Source of the DNA: a virus
Lineage: Duplodnaviria; Caudoviricetes
DNA length: 55,938 nt
IMG/VR virus record: IMGVR_UViG_3300025098_000053
Span: 1-55,938 of that record
Direction: 5' to 3' (one strand)
The position numbers and the translations under genes were made by a program. This document shows positions 1 to 55,938 of the stretch, piece after piece. Positions within the stretch are counted from its first letter, which is position 1, and every line of letters starts with the position of its first letter. The notes under the pieces were generated by a model. The model was given only the letters and a program-made list of their open reading frames with translations, was not told where the DNA came from and ran no database searches.

Positions 1-52
1 GTGGGCATGTGTGATTGTGTGTGTTTGTGAATTCCCATCGATTTACTCGCAT

Positions 53-80
53 AAAAAAACCCCAATCTTTCGACCAGGGT
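53..80 (-). terminator. Intrinsic terminator
   Basis: Minus strand ACCCTGGTC-GAAA-GATTGGGGT stem with G-U pairs, followed by a T run. Confidence 0.8.
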
Positions 81-243
81 GAAAACATCTCTGTTTTTGT
101 GGAAAGGAGTGACAAATTCCTTTGTAGCGAAGAATACTTAAACTGACCAAATCCTCAAAGATGCATGTAAAAGGAGAATCAAGCATATGATTCAATAACA
201 AAAAGCGACTTAAACATGTTTTTCAGGGAAAGTGGAAGTTCAG
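53..243 (-). ncRNA. Candidate ~190-nt sRNA
   Basis: TATAATTA on minus strand at 250-257, terminator at 53-80, no ORF in the supplied track between them, CTCCTTT anti-SD tracts. Confidence 0.4.
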
Positions 244-276
244 ATAAATTAATTATATCATCAAAGTGCAAATTGT

Positions 277-717
277 TTAATTTTTTTTGCCATTAATTTG
301 CAATATTTTTTCATGAACCCACGGGAGTGGGAGGTGTGCAATCCAAGCCCATACATTTTCAGGCGTAATTAATTTCATATCGACGTATGAATGGCCTGTT
401 CCTGAGATCATTGTGTTGAGGATGCCAATAGGATCTTCTGTTTCATAGTAGAAATCATCGATGTTTGAAGTAAGGTAATACATCATTTCTTCTTTAAAGT
501 GATTGTGCGCGTAAATCTCGGCCCCTTCTTCATCATCTGGGCCATCTTCGTCCATGAAGCCTTCCCACATCCTATCGAAAGCGTATTTTGCCAGTTGCCC
601 GACCGGTGATTCGAATCCTGAAGTGGTTTTGATTGTGCCATCTTTTTCGATTTTGATGATATCCTCGACGAGTGCCTCAAAAAATCCTTGTAAATGCCCT
701 GTTGTGTAATAAGCCAT
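277..717 (-). CDS. Hypothetical acidic protein
   Basis: 146-aa ORF with AAGGAG RBS, A/C-rich leader and TATAATTA at 777-784. Confidence 0.8.
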   Translation of the reverse strand: MAYYTTGHLQGFFEALVEDIIKIEKDGTIKTTSGFESPVGQLAKYAFDRMWEGFMDEDGPDDEEGAEIYAHNHFKEEMMYYLTSNIDDFYYETEDPIGILNTMISGTGHSYVDMKLITPENVWAWIAHLPLPWVHEKILQINGKKN

Positions 718-882
718 GATGTTCTCCTTTAGGTGGCAGGTTTATTTGCCTTTTGTGTTTTTTGTTTTTCTAAATCTAATTATATCCAGTAAGTAGAAAA
801 ATTAAAAATATAATGCACTTTTTTTTATGGGCCCCACTTAAGTTTGCAAAACGGCTGTGACGTGCCCATCTTTTGCATAGCC

Positions 883-909
883 AAAAAAAATTTTCTCGGA
901 AATCCGAGA
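883..909 (-). terminator. Probable terminator
   Basis: TCTCGGA/TCCGAGA inverted repeat followed by a T tract, just after the 915 stop. Confidence 0.55.
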
Positions 910-914
910 GCTTT

Positions 915-1136
915 TTACTTTGATATTTTATAGGCATCTTTGTTGAAAACCCATATGGGAACTGATTCTTCGCCGAGTGCTGATAGGATATGTATTTGGT
1001 GATCGCCATCTGGACGTTTATCAATGCGTAATATAACGCAGTGTTCGGGAATATCATTTCCACTGTGCCACCAGAATGGATTGACGATGTGCCATAATTC
1101 GCCGGGTTGTGGATCGTGGTGAAATATCTCTGGCAT
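915..1136 (-). CDS. Small hypothetical protein
   Basis: Start MPEIF overlaps the upstream stop; part of a three-gene minus-strand run. Confidence 0.6.
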   Translation of the reverse strand: MPEIFHHDPQPGELWHIVNPFWWHSGNDIPEHCVILRIDKRPDGDHQIHILSALGEESVPIWVFNKDAYKISK

Positions 1137-1393
1137 TATATGGCGCATCTCCCCGGGCTCATGCCGCTTTGTGATGGTGTGATGTGTGAAGCGTTTAAAT
1201 GCCTCCCCATTTCAGTTAGGCCTTGGTTGTTTTCCATGCTGTTTATGAAGCACTGTTTTGTTTCTGCGACATCTTTGGGATAATCCTCATATATTTCCTT
1301 TGGTGAGAGATTATGTTTTGCTGTGAGCATCCTGATTATTCTTAGAGATTGTGCTGCGTTTAAGTTATGTAATTGAGATTCGAATGAAATCAT
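1136..1393 (-). CDS. Hypothetical protein
   Basis: Start reassigned to MISFES, which overlaps the upstream stop. Confidence 0.6.
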   Translation of the reverse strand: MISFESQLHNLNAAQSLRIIRMLTAKHNLSPKEIYEDYPKDVAETKQCFINSMENNQGLTEMGRHLNASHITPSQSGMSPGRCAI

Positions 1394-1650
1394 TTGAATG
1401 GATCCTTTCCTGCTTTGCGTTGTTCTGCGGCCCAAGATGCACCACCGTTTGACGCGCCATTATATCCTGAAGAGTACCACCCTGCTCCTTTTAATCTAAA
1501 GTTTTTGCAAAAATCTGTTTTCAATCTTTCACACATTGTGCCACATTTCGGGCAAGGTGTTGGATCTTGATATTCGTCCATTGATTTCTTTGCTGTGAAT
1601 TCTCTGGCATCACATTCCTCGTTTGTGCAAGCGTATCTATAATCAGGCAT
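1390..1650 (-). CDS. FmdB-family zinc-ribbon protein
   Basis: MPDYRYAC-x4-C...CPKCG...FRLKGAGWY pattern typical of FmdB-like regulators. Confidence 0.85.
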   Translation of the reverse strand: MPDYRYACTNEECDAREFTAKKSMDEYQDPTPCPKCGTMCERLKTDFCKNFRLKGAGWYSSGYNGASNGGASWAAEQRKAGKDPFK

Positions 1651-1742
1651 AATAAATTCCTTTCATTTATTTTTTATATTTTCGTTATAGTAGATATAAT
1701 TATATATATAAAACAGATTTATTAAATAAAAGGATAAAAAAA

Positions 1743-2024
1743 ATGGAAGAAGAAAAGCAAATCGCCCCAGAGCCTATTGAAGAAGAAGTTGTTCATCCCA
1801 CATGCGACAATTGCCAATGTGAAGAAGGTGATCCGCCATGCCAGCCGCGAAAGAAGCGTAAGTATGTTCGAAAGGATCCTAATAAGAAGATAACACGAAA
1901 GAGATCTCCTGAACATAATGAAAAGATTGCTGCTGCGCTTCGTGGTCGAACATTGGATCCAGCGCATCGTGATGCAATTGCGCAATCGATGATTGGTAAT
2001 TCCAATAGAAACGGGGCAAAATAA
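1743..2024 (+). CDS. Stand-alone NUMOD3-like DNA-binding protein
   Basis: RSPEHNEKIAAALRGR and LDPAHRDAIAQSMIGN repeats, Cys cluster, AAGGA RBS. Confidence 0.65.
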   Translation: MEEEKQIAPEPIEEEVVHPTCDNCQCEEGDPPCQPRKKRKYVRKDPNKKITRKRSPEHNEKIAAALRGRTLDPAHRDAIAQSMIGNSNRNGAK

Positions 2025-2139
2025 TGTGTGGCCAAGTTGTTGTCGATCACGTCCTGCAAATGTGTTATGTTATCCCTTGTGAATATCTGCACGTTTCTTA
2101 TAATTATTTTGAGCGCTTGGTCGAGTTAGGAATTGTGTA

Positions 2140-3834
2140 ATGAATAAAGATGCATTAAATAAATTAATTGGATCCGCAGAAGGCCGGAGAGCTTTGTCAG
2201 CAGCTTCCCCGATTTTCTTTGATAAATACTATTTAAAAATGACGCCAGCAAAACATAGATCAAACTGGTTAAACACAATTGATCGTTTGGAAAGTGAGGC
2301 AGCATCAAGTGGGCAAAAAAAGAAATTGCTCGTGCTAAGCCCCAGAAGCCATGGGAAATCGTTGCTAAGTGCATCATTTGCTCTGAGGAAGATATGTTTG
2401 AATAGAAATGTATCTATCCTATTTATCAGCGCATCTGCAGGGCAGGCAGAAAAGAGAGTTCGTTTGATAAAAACCTTTATGGATTCTCCAACTGTGCAAG
2501 AAGATTGGTGTGGTGAAGGGTGTATTCCGTTTGAAGGAGGATCCGCTAAATTTACAGCAACACAAATATATGTGCAGCGTGATGGTAAATCTGTTGATCC
2601 AACAATAGAAGCTGTTGGCGCTGGTGGATCTATAACTGGGGCGCACGTTGATATTGTTATTATTGACGACCTTGAAGATGAGCGTACATGTGCATCTGCA
2701 GGTGTTCGACAAAAAACAAGAGATTGGCTTGCAGCAACTGTAACACCTATATTAAATCAGGGTGGATTGATGTTGGTTATTGGAACGAGAAAAAGTGGGG
2801 ATGATATTTATCATCACATGATTAATGATCCAACGTTTGAAGTTATACAAGAGCCTGCAATAATAAAATGGCCCACAACATATGAATATATTGTTGAACG
2901 CATGGAAAGTGGTCGTGAAGTTTTAAAAGATGTTGTTACTTCAGGGGATGAAGAAGTTCTTTGGCCAGAGTTTCGTGATATAAAATATTTATTAATGGAA
3001 CGTCGTTCAATGGGTTCAACATTATTCGAAAGAGAAATGCAAAATAAAATTATTGCTGCTGAAGATAGTGTTATTAAATCTGATTGGATTGCAGAATGTA
3101 AAACAAGCACATACACGTTCGATATGTATCCACCGCAGTTAGATTTATCAAAATGTGTTGTTGCACAAGGATGGGATCTTGCAATCGAATCTGATGCAAA
3201 GAAAGCAGCTAAAAAGGATAGTGATTTCACAGTGGGATGGACGATTGCAAAGGATACAAAAACAGGAATATATTGGGTATTAGATGTTTTCAGGGATCGA
3301 GGTTTATCACAGCAAAAAATAATGGATGAAATTGTAAAGATGTATAATAAACATAAGGATTATGTAAGAAGAGTTGCTGTGGAAAAGAATTCATTTGGTG
3401 CGTTGCATGTTGATGCACTGATGAAACATACAGATTTACCTGTAAGAGGTGTAATAATGAGCAAGAAAAATTCTCTTAAAATAAAAATACACAGATTAGC
3501 TGTTTTATTTGAGAATAAACTTGTTCGTTTTCCCTATATGGATGAAAACTGTCGTCAAATAATGAATGCTTTTGAGGAAGAAGCTATTTCTTGGCCATTT
3601 GCAAAACATGATGATACTTTAACTTCCTTAAAATGGGCAATCGAAGAAGTGGATTCAAATTCAGGAAACTATTCTGTAAGTTTTGGCACACAAATGTATG
3701 GTGCAGATGGAGAGTTATCTGAAGGTAAAGGTGATCAAAAAACTATGGATGATTTCTGGATGCAGTTTAGAGCATCTGATGATTGGGAAGAACATGCAGA
3801 TCCAAATTACTTTGGAGATAAAGATAAAAAATAA
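2140..3834 (+). CDS. terL: Terminase large subunit
   Basis: Walker A SPRSHGKS, Walker B IVIIDDLE, coupling motif IGT, nuclease motifs GWDLAI, DFT and HDD. Confidence 0.95.
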   Translation: MNKDALNKLIGSAEGRRALSAASPIFFDKYYLKMTPAKHRSNWLNTIDRLESEAASSGQKKKLLVLSPRSHGKSLLSASFALRKICLNRNVSILFISASAGQAEKRVRLIKTFMDSPTVQEDWCGEGCIPFEGGSAKFTATQIYVQRDGKSVDPTIEAVGAGGSITGAHVDIVIIDDLEDERTCASAGVRQKTRDWLAATVTPILNQGGLMLVIGTRKSGDDIYHHMINDPTFEVIQEPAIIKWPTTYEYIVERMESGREVLKDVVTSGDEEVLWPEFRDIKYLLMERRSMGSTLFEREMQNKIIAAEDSVIKSDWIAECKTSTYTFDMYPPQLDLSKCVVAQGWDLAIESDAKKAAKKDSDFTVGWTIAKDTKTGIYWVLDVFRDRGLSQQKIMDEIVKMYNKHKDYVRRVAVEKNSFGALHVDALMKHTDLPVRGVIMSKKNSLKIKIHRLAVLFENKLVRFPYMDENCRQIMNAFEEEAISWPFAKHDDTLTSLKWAIEEVDSNSGNYSVSFGTQMYGADGELSEGKGDQKTMDDFWMQFRASDDWEEHADPNYFGDKDKK

Positions 3835-4005
3835 CTTAATTAATTAACTTGGATTTAAGTTCTAAGTATATGATATGATTATATTTTATTTAAGTTAATT
3901 AAGTTAATGAATTAAGTTGTTTATTTAAGTTGATTTAAGTTAGTTGATTTAAGTTCGAATTAAGTTCAAGTTAAATAATAAAGTTATTAAGTTATTTAAG
4001 TTCGA
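3835..4005. repeat. TTAAGTT iteron-like repeat field
   Basis: More than ten TTAAGTT/TAAGTT copies in an extremely AT-rich non-coding tract. Confidence 0.75.
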
Positions 4006-4016
4006 TTTGCAAATAT

Positions 4017-4045
4017 AAAAAAACCTTAGCTTTTGGGCCAAGGTT
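4017..4045 (-). terminator. Intrinsic terminator
   Basis: AACCTTGGC-loop-GCTAAGGTT followed by a T run on the minus strand. Confidence 0.75.
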
Positions 4046-4062
4046 GAAATAATATTAGTAAG

Positions 4063-4150
4063 TATAGAATTAATCTCTGTTTGTTTGTTTTTTATAATCC
4101 ATATGTTTTAATGTATTGTTGCAGAAAATTAAACAGAGATTAACGTCGTG
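4063..4150 (-). repeat. 88-bp bipartite element, copy A
   Basis: Arm CACGACGTTAATCTCTGTTTAA (4129-4150, minus); 13-bp perfect inverted match at 4070-4082. Confidence 0.75.
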
Positions 4151-4163
4151 TTTGTGGCGTATA

Positions 4164-4382
4164 TTATGAAGCCTTCGATTGAACCTCCTCTTGCTTAGGT
4201 GTTTGATCAACAGCTTCTGGAACAAATAATTTGATTGTTTCAAAAATTAAAGATGCATCCTGAAGGGAAAAGATCCCAGCTCTTTGAGATGCTTCTGCTG
4301 CATTAATCAAGATTTGAACACCTTGAATTTGCTGAAGGTTTAATGTTAGAGTTGGCTCAACTGTTTCTTTTTCATCACTCAT
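4164..4382 (-). CDS. Small hypothetical protein
   Basis: 72 aa, AAGGAG RBS, helical core QRAGIFSLQDASLIF. Confidence 0.8.
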   Translation of the reverse strand: MSDEKETVEPTLTLNLQQIQGVQILINAAEASQRAGIFSLQDASLIFETIKLFVPEAVDQTPKQEEVQSKAS

Positions 4383-4612
4383 CAGATTCTTTCTCCTTTA
4401 TATTAAAAATACTGATATATAGTTAGTTTATTATATTATAGTTTCTATTTACTAATAGATAATAAAAAACAGATCTATATCTAAAGTGTTCTGTAATTAT
4501 TATATTCTATTCTTAAGATAGCTGATATTAGTAAGTATTTAGTATATAGATCTGTTATTATTAAGTATGTATTAACATATCAATTATCTGAAACTTTTAC
4601 AAATTAATTTTT

Positions 4613-4712
4613 TATTTTATTTAAGTTAATTAAGTTATTTAAGTTCTAAGTATATAATATTATTTAAGTTTATCTTAAGTTGAGGTACGAAACTTAAATA
4701 AATCTTAAATTA
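4613..4712. repeat. Second TTAAGTT field with 28-bp hairpin, origin candidate
   Basis: 25-bp direct repeat of 3882-3906 at 4613-4637; 4675-4702 is identical to 46032-46059. Confidence 0.7.
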
Positions 4713-4969
4713 AATATAAAATAATTTTATAAATTTAGATGTTAGAGTATATATAATACTATAGATAATTAGATAATATATAAATAGATAATAAGAACCG
4801 GTTCAAATTATTAGTCGTTAGAATATTATACTATACTTAATTTTCAGTATGTAAAACTTTTTTTTCTAAAAAGGTACTTTAACATATAATTAACTATGTA
4901 TTAAAATTAATTTTACAAAATTACTGTATCTTCATATAATACGTTATAGATAATTAGTGAGTATAGAAG

Positions 4970-5332
4970 ATGAAATTAACTAAAGATTTTCAATTAAAGA
5001 TAAAGAAACATTTAAACAAAAAGTTTGATGTTGTTCAATCATCTTTATTACAAGAAACATATTATGATCAAGAGGAAGAAATACTTTTAGTAAAGTTTGC
5101 AAATGCAGATGATATTTACTTGTATAATCTTCCTTTATCTGTGTATAAATCTTTTTGTATGAGTGAAAGTAAAGGAAGTTTCTTTTCCCGGAAAATAAAA
5201 AAGAACTATCCTTGGTGTAAAATTGAAAACGACATCGTTCAAAAAGCGCAGCCTTCTGATAATATTTCAGGAGATTCCTCGCTTGAGAGTTTTTTGGATC
5301 AAACCCAAAACCATGGTTTCACAAAAATTTAA
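4970..5332 (+). CDS. KTSC domain protein
   Basis: VQSSLL...YD...LLVKF...YLY...Y..F...SKGSFF...IK signature. Confidence 0.85.
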   Translation: MKLTKDFQLKIKKHLNKKFDVVQSSLLQETYYDQEEEILLVKFANADDIYLYNLPLSVYKSFCMSESKGSFFSRKIKKNYPWCKIENDIVQKAQPSDNISGDSSLESFLDQTQNHGFTKI

Positions 5333-5349
5333 TTGATAAGGAGTTATAA

Positions 5350-6102
5350 ATGGCCATTACCTATAGAACAAGAAAATTTTCTATTCCTCTAAGAGTGAAT
5401 AAAGTACGCGAGGAAGTTGAGATTGAACTTGCCTCTCTCGACCTTGATGGAGAAACGATTGCATTGCGCGACGTTGCAGATAACGGCGTTGTTACGCTTG
5501 AATTTGAAGATTCATCTGATACATTTGATGGATCAACACTTGGCAATGGAAATATTGCTGTTGGTATCAAAAATGCAGGAACAGCTGCAGAAATGAATAG
5601 AAGAGTTTCTGTTGCATATGCAGGATCACAATCACCTGATACTTTAATTGTTGGGTATAAATCAGATAAGCTTTCAATCAAACAAACAATCCATGGTGAT
5701 GTTATTACTGCAGTCGTATCAGATGCTGCTAAATTGGTAATCACAGAAATTGCTGCTGGATCTGATGGTAATGCTAATCCAGATATTAATGCTGGTGCAG
5801 CAACTTTAAGTGTTGATTCAAGCAACTTAGGATTTAATCCTGCTCTTGATACACTTAAGCTTCAAGTAAATTGTAATGATTATAAAGGCGACGGCTCAGG
5901 AGAATTTGATGTTTCTGTACGTCCTGCTGGATCAGAAATATATGCTCTTGCTTCTGAAAATAATATTGCTGGTGCCGACGTGGTAATCATTGGTGGCCAA
6001 AGCAACTCTATCGTATTTGATGGTGTTAAGCTTGATCTTACAGGCGTAACTGCAGCAGATGCAGCAATTTACTTAACCTTTATTTCAGAGGAGGCCAAGT
6101 AA
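5350..6102 (+). CDS. Putative virion structural protein
   Basis: 250 aa, beta-rich A/G/D/S composition, AAGGAG RBS, coupled to the fibre gene. Confidence 0.6.
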   Translation: MAITYRTRKFSIPLRVNKVREEVEIELASLDLDGETIALRDVADNGVVTLEFEDSSDTFDGSTLGNGNIAVGIKNAGTAAEMNRRVSVAYAGSQSPDTLIVGYKSDKLSIKQTIHGDVITAVVSDAAKLVITEIAAGSDGNANPDINAGAATLSVDSSNLGFNPALDTLKLQVNCNDYKGDGSGEFDVSVRPAGSEIYALASENNIAGADVVIIGGQSNSIVFDGVKLDLTGVTAADAAIYLTFISEEAK

Positions 6103-6103
6103 T

Positions 6104-9100
6104 ATGTCGATTAAATACGCAAAAATATCACAAGGCACGAAGATCGAGCCTGGGTTGATACAAGTTGCGACAATTGCAGAAGCTTTAGCCGGAACAAATG
6201 AGTTCAAAGCTATCACACCTGCTTTGCTTGAATCAAAACTTGCACAACTCATTGATAGCGCACCGGGCGCTCTCGATACTTTAAACGAACTTGCTGCAGC
6301 AATTAATGATGATGCTAATTTTTCAACAACTATTGCAGCACAAATAACAAATTTACAAAATCAAATCAGCAGCCTAAGTGGTGGTGGAGCATCAAATCAG
6401 ATTGAGCTTGATAACACACAATCAGCTGCAGGTTTAGCAACAAACGGCGATTATATTCAAGATAGCACAACAAACTTTCTTGGATCAGCAACATCATTGG
6501 CAAATGCCGATTTTCGTTTAGATGCACAAATCAAAACCAATGCTGATGATATTGCATCATTAGGAAATGGAAGTTTTGCTGCACTTCAAGCAGAAGTTGA
6601 TGCTGTTGAAGGTGGAGTTGGATTATCAACTGCAGGCGCACATGTTGCAAGAAGTGGTACAAACTATTTAGATAGTGCAACCACGATTGCTGGAGAGATC
6701 ACTTTATTAGATACACAGGTTGATACCAATGAAAGTGCAATAAGTACAAACGCCAGCAATCTGAGCACCGAGATAACAAATAGAACATCTGGTGATACAG
6801 CGCTTCAAACTTTGGCAGATGCTCATGAATCAGCAATTGGTTTAAGCACTGCTGGCGCTTATGAAAGTCGTTCTGGCACAAACTTCCTCGATTCTGCTTC
6901 AAGCATTGTTGGTGAAATTACTGCACTCGATACTGCTGTTCAAGCAAATGTTTCTTCATTGGCAACAAAAGCAACTGCAACTGCATTATCAGCACTCGAT
7001 ACTCGCGTATCGGCTGCAGAATCAGATATTGATGCAGAAGAAGTTAAATCAGCAGATTTTGAATCACGTCTTACAACTCTTGAAGGTGGATCATCAACAG
7101 TTGCATTACAAAATGAGTTAGATGCAACACAAGCTGGTGCAGGATTAAATTCGAATGGTTCATATACTGCAATAAGTGGCGCAACATTTGCAACTGGAGC
7201 AACTTTAAAAGCTGCTGTAACACAATTAGATACACAGTTAAATACAACTCAAACTGATTTAGATACAGCAGAATCTTCCATATCAAGCCTTTCAAGTTCA
7301 TTAAGTGGAAAAGCCAATACATCTGTTGTAACAGCATTGGCAGCAACTGTTGATGCAGGAGAAGCGGCTGTTGGATTAGAAACAGATGGATCATTTAGTG
7401 CAAACTCAAGTGGAAACTTTATATCTTCAGCAACTACGGTTCGTGGAGAAATCAATGCATTAGATACACAACTTCAAACAACTGTTGGAGATCTTTCAAA
7501 CCTTTCATCAACAGTAACTACTCTCTCAAGTGCCGGATCTACTAACGCAACAGAGATCACAGCATTAGAGAATGAAGTTGATGCAACACAAGCTGGTGCC
7601 GGGTTGGGAACAACTGGTGCTTATGGTGCAAACAGTGGAAGTAATTACATTGGATCTGCAACTTCATTAAAAGATGCTGATGATAAACTTGATGCACAAA
7701 TTAAAACTAATGAAGATGATATTGCAACAAACACAGCAAGTATTGCAACTAATACATCAGCAATTGCAAGTAAAGCAGCAAGCTCTACAACTACAGCAAT
7801 TCAAACTGAAGTTGATGCTATTGAAACAGCTGTTGGATTAGATTCTAACGGTGGTATAACATATACATCAACTCCAAGCTTATTTAGTGCATCTGATTCA
7901 TTAAAAGTTGCTGTTGAAACATTAGATGGTGAAATTGCGACTAACGCTGGTGATATACTTGGTAATGCAAATCAAATTACTGCACAAATTGCTTTAAACA
8001 ATACACAGGAAACTGCGATAGGTTTATCATCAACAGGAACATATGTTTCTCGCTCTGGCACAAACTATCTTGATTCAGCTTCTTCAATTGTTGGAGAGAT
8101 AACCGCACTTGATACACAAGTTAAAGCTAACTTCGATTCATTAGCAACAAAGGCAACTGCAATTCAATTATCAGCTCTCGATCTTAGAGTTACTAATGCT
8201 GAAGGTGATATTGATGATTTAGAAACTTTATCAACTACTCATGAAACTAACATTGGTTTAGATTCTGATGGTGGATATACAGCAATTTCTGGTGCAAACT
8301 ATGCAACAAGTGGAACAAGTTTAAAAGCTGCTATTACTCAATTAGATACACAGCTTAAAACTACTCAAGATGAAGTTGATGCAGAAGAAACAGCAAGAGC
8401 TGCTGCAGATACTACATTAACTACTGCAATAAATCAAGTTGAAACATCTGTTGGATTAAATGCAAATGGTACGTTCCAAACATATAGTGGATCAAATTAT
8501 CTTGATTCTGCTGCAACAGTTCGCGCAGCAACATTAGCATTAGATACACAACTTGGAACAACTCAAGGTGATTTGGATACAGAAGAAGCTGCAAGAGCTG
8601 CTGCTGATGCAACATTAACTACTGCAGTTAATACCGTTGAAGCATCTGTTGGTTTAGAGGCAGATGGATCATTAAGTATAACAGGAACAAACTTTATCAA
8701 TGGCCAAGCAACTGTTGTTGCGGCTGTTAAGGTTTTAGATACAAACCAGAACTTGATAAATGATATTCAAGGAAATATCAGAACTTCAGTTGGTTTGCAA
8801 ACAGCAGGAACTAAGGCAAATTATGCAAACACAAACTTCATTGGAAATAGTGATAGTTTAAAAGCTGCCATTGAAGCTTTGGATGCACAAGTTAAAACTA
8901 ATGAAACAGATATTTCAAGCGTTAGTGGTGGAAGTATTTCTGCACTACAAACTGAAGTTGATGCAATTGAAACTGCAGCAGGTTTAAGTTCTTCTGGGGC
9001 ATATGTTGCACACAGTGGCACTAACTTTATGGATAGTGCTTCTACAATTCCAGCTGCTCGTGAAGCATTAGATACAAAACTTAAAACTGTTGCTGATGAT

Positions 9101-9391
9101 CTTGATACTGCGGAAGCAGCAATCGTAAGTAATGATACAGATATCGCTTCATTACAAGTTCGTGGTGGTGGTTTATTTGAACAAGATGATGATCATGTTA
9201 TCTTTAACGATGCACCAAAATTCAGAGGCCACTTTGGCCCATTCCAAGTTGATTTACTTGCAGCCTTAGCAACTTTCCCAACTACATTTGATTTTGAGTT
9301 TTACGGAGAAAAAGCTGAGCGTGAAGGAGATCGACACTTTCTTGTTAATGGCGACGGAGATATTACATTCACAGGCGTATCAACCAATTAA
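6104..9391 (+). CDS. Long segmented coiled-coil fibre (head fibre or whisker-like)
   Basis: N-terminal LIDSAPGALDTLNELAAAINDD fibre motif; about 13 GLxxxG...GTNY/F...LDTQ repeats. Confidence 0.75.
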   Translation: MSIKYAKISQGTKIEPGLIQVATIAEALAGTNEFKAITPALLESKLAQLIDSAPGALDTLNELAAAINDDANFSTTIAAQITNLQNQISSLSGGGASNQIELDNTQSAAGLATNGDYIQDSTTNFLGSATSLANADFRLDAQIKTNADDIASLGNGSFAALQAEVDAVEGGVGLSTAGAHVARSGTNYLDSATTIAGEITLLDTQVDTNESAISTNASNLSTEITNRTSGDTALQTLADAHESAIGLSTAGAYESRSGTNFLDSASSIVGEITALDTAVQANVSSLATKATATALSALDTRVSAAESDIDAEEVKSADFESRLTTLEGGSSTVALQNELDATQAGAGLNSNGSYTAISGATFATGATLKAAVTQLDTQLNTTQTDLDTAESSISSLSSSLSGKANTSVVTALAATVDAGEAAVGLETDGSFSANSSGNFISSATTVRGEINALDTQLQTTVGDLSNLSSTVTTLSSAGSTNATEITALENEVDATQAGAGLGTTGAYGANSGSNYIGSATSLKDADDKLDAQIKTNEDDIATNTASIATNTSAIASKAASSTTTAIQTEVDAIETAVGLDSNGGITYTSTPSLFSASDSLKVAVETLDGEIATNAGDILGNANQITAQIALNNTQETAIGLSSTGTYVSRSGTNYLDSASSIVGEITALDTQVKANFDSLATKATAIQLSALDLRVTNAEGDIDDLETLSTTHETNIGLDSDGGYTAISGANYATSGTSLKAAITQLDTQLKTTQDEVDAEETARAAADTTLTTAINQVETSVGLNANGTFQTYSGSNYLDSAATVRAATLALDTQLGTTQGDLDTEEAARAAADATLTTAVNTVEASVGLEADGSLSITGTNFINGQATVVAAVKVLDTNQNLINDIQGNIRTSVGLQTAGTKANYANTNFIGNSDSLKAAIEALDAQVKTNETDISSVSGGSISALQTEVDAIETAAGLSSSGAYVAHSGTNFMDSASTIPAAREALDTKLKTVADDLDTAEAAIVSNDTDIASLQVRGGGLFEQDDDHVIFNDAPKFRGHFGPFQVDLLAALATFPTTFDFEFYGEKAEREGDRHFLVNGDGDITFTGVSTN

Positions 9392-9468
9392 TCCCGGTTT
9401 TTTGGAAGATACTTCCTTGATTGAATATATATAAAACAAATAAAGCAAAAACAGAGATCAAACCATGA
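9381..9468 (-). repeat. 88-bp bipartite element, degenerate copy G
   Basis: AATTAATCCCGGTTT and AAACAGAGATCAA arms at the same spacing as copy A. Confidence 0.5.
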
Positions 9469-9737
9469 ACCCTAATTTATCAAATGCAATGAAAACCTTT
9501 TGGGAAAATAAAACTTCTGAAGAAAAGATGGAAATCAATTCAAAAAGAGGTTCAACAATAAAGAATAATTGTATATACATGAAAAATGAGGGTCGATCTT
9601 ATCCGTGCAAGTTCGAATTCGTATTGGATCGCCTCGCACTCGGACATCTTATCGTTTCTACAAATTTAAATAGAGCGAAAGTTGCGAACTTCTTTGGGGA
9701 AATACCTGAGCTATTTTTTACAAAAAATAAAAAATAA
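9465..9737 (+). CDS. Small basic protein with NUMOD-like N-terminus
   Basis: LSNAMKTFWENKTSEEK motif; no nuclease domain. Confidence 0.5.
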   Translation: MNPNLSNAMKTFWENKTSEEKMEINSKRGSTIKNNCIYMKNEGRSYPCKFEFVLDRLALGHLIVSTNLNRAKVANFFGEIPELFFTKNKK

Positions 9738-9864
9738 ATTTAAAGTTTGGCAACTAAACATATAATTATAGATAGTTTATAAAATATTTTTTTTTGATTG
9801 ACAAATTGAAATATGGTTAGCTGCAGAAAATTACGCAAAACAAAAAATCTTATAGGAGTATAAC

Positions 9865-12342
9865 ATGAGCGCAATTAAACCTAATACAAACCTTGGGCAT
9901 GATCTCGGTACAACTTCCCTAAAATGGGGTGTTCTACACGCAGGTGATGTACAAACAGCAACATTAACCGCTTCAGGAAATGTTGAAATTTCTGGTAATC
10001 TCACCGTAACTGGAACTCAAACTTCATTGCAGGTAACTACTGTTGAAGCTGAAGATCCCTTGATCAAACTTGCACGTGGAAACAGTGCTGATTCGCTTGA
10101 TATTGGTTTTTATGGCCAATCAAATGATGGATCAGATAAATTCCACGGTATTGCACGTGATGCAGATGATGGAAAATTCTATGCATTTAAAGATCTTGCA
10201 TCTGAGCCAACAACTGTTATGGGCACTTTAAGCGGATCAAACAAAGCTTCAATCGTTGCTAACGTTGAAGGTGCGCTAACTGGTAATGCAACAACTGCAA
10301 CAACTCTTGCAACTGGAAGAAACTTCGGAATCACTTCAGGCCCTGTTCGTGCTGCTAATATAAGCTTCGACGGATCCGGAAACGTTGCCTTTACTTCAAC
10401 AATTGCTGATGATCAAATTACTGACGACATGCTTGCAGGATCTATTTCAAACGGAAACCTTGCAAACAGCTCAATTACAATAACTGCTGGCAATGGCCTT
10501 TCTGGTGGCGGATCAGTTGATCTTGGTGGAACTGTGGCACTCGCTGTTGGTGTTGATGATTCTTCAATTGAACTTGATAGTGATCAATTACGTGTTAAAG
10601 CAACAGGTATTACTAATGCAATGCTTGCTGGATCAATTGCTGATTCAAAACTTTCAACAATCTCTACTTCTGATAAAGTAAGTGGTTCTGCGGTTCAACT
10701 TGCAACAGCATCTGCTATTGAAGATAACAGTGGTTTGCGTCTTAAGGCAGCAACTGCTGGTGATGGCCTTGCATTAGGAGCAACACAAATACTTTCAGTA
10801 AATGTTGATGATAGTTCAATCGAAACAAACTCAGACGCATTGCGAGTTAAAGCAGGCGGTATTACTGATACAATGCTTGCAGGCGGTATTTCAAATGGCA
10901 AGCTAACAAACAGTGCAGTTTCATTTGGTGGCGTAAGCGTTTCACTTGGTGGAGCAAATGCACAACCTGCTTTTGATCTTACAAATGCTACTGATTATCC
11001 TACTTCAAGCTTAACTGGATCAATTACTAACGCACAACTTGCTGGATCAATTGCAAATGAGAAGTTAGCTAACTCTGGTATCGAACTTAAACTTGCTGGA
11101 TCTTCACAAGAAACAATCGCTCTTGGATCATTTATTGATATTGCAGGTACATCAAATGAAATCGACGTTACTTATGCAAGTGGCGATAACAAATATACCT
11201 TTAGCTTGCCTTCAACAATTTCAGCAGCACTTAATGGTAATGCTTCATCAGCAAATGCTCTTAACTCTGCTGTAAATGTTGGTATTACTGCTGGCCCAGT
11301 TCGCGCAGCAAACGTAAGTTTTGATGGTTCTGGAGCAATTGCTCTTACATCATCTATCGCTGATGATCAAATTACCAATGATATGCTTGCTAACCCAGGC
11401 CTTACTCTTAAACTTGGTGGAGTTTCTCAAGAAACTATCGAGTTAGGCAGTGATTTTAATATCGCTGGTACCTCAAATGAAGTTGATGTTGCATATGCTA
11501 CAGGAAGTAATACATATACCTTTAGCTTACCTTCAACCATTAATGCTGCAACTTCTGGAAATGCAGCAACTGCAACAGCTTTGGCATCTGCAGTAAATAT
11601 CGGTATTACTGCTGGCCCAGTTAGAGCTGCTAATATTAGTTTTGATGGTTCTGGCGCTGTTGCAATGACGAGTTCAATCGCTGATGAGCAAATCACAAAC
11701 GACATGCTTGTTAGTGATTCAATTACATTTGCTGGTGGAAGTGGTTCTCAAGCTCTTCAACTTGGTGATACATTTACTATTAATGGAACATCAAATGAGA
11801 TTGAAACAGCAGTATCTGGCGATGCAATTACAATTGGTTTGCCAAGTTCTGTAAATATCACATCAAATCTTGACGTTGGTGGTAACCTTACACTTTCCGG
11901 CGCGGCTGTTATTACTGGTAATATTACAGCTTCTGGCCAGTTAAGTGCTTCTGGTGCTAATATCTCATTCGCTGATACTTTGATCGAGTTTGGTGTTAAT
12001 AATACTGGTGCTAAAGATCACGGATTTTATTCACAACGTTCATCAGGCGCATTCTGCGGATTTGTTTTCGATGAATCAGATGATAAATTCAAGGTATTCA
12101 CAACTGATACAGAGCCTACATCAACAGTTGATACAAGCCAAGGTGGATTTAGCAAGGGTGATTTCGAGGCAAATACAATTGCTGCAGCTTCAACATTATC
12201 AGGTGCATTGAGAAGTACTGGATCTGCTCCAGCTTCTGTAAGCGCAACTGGTACAGCTGGTGATATTCGCTTTGATTCAAACAAGCTTTATGTTTGTATC
12301 TCAAGTAATTCTTGGAAGGCAGTTGATTTAAGCACATTCTAA
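9865..12342 (+). CDS. Fibre-like structural protein with internal repeats
   Basis: DLGTTSLKW N-terminus; repeated VDDSSIE-LRVKA and GPVRAAN.SFDGSG; C-terminal GTAGDIRFD.NKLYVC fibre motif. Confidence 0.75.
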   Translation: MSAIKPNTNLGHDLGTTSLKWGVLHAGDVQTATLTASGNVEISGNLTVTGTQTSLQVTTVEAEDPLIKLARGNSADSLDIGFYGQSNDGSDKFHGIARDADDGKFYAFKDLASEPTTVMGTLSGSNKASIVANVEGALTGNATTATTLATGRNFGITSGPVRAANISFDGSGNVAFTSTIADDQITDDMLAGSISNGNLANSSITITAGNGLSGGGSVDLGGTVALAVGVDDSSIELDSDQLRVKATGITNAMLAGSIADSKLSTISTSDKVSGSAVQLATASAIEDNSGLRLKAATAGDGLALGATQILSVNVDDSSIETNSDALRVKAGGITDTMLAGGISNGKLTNSAVSFGGVSVSLGGANAQPAFDLTNATDYPTSSLTGSITNAQLAGSIANEKLANSGIELKLAGSSQETIALGSFIDIAGTSNEIDVTYASGDNKYTFSLPSTISAALNGNASSANALNSAVNVGITAGPVRAANVSFDGSGAIALTSSIADDQITNDMLANPGLTLKLGGVSQETIELGSDFNIAGTSNEVDVAYATGSNTYTFSLPSTINAATSGNAATATALASAVNIGITAGPVRAANISFDGSGAVAMTSSIADEQITNDMLVSDSITFAGGSGSQALQLGDTFTINGTSNEIETAVSGDAITIGLPSSVNITSNLDVGGNLTLSGAAVITGNITASGQLSASGANISFADTLIEFGVNNTGAKDHGFYSQRSSGAFCGFVFDESDDKFKVFTTDTEPTSTVDTSQGGFSKGDFEANTIAAASTLSGALRSTGSAPASVSATGTAGDIRFDSNKLYVCISSNSWKAVDLSTF

Positions 12343-12346
12343 TAGT

Positions 12347-12435
12347 AACGAGATTTAACTCTGGTTAAACTTCTCGTTTATAGAATATGTTTTATCAATT
12401 AAGATAATCGCATTTCAACAGAGATAAACCTCGTG
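12347..12435 (-). repeat. 89-bp bipartite element, copy D
   Basis: AACGAGATTTAACTCTGGTTAA (12347-12368, plus) and CACGAGGTTTATCTCTGTTGAA (12414-12435, minus). Confidence 0.8.
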
Positions 12436-12457
12436 ATTGATTTGGTATAATGAAGAT

Positions 12458-12520
12458 ACCCTTTTTGTAAGAGGTGGGCCGAATGAGGCGTGCTCGGGCT
12501 GGTGGGGCCCGACAACTTTT
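12458..12520 (+). ncRNA. Candidate GC-rich structured RNA or leader
   Basis: GC island with three short hairpins after TATAAT (12446-12451). Confidence 0.4.
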
Positions 12521-12541
12521 CAATCACAGGATTATTTAAAT

Positions 12542-12796
12542 ATGGAAACACCGATTGCCTTAAGCCTTGGCTCGTTTCTCGGGCTCATAGGCTTATTTTA
12601 TACTTGGCACAAAGATTCAAAAGATACAGCAAAGCAAATTCAGAAGTTAGAAACTGAAGTTGAACAACTTAAAGATTACAAGAATGATATCAAAGAACTT
12701 AAATCTGAAATTTCTATAATGAAAGAAGATATGGGTGATTTGCAACAAACTCTCACAAGAGTGGATACGAACATACAACATTTAATGAATAATTAA
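12542..12796 (+). CDS. Single-TM coiled-coil protein (XhlA/holin-like)
   Basis: Start reassigned to METPIA (AGGA upstream); N-terminal TM then heptads. Confidence 0.6.
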   Translation: METPIALSLGSFLGLIGLFYTWHKDSKDTAKQIQKLETEVEQLKDYKNDIKELKSEISIMKEDMGDLQQTLTRVDTNIQHLMNN

Positions 12797-12810
12797 ATTT
12801 TTTTTATAAA

Positions 12811-12832
12811 AAACAACTGGATGATATAATTA
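12811..12832 (+). promoter_or_regulatory. Putative late promoter AAAC-N10/11-TATAATTA
   Basis: Same pattern at 17600-17622, 22470-22491 and 33377-33399, each ahead of structural genes. Confidence 0.55.
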
Positions 12833-12856
12833 ATATTATACAAAGGAACAATTCCC

Positions 12857-13009
12857 ATGAAAAAAGATAATATTGCAGCAGAAAAACTTCAAATTGAGAT
12901 TTTAAAAAGCATCCAGAAAGATATACGTTCGTGCATGTGTCACTGTGATAAGATGATTAAGATCATTAGTGATTACCAATTAAAGATGAAAAACACAAAA
13001 GCTAAATAA
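12857..13009 (+). CDS. 50-aa hypothetical protein
   Basis: MKKDNIAAEKLQIEILKS..., AAGGA RBS; below the ORF track cutoff. Confidence 0.55.
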   Translation: MKKDNIAAEKLQIEILKSIQKDIRSCMCHCDKMIKIISDYQLKMKNTKAK

Positions 13010-13028
13010 AACGACTTCTGGAGAAAAA

Positions 13029-15665
13029 ATGAGTTTTATAAATAAAATATTTGGTATTAACCAAAAATCGTATGATGAAATGCTTGAAGAAGTTGCTAAT
13101 GAAGAAGCAATTACTAAAAGATTTTCAGAAAGCGACATTATTAATGATCTCCAGGACGACATCATTAAAGCAAATGCATTAAGTTATGATTTCAATCCAA
13201 GAGAAGCACAGCAAAGTTCTTCATTCGCTGGTGATGGCACCGGAAGAGGATACTTTTTTGCTGATTCAAACGTTGGAAAAAGAAAATTTAACTATGAAAC
13301 ACTGCGTTCTTTGGCCTCACATCCACTTATTGCAGCAATTATACAAACACGCGTTAATCAAATGGCAGAGTTTGCATCATTGGCTGACGAAGATGGATTA
13401 GGTTTTAGGATTTACCTTGCTGATCCTAACTCTTCTCCTAATGAAGAGGAAGTTAAAGAAATTAGAGAACTTGAAAAATTCATGCTCTCATGCGGAACAG
13501 AACAAAAGAACTTTGAAATGTCGTTTGAAAATTTCATGCGTCAAATTACAAGAGATTCTTTGGTTTATGATCAATGCAACTTTGAAATAGTAAGAAACAA
13601 AAAAGGTGAAATAGTTTCATTTACATCAGTTGATGCTGCAACAATTCGTCGTGCAGGTTATTCTGAGAGAGAAATGAGCACAGGGCAACGTGATCCTGAT
13701 GGTGTGCATTATGTACAAGTTTTGGATAATAAAATCGTTGCAGAATATAATCAAAAAGATTTATGTTTTGGTGTAAGGCGACCAAGATCAGATGTTGGAG
13801 TTATGGGATATGGTTTCCCAGAGCTTGAAGAGATTTATGAATCATTACAAAATATATTTAATGCAGAGGCATATAATACAGCAAACTTTACTAATGGCAT
13901 AAGCACATCTGGTATTATCGCAGTTAAATCAAAAATGAACCCCAAGTTATTTAGGGCATTCCGAAGAGAGTTTTACCAGATGCTTACTGGTGTTAATAAC
14001 GCCAAACGCACACCTCTCATTCAATTAGATCCTGATAATGATGAACAAATACAATCAGTGCAACTTGGCTCTTCTAATTCTGAAATGGAATATCAAGAAT
14101 GGCTGCACTATTTAATTAAAGTTATATGTGGTGTTTATCAATTAGATCCAGCAGAGATTGGATTTCAATTTACTGTTGAACGTATTAAAAATACTTTATT
14201 TACGCAAGATCCGTTTGCACGTGTTTTATTAGGACGCGAAAAAGGTTTGCGACCACTTGTAAGAAGTGTTGAAGTATGGATAAACAAATACTTAATGAAT
14301 CAAATCAATCCTAAATACATGTTCCAATTTACTGGAATGGATAGTATTTCAGCAATTGATAAGATTAAAATTGAGCATCACAAAATGAGTTATATGACGA
14401 TCAATGAAATACGTCATTATCATGATTTACCTCCTTTGGAAGATGGAGATATTATTGGTATTCATTATGCTTCACTTAAAGCAACTGCAATAAACAGAGA
14501 AGGTTTGGAAGTTGGTGAGCAATTCGGAAGTGGTGGGCAGGATATTACTGAGTTACCACAAGAAGATACTTCAACAAAACCACAGCTTTCTGATGAACAA
14601 ATTGCAATAGCAAGATTAAAACAAGATCCAAAAAAGAAGCCAAAACGTCAAGCAGCAAATTCAGCTCAAGCAGATGATAACGATAAGCCTGATAAACCCA
14701 CATCAATGGGCAACACAAATGATCCAAGTTATTTAGATAACGCAATAGGAAAAAACATTCATCACGAAATGGATGAATTCTTTGGTGAAATGAACGTTGA
14801 GCTATATAAAATATATGATGATGAAGAACTCGAGTATCTAAAAAAAAAGAAAGTTGATTACGACAAAGATGGAATAGAACATCCCGCTCAATATTTTGAA
14901 GGATTAGATCCAGAAACAGCACGTAAAAGAGAGAAAGAACTCGAAAGAAGAAAAAAATTAGATAAACCTGATTACTCACCCTTGCCTGGTGATGATATAG
15001 ATAAAGCAAAGAAACAAAACAAAGGCACTAAATCAAAGAAAGCTGCTGCTGTAAGAGAAGAGATAAAGAAGCCAGGGAAAAAAGAATTTATTAGAGCTGC
15101 AAGTAAAGTTTCTGGTGTTTCAAGAAGTATTATCGAAGAAGTTTATGATAAAGGATTAGCAGCATTTGCATCTTCAGGCCATCGTCCTGGGCAAACACCA
15201 CAATCCTGGGCAAGAGCTCGTACATACGCCTTCTTATTTGATTCAAAGAGTGGAGCAAGAAGAGCTGATAAAGAGTTATGGGCAAGGCACTTAAAGAAAA
15301 ATGAAGAAACAGAAGCCTTAGAGAAATCAACAGATTCATATAAACCACCACAACATGTTGCTGATGAAGCAAAAAGAGCTATAGACGCAAGAGAAAAACA
15401 TGGAGATAAAGTAAAAGGTGGAACCCAGATAGGTTGGACGAGAGCAAGGCAACTTGCAAATAGAGAAAATCTTTCTGAAGAAACAATCAGAAGAATGAAA
15501 GCTTTCTTCGATCGTCATGAAAAGAACAAAGAAGTTAAACCTGAAGATAAAGATTTCCCTTGGAACGATAATGGATATACTGCATGGATAATTTGGGGAG
15601 GAAATCCGGGAAGAGCTTGGGCAGAAATGATGGTTGAACGGTTTAATAAGGAGAGCAAAGAATGA
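13029..15665 (+). CDS. Portal protein with long C-terminal extension
   Basis: SPO1-like portal motifs (IIQTRVNQ, RDSLVYDQCNFE, GYGFPELE, LDPAEIGF, MTINEIR) plus about 380 extra residues. Confidence 0.9.
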   Translation: MSFINKIFGINQKSYDEMLEEVANEEAITKRFSESDIINDLQDDIIKANALSYDFNPREAQQSSSFAGDGTGRGYFFADSNVGKRKFNYETLRSLASHPLIAAIIQTRVNQMAEFASLADEDGLGFRIYLADPNSSPNEEEVKEIRELEKFMLSCGTEQKNFEMSFENFMRQITRDSLVYDQCNFEIVRNKKGEIVSFTSVDAATIRRAGYSEREMSTGQRDPDGVHYVQVLDNKIVAEYNQKDLCFGVRRPRSDVGVMGYGFPELEEIYESLQNIFNAEAYNTANFTNGISTSGIIAVKSKMNPKLFRAFRREFYQMLTGVNNAKRTPLIQLDPDNDEQIQSVQLGSSNSEMEYQEWLHYLIKVICGVYQLDPAEIGFQFTVERIKNTLFTQDPFARVLLGREKGLRPLVRSVEVWINKYLMNQINPKYMFQFTGMDSISAIDKIKIEHHKMSYMTINEIRHYHDLPPLEDGDIIGIHYASLKATAINREGLEVGEQFGSGGQDITELPQEDTSTKPQLSDEQIAIARLKQDPKKKPKRQAANSAQADDNDKPDKPTSMGNTNDPSYLDNAIGKNIHHEMDEFFGEMNVELYKIYDDEELEYLKKKKVDYDKDGIEHPAQYFEGLDPETARKREKELERRKKLDKPDYSPLPGDDIDKAKKQNKGTKSKKAAAVREEIKKPGKKEFIRAASKVSGVSRSIIEEVYDKGLAAFASSGHRPGQTPQSWARARTYAFLFDSKSGARRADKELWARHLKKNEETEALEKSTDSYKPPQHVADEAKRAIDAREKHGDKVKGGTQIGWTRARQLANRENLSEETIRRMKAFFDRHEKNKEVKPEDKDFPWNDNGYTAWIIWGGNPGRAWAEMMVERFNKESKE

Positions 15666-16135
15666 GTTTTGCTGAATTATTAAAAAATGCCAGATCTCAA
15701 GCATCTGAAATATCAAAACTTCAGAAGAGTGCAGCAGCACTTGTTAAAAAAGAAGAAATTAAGCCAGAAGAACTCCCTGTTGAAAACAAGGTGGATATAC
15801 AAAAAAAAGCAGAAGATAAAACAGAGATTAAACAGGAGCCTAATACACATACAATTGGGCAAGCGATTATCTTATTTGCAAACAATGGTTTAAAAAATTC
15901 AAGAAAATTAAAAACAACAAATAAATGCAAAAGAATTGCAAAGAACTTTATTAAAGGAGAATGTACTTCCGAACATTTAGTTAAAGCACATACACACCTT
16001 CAGAAACTTAAATCATCTAATCATGGAGATTTTAACTTATGTGGAGGTTGGGCAACAGTGCAATTTTTCGAAATGTTAAAACAAAACATAGATCCAAATG
16101 TAATATTAAAATCAACTTTTAAAGGGCCTGAGTAA
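15662..16135 (+). CDS. Head-associated hypothetical protein
   Basis: Overlaps the portal stop; C-terminal half resembles the last portal extension domain. Confidence 0.6.
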   Translation: MSFAELLKNARSQASEISKLQKSAAALVKKEEIKPEELPVENKVDIQKKAEDKTEIKQEPNTHTIGQAIILFANNGLKNSRKLKTTNKCKRIAKNFIKGECTSEHLVKAHTHLQKLKSSNHGDFNLCGGWATVQFFEMLKQNIDPNVILKSTFKGPE

Positions 16136-16136
16136 T

Positions 16137-17579
16137 ATGAAAAAAAAATTAGATACATTTAATGCATGGATGCCTATTGATTTAGGCAAAGAAATAAATT
16201 ATACCCATACAGAATTCCAAGATGGATCTCCTCGTGATGAGCCTCAAAGAATTAAGATAATGGGAATAGCTTCCACAGAAGCTCCTGATGAAGTGGGCGA
16301 GATAATCGTACAGGATGGTATTGATTGGCATTACTTTTTGAAGCGTGGATTCTTAAATCTTGAGCACAAGCAAGGCCCTGAGTTTGTTATGGGGCAACCT
16401 GAAGCTGTAACCAAAACATCTTATAAAGGTTATGGTGCCACAATGCTTAAAGGTTATCTATATAAAGATAAATCATCTGTAAAAGCATTGATTGAAACAA
16501 TGGAAGCAATGAAAAAAGCTGGTGCAGATCGTTCAATAGGATTATCAGTTGAAGGCCAAGTTGTTGAACGTGATAAAATGAATCCAAAAATCATTAAACG
16601 ATCTAAAGTATTGAATGTTTCTATTACTTCAAATCCTTGTAATGCAGATGCAACAATGGAAATAATTAAAAATATGAACAAAATTGAAAAACACGAACGT
16701 GAATATCATGATAAGGATATGACGTATCGTCAAATCAAAATTCTTAAAGAGTATGCTGATGAAATGTGCGAATTACTTGATCAAATGCCAGAAAACGTTG
16801 ATCTTATGGAATGGGTACAAACAAAAGTGACGCGCGCTCTTGATTACATACAATCATCTTATCATTATATGAAGGTTAAAATGCCAGAAATGATGGAACA
16901 TGCTGAAATGATGGGCAAAGATATGTGTGATAAATGTAAAGATTGTGATGGTGATTGTTCAAAATGCCCTAAATGCACAGCAAGAATGGAAAGAGAAGAG
17001 AAATACGCAAAAGATTACAAGATGGAATTGATGCGCGTTAAAAAAGAAATGGAAGATGATGGAGATAAAGAAGCAAAAGTTATGGCAGAAATGCTTCTTG
17101 AAAGATTTCCTGAATTAAAAGATCCAAAAGTTATGGGTGCAATCCATGAAATGATGGATGATAAAGAAAAAGGTTATGGTAAAAATCCTGATAATATGAC
17201 GCCAAGTGAGTTTGATGCTCATATGGAAAATCAAATGGAAGATAAACCAGAACGACCTGCTCCTGATTTTGCAGAGATACAAAGTGCAAAGATTGATGCA
17301 CAAACACGCGAACCTAAGATGCCTAAGGAAGAAGAATTGGAAGCATCTGTTCCTTCGATGCAATCCCTCGCACCTATCGTTCCTCAATCATTAGAAGATG
17401 AAGTATCATATAGAGATTACGGAATGAGTTCAAAAGATGTTAAAACAATCCTTGAATATATTGTTCGCAAATATCCTCAGATGGAAAAAGGAGATCAAAC
17501 TGCGATGTTCATGGAAATGATGCAACAAATGAGAAGAGTATATCAAACACAGGACGTTGCACCTAAACATCCAAAATAA
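16137..17579 (+). CDS. Prohead protease with C-terminal extension
   Basis: GIAST..DEVGE...GIDW.YF...GFLNLEH, GLSVEG and VSITSNPCN motifs. Confidence 0.9.
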   Translation: MKKKLDTFNAWMPIDLGKEINYTHTEFQDGSPRDEPQRIKIMGIASTEAPDEVGEIIVQDGIDWHYFLKRGFLNLEHKQGPEFVMGQPEAVTKTSYKGYGATMLKGYLYKDKSSVKALIETMEAMKKAGADRSIGLSVEGQVVERDKMNPKIIKRSKVLNVSITSNPCNADATMEIIKNMNKIEKHEREYHDKDMTYRQIKILKEYADEMCELLDQMPENVDLMEWVQTKVTRALDYIQSSYHYMKVKMPEMMEHAEMMGKDMCDKCKDCDGDCSKCPKCTARMEREEKYAKDYKMELMRVKKEMEDDGDKEAKVMAEMLLERFPELKDPKVMGAIHEMMDDKEKGYGKNPDNMTPSEFDAHMENQMEDKPERPAPDFAEIQSAKIDAQTREPKMPKEEELEASVPSMQSLAPIVPQSLEDEVSYRDYGMSSKDVKTILEYIVRKYPQMEKGDQTAMFMEMMQQMRRVYQTQDVAPKHPK

Positions 17580-17830
17580 AATTCAAAATAATTTTCAAAA
17601 AACACTTGTTGTTATATAATTAAATAATGAGTAAAAAAAAATTATAATTAAAATAGTAAATAGATATATATAATATATGTAGAATAAACTATTCGACCTC
17701 GGCTCACTCAATTGGGTAGCCAACAACCACATTGCAATTAAATTATTTTCACCAACGTGAGGTTTTTGCACATAGGGTTTGTTAAAAAGTATGTTATTTA
17801 AATTAAAATAAATGATAAGGAGTTAAAATC

Positions 17831-18394
17831 ATGGCCGATAATAACATTGAAGTTGCTCTCACTGAGATCAAAGAGCAATTAGATAATGAGAAAAAAGTGG
17901 CTGAAATTTTAGCAAACTCTGCGGATGAAATCGTTAAATCACAAACCGAGAAGTTTGAAGCATTTGCTAAGAACATTGATGGATTAAGTGAAAAGGTTGA
18001 TTCCCTTGTTGCTAAATTGGAAGCACTTAATATACCTTCAGTTGAAGATATCGAAAAAAGCATCAACGCAAAAGTTGAATCTGCTAAAGAAGAAATCGAT
18101 ACTAAGGTAGAGGAAATCAAGAAAAGCGTCGCTGATCAGGAAGAAAAAGTAGAAACAATTGAGAAATCAGTTGAAGCTAACTTAAATGAGCCTGTTCAAA
18201 AGAGCGTTAAAGTTCTTAATCCCGTAGAAGAAGTTAAAGAGGTTGCTGTTGAAGCACCTGTTTCAACTGACGATTTGATCAACAAAGCACTTGCAGAGTT
18301 AGCGACTGTTTCAACAGTTGAACGTGCAAGAGAACTTAACAAAGCAATTGTGCAACTTAATAGCGGAGTAAATCCCGCATCTATTAAACTTTAA
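17831..18394 (+). CDS. Scaffolding protein (putative)
   Basis: Coiled coil between protease and capsid; repeated KS/KA sites. Confidence 0.75.
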   Translation: MADNNIEVALTEIKEQLDNEKKVAEILANSADEIVKSQTEKFEAFAKNIDGLSEKVDSLVAKLEALNIPSVEDIEKSINAKVESAKEEIDTKVEEIKKSVADQEEKVETIEKSVEANLNEPVQKSVKVLNPVEEVKEVAVEAPVSTDDLINKALAELATVSTVERARELNKAIVQLNSGVNPASIKL

Positions 18395-18412
18395 TAAAGG
18401 AAGAAAATAATT

Positions 18413-19927
18413 ATGTTACCTATGAACAATGAAACCTTGACAGTTAATGAATTAACTCGTCTTAACGACCACCTCCGTAAAAACGCGGATATGGTTAAAA
18501 ACAGCCAAGTTGGTTACCAAACTGCTGCAGCCACTTCCGGCGGCGCAAATGGTGCCCTTTCACCTATCGTTCCTCAATCAATTGAGAGCGTTCTTGCTTC
18601 TGCAACTTTTACAATGAACGACCTTGTTCTTTGGCAGAAATTACCTAAAGTACAAGTTACTAACACAATCCATGAATTCGCTGTAATCAACGAGCATGGC
18701 CAAGATCTCGACCCCTTCATTGAAGAGGGTGGCGGTGGATCTGCTGATTTTGGAAGCAGCCGTTCTTCTTATGAGAGAAAAGCTGTTAAAATCAAGTATA
18801 TGGCTGAGCGTCGTTCTGTAAGTGACGTTGCAAACCTTGTTGGTATTATTGGTGCTAATCCTAATGCAATCGCAGAGGAAACTGAGCGCGGAACAATGAG
18901 CCTTATGCGCAAAGTTGAAAGCCAGTTATTCTATGGTGATGAGAGTGCTTCTTCAAAGGGATTTGATGGTATTCTTAAGCAAATCGAAAGATTAGATCCT
19001 GCTCACACTCAAAGTGATCTTCGTTCAGGCGATCTTTCTGGCAACACTCACGATATGGGTGGCGCAATTGCAACAAACACTGCAGTTCCTGAGCTCTTTA
19101 ATGATGTTCTTGGTGAGTTACACAGTGCTCCACGTTTTGGTAAGCCAGACGTTGTATTTGTAGAACCTCGTATTTACAGCCAACTCGTTAAAGCTTCTAT
19201 CCAAGGTGGCCGTAATGATCAGCTTTTGATCAGCCAACAAAAAGATGGAATCCTTACTTATGGTGCAGGCCCACAGCTTCACATCATGGGCCCTATGGGT
19301 CCAGTTCCTGTAATGAGTGCTCCATTCCTTCATCGTCAGTTTAAGGCTCCAACTGCTGGTGCCGGTACTCTTCCAACTCTCGGTGCTGGTGCAGTTCTTG
19401 CGCAAGTTGCTGATGGTGTTGCTCTTGAAGGTGAATTTGCTGCTGGTAAATTCTATAAGTACAAAGTTGTAGGCGTTAGCTCAAAGGGATATAGCGCTCC
19501 TCTTACTCTTGATGCCGGTGGAGCTCTTGGCCTTGAAGTTGGTGCCGCTGGTATCCAAGTTGAAGTTGCTGCTGCTGCTGATATGGTTGGTGGTTATTAT
19601 CGCGTATATCGTTCAGAGAGTGCTGCTGCTAACAACGCTGTAGATTTAGATTCTTGCGTACTTCTTTATGAGGTTCCTGCAGAAGCTGATGGATCTTTGG
19701 TTTTTGTTGATCGTGGTATCGAGCGTCACTCTTGTGGTCGTGCTTTATTCATGCAAATGGATCAAAACGTTGTAGAATTTGCTCGTATGCTTGATTTCTT
19801 ACGTCGTCCATTGGCCGAAACTTCTGCTGCGAAGCAGTTCCTATTGATGCTCTTCGGATCACCAATTGTTAAGGTTCCAACCAAGTGCTTCACAGTACGC
19901 GGAATCCCATACAGCCAAGTATTTTAA
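18413..19927 (+). CDS. Major capsid protein
   Basis: QSIE, LWQKLPK, FIEEG, KYM, LFYGD and FDGILKQI motifs of SPO1-like capsids; Ig-like insertion. Confidence 0.92.
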   Translation: MLPMNNETLTVNELTRLNDHLRKNADMVKNSQVGYQTAAATSGGANGALSPIVPQSIESVLASATFTMNDLVLWQKLPKVQVTNTIHEFAVINEHGQDLDPFIEEGGGGSADFGSSRSSYERKAVKIKYMAERRSVSDVANLVGIIGANPNAIAEETERGTMSLMRKVESQLFYGDESASSKGFDGILKQIERLDPAHTQSDLRSGDLSGNTHDMGGAIATNTAVPELFNDVLGELHSAPRFGKPDVVFVEPRIYSQLVKASIQGGRNDQLLISQQKDGILTYGAGPQLHIMGPMGPVPVMSAPFLHRQFKAPTAGAGTLPTLGAGAVLAQVADGVALEGEFAAGKFYKYKVVGVSSKGYSAPLTLDAGGALGLEVGAAGIQVEVAAAADMVGGYYRVYRSESAAANNAVDLDSCVLLYEVPAEADGSLVFVDRGIERHSCGRALFMQMDQNVVEFARMLDFLRRPLAETSAAKQFLLMLFGSPIVKVPTKCFTVRGIPYSQVF

Positions 19928-19994
19928 GGAATAGTTGGTAGGAGATAAATGTGCTTTGGCACAAATAGTTTAGTTCAATAAAACTAATGTTTTC

Positions 19995-20034
19995 CCTCAC
20001 AGCTTTTCTCTCTCCGAGCTGTTGAGGTTTTTTT
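19995..20034 (+). terminator. Intrinsic terminator after capsid gene
   Basis: CCTCACAGC...GCTGTTGAGG followed by T7. Confidence 0.75.
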
Positions 20035-20066
20035 CGACATCATATTAAATAAGGAAAGGATTGCGC

Positions 20067-21065
20067 ATGGCTGCTGATTTTAAATTCATCGATATTGTTA
20101 CTCCGCAATTTTTGAAGGATACATTCATCGCAGGTGTTGATTTAACATTGGACGATGGATCTGCATATCCGGATATAATGTTTGAACACAGTATTGCATC
20201 TGCTTTGCGCATGATTGAAAATGAATTAGGTATTATCGTTGATGATACTGTAATAACTGGTGAAAGGCATGATGCTATGAGTGATAGCAGAAGAGCTTGG
20301 TGGCCAATTAGCACAGATCATCGTCCCTTAAAAGAAGTTGATGATATAGCAATTACATACGGAAATTATCAACCAACAAGCATCCCATTGAGTTGGGTTA
20401 ATATAGCATCTGAAAATACAGGTGCTTTTCACTTAATACCATCAGCAGAAACATTAGGAACATTTAGTTTTTCCAATGCAATTCCTCTTCTTATTGATCC
20501 TATAACAAATTATTCCTATTATCGCCAAGTGCCTTCATATTTCAGATTGAAGTACAAAGCAGGATTTAATTTTATAAAGAAAACAATAACCATTCCTCAG
20601 GGCCAAACAAGTATCACAGTTGATCTTGGTGAGCTTTTAGTTGATAGGCCTAACTTTATATTTGATGTTACTCAAACTGGTTTAGCAGATGCAAACGCAG
20701 TTCATACAGTACGCGGATATGGTGGGCCAAGATCCAAGGAAGTTGAGATTAGATTAGCAACTGCACCAAACAATGCGGATTGTATTATTGAATTAAAAGT
20801 TCATACAGTTCCTGAAGTATTGATTAGGTGTGTTGGATTGCTTGCTGCAATATTACCATTAGATGTAGCTGGAGATCTGATAATTGGTGCTGGTATAGCA
20901 AGATTTAATATTGGTGTAGATAATTTACGCCAAGAAGTTGATACAACATCATCAGCAACAAACAGTGGATATGGTGCTCGTATTTTAAGTTATAAAAATA
21001 CATTGAAAGCATACGTAAAAGCATTGAAAGCTGATTATCAAACACCAAAATTTGGAGTAATATAA
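20067..21065 (+). CDS. Head-tail adaptor / neck protein
   Basis: Directly after the capsid gene; Y.AGF and TTSSATNSGYGARI motifs; ATG at 20067 with AAGGA RBS. Confidence 0.7.
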   Translation: MAADFKFIDIVTPQFLKDTFIAGVDLTLDDGSAYPDIMFEHSIASALRMIENELGIIVDDTVITGERHDAMSDSRRAWWPISTDHRPLKEVDDIAITYGNYQPTSIPLSWVNIASENTGAFHLIPSAETLGTFSFSNAIPLLIDPITNYSYYRQVPSYFRLKYKAGFNFIKKTITIPQGQTSITVDLGELLVDRPNFIFDVTQTGLADANAVHTVRGYGGPRSKEVEIRLATAPNNADCIIELKVHTVPEVLIRCVGLLAAILPLDVAGDLIIGAGIARFNIGVDNLRQEVDTTSSATNSGYGARILSYKNTLKAYVKALKADYQTPKFGVI

Positions 21066-21066
21066 T

Positions 21067-21864
21067 ATGTTGTTTCCTGCAAGAGTTCCTCCAAAAGCAA
21101 AGAAAATAGGCAGAGTTGATTTTAACTTAGATCAATTCCGCATTCTTATGGAGCAAAAAGGATTACCGGTTGTATGGGAACAAACAGCAGTTTGCCCATG
21201 TTCTATACCAACATCCGATGCAGGAATGGATTTGTTTAGTGTTAATGATGTTTCAACGGGAATCGACAATGATCCTGCTTGCACAACATGCGGCGGCAAA
21301 GGTTTTATTAGGTATGATGAACAAGAGATCAACGTACTTTATCAGGCACATGCTGCAAGCAATGATACATTGGAATATGGAACATCACTTAATTCAACTG
21401 CACAATTAACTTTATTACCTGAACATTTACCAAGATTTGGTGATAGATTTCGTGTTAAGGATTCAGCAATTATAAGATCAGAAAAACTTACAAAAGGTGC
21501 CGGAAATACTGTAACATTAGGTTATACAGTAGTGACGAGGCAGCTTGATTTGGCTTCTGGATTAACTCCTGCAAATATCTTGGCAGTATTTATCAATGAT
21601 GCAACGGGATCAAACAGCTTCAAACTGGATCCTCTTAATTATTCATTTAATGAAGCAAACAACTCAATCACATTTCTTGCTGGCCTCCCTGGTGTAAATA
21701 AACCTGCAGATGATTCTGAATTTACAATAGTTTATTATACAAATCCTGAATTTGTTGTAGTATCACATCCATACATTGTGAGAGATACAGTAATATTAAA
21801 GAAAGGTGTTGAAAGTAAAAAAGCAATGCCTGTTCAATGTGAAGTACGATTGGAGAGTGAATAA
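21067..21864 (+). CDS. Neck / head-completion protein
   Basis: WEQTAVCPC...CTTCGGKGF Zn motif seen in SPO1-like neck proteins. Confidence 0.7.
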   Translation: MLFPARVPPKAKKIGRVDFNLDQFRILMEQKGLPVVWEQTAVCPCSIPTSDAGMDLFSVNDVSTGIDNDPACTTCGGKGFIRYDEQEINVLYQAHAASNDTLEYGTSLNSTAQLTLLPEHLPRFGDRFRVKDSAIIRSEKLTKGAGNTVTLGYTVVTRQLDLASGLTPANILAVFINDATGSNSFKLDPLNYSFNEANNSITFLAGLPGVNKPADDSEFTIVYYTNPEFVVVSHPYIVRDTVILKKGVESKKAMPVQCEVRLESE

Positions 21865-22460
21865 TGTCAGTTGATTTACACATTCAGCATGTTATACATA
21901 ACGGCATTAAGTTATACAAGGATAATGCAAACGATATATTCAGAGATTTGTTTTATGATGTATCACCTGCTTTATCAACAAAGTGGTATAACAAGATGAA
22001 TGCTGCTGATATACATTTTGATAAAGCATTTTCACGTAAGAAAGAAAAATTTCCGCTTATTACAACAAGGCTTGTTGAAGCAGTTGATAATAGAAACAAG
22101 CTTCTTGGTAATCAAGGTGCTCAAGGAAATAAAACAATATTCATTTCAGCACAGTGCGACATCCATATTTTTGCAGATGATTTTGATTTTGTACGAATAA
22201 TCTCAAGAATATGCAAAGCTTCAATTCTGGGCTTTAAAAGTAATTTTTTAGAAAAAGGTTATTTAGATATAAATTTCATTGGTTCTCAAGATTTGGCTCC
22301 ACAATATGATTTAACATCTGAGGATGTGATTGTATATAATAGGGTTATCTCTTTTGTCGCGACACAGGAGCTTAACGTTCAACCTCAAATAAATCCAGAA
22401 CAATTTGGAGATATGCCATGGTCGTTGAACCCAACTATTGTGGGCAATAATGCAATTTAA
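21864..22460 (+). CDS. Tail completion protein (putative)
   Basis: Position before the sheath; FPLIT motif. Confidence 0.55.
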   Translation: MSVDLHIQHVIHNGIKLYKDNANDIFRDLFYDVSPALSTKWYNKMNAADIHFDKAFSRKKEKFPLITTRLVEAVDNRNKLLGNQGAQGNKTIFISAQCDIHIFADDFDFVRIISRICKASILGFKSNFLEKGYLDINFIGSQDLAPQYDLTSEDVIVYNRVISFVATQELNVQPQINPEQFGDMPWSLNPTIVGNNAI

Positions 22461-22511
22461 ATCACAGAAAAACAAAGAAGAAATATAATTATATTAAAAG
22501 GAGTTCGAACT

Positions 22512-24317
22512 ATGCCTTCATTTGTACAATTCAGAGGACGCAGAATTTATCAGCCAAGCGTTCTTGTAGATGTTAATAACAATTTAATCAGCCCAGATGC
22601 ATTAGGTGGCAAAAGCCTATGTGTTATTGGTGATTTTCCTCAAATGAAACCAAATGTTACTCACACGTTCAGTTCATCAACTGGATTAGAAGTATCAGAT
22701 GTGTTTCCTCATTTCCGAGATATCAGAGATGTTGATAAAATTTGGAAATCAAGCATTGCAGGAAGCGGTGCGGTTTCTGAGAAGATGACGCTGGTCAATG
22801 TAAATCAATCTGTTGCTGCTAAATTAGATGCAAACAGTGTTGATCTTGACGCAGGTGATAATCTTGCTAAATTCCCTGATAATGCTTATGCGCAACTTGA
22901 GTTTGAAAGCACATATTACGGCACATACGGAAACAGAATACAACTTAAACTTGATGATGATCAATCAAATGCAGCAGAGTTGGATGTTGATAGTGAGGAT
23001 GCATTTAGATTAACAATCAAAGAGCCTGGATTTGCAGATGTTGAAATCAATGTTGGTTATCCTGATCAGCTTCTTTTCAAAACAGCAGCAACACACTGCC
23101 TTGTAATCTATGAAGATTCAACTGATAACAAAGTTAAATGCCACCTTGCAACCCAAGCAGATCCTGATACTCCTGTAGGTGATATCATTATCCTTGAAGA
23201 TGTTGCAACAAACAAAGCTCTTATGGGATTATTGGAAGTTATTGCAGCAAGCAACACAATAGCTTTCAGCGCAGAATCATTTAACTTTGATACACATCCT
23301 AAGTTTTTAGATTTAGGTGTTTATGATGGAGCCGGTATATTGGCTAACGATGCGGCAGCAAGAGTTCATGCACACACAAAAGCTTTGGTCGATGCAGTTG
23401 TTGCTGATGATACATTACCTATTACAGTAAAATCAAAAACAAATGGGCATGCACCTTTAGCAAGCTTTGCAGTTGCTGCACTTGCAGGCGGTACTCAGGA
23501 AGCATCAGTAAATAACTCAAAAATAACAGAACTTTTACCTTCACTTGAAAACAAAGATTTTACTTCAATGTGCGTTCAATCATCAAATGCTGGTGTTCAT
23601 GATCAAGTTAAACTTCACCTTGAAGCAGCAGAGATTGCAGGCCGTGAAAGAAACGCATGGCTTCCAGCATCTGAAAATCAATCAATATCACAGATCAATG
23701 CATCTTATGTTAAACGATTATCTTCACCACTTGTTTCATATTTTGGCCAAGGTATTTCATATGAGGATTATCAAGGAAACGTAAGAACCGAAGCAGATCC
23801 TTTCTGGGGAGCTTTGGTAATGATGTGCATGCAAGGTGCTTTACCTGCAGCAGAGGCACTCACAAGAAAACGTCCAGGAATTTTGAATACAACAGAAAAC
23901 TGGGATCGTGAAAGAGATGTTAATGCAGCAATTAAAGCTGGCGTTGTTGTTGTTGGATTAGGTTCAAACAATCAGCTTCGTGTTGAAAGAAGCATCACTT
24001 CATATAGAGATGATAACCTATCATATAACTGCGAAGTTTCTGCACGTGAAAGCATTAATACATGCGTTCGTGAATTAAGAAGTTTCCTCGAAGGCCAACT
24101 TGGTTCTCGTATCACATCTGCAACAAAAGATAATCTTAAATCTTTGGCAGAAAGAAGATTGAAAACTATTGAGGATGCAGGAATTATATTCGGTGCAAAA
24201 AACATAGAAGTAAGAGTAGCAAACGATACAGCATTCATTGATTTTGACGTAGCACTTATTGAGCCACTCAACTTCATCCGTATCACAGCAAACCTTGTAC
24301 GAAATTCAGATTTTTAA
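22512..24317 (+). CDS. Tail sheath protein
   Basis: 601 aa; YGTYGN.I, LTRK, RSITSY and C-terminal IEPLNFIRIT. Confidence 0.92.
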   Translation: MPSFVQFRGRRIYQPSVLVDVNNNLISPDALGGKSLCVIGDFPQMKPNVTHTFSSSTGLEVSDVFPHFRDIRDVDKIWKSSIAGSGAVSEKMTLVNVNQSVAAKLDANSVDLDAGDNLAKFPDNAYAQLEFESTYYGTYGNRIQLKLDDDQSNAAELDVDSEDAFRLTIKEPGFADVEINVGYPDQLLFKTAATHCLVIYEDSTDNKVKCHLATQADPDTPVGDIIILEDVATNKALMGLLEVIAASNTIAFSAESFNFDTHPKFLDLGVYDGAGILANDAAARVHAHTKALVDAVVADDTLPITVKSKTNGHAPLASFAVAALAGGTQEASVNNSKITELLPSLENKDFTSMCVQSSNAGVHDQVKLHLEAAEIAGRERNAWLPASENQSISQINASYVKRLSSPLVSYFGQGISYEDYQGNVRTEADPFWGALVMMCMQGALPAAEALTRKRPGILNTTENWDRERDVNAAIKAGVVVVGLGSNNQLRVERSITSYRDDNLSYNCEVSARESINTCVRELRSFLEGQLGSRITSATKDNLKSLAERRLKTIEDAGIIFGAKNIEVRVANDTAFIDFDVALIEPLNFIRITANLVRNSDF

Positions 24318-24340
24318 GATTAAATAGGAGATAAATTAAA

Positions 24341-24850
24341 ATGGCAAACGTAATAACAGGCGCTAAAGCGATAGTTAAAATTGGTGGCCAAGTTGCTGGA
24401 TATGCAACTGGGGTATCAGTAACAGAAAGTATTCTAAATGGACGTGTTGAATCACTCGGACGCATTGATACTCGTGAAATCACACCAATTGGTCGTGTCG
24501 TCACAGCAACATGCAACTTCATTAGAATATTTAAAACAAGTGACGAGAACGGTTTATCAGCTGACGAAGTTGATGAGTCGGGATTAACATACACAGTAGA
24601 TTCTGTACAAAGCAGCGATGATGAGCGCACAGTATCAGCACTTAATTTTGGTGTTGGCGATCAGAGAGTTGATTTACAGATTTTTGATAGTGCTCCACAA
24701 GGTGATTTAGATGGCGACGATGTATTGATTTATACAGTTGTTGATTGCAAACCATCATCACAAAATATTGTTGTGGATCGTGGATCAATGATGGGTGTTC
24801 AGGTAACAATGGACGCAAGATTCTTGGTACGCCACGATGGTGCATTATAA
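24341..24850 (+). CDS. Tail tube protein
   Basis: Follows the sheath; ITGAKAIVKIGGQVAGYA...VESLGRI..EI pattern. Confidence 0.88.
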   Translation: MANVITGAKAIVKIGGQVAGYATGVSVTESILNGRVESLGRIDTREITPIGRVVTATCNFIRIFKTSDENGLSADEVDESGLTYTVDSVQSSDDERTVSALNFGVGDQRVDLQIFDSAPQGDLDGDDVLIYTVVDCKPSSQNIVVDRGSMMGVQVTMDARFLVRHDGAL

Positions 24851-24865
24851 TATAGGCATATCATT

Positions 24866-24953
24866 AACGAGGATGCCCTCTGTTTAATCTTAAATTAATA
24901 TTCACTTAAACATATTTGCCGCAGAAACAAAGCTTACTGCGTTAAATCTGATT
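24866..24953 (+). repeat. 88-bp bipartite element, copy B
   Basis: AACGAGGATGCCCTCTGTTTAA...TAAACATAT...GCGTTAAATCTGATT. Confidence 0.65.
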
Positions 24954-24965
24954 ATTATTTATGAG

Positions 24966-24991
24966 GGCCAGCAATTTGTTGGCCTTTTTTT
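24966..24991 (+). terminator. Intrinsic terminator
   Basis: GGCCAGCA...TGTTGGCC followed by a T run. Confidence 0.8.
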
Positions 24992-25070
24992 ATATAAAAA
25001 GTAATTTAGGTGAATACTTATTAATATATACATTATAAAATAAATAAATTCGACATCAAGGAGAGTTGTT

Positions 25071-25562
25071 ATGGATTTAAAGAAGTTAAAAGAAGAAAGT
25101 ACGAAAGCACAAGAAACAAAACACAAGAGTGTTAAAGATCTGAAAAAGGTTGAAGATAAGAAACAACCAATGGAAGAGAAAAAACTTGAGTTTGCAGAAC
25201 GTGTTAAAACATATAATATTGAATATCAAGGTGATTCAAAGTTATATAAAGCAAACGTGAAATCAAAAGTAATGGATTCTGACGCAAGAATTTCATTTGA
25301 ACGCGTATTATCAAACCTTTCAGCTGGTATTAATTTTACAAATATGCCAATGGAAATAAAAAACAGGCATTACTCACTCGCAAGAATTGTTTGCCAACTG
25401 GTAGATCCACCAGAATGGCTATTACAAGCAGCTTCTGAAGATATGAGCTTTTGTTACCAGTTAGGAGGCCTTCTCGTAGATCATGAGAACCACTTTTTTT
25501 ACAACAGTGATTCCGAGGATCAAACATTACAGAACTCAACCAGGTTTCGGATTAGTGAGTGA
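25071..25562 (+). CDS. Tail assembly chaperone
   Basis: Between tube and tape measure; LVDPPEWL motif; AAGGAG RBS. Confidence 0.75.
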   Translation: MDLKKLKEESTKAQETKHKSVKDLKKVEDKKQPMEEKKLEFAERVKTYNIEYQGDSKLYKANVKSKVMDSDARISFERVLSNLSAGINFTNMPMEIKNRHYSLARIVCQLVDPPEWLLQAASEDMSFCYQLGGLLVDHENHFFYNSDSEDQTLQNSTRFRISE

Positions 25563-25875
25563 TTACTTACAAAACAATCCATTAAAGCTTCCTTCACAGG
25601 CAGCTGAAAATATTACAGATATAGAAAACATTGAAGCGGTACTTATAAACATGAACAAACAACATTTCGATTTACTTTACGATGATTGGGCATTTGATAA
25701 TCGTCCAAGAAACATCACAGAGAAGAAAGAAATTGTGAAGTTCCGTGCAAAAAGAAGTATTGATTCAATGGGAGATTCAAATCTCAAACACATCGAAGAT
25801 GCATTCTCATCACTTGGATCAGAAGAAGCTTTAGCAATGTTAAAAGCTTTTGATACAAACATACGAAAGGATTAA
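25483..25875 (+). CDS. Second chaperone ORF, possibly frameshift-fused
   Basis: Overlaps the previous ORF in the +1 frame and ends 2 nt before the tape measure start. Confidence 0.55.
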   Translation: MRTTFFTTVIPRIKHYRTQPGFGLVSDYLQNNPLKLPSQAAENITDIENIEAVLINMNKQHFDLLYDDWAFDNRPRNITEKKEIVKFRAKRSIDSMGDSNLKHIEDAFSSLGSEEALAMLKAFDTNIRKD

Positions 25876-25877
25876 TC

Positions 25878-28454
25878 ATGCCAAGTAAAGGTTATTCAAT
25901 GGGCGCAGGATCTGGCCAAACCGGATCAACGATATTTAAACCTCAAGCAGGAGTTGATTATACAAGAATTCCTGTAAATAATGGCCCGAGTTACTCAGAC
26001 GCAGATGGATTCTTTCCTTTTGGTGAAGGAGCTTATCGTGCAATGACGGGTAATTCAACTGAATTTCCTTCACATGGCATGAATCCTGGGCAAGGTAATC
26101 CTAACTCACATTTCTTAGGAAAAGGAGCAGGAGGCGGCGGTGGGATGCCAAACTTTGGTGGATCACCTAACTCAGGTGGCAGTGCAGGTGGAAGTGGATC
26201 TCATTTAACACAGGCAGGCACAAAGTTTTCAAAAGGCGCAGATAAATTTGATAGCGCTGTAAATAGATTAGTTAATGCACTTGGTGGAAGCGGAGGAGTT
26301 GCTGGTGTAGGTGGAGTAGGTGGCCAAGGAGGAGCCGGGATGGGAGCTGGAGCACCAAGAAATGCTGGCTTTGGTGGCGGTGATCCAGTTGGAATGTTGC
26401 AACAAGCAAACTTAATTAATGGCCCATCAGCTCCAGGTAGTTTAGGATTTGGTGGAAGCGGTGGAGGATATGCATCATCACCATTTCAATTAGCAGGAAT
26501 GGGTCGAGGTTTTGGTGCAAGAGGAGCAGGCGGATTTAATCCTCTCAGATCATTCCAATCTGGCGCAGCTTCAAATCCATTTGCATCTTTCCGAGCTGGC
26601 GCGGCTCAAGTATTTACAGATGCTTCAGCACAACTTGATGGTGATTTTGATCCTGTATTAGGCAATGATCCATTTACGCAGATGTATAATTACAGTGGAG
26701 GTTTAACAAACTTCACAGCTGATATGATGGCAGGTATCCCAGGTTTAAATCTTGCTGCTGGCCCATCACGTGCTTTAGGTAATATTGTTAGCGGAATTAG
26801 AGGCATAATCCCAGGCGTTCCTTCATCAAATGAAGTTGCTAAAACAATGGGATTAATGGGGCATATGGCATCAATGGGCGCAGCTTCTGATGTAACACAA
26901 TATATGCAAATGGTACCTCACACAGGCACGGTAAATGCTGCACAAGCAAGATCAGTATTACAAAGTGGTGGATCTGCCGCGGCATTTGAATTTGATGCAT
27001 TTAGAACAATGGGTATGATGGGAATGAATCACAGTGTTTTTGGATCAGATCCAACATCTCATGATCCGTTAAACCCACAAAATATCTCAGGCATAACAAA
27101 GATGCTCGCTCCACTTACAGCAATGCAGAAATACTTAGGATTATCTCCAACTTCTGCAACAGGCCAAATAGCAGATGCATTATCAGCACAAGGATTTAAA
27201 TCTTTCTTTATTGATGCAAATAAAGGTGGATCTATAGGAAGTGGTGGAGCATCGGTAGTACAAGATACACAACAACGAATGAATATTTATCCAAGCAGTG
27301 GCCATGCTCAAATGACGGGAACTCCTGGAAACGCAGTAGGTTTATCTGCTCAAGAGTTGATTATGGCACAATATGCAGGATTTACGCCAAGCCAAGTAGG
27401 TTCGGCATTTGCTGCACAAGCAGGATCATCAAACTTAGGTTTAATTGGTGCTTTTGGTGGTAGATCAATATTGCAACAAGCAAACTTCTTTGGTTTAACA
27501 GGATCCGGTGCTGATAGATATATAAATGCTGTAAGAGGAATGGGTTCTGGATATACACAATTAGGATATGAATTTGGACGTGGGCAAACAGAACAAGTAG
27601 GCTCATATACATTTACAGATCATGAAGGAACGAAATTTACAAACCCAACAGGATTTGCTGCAAAAAGAATAGAGAGTGAAATTGCAACATTACAAGAAAG
27701 TGGTTTTTCAAACTTTGCACAAGAAAATGCATTTGGTGCGTTTCAACGTATTGATATGAGAATGGGCAAAGGAACATCACGTTTTGGAGCAAGTTTATTC
27801 GCAGGAATAAAAGATAAAGTTATTTTCAGCCAATTAGTTGGAAAGCACGGCTTGCGAGGAGGAATGGAAAAAGCAGGCACATTAACTCCTGGGCAAGAAA
27901 GAAAAATGTTAGATAATTTATTGGGCCGTGATGTAGGTTATATGCTTACAAGAGGTGCAGGATTAACACATGAAGAAGCTGATGCAACAGGGCAAATGGC
28001 AAATCCTGCAGATTTATCTTTGCAACAAAGAGGTTTGCCAAGAATTGATGAAGATGGTAATATAGGCCAAGGCCAATTTAAAGCAAGATCTGCTGTATCA
28101 AAACAAAATCTTCAGAGAATGACGGATTTTTACTTTGGTAATACAACAGAAACAGATGCTGATGGAAATCCAAAGAAAGTTTTCCAAGCATTCCAAGTAC
28201 TTACAGAAACAAATACAGAAATTAAAGCACACTTAGATCGAGGCGTAAAAGTTGAAGGCGTTCCAGAGATGGTTCGTGGTATTCAAAACTTAAGCAGGCA
28301 TATGGAACATTTCTTAAAGCATATGACGAACAAGAATCTTGGGCCAGTAAATCAAATGAAGGTTGGTGCTCAAACAGGCCCGAATGCTGCAAACCCAACC
28401 GGAACAACTGCACCGGTAAGTGGCACACCATCAATGGTGCCATCACCTTTCTAA
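25878..28454 (+). CDS. Tape measure protein
   Basis: 858 aa, G/A/M-rich, canonical position. Confidence 0.75.
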   Translation: MPSKGYSMGAGSGQTGSTIFKPQAGVDYTRIPVNNGPSYSDADGFFPFGEGAYRAMTGNSTEFPSHGMNPGQGNPNSHFLGKGAGGGGGMPNFGGSPNSGGSAGGSGSHLTQAGTKFSKGADKFDSAVNRLVNALGGSGGVAGVGGVGGQGGAGMGAGAPRNAGFGGGDPVGMLQQANLINGPSAPGSLGFGGSGGGYASSPFQLAGMGRGFGARGAGGFNPLRSFQSGAASNPFASFRAGAAQVFTDASAQLDGDFDPVLGNDPFTQMYNYSGGLTNFTADMMAGIPGLNLAAGPSRALGNIVSGIRGIIPGVPSSNEVAKTMGLMGHMASMGAASDVTQYMQMVPHTGTVNAAQARSVLQSGGSAAAFEFDAFRTMGMMGMNHSVFGSDPTSHDPLNPQNISGITKMLAPLTAMQKYLGLSPTSATGQIADALSAQGFKSFFIDANKGGSIGSGGASVVQDTQQRMNIYPSSGHAQMTGTPGNAVGLSAQELIMAQYAGFTPSQVGSAFAAQAGSSNLGLIGAFGGRSILQQANFFGLTGSGADRYINAVRGMGSGYTQLGYEFGRGQTEQVGSYTFTDHEGTKFTNPTGFAAKRIESEIATLQESGFSNFAQENAFGAFQRIDMRMGKGTSRFGASLFAGIKDKVIFSQLVGKHGLRGGMEKAGTLTPGQERKMLDNLLGRDVGYMLTRGAGLTHEEADATGQMANPADLSLQQRGLPRIDEDGNIGQGQFKARSAVSKQNLQRMTDFYFGNTTETDADGNPKKVFQAFQVLTETNTEIKAHLDRGVKVEGVPEMVRGIQNLSRHMEHFLKHMTNKNLGPVNQMKVGAQTGPNAANPTGTTAPVSGTPSMVPSPF

Positions 28455-28467
28455 GGAGAAAAAATAA

Positions 28468-30651
28468 ATGGCAGATACAGAACTTAAAACTCTCTTTGAT
28501 AAATTACGCGCTGATAGCGCAAAGCATGATAAAGGTTTATCTGTTGGAGAAGTTTCTTCACAAAGAGAATCCGCGACGATGCGCGACATCATTCTTTCGT
28601 ATGTAAAGAATATAAATAAAATGGTTAATACAGATGTGAAGTATTACATCAACATGTATTATCATGATCTTCCTATTCCTATTCCAATTACGCAGTTTGC
28701 GCAAAGTGTGAATATATCAAAATCAATGGTAGGTGGATATGAACAAGCACAATTAACTCTTAAACTTCCAGCTGATTTAGTTTATGCATTATTTATGGAT
28801 GAAGCAGGATTACCAACAACTGGGCAATATGTAGTTATAAAACGTCCTGCTGATACTGGTAGAGAGAGTTTGCCACGTTCTTTTTCAAATGAATTTATAA
28901 CAGAATTCTTTGGAATGGTTATTAGCGTTGGCCAACAATTATCAGTTGATCAAGGAAATGGTTTTGTAGGATTTGAAACAGTAGATATTCACTGTGGATG
29001 TTGGTTGAGTGCTGCACAGTTAGGCCAATACAGAACATCAGCATATAATATACCTAAAGCAACAATAAAACGTGTTCCGGGAATATCTGAGTTTATGATA
29101 GCTGGTAAAGATTGGCGTGATTTCATGCGATCTGAAGTTATTAGTGGTGTAAAAAGCACAAACGTTCAAAAAAGTATTTTGGGATTAGTTAAATCATTAA
29201 TGTATATGAGGCTTCCTGAATCACTTAAATCAGAACCTAATGATGTATCAGCTTTGATGTATAAATACATGAATGATGTAGGTTATGATAACAAATCGGT
29301 GCTTGCTGCATACTTAAAGAACAGTGGCTTTCCGCAATCCGAGATTGATGCTGTTATTAACGGAAACATAAGTGAAATAAATAAAATAGGCACGGTGGAT
29401 AGAGCAAAACAGGGATCATCTGATGAATCCACAATAACAGGAAATACAAGATTAGGATCTATAATTGGTGTTGCAACATGCAAAGAACATCTTCCTGATG
29501 ATAGTGTTTATAGGAATTATCTTCCATTTGAGAAAGATCAGCATCTTTTTGCTAATTTATCACGTTTAGAAACACCGTTTTTTAAAGGTGGATCAGTTTG
29601 GGATTTAATTAGGCATACATTTTCACCAGATCATGCAATTATTGAGATGTTTCCTGTGTTTATACCTGATATGAGAACAAAAGATTCATCATTTAAACCA
29701 CCAAACAGTGCAATGACGTCAAGTTTAGGAGGAACGCCAATGATTATGTGGCGTTTTAAGCCACTTCCACCTGAAGTTATTGTACAAAAAGAAGTTTTAA
29801 ACTCAATATCATCCAATACAGCAAAAATATTAGATGCAATAAGAGCTCCAAAAGAATTTTCATACACAACACAAGCAGAAAAGAATAGAAGATTTCAGTA
29901 TCCATCATCACCAATATCAAGTGCAACAGATTATGGCCACTTTATTAAGTTAGATAATGTTATATCATTACAAACACAGCTTAATGAAACAAGCAGAGTT
30001 AATGCAACATATGTTGAAAACCCAATATTAGATACAGAAGATTTAACATTTACAGGTGGCGTATTAAGCGAACCACAGATTGATGCGTTTGATGCTCTGC
30101 GACATGGTTTGAAGATGTATGATATGAATTATCCATTTAAAGATTTATTAAAAGGAGATTCAACTGCAGTTGCTGAATATTTATATTTATTAACGACACA
30201 ACAACAACGTTATTATGTTGGTGAAATAATGATTAAAGGAGATACTGAATTAATAAATGTTGGCACATGGCTTACAGTTGGTGATGAATTTGCACAACTT
30301 GAAGATTCTATTGGAAAAACACAAAAAGAATTCCAAGATAATAAGAGAGGACGTGCAGGTTTTGGTGATACAACAAAAGAAGAAAACAGAATGAAAGGAA
30401 TGGATGAACGTTCAAAAGTTATTTCTGATGATAGAGAACAAATGATTTTGAACAGCAATGCACATATAAATAGATTTTTAAGATTAGGTTCGTTTATATG
30501 TTATGTTGAAGAAGTAATGAAAGCTGTTCAAGTTGATCCAACAACCGGCCACATGACGCAAATGATGAATATCAGATTCACAAGAGGTTCATGGGGAGGA
30601 TTTTCACAAACTTTACCACCAAATAAAGTTGGAAAGATAGGTAGAATATAA
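28468..30651 (+). CDS. Baseplate hub protein (putative)
   Basis: Position; RHGLKM and C-terminal YVEEV...FTRG hub-like motifs. Confidence 0.6.
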   Translation: MADTELKTLFDKLRADSAKHDKGLSVGEVSSQRESATMRDIILSYVKNINKMVNTDVKYYINMYYHDLPIPIPITQFAQSVNISKSMVGGYEQAQLTLKLPADLVYALFMDEAGLPTTGQYVVIKRPADTGRESLPRSFSNEFITEFFGMVISVGQQLSVDQGNGFVGFETVDIHCGCWLSAAQLGQYRTSAYNIPKATIKRVPGISEFMIAGKDWRDFMRSEVISGVKSTNVQKSILGLVKSLMYMRLPESLKSEPNDVSALMYKYMNDVGYDNKSVLAAYLKNSGFPQSEIDAVINGNISEINKIGTVDRAKQGSSDESTITGNTRLGSIIGVATCKEHLPDDSVYRNYLPFEKDQHLFANLSRLETPFFKGGSVWDLIRHTFSPDHAIIEMFPVFIPDMRTKDSSFKPPNSAMTSSLGGTPMIMWRFKPLPPEVIVQKEVLNSISSNTAKILDAIRAPKEFSYTTQAEKNRRFQYPSSPISSATDYGHFIKLDNVISLQTQLNETSRVNATYVENPILDTEDLTFTGGVLSEPQIDAFDALRHGLKMYDMNYPFKDLLKGDSTAVAEYLYLLTTQQQRYYVGEIMIKGDTELINVGTWLTVGDEFAQLEDSIGKTQKEFQDNKRGRAGFGDTTKEENRMKGMDERSKVISDDREQMILNSNAHINRFLRLGSFICYVEEVMKAVQVDPTTGHMTQMMNIRFTRGSWGGFSQTLPPNKVGKIGRI

Positions 30652-31469
30652 TGAAGCCTGTACATTTATATGGAGATCAAATCCATAATACACCTCATAC
30701 ATATATCAGAAGAGCTTTAGTTCTGAAAGTGCGCATAGAAGAGAATTTATTATTTGCAGATATACAAGATAATTTCCTTGGAAATATATATACGGATGTA
30801 CAAGTAGCAAATTATTACAGCACTGATGGAAGTATTTCAAATTTCCCCCTTTCTGAGGATCAAGAAGTATTATATATATATTCAACAGATGGCAGAAAAC
30901 CAATAATAATTGGAAGTTTGCCTCACGCTAAATATAATGGATATGTAAATGAATTAACAATTGATCAAAATACTGATTATCCAACAGATCAAATAGCCAT
31001 ATCAGATCATCATACGCAAAACAAAAACAACTTTATGAATATATCTAAGGATAGCGGAATAACAGTTGATGCAGATACAATTAGATTACAAATAGATAAG
31101 GTTTTACGTATATCTTCAAATGGTGTTATTGATTCACCTCTTAATGGGCAAAACTTTATTGATATTATATTTCCATATTTACAAGGAATTGAAACAAAAT
31201 TATTGGCAATGCAAGCATTAAGTGTAGCAAACACTGCTGCATGTACGGCTGCAGCAGCAACAGCTGCTCTTATTGCAGCAAATACATCAACACTTATAAC
31301 TCCCATACAAGCGCAGGGACAAACCACAGCAGCCACAGCAAGCACAACAGCAGCAGCGGCAGCTGCAGGATTACAAGGAGCAGCAACTGCAGGTTTGCCA
31401 TCAACTGCTGCAGTTTCAAAAACAGGTGCAATTGCACAAATTAATCAAAAAGTAAAATTACCTCTTTAG
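30651..31469 (+). CDS. Baseplate spike, gp5/gpV-like
   Basis: OB-fold-like P...QEVL......PIIIGSL; Ala/Thr-rich tail. Confidence 0.65.
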   Translation: MKPVHLYGDQIHNTPHTYIRRALVLKVRIEENLLFADIQDNFLGNIYTDVQVANYYSTDGSISNFPLSEDQEVLYIYSTDGRKPIIIGSLPHAKYNGYVNELTIDQNTDYPTDQIAISDHHTQNKNNFMNISKDSGITVDADTIRLQIDKVLRISSNGVIDSPLNGQNFIDIIFPYLQGIETKLLAMQALSVANTAACTAAAATAALIAANTSTLITPIQAQGQTTAATASTTAAAAAAGLQGAATAGLPSTAAVSKTGAIAQINQKVKLPL

Positions 31470-31482
31470 AAAGGAACTCATC

Positions 31483-33360
31483 ATGGCCGGTGTAGGAGAT
31501 TGGTTATCAGAAAATATCTTGGGAAACGACAAACGTTATCCCGGCGCCAGAACAAAAGCAGGTAATTCTGTTGTTGAAGAAGGGATTAATGCACTTGATG
31601 GTGCTATAAATTCTGCAATAGGGATTTCACCAGAAAACAATTTCTTAACTGGGCCTTATGGTTTTACCAAACAACCAAGAAAATATTACCTTGAAATAAG
31701 AAAAGGTGAGAAGATAATAACTGTTACGGGATTTCCATATGATCCACAATCAATGATCGTATCAAGGCCTAATCCTATTACAGTAACACATACATTTGGT
31801 GGCACAGTTCGTGAAGCATCATCAATAAGAATGCATAGAGTTCAATTTGATGGAAGAAGCGGCACCGCGATTCGAAATGGTTTTAATAGAGATGGATATG
31901 CTATTTTCAGAACTGGCCAAACAATCTTCAAAGAGTTTGATGATTTCCTGAAAAGATATATAGAAATGTGCAATTCGGATTTTGGCACAAAAGCAATGAT
32001 GACGACAAATTATCCGGATATGAAACTTCGTGATGATAAACGTGCCAAAAAACTGGAAGATAGAGAAGAAGTTCAATTAATCCTCAGATGTTTGGATGAT
32101 GATTTACATTTAAAAGTTGAGCCAATAAACTTTGATTACAGAAGAAATGCTCGTGATAACAGGCATGATTATGGTTATACATTAACTTTAGATGCGTATG
32201 AATATGCATATGATACAAAACCTTTTAATCCTGTTGCTTCATTAGATAATATAGTTCAAAATGCAGTTGGCCAAATAACTGGTGCAGTTGCAATATTTGA
32301 TAATGCAGTTCAAACAACAACCCAATATACACAAACTTTAAAAGGAACAATGCGTTCCTTGCAAAACCCAGCAATTGCAGTAGGTGCAGCTGGTCGAAGT
32401 ATTGATCAATTAAAATATTCAATAGCAGGATTTTCAAAAGAATCAGAAGCACTTCATAAGGCATATCATACAACAGAATCACCGATGAGAAAATCGATGA
32501 TAATCATTGATGCAACAACTCCTCAGGCAGCAATTGATCAGCAAGAAATGAGTTCAGTTGAGCCACCAGCTCCAGCATCAATAGAACAAGCAATCATTGA
32601 TGCATATAATCAAGCACTTCAAATAGAAATATTAGATGCTATTGCAATTGGACGTGGTGGTGTTGCTGCTGAGTATATGAGAAACTTAAGATTAAGATCT
32701 GATGATTTAATCCCAGGTGAATTCCTAACAAACGAAGGTAATCTTGGTGGATTAGGAGGATCAACAGTTGATGTTGCACCTGATAATGGCATTCCTGATA
32801 ATTCAATAGGTTATAGATGCCAACGAAATGAAGATCTCAAGAAAATAGCAAAGAAGTTTTTAGGAAGCCACGATCGTTGGCCTTTGTTAGCTGAATTAAA
32901 TGGTATGCCAGATTCAAGAAGAAAAGCTGATGGTGGTATATTAGATACAGGTGATATAGTTTTTATACCTTACGATGGTATATTAGGAATCAATTCATTC
33001 AATAAAAAAGGTGATATATATTCTGCTGATATTTCAATGCCTTATGATGATATTGTTTTAATCTCTCAGGATGTAAATGATTTTGATTTGGTTGAAGGAA
33101 TTGAATGTTTGAAACAAGCAGTAAAAAATAAACTCTTAACATTTAAAGGTGAGATGCCTAATTACGAAAACATGGGATTACCCAGATTAACTTTCATAAA
33201 TGATGTTGATTATACAGCAGCACAAATCAGAGAAGTTCTTATCAAAGATCCACGCGTTGCTGACGTGAATAACATTATTGCTCAAGTTGAGGGAGATGTT
33301 GTTCGTATTGGAGTTAATGTTGTTGCCTTAACAGGCGAAAGCTTCAATGTTAAAGTTTAA
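31483..33360 (+). CDS. Fused tube-initiator / LysM / gp25-like baseplate protein
   Basis: FPYDPQSM N-domain; LysM (EDLKKIAKKFLG..RW..LAELN...GDIVFIP); gp25-like C-terminus (LLTFKGE...KDPRV). Confidence 0.7.
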   Translation: MAGVGDWLSENILGNDKRYPGARTKAGNSVVEEGINALDGAINSAIGISPENNFLTGPYGFTKQPRKYYLEIRKGEKIITVTGFPYDPQSMIVSRPNPITVTHTFGGTVREASSIRMHRVQFDGRSGTAIRNGFNRDGYAIFRTGQTIFKEFDDFLKRYIEMCNSDFGTKAMMTTNYPDMKLRDDKRAKKLEDREEVQLILRCLDDDLHLKVEPINFDYRRNARDNRHDYGYTLTLDAYEYAYDTKPFNPVASLDNIVQNAVGQITGAVAIFDNAVQTTTQYTQTLKGTMRSLQNPAIAVGAAGRSIDQLKYSIAGFSKESEALHKAYHTTESPMRKSMIIIDATTPQAAIDQQEMSSVEPPAPASIEQAIIDAYNQALQIEILDAIAIGRGGVAAEYMRNLRLRSDDLIPGEFLTNEGNLGGLGGSTVDVAPDNGIPDNSIGYRCQRNEDLKKIAKKFLGSHDRWPLLAELNGMPDSRRKADGGILDTGDIVFIPYDGILGINSFNKKGDIYSADISMPYDDIVLISQDVNDFDLVEGIECLKQAVKNKLLTFKGEMPNYENMGLPRLTFINDVDYTAAQIREVLIKDPRVADVNNIIAQVEGDVVRIGVNVVALTGESFNVKV

Positions 33361-33421
33361 CAAAAAAAAATTAAAAAAACGAATTGTAATATATAATTAA
33401 ATATAATAAGGAGTAATACGA

Positions 33422-34816
33422 ATGGCTTTTACACCAAGATTACCAACGCAAGTAGAGCGCGACATCTTAGCAAAAATATTAGGGCGTACAAACCTTAATG
33501 ATGTTAATGTTGGATCAACGCTTCAAACGCTTGTTAATGCATTCGCAACAGAACTTTCTTCAATGGAAGCTCGGATGTTTAATATGCGGAGAAGTTTTGC
33601 GATCCAAAACTCATTTGGTTCAGATTTGGACGCACGTGTTAAGGAACTTCCACCTAATGGTATTTCAAGGATAACCTCAACAAATGCATCTGGCGCTGTT
33701 TTAAAGATCACCAGATTAGTGTTTGTTGATCCACTAACAATTACGGCACCTGCTATCGTACAAAATCCCACAACAGGAATAAATTACGAAACAACTGAGG
33801 ATATAATATTCGCTGCAGGTGAGCAAATAAAAGAAAATGTTTTTGTAGTATCAACTTCAGCAGGTGAAGATGGCAATTGTGATAGTGGTAAAATAATAAC
33901 AGTAATTGATTTTGATATTGCTGAAGATGTAACTGTTACAAACACAAAGCCATTAACAAATGGTGTTGAAGAAGAAACAGATCAATCACTTCAGGCAAGA
34001 GCATTAAGATTTATTAAATCATTAAATAGAACCACACCGGATGCTGTTGAGTTTTTAGGAACATCTTTTGTTTCAACAACAAATACAGTTTTTCCTTTTG
34101 CAAGTTTATATGAAGATAACGCTCGCCCAGGATATGCTGAATTGGTTGTTGATGATGGAACAGGTTTGCAGGGGCAAGATGTTTTAGGAATGCACATAAC
34201 AGGTGTAGCACCAAGTGCTGGTTTAAATTACATATCACATGATTTTCCTGCAACAGAAGAATTAACTGTTGATAATATAACAATAAGAACAGATGGTGGT
34301 GTGGTTGTTGATATAACAGAAGATGATTTTATATCCATCCCAGAAAGAGGCGTAATTTACTTTAACAATGGAATTATCCTCCAAGATTACACTTATGAGA
34401 TTACAAATTATAAAGTTTTCAGAGGTGCAATGGCAGAACTTCAAAAAGAAATTGAAGGTAATCCATCATTTGGAAACATATTAACTGGATTCAGATCAGC
34501 AGGATGTCGAGTAAGAGTAGTTTATCCTATAGTACAAAATATTGTGTTTGAAGCACGCGTTATAATTGATAACAATTTCAATATAGATGAAACATTGGCA
34601 GAAGTTCAAGAGGCAATTCTTGCTTTTGTAAATTCAAGAGATGTTGGGCAAGAACTTCGAGTTGCTGATATGACGAGAGAAATAATGACGACACAAAACA
34701 TTCTTTCGATTGCTTTCTTCGATGGGCCAGAACCATTGGAAGATACATTCACAGCAAGTGGTAAAGAAGTTATTCGCATTCGCGAAGCAGATATCGAAGT
34801 AACAAGCGTATTTTAA
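33422..34816 (+). CDS. Baseplate J-like wedge protein
   Basis: NVGSTL, GSDLD, AGEDGN, NGVEEETDQSLQAR and RSAGC motifs. Confidence 0.9.
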   Translation: MAFTPRLPTQVERDILAKILGRTNLNDVNVGSTLQTLVNAFATELSSMEARMFNMRRSFAIQNSFGSDLDARVKELPPNGISRITSTNASGAVLKITRLVFVDPLTITAPAIVQNPTTGINYETTEDIIFAAGEQIKENVFVVSTSAGEDGNCDSGKIITVIDFDIAEDVTVTNTKPLTNGVEEETDQSLQARALRFIKSLNRTTPDAVEFLGTSFVSTTNTVFPFASLYEDNARPGYAELVVDDGTGLQGQDVLGMHITGVAPSAGLNYISHDFPATEELTVDNITIRTDGGVVVDITEDDFISIPERGVIYFNNGIILQDYTYEITNYKVFRGAMAELQKEIEGNPSFGNILTGFRSAGCRVRVVYPIVQNIVFEARVIIDNNFNIDETLAEVQEAILAFVNSRDVGQELRVADMTREIMTTQNILSIAFFDGPEPLEDTFTASGKEVIRIREADIEVTSVF

Positions 34817-34827
34817 GGAGATAATTA

Positions 34828-36876
34828 ATGACGACGTTTAGCGGTAAAGCAACAGTACAAAAAGTAAAATTCCACGAAAACCAGCAATTTGTTCTTGAAG
34901 ACGCAGCAGCACTTCAGGATCTGTTAGTTAATGGTTATCTGGAAAACTTCACAAAAGCAGTATTTGGTGATTATGTTGGTGTATTAACTGGCAACATTGG
35001 TATTCAATCAACTGCTGATAATATTTCAAATGGTGTAATTTCAGTATTACCATCAAAGGATATGATTATAAGAGCCAAAACATCACGTTGGGGCCAAGTA
35101 GTTACATCTCCTAATGCAACATTTCCTGAGGGTGATGGCATATTTAACTTAGGTTGGAATCAAGGTGATCCTCTGATATTAGTTGCAGCTGATGCATATT
35201 ACACAGCATTAGAAGCAATGACGACAAATGCATTAGCAGCGTATAATACAGCGAATGGAACATCACTTTCAAAATTCCAATACCTTACAACAGCAGCTGC
35301 TGATGATATAACAAACTTCCAAACAACATATTTATTTGGTAAAATTGTACAGGTTGATACAGATGTAGAATCTCGTCAGATATATGATGATTTAAATCAA
35401 GCAGCATCTGCACAAAACGTTGCAACAAGAACAGAATATCAAATCGATTTAACGTTTGAACTCAGAGATGGTGATGTTAATCATAACATAGATAACACAC
35501 AAGAAGAAGGAAAGTTCATGATCGGGCATTCTCGATCATTTAGAACACAAACAGTTGATGGTGTTGAAAGAGTTCATCCATTCACAATGAACGTTTCTGA
35601 TTATGCAAAAGTACGTGCAGCAAATACAAGAATATATGTTGGTACATCTTCACCCCAAATTGGTGAAAGCATTCAAGGCCAAATACGTCAGTTAGCTGAT
35701 TATATGGCAGCGATGAATAATGCAGGTTCTTCAGAAACAATAATCCTATCAAATGCAGAAAGAAACAGATCTGTTATTGAAAATGCTTTGCCAGTAAATT
35801 CATTGGCAGGTTTAAGAAAACGTATAGGTGAGGTTGAAGCACTCAACGAAGTTACAACAACAATTGATGAACAAACAGATGAAAATTCAACAGATGCAGG
35901 TAATGTACCATTTACAAAAAATGAACAATTAATTGCAAGAGCATCTGTAGCATTTAAAGATGGCGCATCACAAGGGCTTCCAAATCGTCAAAGTGGCGGA
36001 TCAAATATGATTGTTGATACAGGAGAAATTGCGTTATATCCACCAAGAAGATATAATTCAGCTGATACAACAACATACACAGGAATAGGTTATCCTATTA
36101 ATTCAGGTGAGGTTGATGATGATTCATATTCATTTGGATTTGGCGTGCCTATTGAGAAAGATATTACAATTGGCGGTGTTCCAACTGGTGAAACTTTCTT
36201 TGATCGCTTTAATTACATATTCACACCTCAGTTTAACAAAGATGGATATTTTGTTTTGATGCTAAGGCCTGGATTTACTGATGATTATACTGTTACAAAT
36301 GTAAAAATCAGAACTCAATTAGAAGGCACAGGTTATTCAAACAAAACAGTGCAAACTGTAGATTATAGTGATATGTTTATTGTAATGCCCGGTGGATTAC
36401 CTAACCAAAGATATGTTTCATCAACAAACCTTTTGGAATTTGGTGATTCACTTTCAAATGATTTCTATAATGGATTTACTCCTGCATTATTTGATGCGCC
36501 AGTTTCTGGATTTCAAGGTATTTACGGGATAAATGGCACACCTTCTAAAGATACATTAGGTATAGGAAATCCAAATACATTATTTGATGCTGATCACACA
36601 ACTGATGGCACAGCACAACAAATTTGGAATGCAGCAAGAGTAGGAATAAAAATCGCAACTCCTCTTTTGACCCCAGCATTACAAACAAGCAGAGTTAATG
36701 CTAAGTTTAATATAAATGTAACGGAATACGAAGATATGGTGAATGCACTGCAAGATCAAAATCTGGCATCTGTATTTACTCAACCACCTGCGTTATTCAA
36801 CGACAATCTTACTGTAACTGGAGTTACGCCGGCTCCCTTCACGCTTATCGTTGAAGTTTATGGAACAAAGAAATAA
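34828..36876 (+). CDS. Baseplate or tail structural protein
   Basis: 682 aa; KVKFHENQQF..D...LQ start typical of baseplate-attached proteins. Confidence 0.55.
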   Translation: MTTFSGKATVQKVKFHENQQFVLEDAAALQDLLVNGYLENFTKAVFGDYVGVLTGNIGIQSTADNISNGVISVLPSKDMIIRAKTSRWGQVVTSPNATFPEGDGIFNLGWNQGDPLILVAADAYYTALEAMTTNALAAYNTANGTSLSKFQYLTTAAADDITNFQTTYLFGKIVQVDTDVESRQIYDDLNQAASAQNVATRTEYQIDLTFELRDGDVNHNIDNTQEEGKFMIGHSRSFRTQTVDGVERVHPFTMNVSDYAKVRAANTRIYVGTSSPQIGESIQGQIRQLADYMAAMNNAGSSETIILSNAERNRSVIENALPVNSLAGLRKRIGEVEALNEVTTTIDEQTDENSTDAGNVPFTKNEQLIARASVAFKDGASQGLPNRQSGGSNMIVDTGEIALYPPRRYNSADTTTYTGIGYPINSGEVDDDSYSFGFGVPIEKDITIGGVPTGETFFDRFNYIFTPQFNKDGYFVLMLRPGFTDDYTVTNVKIRTQLEGTGYSNKTVQTVDYSDMFIVMPGGLPNQRYVSSTNLLEFGDSLSNDFYNGFTPALFDAPVSGFQGIYGINGTPSKDTLGIGNPNTLFDADHTTDGTAQQIWNAARVGIKIATPLLTPALQTSRVNAKFNINVTEYEDMVNALQDQNLASVFTQPPALFNDNLTVTGVTPAPFTLIVEVYGTKK

Positions 36877-36892
36877 ATAAAGGAATCATCAC

Positions 36893-38926
36893 ATGGCAAT
36901 TAATATAACGTCGATCACATCTGATCAATCGAACAATCAAATAGCACAGGCAGATTTACCTGAAGTTGTTACACTTACATGTGCTGCAACAGATACAAGT
37001 AATCCAAGTGCATCTTTAACAAAACATTGGTTTATAATTAATAAACCTGCAACAAGCACAGCAACATTATCAGCTAAAACAGGCAACTCAGTGACGTTTT
37101 CTGCTGATGTATGGGGTACATATAGGGTTTTCCTTGTTGTTAAAAATGTAGCAACTGGTGAGCAAAGCACTTCTGATGTATTTAGAGCTCCCGGTGCAAA
37201 CTTTATTGATATAAGTGTTGTTTCAACAGCACGACAATTAGAGAAGCCTGCTGTATCAGAAAGAGATTGGTACAATAAGCTTTGGAAACTATATGAAGTT
37301 GTTGATGGATTGAGCGTTATAAATAATAATGCTTCTGAAACAGTAAAAGGTATTGTTGAGTTAGCAAACATTGGTGAAATGGGCACAGCTGCTGCAACAG
37401 GATTAACTGGTGCTTCTCTTTCTATTACACCTTCACAATTAAAATCAACACTTGATTTAAGAAACTCAACACAAACTGCAATGGAAACATCATTTACAAG
37501 TAGATGGGTTCATGATGCAGGATTAAGTGATCTAAGTGATATAGGAAACGTTGCAACAACAACTCCAACAAGCGGCCAAGCTCTTGTTTATAACACATCA
37601 ACTAATGTTTGGGAACCCGGCACAATTTCTGGTGGAAGTGCTTCTTCTGCAGGAAACCAATTTCAGATTCAAATTGCAGATGCATCAAACGGATTTGCTG
37701 CTGCTGCTCTTTCTATTGACGCAAGTGGCCATTTAATCCCAGCAACAACAGAAACACATGATATTGGATCAACTTCTTCAAGATTTAGAACTGGATATTT
37801 TCAAGCAACTGGTGGATTATTCTTAGGAACATCATCATTAGGCGTTGATTCAAATCAATTAAAGCTTAATGGCACATTTACCATACCTCATTACAGCGGA
37901 TCACCAACAACAAATCAAATCCTTAAATGGGATGGAAGTGGTTGGGCATTAGATTCTGATGATAGCACAGCAATTCCTGGTTTAACTTCTAATGGAAGCA
38001 ATCAATTACTTATTGATTCTGCATACGATTTAGATCCTGCATCAACCAGCGTTCATTTAGGTAGTTCTTCAGCAAGGTTTGGAAACGTTTATGCACTTGA
38101 TGGAAACTTTTCTGATGATGTATCTGTTGGCGATGATTTAACTGTTGTAGGTGAGATTATTATACAGGATTTCGCAACTATAAATGATGGTGGATCTGCT
38201 GGTAAAATAAAAATGCTTGCAGGTGATAACTCAAATTCATTGGTTGGTGAGATTAAATTAAATACAGATGAGGTTGTTTGTGAAGCAACAACAGCTTCAA
38301 CAGCTGCTAAGTTAAGTATTACTGATTCAAGTGGAGATAAATTAACTTTATCAACACAAACAAAACAAAGCTCTGATCATACAATCCTTCTTCCTGCTTC
38401 TCCTGCATCTGATAATGATGTTATGATAGCAACAGCTGGATCCTCAAATACAACATCACTTGATTTTGCAAGAGCAACACAAAGAGTTGTTTATTCAACA
38501 GGTGGATTAACAAGAACAAATGTTGCAAGTGGATTTAGTGCATCTGCATTAACACATTCAGTTGATTCTCAAGCAGCATTATATTGGTTTAGAAACTGCA
38601 CAGGAAATTCAATAGAACTTAAGCAAACTCACGTTCATGTTGGATCAATGATGAATGCAACTTTAACATTCTGCCTTGTTACCTGTGATAATGATACTCA
38701 AGCTTTAGCAAACACATGGACGAAAGTTGGATCAGAATTTGTATTAACAAACTCAAGTGGCTCAGGCGGAACTTTAGGCCAAGCTGAACATCATGTTAGT
38801 ACAACTTCAACAGTAGCAAATGGTGAATATATAGGTTTGGTATTAACAAACATTGCAAATACATCACATGCTGATTCAATGATATCTATTCATTTCGAAT
38901 GTGAAGCAAACTGCCAATTCGTATAA
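36893..38926 (+). CDS. Tail fibre protein
   Basis: PKD/Ig-like N-terminus; ASETVKGIVELA, LSDLSDI and GQALVYN fibre motifs. Confidence 0.75.
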   Translation: MAINITSITSDQSNNQIAQADLPEVVTLTCAATDTSNPSASLTKHWFIINKPATSTATLSAKTGNSVTFSADVWGTYRVFLVVKNVATGEQSTSDVFRAPGANFIDISVVSTARQLEKPAVSERDWYNKLWKLYEVVDGLSVINNNASETVKGIVELANIGEMGTAAATGLTGASLSITPSQLKSTLDLRNSTQTAMETSFTSRWVHDAGLSDLSDIGNVATTTPTSGQALVYNTSTNVWEPGTISGGSASSAGNQFQIQIADASNGFAAAALSIDASGHLIPATTETHDIGSTSSRFRTGYFQATGGLFLGTSSLGVDSNQLKLNGTFTIPHYSGSPTTNQILKWDGSGWALDSDDSTAIPGLTSNGSNQLLIDSAYDLDPASTSVHLGSSSARFGNVYALDGNFSDDVSVGDDLTVVGEIIIQDFATINDGGSAGKIKMLAGDNSNSLVGEIKLNTDEVVCEATTASTAAKLSITDSSGDKLTLSTQTKQSSDHTILLPASPASDNDVMIATAGSSNTTSLDFARATQRVVYSTGGLTRTNVASGFSASALTHSVDSQAALYWFRNCTGNSIELKQTHVHVGSMMNATLTFCLVTCDNDTQALANTWTKVGSEFVLTNSSGSGGTLGQAEHHVSTTSTVANGEYIGLVLTNIANTSHADSMISIHFECEANCQFV

Positions 38927-38933
38927 TATAGAT

Positions 38934-38955
38934 TACGACGTTAATCCCAGTTGCA
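38934..38955 (+). repeat. Half site of the bipartite element, copy F
   Basis: TACGACGTTAATCCCAGTTGCA, 17/22 identical to the copy A arm. Confidence 0.6.
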
Positions 38956-38981
38956 ATAAAATAAAAAAGGAGTAAAATTCT

Positions 38982-41093
38982 ATGCCATCAAATTTTAATA
39001 ATTACTATTCGATAACAGATGCAACGTATGCTATTGAAATACCCAGTACAATATCAGCATTGGGGTTTGATCCTAATTTCCCATCAGCTGTGGAAGAAAC
39101 TGGATCCATCTTTACGGATGAATTTTTAGGATTTGGAAGTGTTGTGCCTCAAAACCTTCCAGAATTAGACGCAACAGAAGCAATAAGAACTGCACAAGAT
39201 GTAGCAGCACAAAACCTTGGATTTGTAAGAGGCATTCCTGATATTGGTTTTGGTGGTGTAAGTTTTGAAGGTGCAGAATCAGATTTAAATTTTGATGTTG
39301 ATCCAAACTTCCAAAACATATTAGATGACGTTGATTGGGATGCATTTCCTCGAGGATGGGGAGAACCTGATCCACCCAAAGGCCACACAAGCAGCACAGT
39401 TTTTGGTGAATTTAACAAAGGCCAAAAAGATATTTCTGATAATGGTGGCGATGTAGTTGTTATAAACGCTGATTTTAAAAGAGTTTTTAATCAACCTAAC
39501 TTCCAAGGGCCAATGGGGCCATTCGTTGTAACGCTTGAAAGTGAAACAACAGGAATTAGATATCCTTCATTTAGTGGTATTCCCACACAGAGTTTGCTTT
39601 TATATACAACCATAAATCAAGATAAGTTATATTTCTGCACACATCCAATGCCAAAAGGACGTTATCAAGTTAATGTTCAGTTTAGAAATGGCAATGGTTT
39701 TTGGGATAGAATATATTTAAACAATGCATTATTGGTTGTGCAAAGAAATAGAAATGATGCAACAATGGGTGTGAGAGCAGCATTACCAAGCTTCTGGAAT
39801 GCAGGAGAAAGATCTGATAACTTTACTCCACCCGTTCCATATGTAAAAGGAAGTGAAAGTAATAATGCCATATTAACTTCAGCCATTGCAGAAACAACAA
39901 ACTATATGATCGATTCTGATTATACAGTTACGACAACAGAATTATTTCCGGTTGATATCCCAAACCCAGGCAATTATATAATACAGGTTGAAAGCACAAA
40001 AGGTTTTCCACCGTTTGGCCAAGTTAATATTGGTGGTGATGTTTATGATTTTGAAGTTAAAACAGAAACTGCATTGGTTCTTAATGAATATACAACAGGC
40101 CAAATAAAGAAAAGGTTGCCAAAAGGCACCAAAGTTAATATAAATCACATGGAATATTCTGAAATAGAGAATATTTATAAGCGACAAAACTTTAATATTC
40201 GCAAACCAGGGTTTGAAATGACCGATACAAATTGGCTTGCAGCATTTAGAAGAGTTTATCAAGGTGCATTTAATACACAAGCAACGTTATTCAATTACTT
40301 CTTTCATCTTTTCAGAGGAGTTAATGTAAGATTTTGTGCAACTGTTGCAAATGGTAGATTAATGAATGTAATAAATCCTTCATTATATCAGGGAATTTAT
40401 GATGCATTGCCTTTTGATATACAAGAAAACTTAAAAGTTAATTTAAATACACCTTTAAATACAGCACATGAACGTCGTCCAATGATCGTTTCAAGAGAAC
40501 CTATATTTGATTTGAATAGAGATGAATTATATTACACAAATGGTATTATAAAATCTGAAGGATTTGGATTTATATTGGAGCCAAATGATAGTGCATACTG
40601 GAGAGGCGCATATGGTTATTTAAACCTTAATGAAGATGGACGTCCAGTTGATGAAAACGGTGTTGTTTTGGAAGATATTGATGCTTCTCAAGCAAATGTT
40701 ACAAATCCAAACTTACGTGAAGTAAGAATTCCACCTGTTGATGAAAATGGTGAGCAGATTATATACTTCTGTGAAATATTACCATGGTTCTGGACGCAAG
40801 ATAGTGGTGGAAGATTTGAATTAGAATTAGATGATAGTGTATTAAACGTTATATCGAGCATGATTGATATTAACTTCATTGATTTTGATATATTCCTTGA
40901 TTCAATTGCAAGAAACGAATCAAACGTTGTAAGTGATCTTGGTTTAAATGATTTATTATCCAGTGGTGTTATAGGTAGAATTACAAAAAGAAGCAGAGGT
41001 GGGGAATTTGGAACACACGTTGAACCTAATGCTAATCCTGCCTTGGTTGATATAGACGTTTCAAATAACTTTATATTAGATCCAACGGAGTAA
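38982..41093 (+). CDS. Putative baseplate/tail structural protein
   Basis: 703 aa; IQVESTKGFPPFGQVNIG beta-domain; AAGGAG RBS. Confidence 0.5.
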   Translation: MPSNFNNYYSITDATYAIEIPSTISALGFDPNFPSAVEETGSIFTDEFLGFGSVVPQNLPELDATEAIRTAQDVAAQNLGFVRGIPDIGFGGVSFEGAESDLNFDVDPNFQNILDDVDWDAFPRGWGEPDPPKGHTSSTVFGEFNKGQKDISDNGGDVVVINADFKRVFNQPNFQGPMGPFVVTLESETTGIRYPSFSGIPTQSLLLYTTINQDKLYFCTHPMPKGRYQVNVQFRNGNGFWDRIYLNNALLVVQRNRNDATMGVRAALPSFWNAGERSDNFTPPVPYVKGSESNNAILTSAIAETTNYMIDSDYTVTTTELFPVDIPNPGNYIIQVESTKGFPPFGQVNIGGDVYDFEVKTETALVLNEYTTGQIKKRLPKGTKVNINHMEYSEIENIYKRQNFNIRKPGFEMTDTNWLAAFRRVYQGAFNTQATLFNYFFHLFRGVNVRFCATVANGRLMNVINPSLYQGIYDALPFDIQENLKVNLNTPLNTAHERRPMIVSREPIFDLNRDELYYTNGIIKSEGFGFILEPNDSAYWRGAYGYLNLNEDGRPVDENGVVLEDIDASQANVTNPNLREVRIPPVDENGEQIIYFCEILPWFWTQDSGGRFELELDDSVLNVISSMIDINFIDFDIFLDSIARNESNVVSDLGLNDLLSSGVIGRITKRSRGGEFGTHVEPNANPALVDIDVSNNFILDPTE

Positions 41094-41374
41094 TGATGAA
41101 TAAGGAAAAAAAAGTGCTTTCGCCAATGCAAAGCAAAAAGTTTTTGGCTTATCTTTTCGCTGATATAGGCTGGAAAGCTATTATTTTATATCAGTTAATG
41201 CACCTTAAAGGAAAATTGGAGTTAAATGAACTCACATTCCTTATAACAACTGTTATTACAGCAGGTGTAATACAAATCGGGTATATTTTAGGGCAAAACA
41301 GCCTTGATAAATACCTAAGTTCAGCTGTGGAGATATTTGATAGGGACGAAAAGCCTCCTAAAAAAGAGGATTAA
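41093..41374 (+). CDS. Two-TM holin-like protein
   Basis: SKKFLA start, two hydrophobic segments, YILGQ..LD, charged C-terminus. Confidence 0.6.
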   Translation: MMNKEKKVLSPMQSKKFLAYLFADIGWKAIILYQLMHLKGKLELNELTFLITTVITAGVIQIGYILGQNSLDKYLSSAVEIFDRDEKPPKKED

Positions 41375-41375
41375 A

Positions 41376-41567
41376 ATGATTTTTGATGAAACAACGGTTT
41401 GTGGATTATGCAAAGAAGCTCAATGCATTTGTACTATTTATAAATGCCCTTGTGGAAAGCTTGAAACAAATTGTAAATGGCCGCTTGATGATAAATGCCC
41501 CTGTAGAATATGTGATGAATTAGCAATAAACTGTTCTTGCCATAAACCTTTGGAGGAGGAACAATGA
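41376..41567 (+). CDS. Cys-rich metallothionein-like peptide
   Basis: 63 aa from MIFDET with GAGG RBS; 12 Cys mostly in CxC/CxxC. Confidence 0.65.
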   Translation: MIFDETTVCGLCKEAQCICTIYKCPCGKLETNCKWPLDDKCPCRICDELAINCSCHKPLEEEQ

Positions 41568-42238
41568 AAAAGTTTTTATTATGGTTATCTATCGTTGTGA
41601 TATATAGCTATATCAATTTAATACAAATATTCCCTTCATGGGCGCAAAGTTATGAATGTGATAACAATTTTGAAGATTGTGGCACACCAGAACAAAGCGG
41701 TGGCGGTGGAGGAGGAGGATCTGTTTTAATAGCAAACACCGATTTAGGTGATAGTTATCAACATGCAGATGATTATGATGATGATGGCGTTGAAGATCCA
41801 TCTGATAATTGTATGAGGTATCCCAATCCACAGCAATTAGATCGTGATGGTGATGGGATAGGTGATGCATGCGATAATTGTATGGATTTACATAACATAT
41901 ATCAGGACGATGCAGATGGAGATGGATGGGGTGATTTCTGTGATGACGACATTGATGGTGATCAGATTGAAAACGTCGTTGATGAATGCCCATATATGTA
42001 TGGTAATTCGTTTTGCTTCGAAGAAATAAACAGAGAGCATCCTCGTGATTCTGATCAATACATTCAACCAGTTTGGAAGAGTGATAAATTAGAAAACCAT
42101 ACAAATGATCTTGATGAATCCGGAGATGGTTGTAATCAAGCATATAATAAGAAAAAAGGCTCATGGATTTGGTGGGCGTTTTTTGGATGGGTTTGTTATT
42201 TATTTTCAAGATGGGAAAACATACATAAAAAGGATTAA
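41564..42238 (+). CDS. Thrombospondin type-3 repeat surface protein with MYXO-CTERM-like anchor
   Basis: Signal peptide, DxDxDG..D..DNC repeats, C-terminal GDGC + TM + basic residues. Confidence 0.85.
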   Translation: MKKFLLWLSIVVIYSYINLIQIFPSWAQSYECDNNFEDCGTPEQSGGGGGGGSVLIANTDLGDSYQHADDYDDDGVEDPSDNCMRYPNPQQLDRDGDGIGDACDNCMDLHNIYQDDADGDGWGDFCDDDIDGDQIENVVDECPYMYGNSFCFEEINREHPRDSDQYIQPVWKSDKLENHTNDLDESGDGCNQAYNKKKGSWIWWAFFGWVCYLFSRWENIHKKD

Positions 42239-42241
42239 AAA

Positions 42242-43093
42242 ATGAATTTGCCAGATGATAATATTGTAGAAGCTGATATAGCTATTGTTTTGACCGATAT
42301 TATTGGAAGCACAGCATTTGTGCAAAGAAATGGCAAACATGCTGCAGCAAAATGGTTTTCTGCACATGATAAACTTGTAATGAGTTTAATAACAAAACAC
42401 GGTGGGCAGTGGTTGGATAATTCAGATGGAACTTTAATGTATTTTGGTAATGTGCCAGATGCTATTGCTTTTGGATTTGCATATAAAAAGTTTTTAAGAA
42501 AGAAAAAGTTTCCATTTAGGAGTAGGATTGGCATTCACTGGGATAGTATGCTCATTGTAAAAACAGAACAGAGTTTAGTTTCCGGTGGAGCAAAGAGATT
42601 AGCCATCGAAGGTATTGGAAAAAATATTGCTGCAAGAACAATGAGCCTTTGTGGCCCTGAACAAATATTACTTTCACATACAGCATATACAATATTTAAA
42701 CAATACGGGCATCGAAATCCATTTATACCTAAAAAAGCATTATCAGCACTTGTAGGTTTATATAAATTTAAAGGTGTTGCAGAACCTGAGCGTATTTATG
42801 CTATAGGTTTAATAACAGAACAAATGCAACCGCCTAAAGATAGTGAAAAAGCAAAGCGAATTGGTGGCGCAAAGAAAATAAAAACAAGAATGAAACATAA
42901 ACGATGGAGTGAGATCTTCTTTTATTTTTATTGGAGGATTGGATTCATTGCTTTTTGTTATTGGATCTGGGTTTTCTGGCCATTATTAACATCTTCACAG
43001 ATGAAAAGCAGTTGGAATATTGATTATTGGTTTTTACGTCCGTTTGAGGCGATAGATTATTTAATATGTTTTATCAAGGATAACATAAAATGA
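42242..43093 (+). CDS. Class III nucleotide cyclase with C-terminal TM
   Basis: LTDIIGST, DNSDG, RIGIH, NIAAR, QILLS and FKG..EP motifs. Confidence 0.9.
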   Translation: MNLPDDNIVEADIAIVLTDIIGSTAFVQRNGKHAAAKWFSAHDKLVMSLITKHGGQWLDNSDGTLMYFGNVPDAIAFGFAYKKFLRKKKFPFRSRIGIHWDSMLIVKTEQSLVSGGAKRLAIEGIGKNIAARTMSLCGPEQILLSHTAYTIFKQYGHRNPFIPKKALSALVGLYKFKGVAEPERIYAIGLITEQMQPPKDSEKAKRIGGAKKIKTRMKHKRWSEIFFYFYWRIGFIAFCYWIWVFWPLLTSSQMKSSWNIDYWFLRPFEAIDYLICFIKDNIK

Positions 43094-43218
43094 AAAACAG
43101 CAGCATTCTGGAAATCTTCTGGATAACGTTTTTATTAGGAGTTATATTAACACAACTTTATTTTACACATAAAGAGTTAGGAGATCCAAGTGGTATCGAA
43201 AAAGCCAGAAGAATGTAA
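43090..43218 (+). CDS. 42-aa single-TM peptide
   Basis: MKNSSILEIFWITFLLGVILTQLYF...; overlaps the cyclase stop; AAGGA RBS. Confidence 0.5.
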   Translation: MKNSSILEIFWITFLLGVILTQLYFTHKELGDPSGIEKARRM

Positions 43219-43657
43219 AAAAGAAGTAGCGCAAGAAAAAAGAGAAACACGTGGTTGGATATTTGCTGTTGTGTTTCTCTTTATTATTATAATGTTGATT
43301 ATATTTCTTGCTTACGTAGATTTTAAGGAAAGCAATAGGGACGTTCTTGTTGGTTTGTTTGGTGTATTATTTGGTAATATTCCTCACATGATAACGATAG
43401 CAAGTGGTAGGAGCCCTGAAGAATTGGATGATTTAAAAGATAAACTTGGATCGGCAAATGCAGATCGTCAAGCACTTATCTCAAGATTACGTGATTCACA
43501 AATACAACTTCAGCTTGCAAGGCAACAAATATTTGAGTTGCAAAATGCTGTAATTGAAGAACTTTCTATGTTTAGAGGAAAGAAACCAATTAAAAGTTTG
43601 CATGAGAATGATGTAATATTGCCTGATTTGGTTGATGAGTGGTCGCCAAAAAAATAA
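43190..43657 (+). CDS. Two-TM plus coiled-coil membrane protein
   Basis: GTG start with AGGAG RBS; two TM segments flanking NRD, then heptads. Confidence 0.75.
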   Translation: MVSKKPEECKKEVAQEKRETRGWIFAVVFLFIIIMLIIFLAYVDFKESNRDVLVGLFGVLFGNIPHMITIASGRSPEELDDLKDKLGSANADRQALISRLRDSQIQLQLARQQIFELQNAVIEELSMFRGKKPIKSLHENDVILPDLVDEWSPKK

Positions 43658-43720
43658 ATAAACAAAAGATGTTTATAATATATAATAAATGAATCAATAA
43701 ATCGTTGAAAGGATTTAAAA

Positions 43721-44053
43721 ATGAAAAAACTATTACTCGTACTATTTATGCTCTTCCCATTTACAGCATGTGAGAAGGAAGAGAAAGAACAAAAAGAGCC
43801 TGTCGTCCGTGAGGAAATGGATGCACAGCCTTGTGTAGAAGAAGAGGAAGGTGATATGGGCCTGGAGGGTGGCATGGAAATGGAAGAAGGCGGAGAACAA
43901 GCTGGTGTAGAAGAAGAAGATATGGCTGGCGACCAAGATGTATCTGGTGGTGAAGAGGATGAGCCTGAGTTACCAGTTGCTGGTGAAATGATGCCTGAAG
44001 AAATGCCTGAGGAAGGTGGTCAAATGGATGAGGAGGAAGATCCGGGCGAATAA
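43721..44053 (+). CDS. Acidic disordered lipoprotein
   Basis: MKK + hydrophobic stretch + FTAC lipobox-like site; E/G/M-rich. Confidence 0.75.
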   Translation: MKKLLLVLFMLFPFTACEKEEKEQKEPVVREEMDAQPCVEEEEGDMGLEGGMEMEEGGEQAGVEEEDMAGDQDVSGGEEDEPELPVAGEMMPEEMPEEGGQMDEEEDPGE

Positions 44054-44109
44054 ACTTTTCCATAAAAAAACGTCCTCTGTTATATAGTTATTAATATAAG
44101 GAGGACGTT

Positions 44110-44259
44110 ATGAATAAAAACTTATTTATCTTACCTAATGGCGACAAAGCCAAAATATATAGGAAAATCAGTAATATAAGAACCGCACAGGGTTCAGTAA
44201 AAACGTTATACGTTCTCTTTCTTTTGAAAGATAATTCTTGCGTTATACATCTGGATTAG
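44110..44259 (+). CDS. 49-aa hypothetical protein
   Basis: AAGGAGG RBS; MNKNLFILPNGDKAKIY... Confidence 0.6.
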   Translation: MNKNLFILPNGDKAKIYRKISNIRTAQGSVKTLYVLFLLKDNSCVIHLD

Positions 44260-44503
44260 CTGCGGTTTTTTTATGCGCAAGTTTTGCATTATAAACTTCA
44301 ACAGTAATATCTTTTTTATATTCCACAAGATCATCAATCATCAGTTGAAGATTCATTGTATTTTCCAATGTTTTCTCTTCCGTTGCAATAATCTGTGATA
44401 AAACATGCTGTTGAAATTGGCTGCTTTGTCGTAAAAAATAAATTGTTAGAAACAAAGAAACGAGTGATAGCAACGAAAGTGCTGATAGTATAATTGTAAT
44501 CAT
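44243..44503 (-). CDS. Single-TM hypothetical protein
   Basis: N-terminal TM; AGGAG RBS. Confidence 0.7.
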   Translation of the reverse strand: MITIILSALSLLSLVSLFLTIYFLRQSSQFQQHVLSQIIATEEKTLENTMNLQLMIDDLVEYKKDITVEVYNAKLAHKKTAANPDV

Positions 44504-44514
44504 TTGAAGATCTC

Positions 44515-44934
44515 CTAATGGTAAGTTATCTTATCTTTTTCATTAAGCCAACGGTGAGCAAAATCTTTATCACGAGATGTTGGAGATGTTTCGTCAGCAA
44601 ACTTAAATTTATCGCTATGGAAATCATCAATAAACTGCCAAACTTCCTTGTGGTTTAAAACAGCAGTTGTTTTTTCAAGGTTCTTTTGAACTTGAGCAGT
44701 AAGTATATCATTTTCATCCAATGATTTTTTCAATTGTTCTGCACAGTTAAATAGATTTATACAATCTTGATTGTTTGCAGCAAAGATAATGAAATCCATC
44801 ATTGTTTTAGGTTTTGCAAATTCTTCACCATGCAATTCAGTATCCTGAGGAATATCCACAATCAAATTACCATCTTCAGTAAGATGTATAGAACCCCAAA
44901 TAGGTTTCTCATTTATTTTATCACTCATTACCAC
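44515..44934 (-). CDS. Hypothetical protein
   Basis: Coupled minus-strand ORF; probable start MSDK. Confidence 0.7.
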   Translation of the reverse strand: MVMSDKINEKPIWGSIHLTEDGNLIVDIPQDTELHGEEFAKPKTMMDFIIFAANNQDCINLFNCAEQLKKSLDENDILTAQVQKNLEKTTAVLNHKEVWQFIDDFHSDKFKFADETSPTSRDKDFAHRWLNEKDKITYH

Positions 44935-45122
44935 TTACCAATCCATGAAAAATCTGATTCACCAACTGATCCTTTAACGAAATGAACAACATTTACAAAA
45001 TCTGATGGAAATGAAACATCTTGTAGTTTCTTTTTCTTTGCATCATACTTCTCAATTGCACCAACAATTTCTTCAAGTTTTTCCATGTAATATTTACGTT
45101 CTGCATCACTTGCAATCTTCAT
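44928..45122 (-). CDS. Hypothetical protein
   Basis: AAGGAG RBS; TATAATTA at 45173-45180. Confidence 0.7.
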   Translation of the reverse strand: MKIASDAERKYYMEKLEEIVGAIEKYDAKKKKLQDVSFPSDFVNVVHFVKGSVGESDFSWIGKW

Positions 45123-45188
45123 AATCTCTCCTTAGTGTTATTAATTATTATATGTTTTATTTTTTGTTTGTTTAATTATATTTTGGAT

Positions 45189-45277
45189 CACGACGTTGAT
45201 CCCTGTTTGATGTTTTTCATTTACTTGATAGTTTATATAAACAATGCACACCATGTTTGTAGAGTTAAATCCTCGTA
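45189..45277 (+). repeat. 89-bp bipartite element, copy E
   Basis: CACGACGTTGATCCCTGTTTGA...AGAGTTAAATCCTCGTA. Confidence 0.8.
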
Positions 45278-45294
45278 TCTGTAATAATCATAAA

Positions 45295-45825
45295 TCATAT
45301 CATTCTCTCCAATTTCTGTAATAGATCTTCGTGTGTTTCAAAACAAGGTGAAGCACGTTCTTTGTTGTAAAATTTAAAAGCTTTATCTTTGTTGATAAAT
45401 CCACAAACTTCATATGTATTTCTATTAAGTTTCTTTACCAAACAATAAATATCAGAAGCATATTTTTTTCTATGCCTTGGGATTAATAAATGTGCATGAA
45501 ACAATGTTTTAGTTGTTTTAACTTCAAGAGAATGTTTATTTCCATTCTTATCCTCAAAAACAAAATCCCATTTATCATCTTTTGATTTTCTGCTTTGAAC
45601 ATCTCTTGTTGAATCATCAAGAATTTTATAATTATATTTTTCTAAAAACTTCTTGATTACCCACTCACCTGATAAACCTAAAACATCACGTTTGTGTGTT
45701 TTTGGTGCAGGTTTATTTCCCCAAGAGTATTGCCTTGAGTTCTTCTTTGCATTTTCAAATCTTTGTTTTGCTAAAGAATCAATTTCTTTAAGCTCTGATG
45801 TCGTAAGATTTATTAGTAATCTCAT
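45295..45825 (-). CDS. PD-(D/E)XK endonuclease-like protein
   Basis: GLSGE...WDF...LEVKT catalytic pattern. Confidence 0.75.
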   Translation of the reverse strand: MRLLINLTTSELKEIDSLAKQRFENAKKNSRQYSWGNKPAPKTHKRDVLGLSGEWVIKKFLEKYNYKILDDSTRDVQSRKSKDDKWDFVFEDKNGNKHSLEVKTTKTLFHAHLLIPRHRKKYASDIYCLVKKLNRNTYEVCGFINKDKAFKFYNKERASPCFETHEDLLQKLERMI

Positions 45826-45969
45826 ATTCTTAAATAACTTTCTGATACTGTAGAAATTAGTATCTTATATACTGAAATATAATAACTATTGTTATTTCTT
45901 AATATTAAGTATGTAGTTACTTTAGTTTTTATATAAATTAATTTAAATTATTTTATTTAATCTGAAAAT

Positions 45970-46185
45970 GTATTTAAGTTATTTAAGTTAAACTTTAAGT
46001 TATTTAAGTTAATTGTTTATATTAAGTTGTTTTAAGTTGAGGTACGAAACTTAAATAAAATCTTAATTAGTATTAATAACTTCTGATGATGAATTTAAGT
46101 TGAGTGTAACGAAATCTTAAATGAAGAAGAAGAAGGGATATAGGGTAGTAGAAGAAGTAGGTGGCCGGGCGCGTACGCGTAGGGA
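45970..46185. repeat. Third TTAAGTT field, origin candidate
   Basis: Iterated TTAAGTT, 28-bp hairpin copy at 46032-46059, variant at 46095-46120, purine tract, CGCGTACGCG palindrome. Confidence 0.7.
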
Positions 46186-46322
46186 AGCAACTTTTCAATC
46201 TCTCTTCAAAACCCTTATGTTTTATATAATAACAAATTTACAATGCAATTTACAAAATAAAAAAATAAATAGTTAAAATACTATATTTCAGTATATAATT
46301 ACTTGATGAAAGGAATTGAAAT

Positions 46323-47087
46323 ATGTTTGAGTTAGTAAATAAAAACAAAGAGTATGTTAAACAACTTCAGGAAGAAATTGGAGTGCATGCTGACGGAATA
46401 TTTGGCAAGGGATCTTTGAAAGCTGCGGAGGAATATTATGGTGGCCCAGTAATTGCACATATGGGTAAAATTGTACCAATCCCAGGAGCATCATATGTTG
46501 TTGATCACAAACATTCATTATGGCAGCTGCCAGATGGCACCAGAAATCATCGAATGCGTAAAGGTGATGCTTCATCCATATGCGTTCATTGGGGTGGCTT
46601 AAACGTAAAACATTGTTATATGGTGTTTTTTGGTGCAAAGGATCGTCATGTATCTTCACACTTTGGAATTGGATGGGATCCAGTTGAAGAAAGATATGAA
46701 ATTGATCAATGGCTTGATACTGGTGTAGTTGCATATCATGCAGGAAAGTTTAATGGTTATTCAATAGGGATTGATATTACACAACATCCATCACCTAAAT
46801 ACCTCAAACATACACAAAAGTTTTATCCTGATGCACAAGTAATACCCAATCCTTCAGGGAGAGGCCCAAGTGAATGTGTTGATTTAGATCCAGAAATTGC
46901 AAGAATCGCATCTGAGTTTATTGAGGATTTAAGAAAGATTGCAGAATTGGATCATAAACCTAAATGTTTGGATGAAGAAGTATATTCTGTAAAAGATGCA
47001 TCAAAGTTTTCCGTTGTTGGGCATCACAATTTAAGTAAAAATAAATGGGATTGTGCTCCTTGGATGGAAGAATTATATGGAAATTAA
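46323..47087 (+). CDS. Endolysin: PG-binding domain plus Zn amidase
   Basis: VKQLQ..G..ADGIFG; CVH, SSHF, AYHAG..N..SIGID, VGH and DC motifs. Confidence 0.88.
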   Translation: MFELVNKNKEYVKQLQEEIGVHADGIFGKGSLKAAEEYYGGPVIAHMGKIVPIPGASYVVDHKHSLWQLPDGTRNHRMRKGDASSICVHWGGLNVKHCYMVFFGAKDRHVSSHFGIGWDPVEERYEIDQWLDTGVVAYHAGKFNGYSIGIDITQHPSPKYLKHTQKFYPDAQVIPNPSGRGPSECVDLDPEIARIASEFIEDLRKIAELDHKPKCLDEEVYSVKDASKFSVVGHHNLSKNKWDCAPWMEELYGN

Positions 47088-47293
47088 CACTTGAGCCAGC
47101 ACCATCAAAAAAAAGTTAAAAATAAATAGTCAATGAAAATCAACACTTAACAAAAAAATATAAAATAATTGTAAAAAAATTTAACAGTTTGCTCCACTCC
47201 CTTATAGTTAGTAGTGTTAGGCAAAAAAACAAAACCTAACAACAGCCTCAAAAACACACAAAAACAAACTAAGCTTAAAAGGAGCAATAAATT

Positions 47294-48025
47294 ATGTGTA
47301 ACAATACTTTCGTTAAAACAGAAAAACAATTCCAAGATGTAGTTGAACTAATGGGCGACCTCAATCCTGATCATACACCAGAAGAAGTGCTTGTGATGGC
47401 AACCAATTATACAGTTTATTTCAACAGTGATAGATCAAACCGTGTATCACATACAGATGTTACAACACCTTGCCAATTTCATTTAAAAGAAGATGGAACT
47501 CCATTTTCAATTGGCGCACAAAAAGCACAAGCCAGAAGAAATCTTGAGGCACATGTTGGAATGGCAAAACCTTTTGGAGCAAGATGGCATGTTGCACATC
47601 TTTGTGAAAACTGCAGCAGTGCAAAACAAATCTGTGTTAATCCAGAACATCTTTATTTCGCAACTCCAAAAGAGAATCACCATGATGTTGATCGTTTAGG
47701 TAATCCAACAGGTGCTTTAAAATCTGCTGTAACTAATAAGGCAAATAAAACTGGATGTTTTCATAATCCAAAAGTTCGTCATAAAGCACAAAAGCTTGGT
47801 GGTATTGCTGGATCAAGATCTCAAATGAAATCTGGGAATCACAATACAATGAAGAAAGATAAAACATGCAAATACTGTTTCTCACAACATTCAGCATTCC
47901 ACATCAATCAACATGAAGCAAGATGTGCAAAGAAAAGAGGATTAGTATCTCATATGCCAAGAGCAACAAGAACAAATCCTAATCCGGAAATGATTTACTT
48001 TCCAGAAAATTTGTTAGCTTCATAA
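47294..48025 (+). CDS. His-Me (Zn-binding loop) HNH-type endonuclease
   Basis: VAHLC...CVNPEHL..T..EN..D; C-terminal CxxC...H...C. Confidence 0.8.
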   Translation: MCNNTFVKTEKQFQDVVELMGDLNPDHTPEEVLVMATNYTVYFNSDRSNRVSHTDVTTPCQFHLKEDGTPFSIGAQKAQARRNLEAHVGMAKPFGARWHVAHLCENCSSAKQICVNPEHLYFATPKENHHDVDRLGNPTGALKSAVTNKANKTGCFHNPKVRHKAQKLGGIAGSRSQMKSGNHNTMKKDKTCKYCFSQHSAFHINQHEARCAKKRGLVSHMPRATRTNPNPEMIYFPENLLAS

Positions 48026-48178
48026 TTCAATGATAATAACTCTCTTGGGTTCTGGAGTTAAATCTTCAGCAACTCTATCCTCATAATGAGGCACAGGAAG
48101 TTCAAGGAAAGGTCGTTCAAATTCCTTCTCTTGTTCTTCCTTTTTTTTTATATATTCAATAACAAGTTCATCGTACAT
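48020..48178 (-). CDS. 52-aa small protein
   Basis: AGGAGG RBS; MYDELVIEYIKKKEEQEKEFERPFLELPVP...KRVIIIEL; not in the ORF track. Confidence 0.75.
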   Translation of the reverse strand: MYDELVIEYIKKKEEQEKEFERPFLELPVPHYEDRVAEDLTPEPKRVIIIEL

Positions 48179-48233
48179 AACAAACCTCCTTATATATACC
48201 TATAAGCAGAAAAAGAAAAAAGGGAAAATAATT

Positions 48234-48755
48234 ATGATTTTAGCATTAGATATTTCAACAACAACAATTGGTGTTGCTCTGATAAATAACGGCAAAGTAA
48301 GTTCAATAAACTATATCAGTTTGAAGAAAACAAAAGATTTGATTGATAAAATTCAGGAAACAAGTGATTGGTTTGATAATGATCCAACATTTCAAAAAGT
48401 AAAATATAAAATTAAAGAAGTTCGTATCGAACAGTTTTTACAATCATTTAGAAAAGGCATGAGTTCTGCTGCAACAATTACAAAGTTGGCAGGATTTAAT
48501 ACAGCAGTTCAATACTTGATGTACGTTAAACTTTCTTTGCGTCCCAATATGATTGCCAGTAATGTTGCAAGGAAATCAATAGGGATTAAACTGGATAAAC
48601 AGAAAGATACAAAAGAACAAATCTGTGAATTCGTTCATCAGCATTATTATCCACTCCCAAGAAAGATTCTTAAAGGTGGCCCAAGGAAAGGGCAAGAAAC
48701 ATGGGCAGATCATGCAAATGATATTGCAGATGCCATTGTTATAGGTTTAAGTTAA
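48234..48755 (+). CDS. ruvC: RuvC-like Holliday junction resolvase
   Basis: ILALDISTT.IG, IE and DIADA acidic motifs. Confidence 0.88.
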   Translation: MILALDISTTTIGVALINNGKVSSINYISLKKTKDLIDKIQETSDWFDNDPTFQKVKYKIKEVRIEQFLQSFRKGMSSAATITKLAGFNTAVQYLMYVKLSLRPNMIASNVARKSIGIKLDKQKDTKEQICEFVHQHYYPLPRKILKGGPRKGQETWADHANDIADAIVIGLS

Positions 48756-48790
48756 ATCCAAGTTAAATCAACTTAAATAACTTAAATAAC

Positions 48791-49219
48791 TTAATTCAAA
48801 ACCCTCCCATCCAATCCAAAGATTTTAGTTTTAATAGCTTCTTGATCCATCATTACAACTTCTTCCTCTTCTCTGGGAATTGCAAGCATAACCAAAAGTT
48901 CAGCTTGTTTAGTATTAACACACCATCTTGAATCTGATAACTCACCTTTCTCATCTCTATTTTCCCAGAATATATCATTTAAGTGGTGTGCAATATCAGG
49001 AACATGTCGCAACATCTTTGTAATTGCTTCCTGATGATCTTCATTTAGTTCATCCCAACGTTTTGCAAAAAAAGTATGTATTTTTTTTAAGTATAAAAGA
49101 TAACCTTCACCCAAAGCAATTTTACCGTTTTGAGTGATCTTCTTTATCTCTTTATTAATCTCTTTCTCCGCCTCGCGTCTTTTTAATCGATTTATCTTCT
49201 TAGCAAAGTTATTACTCAT
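48791..49219 (-). CDS. Hypothetical protein
   Basis: 142 aa; AGGAG RBS. Confidence 0.7.
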   Translation of the reverse strand: MSNNFAKKINRLKRREAEKEINKEIKKITQNGKIALGEGYLLYLKKIHTFFAKRWDELNEDHQEAITKMLRHVPDIAHHLNDIFWENRDEKGELSDSRWCVNTKQAELLVMLAIPREEEEVVMMDQEAIKTKIFGLDGRVLN

Positions 49220-49350
49220 TTCACTTTTTCTCCTATTTAAATCATAATGTGAAAAATATTTTATTTTTATTTTATAAAATATAAAACTTCTTTAATATAT
49301 ATAATCATAATAAGCAAATTTATTATATTTTTTATCGAAAGGAAAAATAA

Positions 49351-50115
49351 ATGCTCAACATACAATATCTTAAAAATAGAATGAATGATATCCAACAACC
49401 CAAAGAAGTTGAAAAGGAAATTAAATATGTTAATTTTGAAGAAGGCAAAACATATAAGGTAAGATTTTTACCAATGGAAAACGGAAGTTTCTGTAATGAG
49501 TATTGGTTGTATTACGGAATCGCAAAGCAGTTTTTTAAATGCACACATAAATTAAATAAGCCAGATCCAATTCATGAAGAGTTTTTAAAGATACAACAAG
49601 ATCCCGGATTAAGTAATAACTGGAATTATTGTAAGCCATTCAAACCAAAGCTTCGTTGTGCTGCACCTGTAATTGTAAGAGGTGAAGAACATAAAGGAGT
49701 GCAAGTATTTACATTCAATGAAAAGATTTATGGAGATTTAATCTCAATCTTTATCCATGAAAAGTATCAAAATGCTGTTGATCCTGTAAATGGATTTGAT
49801 ATTGTTGTTAAAGCATATAAGAAAGATAAGTGGCTTCGTTTTGATATAAAGGGTGATGAATGGAGCACACAACTTAATATGGATATTTCAGCATTAACAG
49901 ATGATTTCCCTGATTTGGATAAGATCTATACTGAATATGATTATGACAGAATGAATGAATATTTAAGGGCATACAATAACCTTAATAAGCCACAACAGTT
50001 CAAAACAGAGCAATCTGGTGATCAAACTCCACCATGGAAATCATCTTGGAATCAAAATCAACCAGCATGGCAGCCAAATCAGTATAATGAGCAAGAAAAA
50101 GTAAAACCTTTTTAA
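49351..50115 (+). CDS. gp32-like single-stranded DNA-binding protein
   Basis: VRFLP, C......DPI.E, VIVRGEE..GV and DPVNGFDIVV motifs. Confidence 0.85.
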   Translation: MLNIQYLKNRMNDIQQPKEVEKEIKYVNFEEGKTYKVRFLPMENGSFCNEYWLYYGIAKQFFKCTHKLNKPDPIHEEFLKIQQDPGLSNNWNYCKPFKPKLRCAAPVIVRGEEHKGVQVFTFNEKIYGDLISIFIHEKYQNAVDPVNGFDIVVKAYKKDKWLRFDIKGDEWSTQLNMDISALTDDFPDLDKIYTEYDYDRMNEYLRAYNNLNKPQQFKTEQSGDQTPPWKSSWNQNQPAWQPNQYNEQEKVKPF

Positions 50116-50174
50116 GTTTTTTGTAATAAAAGTAAAAAAATAATATATTAAAATAAAATAGGAGATAACAAATT

Positions 50175-50780
50175 ATGCAAAATGCAACAGAAATGTGGAG
50201 AAAAATTGGATTATCTAATAAGTTTTCACCAGGCAACTTTGTAAGAAGAAAAGAAGTTAAATCAATATTAGGAGAAGAGGATTGGAAGAAAGAAGATTCT
50301 GAGTTTTATTTCTCTGATATGGCCTATAATCTATATTTGGATTGGGCAGCTCAAGAAGATGAAAAGAAAGAGCCAAAAGAAGAGATCGTTAAATCTGAAG
50401 TTAATGATTTATTTCTTATGATGTGTGATAAAATCGGTGAAACAAATGCAATTGAATATGCAAACAAATTGCTGAAGTGGTTTATTGTTGATAAGAGTTA
50501 TCATACATTATCTATTGAATTCAAAACAAAACACCCATTAAAATATGCAACAGGAAACCTTGAGAAATGCATTAAGATATATTTTCAGGTAATAATGGCG
50601 CATGTTGATTTGAGTGGCCAGCTTCATAGAAATGAAATAAGAAACCTTTGCCAAGATCTTCACAAAACATTTAACTCTTTATGGGTATCAAACTTTCATG
50701 ATAATAAATGTTTTAAGATTGGAAATGAATTATATGTTGCTGGAAACACAAATCGTTTGAAGAAAGTTATAGTGGGGTAA
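50175..50780 (+). CDS. Hypothetical protein
   Basis: 201 aa; AGGAG RBS. Confidence 0.7.
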   Translation: MQNATEMWRKIGLSNKFSPGNFVRRKEVKSILGEEDWKKEDSEFYFSDMAYNLYLDWAAQEDEKKEPKEEIVKSEVNDLFLMMCDKIGETNAIEYANKLLKWFIVDKSYHTLSIEFKTKHPLKYATGNLEKCIKIYFQVIMAHVDLSGQLHRNEIRNLCQDLHKTFNSLWVSNFHDNKCFKIGNELYVAGNTNRLKKVIVG

Positions 50781-50784
50781 AATA

Positions 50785-51063
50785 ATGATCAGTTTTGATG
50801 ATGAAAAAAATGAGGTGCAAAAATACGTATCTCAAATAGAAGAGATCGTTGTGCTAATGAAATCTTTGGAACGTTTATATTCAAAGGGAACTTCAAGATT
50901 ATTGAGATCCAGAATTAGAAAGCTTAAGCAATCAATTGTTGATGTTCAAAAATCTTGCCTGCAAAAAGATAAAGAATATATAGAATCATTACCGCCAGAA
51001 GAGAGATTTAAAAAAGGTCGTAAGAAAGGCCAAAAAAACGGATTTGCAAATCCAAAGGAGTAA
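50785..51063 (+). CDS. Small basic helical protein
   Basis: 92 aa, K/R-rich, coupled in an operon. Confidence 0.6.
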   Translation: MISFDDEKNEVQKYVSQIEEIVVLMKSLERLYSKGTSRLLRSRIRKLKQSIVDVQKSCLQKDKEYIESLPPEERFKKGRKKGQKNGFANPKE

Positions 51064-51069
51064 ATAATT

Positions 51070-51432
51070 ATGGACCCGTATTCAAATCTTGCATTAAGCT
51101 TTTTAAAAGATGCAAAAAATCAAAGAATGATAATCCTCGTTTTAAGTGGATTAATCGCATTTGCCTTAGGTTATAACGCCAAACATTGCCCACCAAAGAA
51201 TGAAGTATGTTTTCAGGAAATGAAAGCAAGAGATAAATACTTTGCAAACTGGAATAAATGTAAGGAAGATAAAACAAAAGAATTAAATGCTCAAAGAGAT
51301 AAATCTGATAAAGAATGCAAAGTAAAGATCCAAAAAGAAATAGATAAACATGAAGCAGAATCTCAAATTGTGGATTGTGAAAAAGCCAGTGCATTATATA
51401 AACAATGCAAGAGAAGGAAGTTAATAAGATGA
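51070..51432 (+). CDS. TM-anchored coiled-coil protein (i-spanin-like candidate)
   Basis: N-terminal TM, Cys-containing coiled coil. Confidence 0.5.
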   Translation: MDPYSNLALSFLKDAKNQRMIILVLSGLIAFALGYNAKHCPPKNEVCFQEMKARDKYFANWNKCKEDKTKELNAQRDKSDKECKVKIQKEIDKHEAESQIVDCEKASALYKQCKRRKLIR

Positions 51433-51998
51433 ACCACATAATAGCTCTGTTGTTATCAACAGTAATGTTCTGTAATATTGCATTAGCAAAACCTTGGAAA
51501 TTAACAGAGAAGCATTTAAAGCCTATTAATCCTATAATGATTGCACAATTAGGTAAAACAGTGCCATATACAGGAGATTCACAATCACCATCTGTATTTA
51601 AATGGGAACCTGAACTTATGCCTGAGGTTGATCTTGGTGAGATTAAATTACAAGTATGGTTTTTAAACGATCATGTTCCTGCACCAATTGCTGGCTATTT
51701 ACTTACAGAAAATGATTGGAAAAGTGTTCGCAGAATTATTAAATCTGTTGATGGTGAATTACAAGCAGCAAAAGATAAAGAAAGAAAGATTTGCGCTGAT
51801 GCTGCTGCAATTGCTGCTCAACAATGTAAGGATTTAAATGAGCAGTTAATACAACAATTGGAAGATGCTAAAACATTAAAGGCATCAAATGAAAAGTTAA
51901 TTGATTCAAAAGATGATCAGTTGTTTTGGCTCAAAATTGGTTTAGGTGTTTCTGTTGGTATCACAACTGGAACCTTTATTTATCATGGGGTAAAATAA
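51429..51998 (+). CDS. Exported coiled-coil protein with C-terminal TM
   Basis: Start MNHII overlaps the previous stop; signal peptide and C-terminal hydrophobic helix. Confidence 0.55.
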   Translation: MNHIIALLLSTVMFCNIALAKPWKLTEKHLKPINPIMIAQLGKTVPYTGDSQSPSVFKWEPELMPEVDLGEIKLQVWFLNDHVPAPIAGYLLTENDWKSVRRIIKSVDGELQAAKDKERKICADAAAIAAQQCKDLNEQLIQQLEDAKTLKASNEKLIDSKDDQLFWLKIGLGVSVGITTGTFIYHGVK

Positions 51999-52696
51999 TG
52001 GCCAAAAAAAAAGTAAAAGTTGAAGCAACTGGATTAAAACATTTTTCTAATAATGATGTAAAACATAAGTTAAGCAAAATTACTGATGAAGATGTTGAGT
52101 TAATAACTAATCCTGAGGAAGATTTGTTTGAAAGTGGTCGTCAAACCCATCAAAGTTTTTCTCTGGTTTCTGATCTTGATCTTCCTGTTCAAACCAAAGG
52201 CCCTTTTTCTCCAATTGATAGGAGTAGATGGATTATTGTTGTTGAGAATTGTTTGATAAGAGGTGTTAAATCTGCACAGAAAATAGCTAAACTAACATCA
52301 CTTTCAGTTCCAACAACATCAACATTCATTAAAGAAATAAAAGCTAAATGGGAATCAGATCTTACAATCCCAGAAGTTAATATAAGAAGAGAAAAACTGT
52401 ATAATGAAAATGAAGCTATCTCACAATTTTGTTGGAGTAAAATACAACAAGATCCAGATGGAAAAAATGTTATACCCTTTTTAAAGTTAATAGGAGAAAG
52501 TTCAACAAGAAGAGCAAGATTGGTTGGCGCTGAAGTGGTGAGTTTAAATGTTGAAAAAGCAAATTCAATGAGATTAACTCAAGATGAGATGCAGGAACAT
52601 GCTGCAAAATTATTAGAGGTTAAACCCTCAGATCTTAAACAATTAGGTGATGCATTAGCATTAGAATTATCAGGAGGAGATTCAACTGATGAGTGA
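51998..52696 (+). CDS. HTH protein, terminase small subunit candidate
   Basis: Start MAKKK; SAQKIAKLTSLSVPTT HTH and RRARLVGAE motif. Confidence 0.55.
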   Translation: MAKKKVKVEATGLKHFSNNDVKHKLSKITDEDVELITNPEEDLFESGRQTHQSFSLVSDLDLPVQTKGPFSPIDRSRWIIVVENCLIRGVKSAQKIAKLTSLSVPTTSTFIKEIKAKWESDLTIPEVNIRREKLYNENEAISQFCWSKIQQDPDGKNVIPFLKLIGESSTRRARLVGAEVVSLNVEKANSMRLTQDEMQEHAAKLLEVKPSDLKQLGDALALELSGGDSTDE

Positions 52697-53978
52697 TAAA
52701 GAAAAGATAATAGTATTAGATACTTCCGTTATTCTCTATGATAGAAACGCAATCCATAATTTAGGCAACAATAACATATACTTGCCTTTGGTTGTATTAG
52801 AGGAGTTGGATAGGAAGAAAACAGCCGAAGGTGTATTAGGAGAAAACGCCAGATACATTAACAGATTATTGGATGGTTGTCGCAGTGAAGGTAATTTAGC
52901 AGAAGGCGTTCCTTTTGGTGAAGCATCATTAACAATCATTAAAGATTTTTGCAAAGATACAATGATAACTCTTGAAGAAAGAACAAATGATCATAAAATT
53001 CTTGCAACTTGTGCTTGGTTAAAACAATCAAAGCCACAAGCAAGAGTTCGTTTGGTATCAAAGGATATAAACCTTCGAGTTAAATCTGATGCATTAGGAA
53101 TTGAAGCAGGAGATTATTATACAGATTATGAAGATGTTGATGCAGAATTAACTGGTTGGAAGGAGATAAAGGTTTCCAAACAAACCATTGATAAACTATA
53201 TAAAGATCAAGAAATGGATCTGAATAAAAAATGGGGATTATCTGAGAACCAATTTGCTGTATTAAAATGTGGCCAAGCATCTGCATTGGTATGGTTATTT
53301 GCTGATAAGGTAAGATTGCTGTTTTCTCCAGAAGAAATAAAAAAAGAAACTGGATCAACACCTAAAAACAAAGAACAACTCTTTGCATTATCAGCAATGA
53401 TTACAGAAGCTATTCCTTTGGTATCATTATCAGGTATCCCAGGAAGTGGTAAAACATATTTGGCATTAATGGCTGCATTATCTGAGTTAAACAATGGCAA
53501 TTATGAGAGGATTATATATACAAGGCCTATCGCAACTGTAGATAAAGGAATTGGTTTTCTTCCTGGAACTTTGGAAGAGAAGTTTGATCCATTCTTGGCA
53601 CCATTATCTGATAACTTTCAGAATGCTTTTGGAAACTTAGATTATTTTCACCTTTTGAGAGAGAAAAAGAAAATAGATATTGCACCCATTTCATTTATCA
53701 GAGGTAGATCTTTAAAGGATTGCTTTATAATTGTTGATGAAGCACAAAATGCAACAAAACATGAACTTAAAACAATCATTACAAGAGTTGCAGAAGGCAG
53801 TAAAATAGTTTTAATTGGTGATACCAAACAAATAGATACTCAATATCTTGATGAAAGATCAAATGGTTTAACAATCATTGCAGATAAATTCAAAGGAAGT
53901 AAATTGGCAGCTCATGTTCATTTTACAAAGGGATATCGTTCTCCTCTTGCAACAGAAGCAGATTCATTAATCGAGTAG
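52689..53978 (+). CDS. phoH: PIN domain + PhoH-family ATPase
   Basis: VLDTSV, VLEELD, NDHKIL, SKDINLR; GIPGSGKT, IGFLPG, RGRS, DEAQN, GD..QID. Confidence 0.95.
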   Translation: MSDKEKIIVLDTSVILYDRNAIHNLGNNNIYLPLVVLEELDRKKTAEGVLGENARYINRLLDGCRSEGNLAEGVPFGEASLTIIKDFCKDTMITLEERTNDHKILATCAWLKQSKPQARVRLVSKDINLRVKSDALGIEAGDYYTDYEDVDAELTGWKEIKVSKQTIDKLYKDQEMDLNKKWGLSENQFAVLKCGQASALVWLFADKVRLLFSPEEIKKETGSTPKNKEQLFALSAMITEAIPLVSLSGIPGSGKTYLALMAALSELNNGNYERIIYTRPIATVDKGIGFLPGTLEEKFDPFLAPLSDNFQNAFGNLDYFHLLREKKKIDIAPISFIRGRSLKDCFIIVDEAQNATKHELKTIITRVAEGSKIVLIGDTKQIDTQYLDERSNGLTIIADKFKGSKLAAHVHFTKGYRSPLATEADSLIE

Positions 53979-53979
53979 A

Positions 53980-54351
53980 ATGAAATATTTATTGCTGATA
54001 TATATAAGTTATATATTTTTATTGCTTTCTTGTGGAGAAGATACTCATCAAAGAGATATTGTTGATATAAGGATTTCAAAAGATAAACTTGATTTAAGTG
54101 CATATACAGAATGTATTTATCCAGTAACAGCAATTGAACACAACCTAAACTATCAGATCAGAAGAGTTATATGCCAATATAATACTGAGGCATTAACAAC
54201 ATTGGAAACAGTTTATACAGATTCTGAACCACAAAATGAAATTAAGCATAAAAAAATATTTAAATGGTTTCGCAATCAATTGATTATTGATTATTATGAT
54301 TATAAAGATGGAGTTGAAATGAAAACAACATCAATAATATTAAATTTTTAA
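53980..54351 (+). CDS. Putative lipoprotein
   Basis: MK + hydrophobic stretch + LLSC lipobox. Confidence 0.6.
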   Translation: MKYLLLIYISYIFLLLSCGEDTHQRDIVDIRISKDKLDLSAYTECIYPVTAIEHNLNYQIRRVICQYNTEALTTLETVYTDSEPQNEIKHKKIFKWFRNQLIIDYYDYKDGVEMKTTSIILNF

Positions 54352-54528
54352 GGAGTATTGTAATGAAAACTGCGGATATTGTGGTATCTTGTATATCATT
54401 TTTTTATTTTGCATGCTTTTGCACACACTTTTTTTATTAAAAAAGCAAAATAATTTTACAAAATAGGCAAGTAAGCATATAATTAAAGATGTAAGAACTA
54501 TAAGTTGTTTGATGAGTTGTTTTCTCAT
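54340..54528 (-). CDS. Possible small TM peptide
   Basis: AAGGA RBS, A/C-rich leader, hydrophobic N-half; overlapped by an antisense unit. Confidence 0.4.
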   Translation of the reverse strand: MRKQLIKQLIVLTSLIICLLAYFVKLFCFFNKKSVCKSMQNKKMIYKIPQYPQFSLQYSLKI

Positions 54529-54628
54529 TAGTTTTCCTTTTTGGAATGTGTTTTTCTTTCGTGTTGTTTAGTGTTATGTTGCCAACTATAGTTTTTATAC
54601 TAAAAGATCTCTTCGGAGATTTTTTTTT
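54490..54628 (+). ncRNA. Candidate ~140-nt antisense sRNA
   Basis: TATAATTA at 54478-54485 and a cUUCGg terminator at 54605-54628. Confidence 0.5.
54605..54628 (+). terminator. Intrinsic terminator
   Basis: AGATCTC-TTCG-GAGATTT followed by a T run. Confidence 0.85.
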
Positions 54629-54763
54629 GGAAGCAAATCGTTGGATTTACCATTACTTCAAACAAATAAAACAAAATAAATGAAAAAAAGTTTTATATTT
54701 ACTCAAGTTCTGTTATAATTAAGAGTAGAACATGCAAAAGAACTCAATTAAATTAAGGAGAAG

Positions 54764-55627
54764 ATGATGAGTAAATTAAGTTTTGAAGATTTAGAAGAAA
54801 CAATTGCTGTAGATAAGAAATCAATGGAAGAAGAATTGTTTGCAGAAACAGATGATAGTATTCCATTACTCAGTGATACAGTTGTTGTATTAAACAAAAC
54901 ATTTACTCAACCTCAAGATGAATTAGCTTGGGATATTTGGGATTCAATCCCTAATGAGTTTCTTTGGAACGGATCAATGAAAAGCAGAAATGGCCTGAAA
55001 TATATACTTGAACAAAAAGGTATCTCCTTAAATGATCCTCAGGTTGCACAAGAATGCAAAGATAAAATATTGGAAGAAGCAGGAAAGGCAGCATTAACAG
55101 TTGATGATGCTATTTTTGATGATTTACTATCAATGAAATCTGATAATGAGGTTGCTGCTGTTTCACAAGAAGAATTCACACAACATGTTTCATCAAAACC
55201 TCCCCAAGAAGATAACACACTTCAATTGATGCAGCAACAGATGGATAAAATGCAAAACATCATTACACAACTATCAGAACGTGTTGTTATATTGGAAGAA
55301 GAAAACAAACTCTTAAACCAAATCAAAGAAGCACTCAATGAATCAGCTGCTAAATCTGAATCTTTAATTAAATCAACCCCAGAACAACAAACAAAAACAG
55401 CAGATCTCTCTCCAATAGAAATCATCAACACTTATACAACACCAAAGGAAGATACTCCACCAAAGAAAAGGAAACGTGGTCGCCCTGCAGGTTATAAAAC
55501 ATCCAATGCAACAAAAGAAAAACAACGCAAAGCAAGATTACTAAAATTAGAAAAACAAAAACGCAACCCCATCAATGAAACAGAACATAAACACAGAGAT
55601 ATGCAGTTTAACGTCTGTTTGAATTAA
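54764..55627 (+). CDS. Coiled-coil protein with AT-hook/NUMOD3-like basic tail
   Basis: AAGGAG RBS; KRKRGRP and TSNATKEKQRKAR motifs. Confidence 0.75.
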   Translation: MMSKLSFEDLEETIAVDKKSMEEELFAETDDSIPLLSDTVVVLNKTFTQPQDELAWDIWDSIPNEFLWNGSMKSRNGLKYILEQKGISLNDPQVAQECKDKILEEAGKAALTVDDAIFDDLLSMKSDNEVAAVSQEEFTQHVSSKPPQEDNTLQLMQQQMDKMQNIITQLSERVVILEEENKLLNQIKEALNESAAKSESLIKSTPEQQTKTADLSPIEIINTYTTPKEDTPPKKRKRGRPAGYKTSNATKEKQRKARLLKLEKQKRNPINETEHKHRDMQFNVCLN

Positions 55628-55938
55628 ACACAAAACACCATAAAACATATTCACTCAACAAGAAAGTAAAACAGAAGTATATCCTCATAACTCTTTTAAA
55701 ACTATGCATGCAGAAACATATAAAATTCAAATTTACAAATGAACTTCACCGCAAAAGAAAAAAGCGGTTAAAAATAGAAACAACAAAAAACGCACACATA
55801 TACATTTCAGCTATACCTGAAAGGAAAGCGCATATATCCACTCATTAAACAATTCATATGCTCACATACATTCATATTCTTATTAAACATACAGAGAAAC
55901 AAACACAAAAAAAGCCAACACAAAAAGAGATAAATCTC

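What the first reader, a model, noticed from the sequence alone, without database searches (positions are those of the whole stretch)
1..55938. Apparent avoidance of GAC/GTC unless overlapped by CpG (DGACH/DGTCH depletion)
Seen by eye: Thr is mostly ACA/ACT, yet after Met or Trp it is ACG in about 20 junctions I read (e.g. 2239, 28119, 34828), with one exception at 40218. Gly is mostly GGT/GGA, but before CA/CC/CT codons it switches to GGC/GGG (e.g. 5995, 28065-28076; exceptions 19298, 44018). GGTCG and GGACG are tolerated, and the AGAC and AGTC I saw are nearly always followed by G. The pattern covers both strands, so it acts on DNA. Inference: selection by a host defence that targets a very short GAC/GTC site and is blocked by an overlapping, possibly methylated, CpG. 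No methyltransferase is visible in this window.
Basis: partly seen in the sequence, partly recalled or inferred. Interest (0 to 1): 0.75.

Follow-up and report, generated by a model that had tools for sequence, protein, structure and literature searches.

The report
Marine phage purged of GAC/GTC sites
This marine phage genome has lost almost every GAC/GTC triplet that is not flanked by a CpG, alongside two classical restriction sites, which points to a host DNA-cutting enzyme with an unusually short, so far undescribed target.

Summary
The 55,938-bp window is a whole viral record of an uncultured marine myovirus. It holds 18 DGWCH pentamers, where base composition predicts about 754. In its ORFs there are 16, against 343 ± 14 in synonymous-codon shuffles. 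GWC overlapped by a CpG is not depleted (175 vs 120 ± 9.5).

The signature is lineage-specific. It occurs in two separate clades of one phage family and not in the relatives between them. One contig, L134, is intermediate.

GTNNAC and CTAG are also absent from the window (0 vs 94 and 0 vs 66). It shares this three-motif pattern and its tail-fibre-like genes with a clade only 54% identical in capsid protein. Its 89% sister keeps GTNNAC.

Relatives avoid other short palindromes instead: CATG, GATC, GTAC, TCGA. No DNA methyltransferase was found in 5 records.

Best reading: host-imposed restriction-type avoidance of a degenerate palindrome with a GWC core. I found no described enzyme with this specificity.

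"CpG overlap" cannot be told apart by sequence from plain flank specificity (not C before, not G after). CpG methylation has no direct support here.

The parts
1..55938 (.). Genome-wide avoidance of DGWCH (GAC/GTC without a flanking CpG). Also total absence of GTNNAC and CTAG.
   Evidence: 18 DGWCH vs about 754 expected from base composition. 16 vs 343 ± 14 in ORFs. GTNNAC 0 vs 94.0 ± 7.4 and CTAG 0 vs 66.0 ± 6.3. Residual sites are spread evenly, 0-3 per 5 kb.
110..148 (.). Residual sites TGACA (110) and TGACC (144)
2195..2199 (.). Residual site TGTCA in the large terminase gene
   Evidence: lost in sister G001
9642..9646 (.). Residual site GGACA, also present at the aligned place in G001
9799..9803 (.). 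Residual site TGACA inside an intergenic TTGACA hexamer upstream of gene 9865-12342 (possible -35 box)
   Evidence: sequence read directly
12938..12942 (.). Residual site TGTCA
18438..18442 (.). Residual site TGACA (TTGACA) at the start of the capsid gene; TGACA is kept in G001
19298..19302 (.). Residual site GGTCC in the capsid gene; G001 has GGACC at the aligned place
21865..21869 (.). Residual site TGTCA at a stop/start overlap (TAATGTCA)
22793..22797 (.). Residual site GGTCA in the sheath gene
31317..31321 (.). Residual site GGACA. A variant contig in run X7 reads C at 31318, which removes the site.
36668..36672 (.). Residual site TGACC
40219..40223 (.). Residual site TGACC.
42291..42295 (.). 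Residual site TGACC; G001 has TGACT at the aligned place
44018..44022 (.).
47128..47132 (.). Residual site AGTCA, intergenic. It is the only site with A before G in the window.
49944..49948 (.). Residual site TGACA
51072..51076 (.). Residual site GGACC
9865..12342 (+). 825-aa tail-fibre-like protein. It is 67% identical to the second depleted clade (G002/G003) but only 40% to the sister G001.
   Evidence: no Pfam family; the fibre role is inferred from position and mosaic pattern
41564..43657 (+). Three genes, one with thrombospondin type 3 repeats. They are 72-85% identical to G002/G003, well above the 54% capsid identity. The surrounding DNA (window 41096-44001) is 74.6% identical to G002.

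Best explanation
The phage has been selected to lose the target sites of a host DNA-targeting enzyme. Most likely this is a restriction-modification-type or other defence nuclease.

Its effective recognition sequence is a very short degenerate palindrome: a G-W-C core, with any base but C before it and any base but G after it (DGWCH).

Each site costs some fitness, so synonymous codon choice has removed about 97% of them. Sites with C before or G after are not recognised, or are much less so. They therefore persist and even accumulate as the synonymous escape route: ACG after Met or Trp, and GGC or GGG before CA/CC/CT codons.

Shown here: the depletion itself, its symmetry, its independence from codon usage, its patchy phylogenetic distribution, and its co-occurrence with classical site avoidance.

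Inferred: that the agent is a host nuclease, and that the flank rule reflects the enzyme's own specificity rather than CpG methylation.
For: (1) Size and symmetry. DGWCH is 16 vs 343 ± 14 in ORFs. All nine classes are depleted, the asymmetric ones included. That fits one dimeric enzyme reading a degenerate palindrome better than several separate palindromic enzymes.

(2) The trait is not inherited simply.
- Of 80 viral-contig loci of the family, 4 (L001, L003, L004, L015) have o/e of 0.06 or less, and the other 76 have 0.42 or more.
- On the capsid tree the depleted ones form two clades separated by the non-depleted L002.
- L134 is uniformly intermediate, with o/e 0.27 and about 4 sites per kb.

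(3) Same-host signal.
- The window shares total GTNNAC avoidance (0 in all 10 classes) with G002/G003, whose capsid is 54% identical. Its 89% sister G001 has 92 such sites.
- Tail-fibre-like genes are 67-85% identical to G002/G003.

(4) The whole family practises site avoidance.
- G004 has CATG 0 vs 68, GATC 0 vs 130, GTAC 1 vs 97 and CTAG 1 vs 124.
- G005 has GTAC 6 vs 98.
- None of the 5 records has a DNA methyltransferase of three common families.

(5) Changes that separate L134's sites from the depleted L015 are of many kinds. Of 31 single-base differences: C>T 9, C>A 7, C>G 1, W>S 8, flank>C 5, G>A 1. Selection by any available route predicts this.

(6) The sequence recurs in independent marine runs.
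Against: - No host and no enzyme is identified.
- I found no described enzyme or methyltransferase with this specificity: nothing in two full-text searches, and REBASE was not available.
- A site this frequent (about one per 57 bp in random DNA) would force a host to methylate tens of thousands of sites.
- Sister G001 carries a 2.1-kb island with 43 DGWCH sites and 30 more elsewhere. Either the barrier is not absolute or G001 now lives under relaxed pressure.
- The graded flank effect (AGWCG/CGWCT o/e 0.48 in the window, 0.61 in G001) is absent in G002 (1.21).
- CheckV rates the records 33-46% complete, so unseen DNA could hold a methyltransferase or nuclease.
Confidence: 0.58

Rival explanations
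1. A nuclease recognises bare GWC, and an overlapping methylated CpG blocks it, because CpG methylation puts a methyl group on one of the two cytosines of the GWC palindrome. The phage DNA would be CpG-methylated by a host or phage enzyme.
For: One CpG on either side is enough to exempt a site, and CGWCG is no better off than singly flanked sites (o/e 1.8-2.2 for all). That fits a block by methylating one strand of the core. CpG-overlapped GWC is enriched 1.5-fold over shuffles.
Against: - It cannot be told apart by sequence from a plain D...H flank rule.
- No C5, N4/N6 or D12 DNA methyltransferase is present in 5 of 5 records. The only methyltransferase-like ORF is a generic SAM enzyme in G001.
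- CpG o/e (0.61) is like that of most close non-depleted relatives, 0.67-0.70.
- A CG-specific host methyltransferase would not protect the host's own DGWCH sites.
- From recall, CG-specific bacterial methyltransferases are known mainly from Mollicutes. This phage reads in table 11 and has relatives with sigma70-type promoters.
- AGWCG is half-depleted in the window despite its CpG.
Confidence: 0.12
2. An infection-activated (abortive-infection type) promiscuous host nuclease with a short sequence preference. It shreds any DNA carrying the motif. A phage without sites keeps replicating while the host chromosome is destroyed. No host methylation is needed.
For: - It removes the problem of protecting tens of thousands of host sites.
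- It gives a per-site, roughly multiplicative benefit, which explains gradual purging and intermediate genomes such as L134.
- The distribution evidence is the same as for the best explanation.
Against: - No such nuclease with this motif is known to me (recall only).
- The co-avoided sites GTNNAC and CTAG look like ordinary type II targets.
- Nothing in the data separates this from a classical restriction system.
Confidence: 0.12
3. Phage-intrinsic cause. The phage's own nuclease (for host DNA breakdown), or a packaging, replication or regulatory protein, reads GWC-containing signals, and the rest of the genome avoids them.
For: In sister G001, DGWCH sites are concentrated in one 2.1-kb early-promoter island. 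It holds 9 same-strand copies and 1 reverse copy of TGGACTGG, lying in several reading frames and between genes. GAC-containing words are therefore used as signals somewhere in this lineage.
Against: - Avoiding all 18 pentamers is far broader than any one signal.
- No gene is shared by the depleted genomes and absent from G004/G005 that looks like a nuclease.
- The trait is polyphyletic on the capsid tree and tracks the host-range module and other restriction-site avoidances.
Confidence: 0.07
4. Mutational footprint. A motif-directed cytosine deaminase, or decay of methylated cytosine in GWC, converts GWC to GWT. Selection only tidies up afterwards.
For: GAT, GTT, AAC and ATC, the C>T products on the two strands, are the four most over-represented trinucleotides under a first-order Markov model.
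Against: - A 20- to 40-fold depletion in coding DNA exceeds known decay footprints (recall: vertebrate CpG is about 0.2).
- Escape often goes through the flank (ACA to ACG) or through transversions. Only 10 of 31 single-base differences between L134 sites and L015 are C>T or G>A.
- CGACA-type sites, whose top-strand C sits in an unprotected GAC-A context, are enriched. A single-strand context rule therefore fails.
- The GAT/GTT excess is what synonymous replacement of GAC and GTC codons gives anyway.
Confidence: 0.06

Closest known systems
Restriction-site (palindrome) avoidance in phage genomes (recalled examples: T7-group and Bacillus phages, Staphylococcus phage K without GATC)
   Same: Near-total loss of a short palindromic word on both strands, achieved through synonymous codon choice. 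It is specific to lineage and host and is combined with avoidance of other sites. Here those are GTNNAC and CTAG, and in relatives CATG, GATC, GTAC and TCGA.
   Different: The avoided word has only three fixed bases plus an exclusion rule at each flank, which makes 18 pentamers. About 750 sites had to be purged from 56 kb. No cognate enzyme is described.
CviJI (RGCY) and other very frequent cutters and nickases of chlorella viruses; RGCY methylation in marine viral MAGs
   Same: They show that nucleases and methyltransferases with 2-3 specified bases and degenerate flanks exist. A paper on marine methylomes reports RGCY as the most common methylated motif in viral MAGs (9 V-MAGs; PMC8919816, passages read).
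   Different: The core differs: GC there, GWC here. RGCY words are not depleted in the window; GGCC is in fact enriched. Those enzymes are virus-encoded, whereas here the agent is inferred to be the host's.
AvaII/SinI (GGWCC), Hpy99I (CGWCG), SduI/Bsp1286I (GDGCHC); specificities given from recall
   Same: GGWCC is one of the nine avoided classes. Hpy99I shares the GWC core. SduI shows that paired 'not C / not G' (D...H) positions occur in real type II sites.
   Different: GGWCC alone explains 2 of 18 pentamers. CGWCG is exactly the class that is not avoided here (22 observed, about 10 expected). No known enzyme reads DGWCH.
CpG-specific methyltransferases M.SssI and M.MpeI, and CpG-methylation-sensitive restriction
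   Same: An overlapping methylated CpG blocking a restriction site is a familiar laboratory effect.
   Different: No such methyltransferase was found in these phages, and there is no evidence of CpG methylation.

Membership tests
Phage restriction-site avoidance | The word is depleted on both strands, and it is its own reverse complement as a set | tested here: met
   DGACH 11 and DGTCH 7 on the + strand. The set DGWCH is self-complementary.
Phage restriction-site avoidance | Depletion goes beyond base composition, codon usage and amino-acid sequence | tested here: met
   16 vs 343.0 ± 14.3 in 300 synonymous shuffles; 12 vs 321.9 ± 12.2
Phage restriction-site avoidance | Depletion follows the host rather than phage phylogeny | tested here: inconclusive
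   Two separate clades carry it. The window shares its avoidance pattern and fibre-like genes with the distant clade. The host itself is unknown.
Phage restriction-site avoidance | A cognate nuclease (with or without a methyltransferase) exists in the host | not testable with these tools
   No host was identified. The one genome-collection scan found only a distant (35%) capsid relative in a MAG.
Known type II specificity | The avoided word equals a described recognition sequence | tested here: not met
   Full-text searches for GWC with methyltransferase and restriction (19 papers, 15 listed, none relevant by title or abstract) and for RGWCY, DGWCH, AGWCT, TGWCA (0 occurrences; only GGWCC was found). 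REBASE was not available.
Protection by phage-encoded DNA methylation | A DNA methyltransferase gene is present in the phage | tested here: not met
   PF00145, PF01555 and PF02086 each give 0 of 5 records. Controls matched in 9, 13 and 9 of 14 genomes. The records may be incomplete.
CpG-methylation block | CpG in virion DNA is methylated | not testable with these tools
   Only assembled contigs were available.
Deaminase or methyl-cytosine decay footprint | Losses are dominated by C>T / G>A at the core cytosine | tested here: not met
   10 of 31 single-base differences; 32 further sites differ at 2 or more positions and were not classified.

The most novel reading that the evidence does not exclude
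A marine bacterium carries an undescribed defence nuclease, or restriction-modification pair, whose target is in effect the three-base palindrome GWC and is switched off by a flanking CpG (by specificity or by methylation). It would be one of the most frequent-cutting sequence-specific systems known. It is strong enough that at least two phage lineages have independently rewritten about 97% of some 750 sites through synonymous codon choice.
Probability: 0.45. Interest if true: 0.78.

Novelty: new variant of a known kind. Interest (0 to 1): 0.62.

Why it matters
If the reading is right, the phage genome is a negative print of an enzyme nobody has described: a sequence-specific DNA-targeting system with only three fixed bases.

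That would extend the known range of restriction specificities, and it could yield a useful frequent cutter or a CpG-sensitive tool enzyme.

It also shows how far codon usage can be bent by defence. Thr, Gly, Asp, Val and Ser codon choice in this genome is dictated by the neighbouring codon.

Across the phage family, each lineage carries a different set of avoided words. These patterns could serve as host-linkage markers for uncultured marine viruses.

Tried and rejected
- **Known-site explanation.** Rejected: all nine DGWCH classes are depleted.
- **RNA-level causes** (m6A-like DRACH, RNase toxins). Rejected: GAC and GTC are equally depleted on the sense strand.
- **tRNA array as the cause of the G001 island.** 0 tRNAs found in L084, the window, L085 and L087.
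- **Close cultured relatives.** megablast of 8.9 kb against phages found no match. tblastn of the capsid gave 60 records, all under 60% identity; the listed hits were 24-30%, SPO1-like.
- **Extending the window.** The right-end protein found no viral-contig relative.
- **Unrelated phages sharing the fibre genes.** Only the already known depleted contigs plus L098 turned up.
- **Population variants.** Of 40 listed variant letters, 1 creates and 1 destroys a site; 2.3 creations are expected by chance. Uninformative.
- **RNA expression.** No RNA holder was listed.
- **Gene families.**
  - In the window, 30 ORFs scanned with Pfam gave no methyltransferase. The only nuclease-related match was a weak NOV_C hit (below). 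Two others passed or neared their cut-offs: TSP_3 at 41564-42238 and a sub-threshold Amidase_2 at 46323-47087. Two were weak: NOV_C (E 0.007) and HAP1_N (E 0.005).
  - A different set of 20 window ORFs was scanned with PHROGs and gave structural genes and PhoH.
  - In G001 and G002, 30 further ORFs were scanned with Pfam. The only hits were a weak KilA-N in G002 and a generic SAM methyltransferase in G001.
- **Extended context of residual sites.** The only trend is fewer A two bases before the G: 0.15 vs 0.35 in G004. It is weak and was not pursued.
- **Supplementary tables** of the marine methylome papers, which list motifs per MAG, could not be opened and may hold a relevant motif.


Full report
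**What the window is**

The window is the whole of a 55,938-bp viral record. It carries these genes:
- large terminase at 2140-3834;
- portal at 13029-15665;
- prohead protease at 16137-17579;
- major capsid protein at 18413-19927;
- tail sheath at 22512-24317;
- baseplate genes at 31483-34816 (the genes above are);
- a weak amidase match at 46323-47087;
- a PhoH-like ATPase at 52689-53978.

No cultured phage is close. tblastn of the capsid protein finds 60 phage records, all below 60% identity. The listed ones are at 24-30% and are SPO1-like. Public runs that hold the sequence are marine metagenomes. One independent assembly covers 13029-33000 in a single contig with 11 differences.

CheckV rates these records 33-46% complete. 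However, in relative G005 (62,095 bp) the terminase gene runs across the two contig ends. I read that as a complete circular assembly of about 62 kb. On that reading the window lacks roughly 6 kb. This is inference.

**The observation**

GTC (86 vs 507 expected) and GAC (141 vs 604) are the two rarest trinucleotides relative to base composition. Of 227 GWC in the window:
- 18 have neither a C before nor a G after (DGWCH);
- 187 have one flanking CpG;
- 22 have two.

Shuffling synonymous codons within each of 60 ORFs keeps protein sequence and codon usage, including the already skewed Asp and Val usage. It gives 343.0 ± 14.3 DGWCH against 16 observed. For singly CpG-flanked GWC it gives 119.9 ± 9.5 against 175 observed.

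All nine reverse-complement classes are depleted:

| Class | Observed vs shuffle mean |
|---|---|
| AGACT, AGACC, AGTCC, AGACA, AGTCA | 0 each, vs 25-61 each |
| GGACA | 2 vs 38 |
| GGWCC | 2 vs 22 |
| GGTCA/TGACC | 6 vs 35 |
| TGWCA | 6 vs 56 |

The 18 residual sites are spread over the genome. Four of the ten that align with sister G001 are still sites there.

**Distribution among relatives**

I aligned 26 capsid homologues and fetched 80 viral-contig loci.
- Four loci (L001, L003, L004, L015) have DGWCH o/e of 0.01-0.06. The other 76 have 0.42-1.32.
- Whole records give G001 73 sites (expected 708), G002 9 (772) and G003 5 (478). The non-depleted G004 has 767 (725) and G005 has 472 (772).
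- On a capsid tree of 82 sequences the depleted genomes form two clades: the window with G001, and the G002 group. The non-depleted L002 lies between them.
- Among 80 metagenome loci:
  - L129 (0.06) and L131 (0.01) are further copies of known depleted contigs (L001 and L004);
  - L134 is intermediate. It is 70-78% identical in DNA to L015 and has o/e 0.27, evenly about 4 sites per kb;
  - the 2.2-kb fragment L197 has o/e 0.31;
  - the other 76 have 0.45 or more.

The trait is therefore gained or lost on the time scale of this family's divergence, and it changes gradually.

**Why I read it as host-imposed restriction avoidance**

A scan for other missing words shows that GTNNAC is absent from the window, G002 and G003 in all ten classes. 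G001 has 92, G004 63 and G005 117. Against synonymous shuffles, in the window GTNNAC is 0 vs 94.0 ± 7.4 and CTAG is 0 vs 66.0 ± 6.3.

The window thus shares a three-motif avoidance pattern with a clade whose capsid is only 54% identical. Its 89% sister lacks the GTNNAC part. The same pairing shows in the likely host-range genes:
- 9865-12342 is 67% identical to G002/G003 and 40% to G001;
- 41564-43657 is 72-85% identical to G002/G003.

The surrounding DNA, window 41096-44001, is 74.6% identical to G002.

The rest of the family avoids other short palindromes almost completely:
- G004: CATG 0 vs 68, GATC 0 vs 130, GTAC 1 vs 97, CTAG 1 vs 124;
- G005: GTAC 6 vs 98, plus TCGA and GAWTC words;
- G002: additionally GTAC 1 vs 102.

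None of the five records has a C5, N4/N6 or D12-class DNA methyltransferase. Avoidance, not self-methylation, is this family's way of dealing with restriction. DGWCH is one more avoided word of the same kind, only much shorter.

**The CpG question**

A C before GWC, or a G after it, always makes a CpG. 'Blocked by CpG' and 'the enzyme reads D-G-W-C-H' therefore cannot be separated by sequence.

Against methylation:
- no suitable methyltransferase was found;
- CpG o/e is 0.61, like most close relatives at 0.67-0.70;
- a CG methyltransferase would leave a host's own sites exposed.

For plain specificity, paired D/H positions occur in known type II sites (SduI, recalled). In the window and G001, sites with A before the G are hit hardest, and even AGWCG/CGWCT is at 0.48 and 0.61. 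That suggests graded half-site recognition. In G002 the same class is at 1.21, so this point is weak.

**Mutation against selection**

GAT, GTT, AAC and ATC are over-represented, as a C>T process would give. Synonymous replacement gives the same excess.

Between L134 and L015, 66 L134 sites align:
- 3 are kept;
- 32 differ at two or more positions;
- 31 differ at one position: C>T 9, C>A 7, C>G 1, W>S 8, flank to C 5, G>A 1.

Escape through the flank (ACA to ACG) is the rule after Met and Trp. CGACA-type words, whose top-strand C is unprotected in a single-strand reading, are enriched. A deaminase footprint is therefore unlikely.

**What speaks against a simple barrier**

G001 has a 2.1-kb island (record 47623-49702) with 43 DGWCH sites. 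The DNA on both sides is depleted. The island holds repeated TTGACA-N17-TATAAT promoters in front of small genes without Pfam matches. It also holds 9 same-strand copies and 1 reverse copy of TGGACTGG, in several frames.

G001 also has 30 residual sites elsewhere, including 8 AGACA/TGTCT, a class absent from the other three depleted genomes. I read G001, like L134, as living under weaker pressure and having recently acquired an early-gene cassette. The alternative, that GAC-containing words are phage signals, is kept as a rival.

**Known relatives of the phenomenon, and novelty**

Restriction-site avoidance is well known. What is unusual here is a three-base core with an exclusion rule at the flanks, and the purging of about 750 sites.

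Full-text searches found no paper with RGWCY, DGWCH, AGWCT or TGWCA. A search for GWC with methyltransferase and restriction gave 19 papers; the 15 listed were irrelevant by title or abstract.

In passages of two marine methylome papers and one m5C survey I saw no GWC-type motif. Their supplements were not available. One of them reports RGCY as the commonest methylated motif in marine viral MAGs (PMC8919816). Very short degenerate specificities therefore do exist in this habitat.

I file the finding as a new variant of a known kind. It is a real and striking avoidance signature that predicts an undescribed enzyme specificity. The host and the enzyme are still unknown.

Noticed in passing
window 1-55938; G002, G003 (L085-L089): GTNNAC is completely absent in all ten classes from the window, G002 and G003. 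The window's closest relative G001 has 92. CTAG is absent or nearly so from G000-G004 but normal in G005 (both-strand count 342 observed vs 318 expected).
   Followed up: yes
L084:7623-9702 (G001 record 47623-49702): A 2.1-kb island with 43 DGWCH sites lies inside an otherwise depleted genome. It has repeated near-identical TTGACA-N17-TATAAT promoters before four or five small ORFs with no Pfam match. TGGACTGG occurs 9 times on one strand and once reversed, in several reading frames and between genes. It may be an early-gene cassette with a repeated protein-binding or Chi-like word.
   Followed up: partly
G002 (L085-L087), G003, G004, G005: Strand-specific avoidance of GTAAC on the sense strand: G002 0 vs 32 GTTAC, G003 0 vs 20, G004 3 vs 35, G005 4 vs 26. 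It is absent in the window (24 vs 27). All sites point one way, as in the one-orientation sites of T7 that escape a type III enzyme (recalled). An RNA-level cause is also possible.
   Followed up: partly
G004 (L090-L092): GTAG-containing pentamers never occur on the + strand, while their complements occur 28-86 times each. Since most genes are on the - strand, CTAC is missing from the sense strand. This is another strongly strand-specific four-base avoidance.
   Followed up: no
L082:35-1087 (G001): A 350-aa generic class I SAM-dependent methyltransferase (Methyltransf_23, E 9e-7) sits next to the tail-fibre region. It is not a recognisable DNA methyltransferase and has no homologue in the window.
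   Followed up: no
G005 (L093, L096): The terminase gene is split across the two ends of the 62,095-bp record (residues 195-522 at the end, 2-193 at the start). The record is therefore probably a complete circular assembly, although it is classed as linear and 41% complete.
   Followed up: partly
window 45000-55938: CpG count and G+C fall towards the right end: 54, 36 and 10 CpG in the last three bins (the last one only 938 bp), against about 76-122 per 5 kb elsewhere; G+C is 0.31-0.33. This region holds small genes, mostly without relatives in G001-G005.
   Followed up: no
window 45295-45825 (- strand): A 176-aa ORF with a weak match (E 0.007, below the cut-off) to NOV_C (PF13020). By recall, this is a domain related to restriction-endonuclease-like folds. 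It has 26-28% relatives in G002, G004 and G005, so it is not specific to the depleted genomes.
   Followed up: no

Follow-up and report, generated by a model that had tools for sequence, protein, structure and literature searches.

The conserved core of the gene cassette at positions 41,093 to 44,053 of the window (the whole analysed stretch of 55,938 nucleotides, IMG/VR record IMGVR_UViG_3300025098_000053, a marine myovirus fragment) is a pair of genes, a membrane-anchored class III nucleotidyl cyclase (ORF D) and a small holin-like membrane protein (ORF F), the latter being the obligate partner of the former across phages. The enzyme probably makes a cyclic-nucleotide signal, and it is tentatively proposed that this phage-specific D-F cassette may link that signal to the holin-like protein. 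A literature search for a holin coupled to a cyclase returned none, and the pairing of a cyclase with a holin-like protein appears not to have been described before.

Seven ORFs, A to G, were found in the ORF listing of the window, all on the plus strand and at the coordinates given by the first-pass annotation, with neighbouring members overlapping or abutting and the first base of A coinciding with the final base of a tail-fibre-like ORF of 703 aa. On sequence grounds they are genuine genes and not chance frames, because the same order is repeated in a relative with an 85%-identical D and because D, F and C each belong to a family of hundreds of proteins. Neighbourhoods of D were compared over 71 viral loci representing 42 lineages, a lineage being defined by 90% identity of D, and transmembrane helices were judged by a Kyte-Doolittle window together with AlphaFold helices instead of a dedicated predictor. 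This comparison across phages, which had been suggested as a check on the cassette, upheld the D-F core, upheld A and B in part and gave no backing to C, E and G.

The 283 residues of ORF D (42,242 to 43,093, plus strand) carry the catalytic domain on the N-terminal side (about residues 8-195); a basic linker, itself conserved, leads from there to one C-terminal transmembrane helix (about residues 222-250), which serves as membrane anchor, and the variable tail behind it is short. D has no sensor domain of its own. Despite a sub-threshold Pfam score (PF00211, 15 bits against a cut-off of 21.9), D can be taken to carry a true class III cyclase domain because NCBIfam, PDB sequence matches and the predicted fold all point to it, in agreement with the membrane-anchored cyclase initially described. 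The best family is TIGR04510 (8.2e-37, 127 bits against a cut-off of 400), whose N-terminal region aligns with D residues 14-206, and the sequence matches in PDB were Ma1120 of Mycobacterium avium at 2.6e-8 (36.6 bits) and Rv1900c (LipJ) of M. tuberculosis at 2.3e-5. The same two proteins were the nearest PDB folds to the AlphaFold model of D (pLDDT 77) in Foldseek, with E about 1e-13 and target TM 0.87-0.90 (5d0e, of the Ma1120 fold: E 1.9e-13, TM 0.90).

In an alignment of 43 sequences, with identity to the window's D reaching down to 38%, residues D19, D59, D62, R95, K118 and R132 are invariant; R132 is present in 43 of 43, the metal-binding D19 and D62 in each of the 42 sequences aligned at these positions (the remaining one being gapped there), and the transition-state residue N128 in 40 of 43. 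Conservation of the metal and transition-state residues extends over 42 lineages. The metal-binding Asp pair and the Asn/Arg transition-state pair align with those of Ma1120, and all catalytic residues lie on one chain, as in homodimeric bacterial class III cyclases. D departs from Ma1120 and Rv1900c in an identity of just 23-25%, in the N-terminal placement of its catalytic domain ahead of a lone anchor and in its restriction to phages within the searches run. Its substrate-determining positions are non-canonical, with an invariant Asp where Ma1120 has the substrate-defining Lys and with Glu (21 sequences), Asn (20) or Ala (2) at the second site, and its product therefore cannot be named. Sequence and model are consistent with a catalytically competent enzyme, whose activity and product are predicted.

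The D-type cyclase is widespread in viral contigs and single-copy in each of five large relatives, and a scan of 185,579 prokaryote species genomes with two peptide patterns did not find the family. TIGR04510, titled "putative peptide modification system cyclase" (no paper naming it was found by literature search), comprises proteins of about 814-905 aa and was met here in Aquimonas and Lysobacterales. Over the catalytic domain, cellular relatives of 881-888 aa share 36-39% identity with D, and in the long proteins of this type at locus L077 a hydrophobic helix, seen by eye, directly follows the catalytic domain as it does in D. Unlike them, D lacks the TPR-containing C-terminal part of about 600 aa, and the small leader-like peptides and SagB-like ORFs seen by eye at Aquimonas loci have no counterpart in the phage cassette.

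F accompanies D in 69 of the 71 loci and 41 of the 42 lineages, and the two loci lacking it (L017 and L070) both end within 1.1 kb past D. In most lineages F follows D directly, with no E between, and in 33 of 41 lineages the F start falls between -94 and +115 nt from the D stop, the two codons usually overlapping; at L051 the order is reversed and F abuts ahead of D. The pair is kept in three contexts, namely with tail fibre and endolysin, with helicase and NUDIX, and with terminase and a Mu-like portal, and the cassette sits at variable "moron-like" positions across unrelated phage backbones. With both genes retained together in 41 of 42 lineages, D is not a random capture.

ORF F (43,190 to 43,657, plus strand) encodes 155 residues, in which a basic N-terminus leads into two hydrophobic helices, the latter of them Gly/Ser-rich, and a coiled coil spanning about 50 residues is conserved; the model places helices at 9-42, 50-71 and 76-124. 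Its alignment (A2) holds 29 invariant columns, and F is more conserved than D. No nucleotide-binding domain was recognisable in F by Pfam search, so the proposal that it acts as the effector of a signalling module found no support. F resembles holins and antiholins in its small size, its two hydrophobic helices and its charged C-terminal part, and it matches phrog_9990, a family of unknown function, weakly (1.3e-3).

A profile search with F gathered 127 proteins, including two-helix coiled-coil forms of about 110-145 aa. Nine of ten such short relatives match phrog_9990 (1.5e-10 to 8.7e-4) and one matches the named holin family phrog_5871 weakly (E 0.0036); named holin families gave no other match for F or the short relatives tested. 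Among 80 short-F loci kept, from 16 lineages, neither D nor A was found within 5 kb. An M15-type endolysin (phrog_894, 1.2e-27) lies on the same strand within 150 nt of short F in 27 of these loci and within 1.5 kb in 34, or 7 of 16 lineages, counts that rest on this one profiled endolysin type, and a phrog_3427 holin lies within 2.5 kb in 28. F is a member of a wider phage family whose cyclase-less members occupy lysis cassettes, and where a separate holin exists the short form is a candidate holin, antiholin or spanin-like protein.

In the window itself, an amidase-type endolysin (46,323 to 47,087, plus strand; phrog_1493 endolysin 1.6e-4, phrog_1794 amidase 2.6e-3) lies downstream of F, and the 2.7 kb between the two hold four minus-strand ORFs. 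No hydrophobic ORF flanks the endolysin here or in a complete 239.5-kb relative, and F and A therefore remain holin candidates. Unlike the holins of lysis cassettes, F stands 60-125 kb from the endolysin in the large phages carrying D-F, and because endolysin homologues are at that distance from D in G001-G004, the pair lies outside a classical lysis cassette in these four relatives.

In the arrangement tentatively favoured here, the catalytic domain of D would face the cytoplasm, tethered to the inner membrane by its one C-terminal helix, and F, translated right behind it, would contribute two membrane helices and a cytoplasmic coiled coil. During infection D would synthesise a cyclic nucleotide at the membrane. 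The two proteins, putatively in contact, would act as one unit, with F serving D as regulator or as local target. They may thereby couple a nucleotide signal to permeabilisation of the membrane, and so to lysis timing, with the two-helix protein A and the 12-Cys protein B as possible optional extra subunits. Of the sensor-cyclase-effector module initially envisaged, a membrane-anchored cyclase with conserved membrane partners is retained, and the sensor and lipoprotein subunits are not.

A and B are accessory members of the cassette, each found with D in about half of the lineages. ORF A (41,093 to 41,374, plus strand; 93 aa) has two hydrophobic helices and a charged C-terminus, its alignment is strongly conserved, and no family above noise was found for it in Pfam, PHROG, NCBIfam or PADLOC. 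Of the 71 loci, 34 (25 of 42 lineages) carry a homologue of A no more than 6 kb from D, often on the opposite strand and divergent from D, or after F. ORF B (41,376 to 41,567, plus strand) encodes 63 residues with 12 Cys from the likelier ATG start at 41,376, its longest frame being 41,337-41,567 (76 aa) from a TTG at 41,337. It has no signal peptide and is probably a cytoplasmic zinc-binding mini-protein; it gave no Pfam, PHROG or NCBIfam match. In relatives B lies directly upstream of D; a frame ending at the D start has at least 8 Cys in 18 of 42 lineages and at least 6 in 20, against a background of 0.8% of 1254 small frames, and the pattern CxxC..CxC..CxC..CxWP..CxCxxC..CxC aligns in 19 sequences.

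A possible, though doubtful, alternative is host takeover, in which D would flood the cell with cAMP, cGMP or another cyclic nucleotide and host receptors (CRP-type or cyclic-nucleotide-gated) would reprogramme metabolism for the phage, while the role of F would be confined to anchoring, assembling or regulating D. The CAP-type cyclic-nucleotide-binding domain PF00027 is absent from the window and from five large related records, two of them at least 95% complete, with control genomes positive, and the receptor would therefore be host-encoded or novel. The moron-like placement of the cassette is also compatible with takeover, as is a PhoH-like gene in the window, such genes being typical auxiliary genes of marine phages. 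The window lacks tRNAs, and its terminase and capsid are no more than about 25% identical to those of any cultured phage found, so that no host receptor can be named. For a cyclase gene in an uncultured marine phage there is a precedent in the adenylate cyclase adjoining curli (T8SS) genes that one report describes from uncultured pelagiphages (PMC9599517). By gene context the two cases differ, since neither the window nor any of four large relatives contains CsgG (PF03783). Takeover leaves unexplained why F is conserved above D and kept in nearly every lineage, and why its relatives occupy lysis cassettes.

It is unlikely that D and F form a conflict module akin to Pycsar or CBASS, in which a superinfecting or competing phage would trigger the cyclase and F, as membrane effector, would collapse the cell or exclude the rival. 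The order of a class III-type cyclase gene and then a small membrane protein gene resembles that of Pycsar (PycC and PycTM), the cassette moves among unrelated backbones, and D matches PADLOC PycC models weakly (best 8.2e-6, 23.4 bits). That score is, however, far below the TIGR04510 match and below that to Ma1120, no PycC structure appears among the fold matches listed for D, and no other PADLOC match above noise was obtained. Transmembrane effectors of Pycsar are defined by a cyclic-nucleotide-binding domain, which F lacks, and the cassette is carried by phages and not by host defence islands, the D family being unmatched in the prokaryote genomes scanned with two peptide patterns.

It is improbable that no functional link exists, with A and F as ordinary lysis or membrane genes and D as a captured, possibly inactive relic nearby. 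The proximity of the window's endolysin, with no other hydrophobic ORF flanking it, and the sub-threshold Pfam model fit such a view. The lysis company of short F relatives lends some weight to the earlier suggestion of captured genes around a holin. Against a missing link stand the strong purifying selection on all catalytic positions of D, seen in sequences as little as 38% identical to the window's copy, the single copy of D in each of the large relatives, and its persistence beside F in three contexts, far from the endolysin.

A single six- or seven-gene sensor-cyclase-effector operon, in which the TSP3 protein would sense calcium or the cell surface while the TM peptides and the lipoprotein would be further subunits, is very improbable and largely refuted by the neighbourhood data: both the window and its 85%-identical relative have all seven ORFs abutting or overlapping on one strand, and the TSP3 repeats are real, but F alone travels regularly with D, A and B do so in about half of lineages, and C, E and G are passengers of the window's lineage, accompanying D in just 3, 3 and 4 of 71 loci.

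ORF G (43,721 to 44,053, plus strand; 110 aa) is very acidic, with a lipoprotein-type signal whose lipobox was read by eye; its matches are weak, N-terminal and to NCBIfam lipoprotein families only, it has homologues in none of five large related records, and its membership of the module is not supported. ORF E (43,090 to 43,218, plus strand; 42 aa, one hydrophobic helix) overlaps the end of D and the start of F; its BLAST matches are confined to the nearest relatives, and a comparable small hydrophobic ORF between D and F occurs only at L007, L008 and L033. ORF C (41,564 to 42,238, plus strand; 224 aa) is a secreted protein in which a signal peptide is followed by three TSP3 repeats and, at the C-terminal end, a hydrophobic anchor. 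In G001 and G003 the distance between C and D is 46-50 kb, and no C was found in G002, G004 or G005, so that a sensor role for it is not supported; in most lineages B abuts D exactly at the site of C, a lineage-specific insertion outside the core. The repeats themselves, of the calcium-binding type, are confirmed (TSP_3, 5e-16, above the Pfam cut-off), and C, whose family counts at least 613 proteins of about 210 aa, also matches the N-terminal region of NCBIfam MtsC (4.8e-47, 160.8 bits against a cut-off of 350).

At the end of the tail-fibre region of the window, seven plus-strand ORFs abut or overlap one another, and the arrangement described in the first-pass annotation was thereby confirmed. 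ORF A (41093-41374) encodes a protein of 93 aa with two hydrophobic helices, ORF B (41376-41567, the longest ORF beginning at 41337) a peptide with 12 Cys and without a signal peptide, and ORF C (41564-42238) a TSP3 protein of 224 aa. They are followed by ORF D (42242-43093), a cyclase of 283 aa, ORF E (43090-43218; 42 aa), ORF F (43190-43657; 155 aa) and ORF G (43721-44053), an acidic protein of 110 aa with a lipoprotein-type signal. An amidase-type endolysin (46323-47087, plus strand) is located 2.7 kb beyond F, with four minus-strand ORFs between the two. Transmembrane topology was derived from hydropathy windows and AlphaFold helices, and this anatomy of the cassette is considered highly probable.

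Judged from its sequence and structural model, D is a real class III cyclase domain. Over its first 200 residues it matches NCBIfam TIGR04510 at 8.2e-37 as well as the solved adenylyl cyclases Ma1120 (2.6e-8) and Rv1900c (2.3e-5), while the sole name returned by a cluster look-up was 'class 3 adenylate cyclase'. The AlphaFold model of D (pLDDT 77) adopts the cyclase homology domain fold, as Foldseek comparison with the PDB recovered Ma1120 (E 1.9e-13, target TM 0.90) and Rv1900c (E 1.0e-12, TM 0.87) among 189 matches at E <=0.001, and all the matches listed were class III cyclases. In the protein collection the family has 641 or more members, with all 120 listed falling between 250 and 304 aa, and a scan of viral contigs located D at 71 loci on records of up to 297 kb. 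Cellular D was found in none of 185,579 prokaryote species, each represented by one genome, in a search with only two peptide patterns that is weak evidence of absence.

The catalytic core of D looks active, as predicted from the alignment and the model. In a profile alignment with Ma1120 and Rv1900c, the two metal-binding Asp residues correspond to D19 and D62 and the transition-state pair to N128 and R132, roles assigned from what is established for the cyclase family. When the D of the window was aligned with that of 42 lineages, with identity to the former down to 38%, D19, D59, D62 and R95 were present in 42/42 sequences with residues at those columns, K118 and R132 in all 43 aligned sequences and N128 in 40 of the 43. 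In fold and catalytic residues D is a class III cyclase, but it falls short of the Pfam threshold and departs from the canonical specificity pair. PF00211 scores 15 bits (E 0.019) against a gathering threshold of 21.9, and neither Lys/Asp for ATP nor Glu/Cys for GTP occupies the substrate-defining positions. At the first of these an invariant Asp59 stands opposite Lys in Ma1120 and Asn in Rv1900c, in an alignment made inexact by an adjacent one-residue gap, and at the second the window has Ala, the residues across lineages being Glu (21), Asn (20) and Ala (2). Owing to these unusual positions, the product of D cannot be named. The catalytic domain is succeeded by a conserved basic linker, one hydrophobic helix (approximately residues 222-250) and a short tail that varies in length, with D stopping 33 residues past its membrane helix; D would therefore be a cytoplasmic cyclase that is tail-anchored and has no sensor domain.

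Among known families, D is a divergent cyclase subfamily that TIGR04510 captures better than PF00211. D scores 127.1 bits against the TIGR04510 cut-off of 400 and covers only profile positions 7-204 of 814, and with 127 bits versus 400 and without the TPR region it was rejected as a member. TIGR04510-type proteins of 881-888 aa from Aquimonas and Lysobacterales carry a catalytic domain 36-39% identical to D and, by eye, they also have a helix after this domain, whereas the window cassette lacks the leader-type peptides and SagB-like protein that were recognised by eye near the Aquimonas homologues. On an Aquimonas voraii contig (L077:2716-14554), two tandem proteins of approximately 860-905 aa, in each of which a cyclase domain is accompanied by a hydrophobic helix and an extended C-terminal region, are interleaved with opposite-strand peptides of 83-112 aa and three SagB/nitroreductase-like ORFs, and by eye this stretch looks like the TIGR04510 'peptide modification' system. 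No literature on the function of TIGR04510 was found in a search with most subscription journals outside its reach. An adenylate cyclase has been reported beside curli genes in uncultured pelagiphages (PMC9599517); compared by gene context only, the present cassette differs, as CsgG was found neither in the window nor in four large relatives. The DUF2652 cyclase-like proteins (PMC4886424) are a different, cytosolic family and were set aside as not relevant.

Genes accompanying D were counted by calling ORFs in the 71 loci, with first-start calls in the relatives, comparing them with the proteins of the window and grouping the loci into 42 lineages at a D identity of 90%; the lineage counts rest on loci reaching at most 6 kb on each side of D. 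F was retrieved in 69/71 loci and 41/42 lineages, the two loci without it being L070 and L017, whose contigs stop immediately behind D and 1.1 kb past it, respectively. A was present in 34/71 loci (25/42 lineages) and B in 14/71 loci by BLAST, which under-counts B because it is short, and in 15/42 lineages by clustering. C and E were each found in 3 of the 71 loci, G in 4 and the endolysin in 7. D and F therefore form the core of the cassette, to which A and B are often added, and C, E and G are local. Where the first-pass annotation had proposed a single operon, the gene-neighbourhood check thus upheld the linkage of D and F but not the inclusion of C, E and G.

F is an almost obligate, translationally coupled partner of D. 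In 33 of the 41 lineages it lies behind D at a distance of -94 to +115 nt, in seven the two are separated by inserts of 1.2-3.9 kb, and in one it precedes D, abutting it. The insert of locus L032 (6898-8354; similar in L020, L024, L026, L028, L034 and L035) comprises three ORFs of 150-170 aa that lack hydrophobic helices and, judged only by eye from their first 50 residues, appear mutually related. The pair recurs in three genomic settings: after tail-fibre genes near the endolysin, as in the window; beside a helicase and a NUDIX gene (17 lineages); and between the terminase and a Mu-like portal (11 lineages).

With regard to the extras, the start of D coincides with the end of a frame containing 8 or more Cys in 18/42 lineages, or 6 or more in 20/42, against a background of 0.8% of 1254 frames, and the 12-Cys pattern of B can be aligned over 19 sequences; B is probably zinc-binding, and all scores in an ESM Atlas search with it were below 0.9. 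The TSP3 gene C is an insertion between B and D in the lineage of the window. Among five large related records, a C homologue lies 46-50 kb from D in two (G001 and G003) and was not found in the other three (G002, G004 and G005), and a G homologue was found in none of the five.

The basic N-terminus of F leads into a strongly hydrophobic helix, which a short loop joins to a second, Gly/Ser-rich helix; then comes a coiled coil of approximately 50 residues, in which Arg and Asp occupy invariant positions. Its model (pTM 0.38) places the helices at 9-42 and 50-71, followed by the charged coiled coil, and hydropathy likewise gives two hydrophobic segments. A fold search with F gave no match at E <=0.001, no Pfam family covers it, and its matches in the ESM Atlas were all viral clusters named 'hypothetical protein'. 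Among 1.84 billion representatives, a profile search retrieved 127 proteins, which include many shorter ones (approximately 110-145 aa) of the same layout, and nine of ten short relatives match phrog_9990, a family of unknown function. From 297 viral loci of the short form, 80 were fetched, and neither a D-like cyclase nor an A-like gene was present within 5 kb in any of these 80. An M15-type endolysin (phrog_894, 1.2e-27) lies on the same strand within 150 nt of short F in 27/80 loci and within 1.5 kb in 34/80, corresponding to 7/16 lineages, and a phrog_3427 holin lies within 2.5 kb in 28/80. These neighbours indicate that the wider F family resides in lysis cassettes of smaller phages, whereas the long form of the cyclase-bearing phages is tied to D. 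The cassette recurring among these loci (L081-L160) in smaller marine viral contigs, for example at L121:2151-3884 and L144:4480-5753, comprises a coiled-coil ORF with one transmembrane helix, a secreted ORF of approximately 113-136 aa, the short F-like coiled-coil protein with two transmembrane helices, the M15-type endolysin and the phrog_3427 holin.

F itself shows the layout of a holin or antiholin, being small, with at least one transmembrane helix and a charged C-terminal region, and A, with two hydrophobic segments and a charged tail, has a holin-type layout as well. Neither in the window nor in a complete relative of 239.5 kb is the endolysin flanked by a hydrophobic ORF, and F and A therefore remain candidates as holins of these phages. 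In four large relatives having both genes, the endolysin and F lie 60-125 kb apart. A spanin pair, with F as i-spanin and G as o-spanin, was considered and rejected: an i-spanin would have a single N-terminal transmembrane helix and its coiled coil in the periplasm, but the second hydrophobic helix of F would place the coil in the cytoplasm, and a G-like lipoprotein follows F in only 4/71 loci. G is moreover acidic, of low complexity and not proline-rich, and o-spanins are typically proline-rich.

Around the endolysin of the window, three further ORFs were observed. An 86-aa ORF between the cassette and the endolysin (44243-44503, minus strand) starts at its N-terminus with a hydrophobic helix and continues into a coiled-coil-like region; this layout, like that of a spanin or holin, resembles, by form alone, the coiled-coil ORFs of about 93 aa with one transmembrane helix in the short-F lysis cassettes. 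A 176-aa ORF without a family match (45295-45825, minus strand) is found beside the endolysin in 7/71 related loci at 26-28% identity, and directly after the endolysin lies a 243-aa ORF (47294-48025), rich in Cys and His and without a PHROG match.

Tentatively, we favour a reading in which D and F couple a cyclic-nucleotide signal to membrane permeabilisation or the timing of lysis, because an intact catalytic core sits on a membrane tether, F is a near-obligate partner, and relatives of F reside in lysis cassettes. D would synthesise a cyclic nucleotide on the cytoplasmic side of the membrane, D and F would work as one unit tying this signal to permeabilisation or lysis timing, and A and B could serve as optional inputs to the pair. 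A narrower form, in which the nucleotide of D is read directly by the cytoplasmic coiled coil of a holin-like F, again with A and B as inputs, is considered rather unlikely. Were it true, F would be a new kind of nucleotide receptor, and a phage-made nucleotide, not holin concentration alone, would set when holes form or are prevented from forming. The literature yielded no account of a phage cyclase paired with a holin-like protein, most subscription journals lying outside the search.

It is also possible that D reprogrammes the host through host receptors; the CAP-type cNMP-binding domain PF00027 was found neither in the window nor in the five large records (two of them at least 95% complete), with control genomes positive. 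This reading would leave the presence of F beside D in nearly every lineage unexplained. D with F might form a Pycsar-like conflict module. This is doubtful: PADLOC PycC matches D at best at 8.2e-6 (23.4 bits), weaker than the adenylyl cyclase matches, and Pfam finds no cNMP-binding domain in F, so that the cassette was not assigned to Pycsar. That D is an unlinked or inactive capture appears improbable beside its conserved catalytic residues and the constancy of F. A seven-gene sensor operon, of which the D-F linkage alone recurs widely, is very improbable.

Cyclic nucleotides are central in bacterial anti-phage immunity (CBASS, Pycsar), and, to our knowledge, the phage tools described so far against them degrade or sequester them. 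The cassette represents the reverse case, a phage family keeping its own membrane-bound cyclase with catalytic residues intact, and if D and F are active, it would show phages writing second-messenger signals of the host, or lysis under nucleotide control.

As to the source of the sequence, the 55.9-kb virus fragment has a CheckV completeness of approximately 40% and codes for terminase, portal, protease, major head protein, tail sheath, baseplate proteins and a PhoH-like protein, which identifies it as a myovirus. The terminase and capsid show only about 25% identity, to assorted phages, and no tRNAs were found, so that no host can be named; the D or F protein and the DNA, compared with 50,697 GenBank phage records in search of cultured relatives, gave no match. 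The stretch 41093-44053 was found nearly verbatim in five runs from four studies labelled marine metagenome, and no run of RNA type was listed among those carrying it. A 534-base contig with 14 differences from the window covers 42949-43482 (the end of D, E and the start of F); the RNA label of its run is a guess, and it was not counted as evidence of expression, since DNA may have been sequenced in that run and transcripts cannot be read from contigs. Shuffled sequence contained more promoter-like sites (38.6) than the 26 observed, terminator-like sites were close to expectation, and operon boundaries could not be drawn. The PhoH-like gene of the window, a phosphate-starvation-inducible type (52689-53978; phrog_2765, 4.1e-89), belongs to a kind that is a frequent auxiliary gene among marine phages. 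Related phages also carry a DUF481 protein, for example at L026:10773-11525 (Pfam 3e-21), with the gene present in 10/42 lineages; DUF481 is presumably an outer-membrane family and hints at a Gram-negative host.
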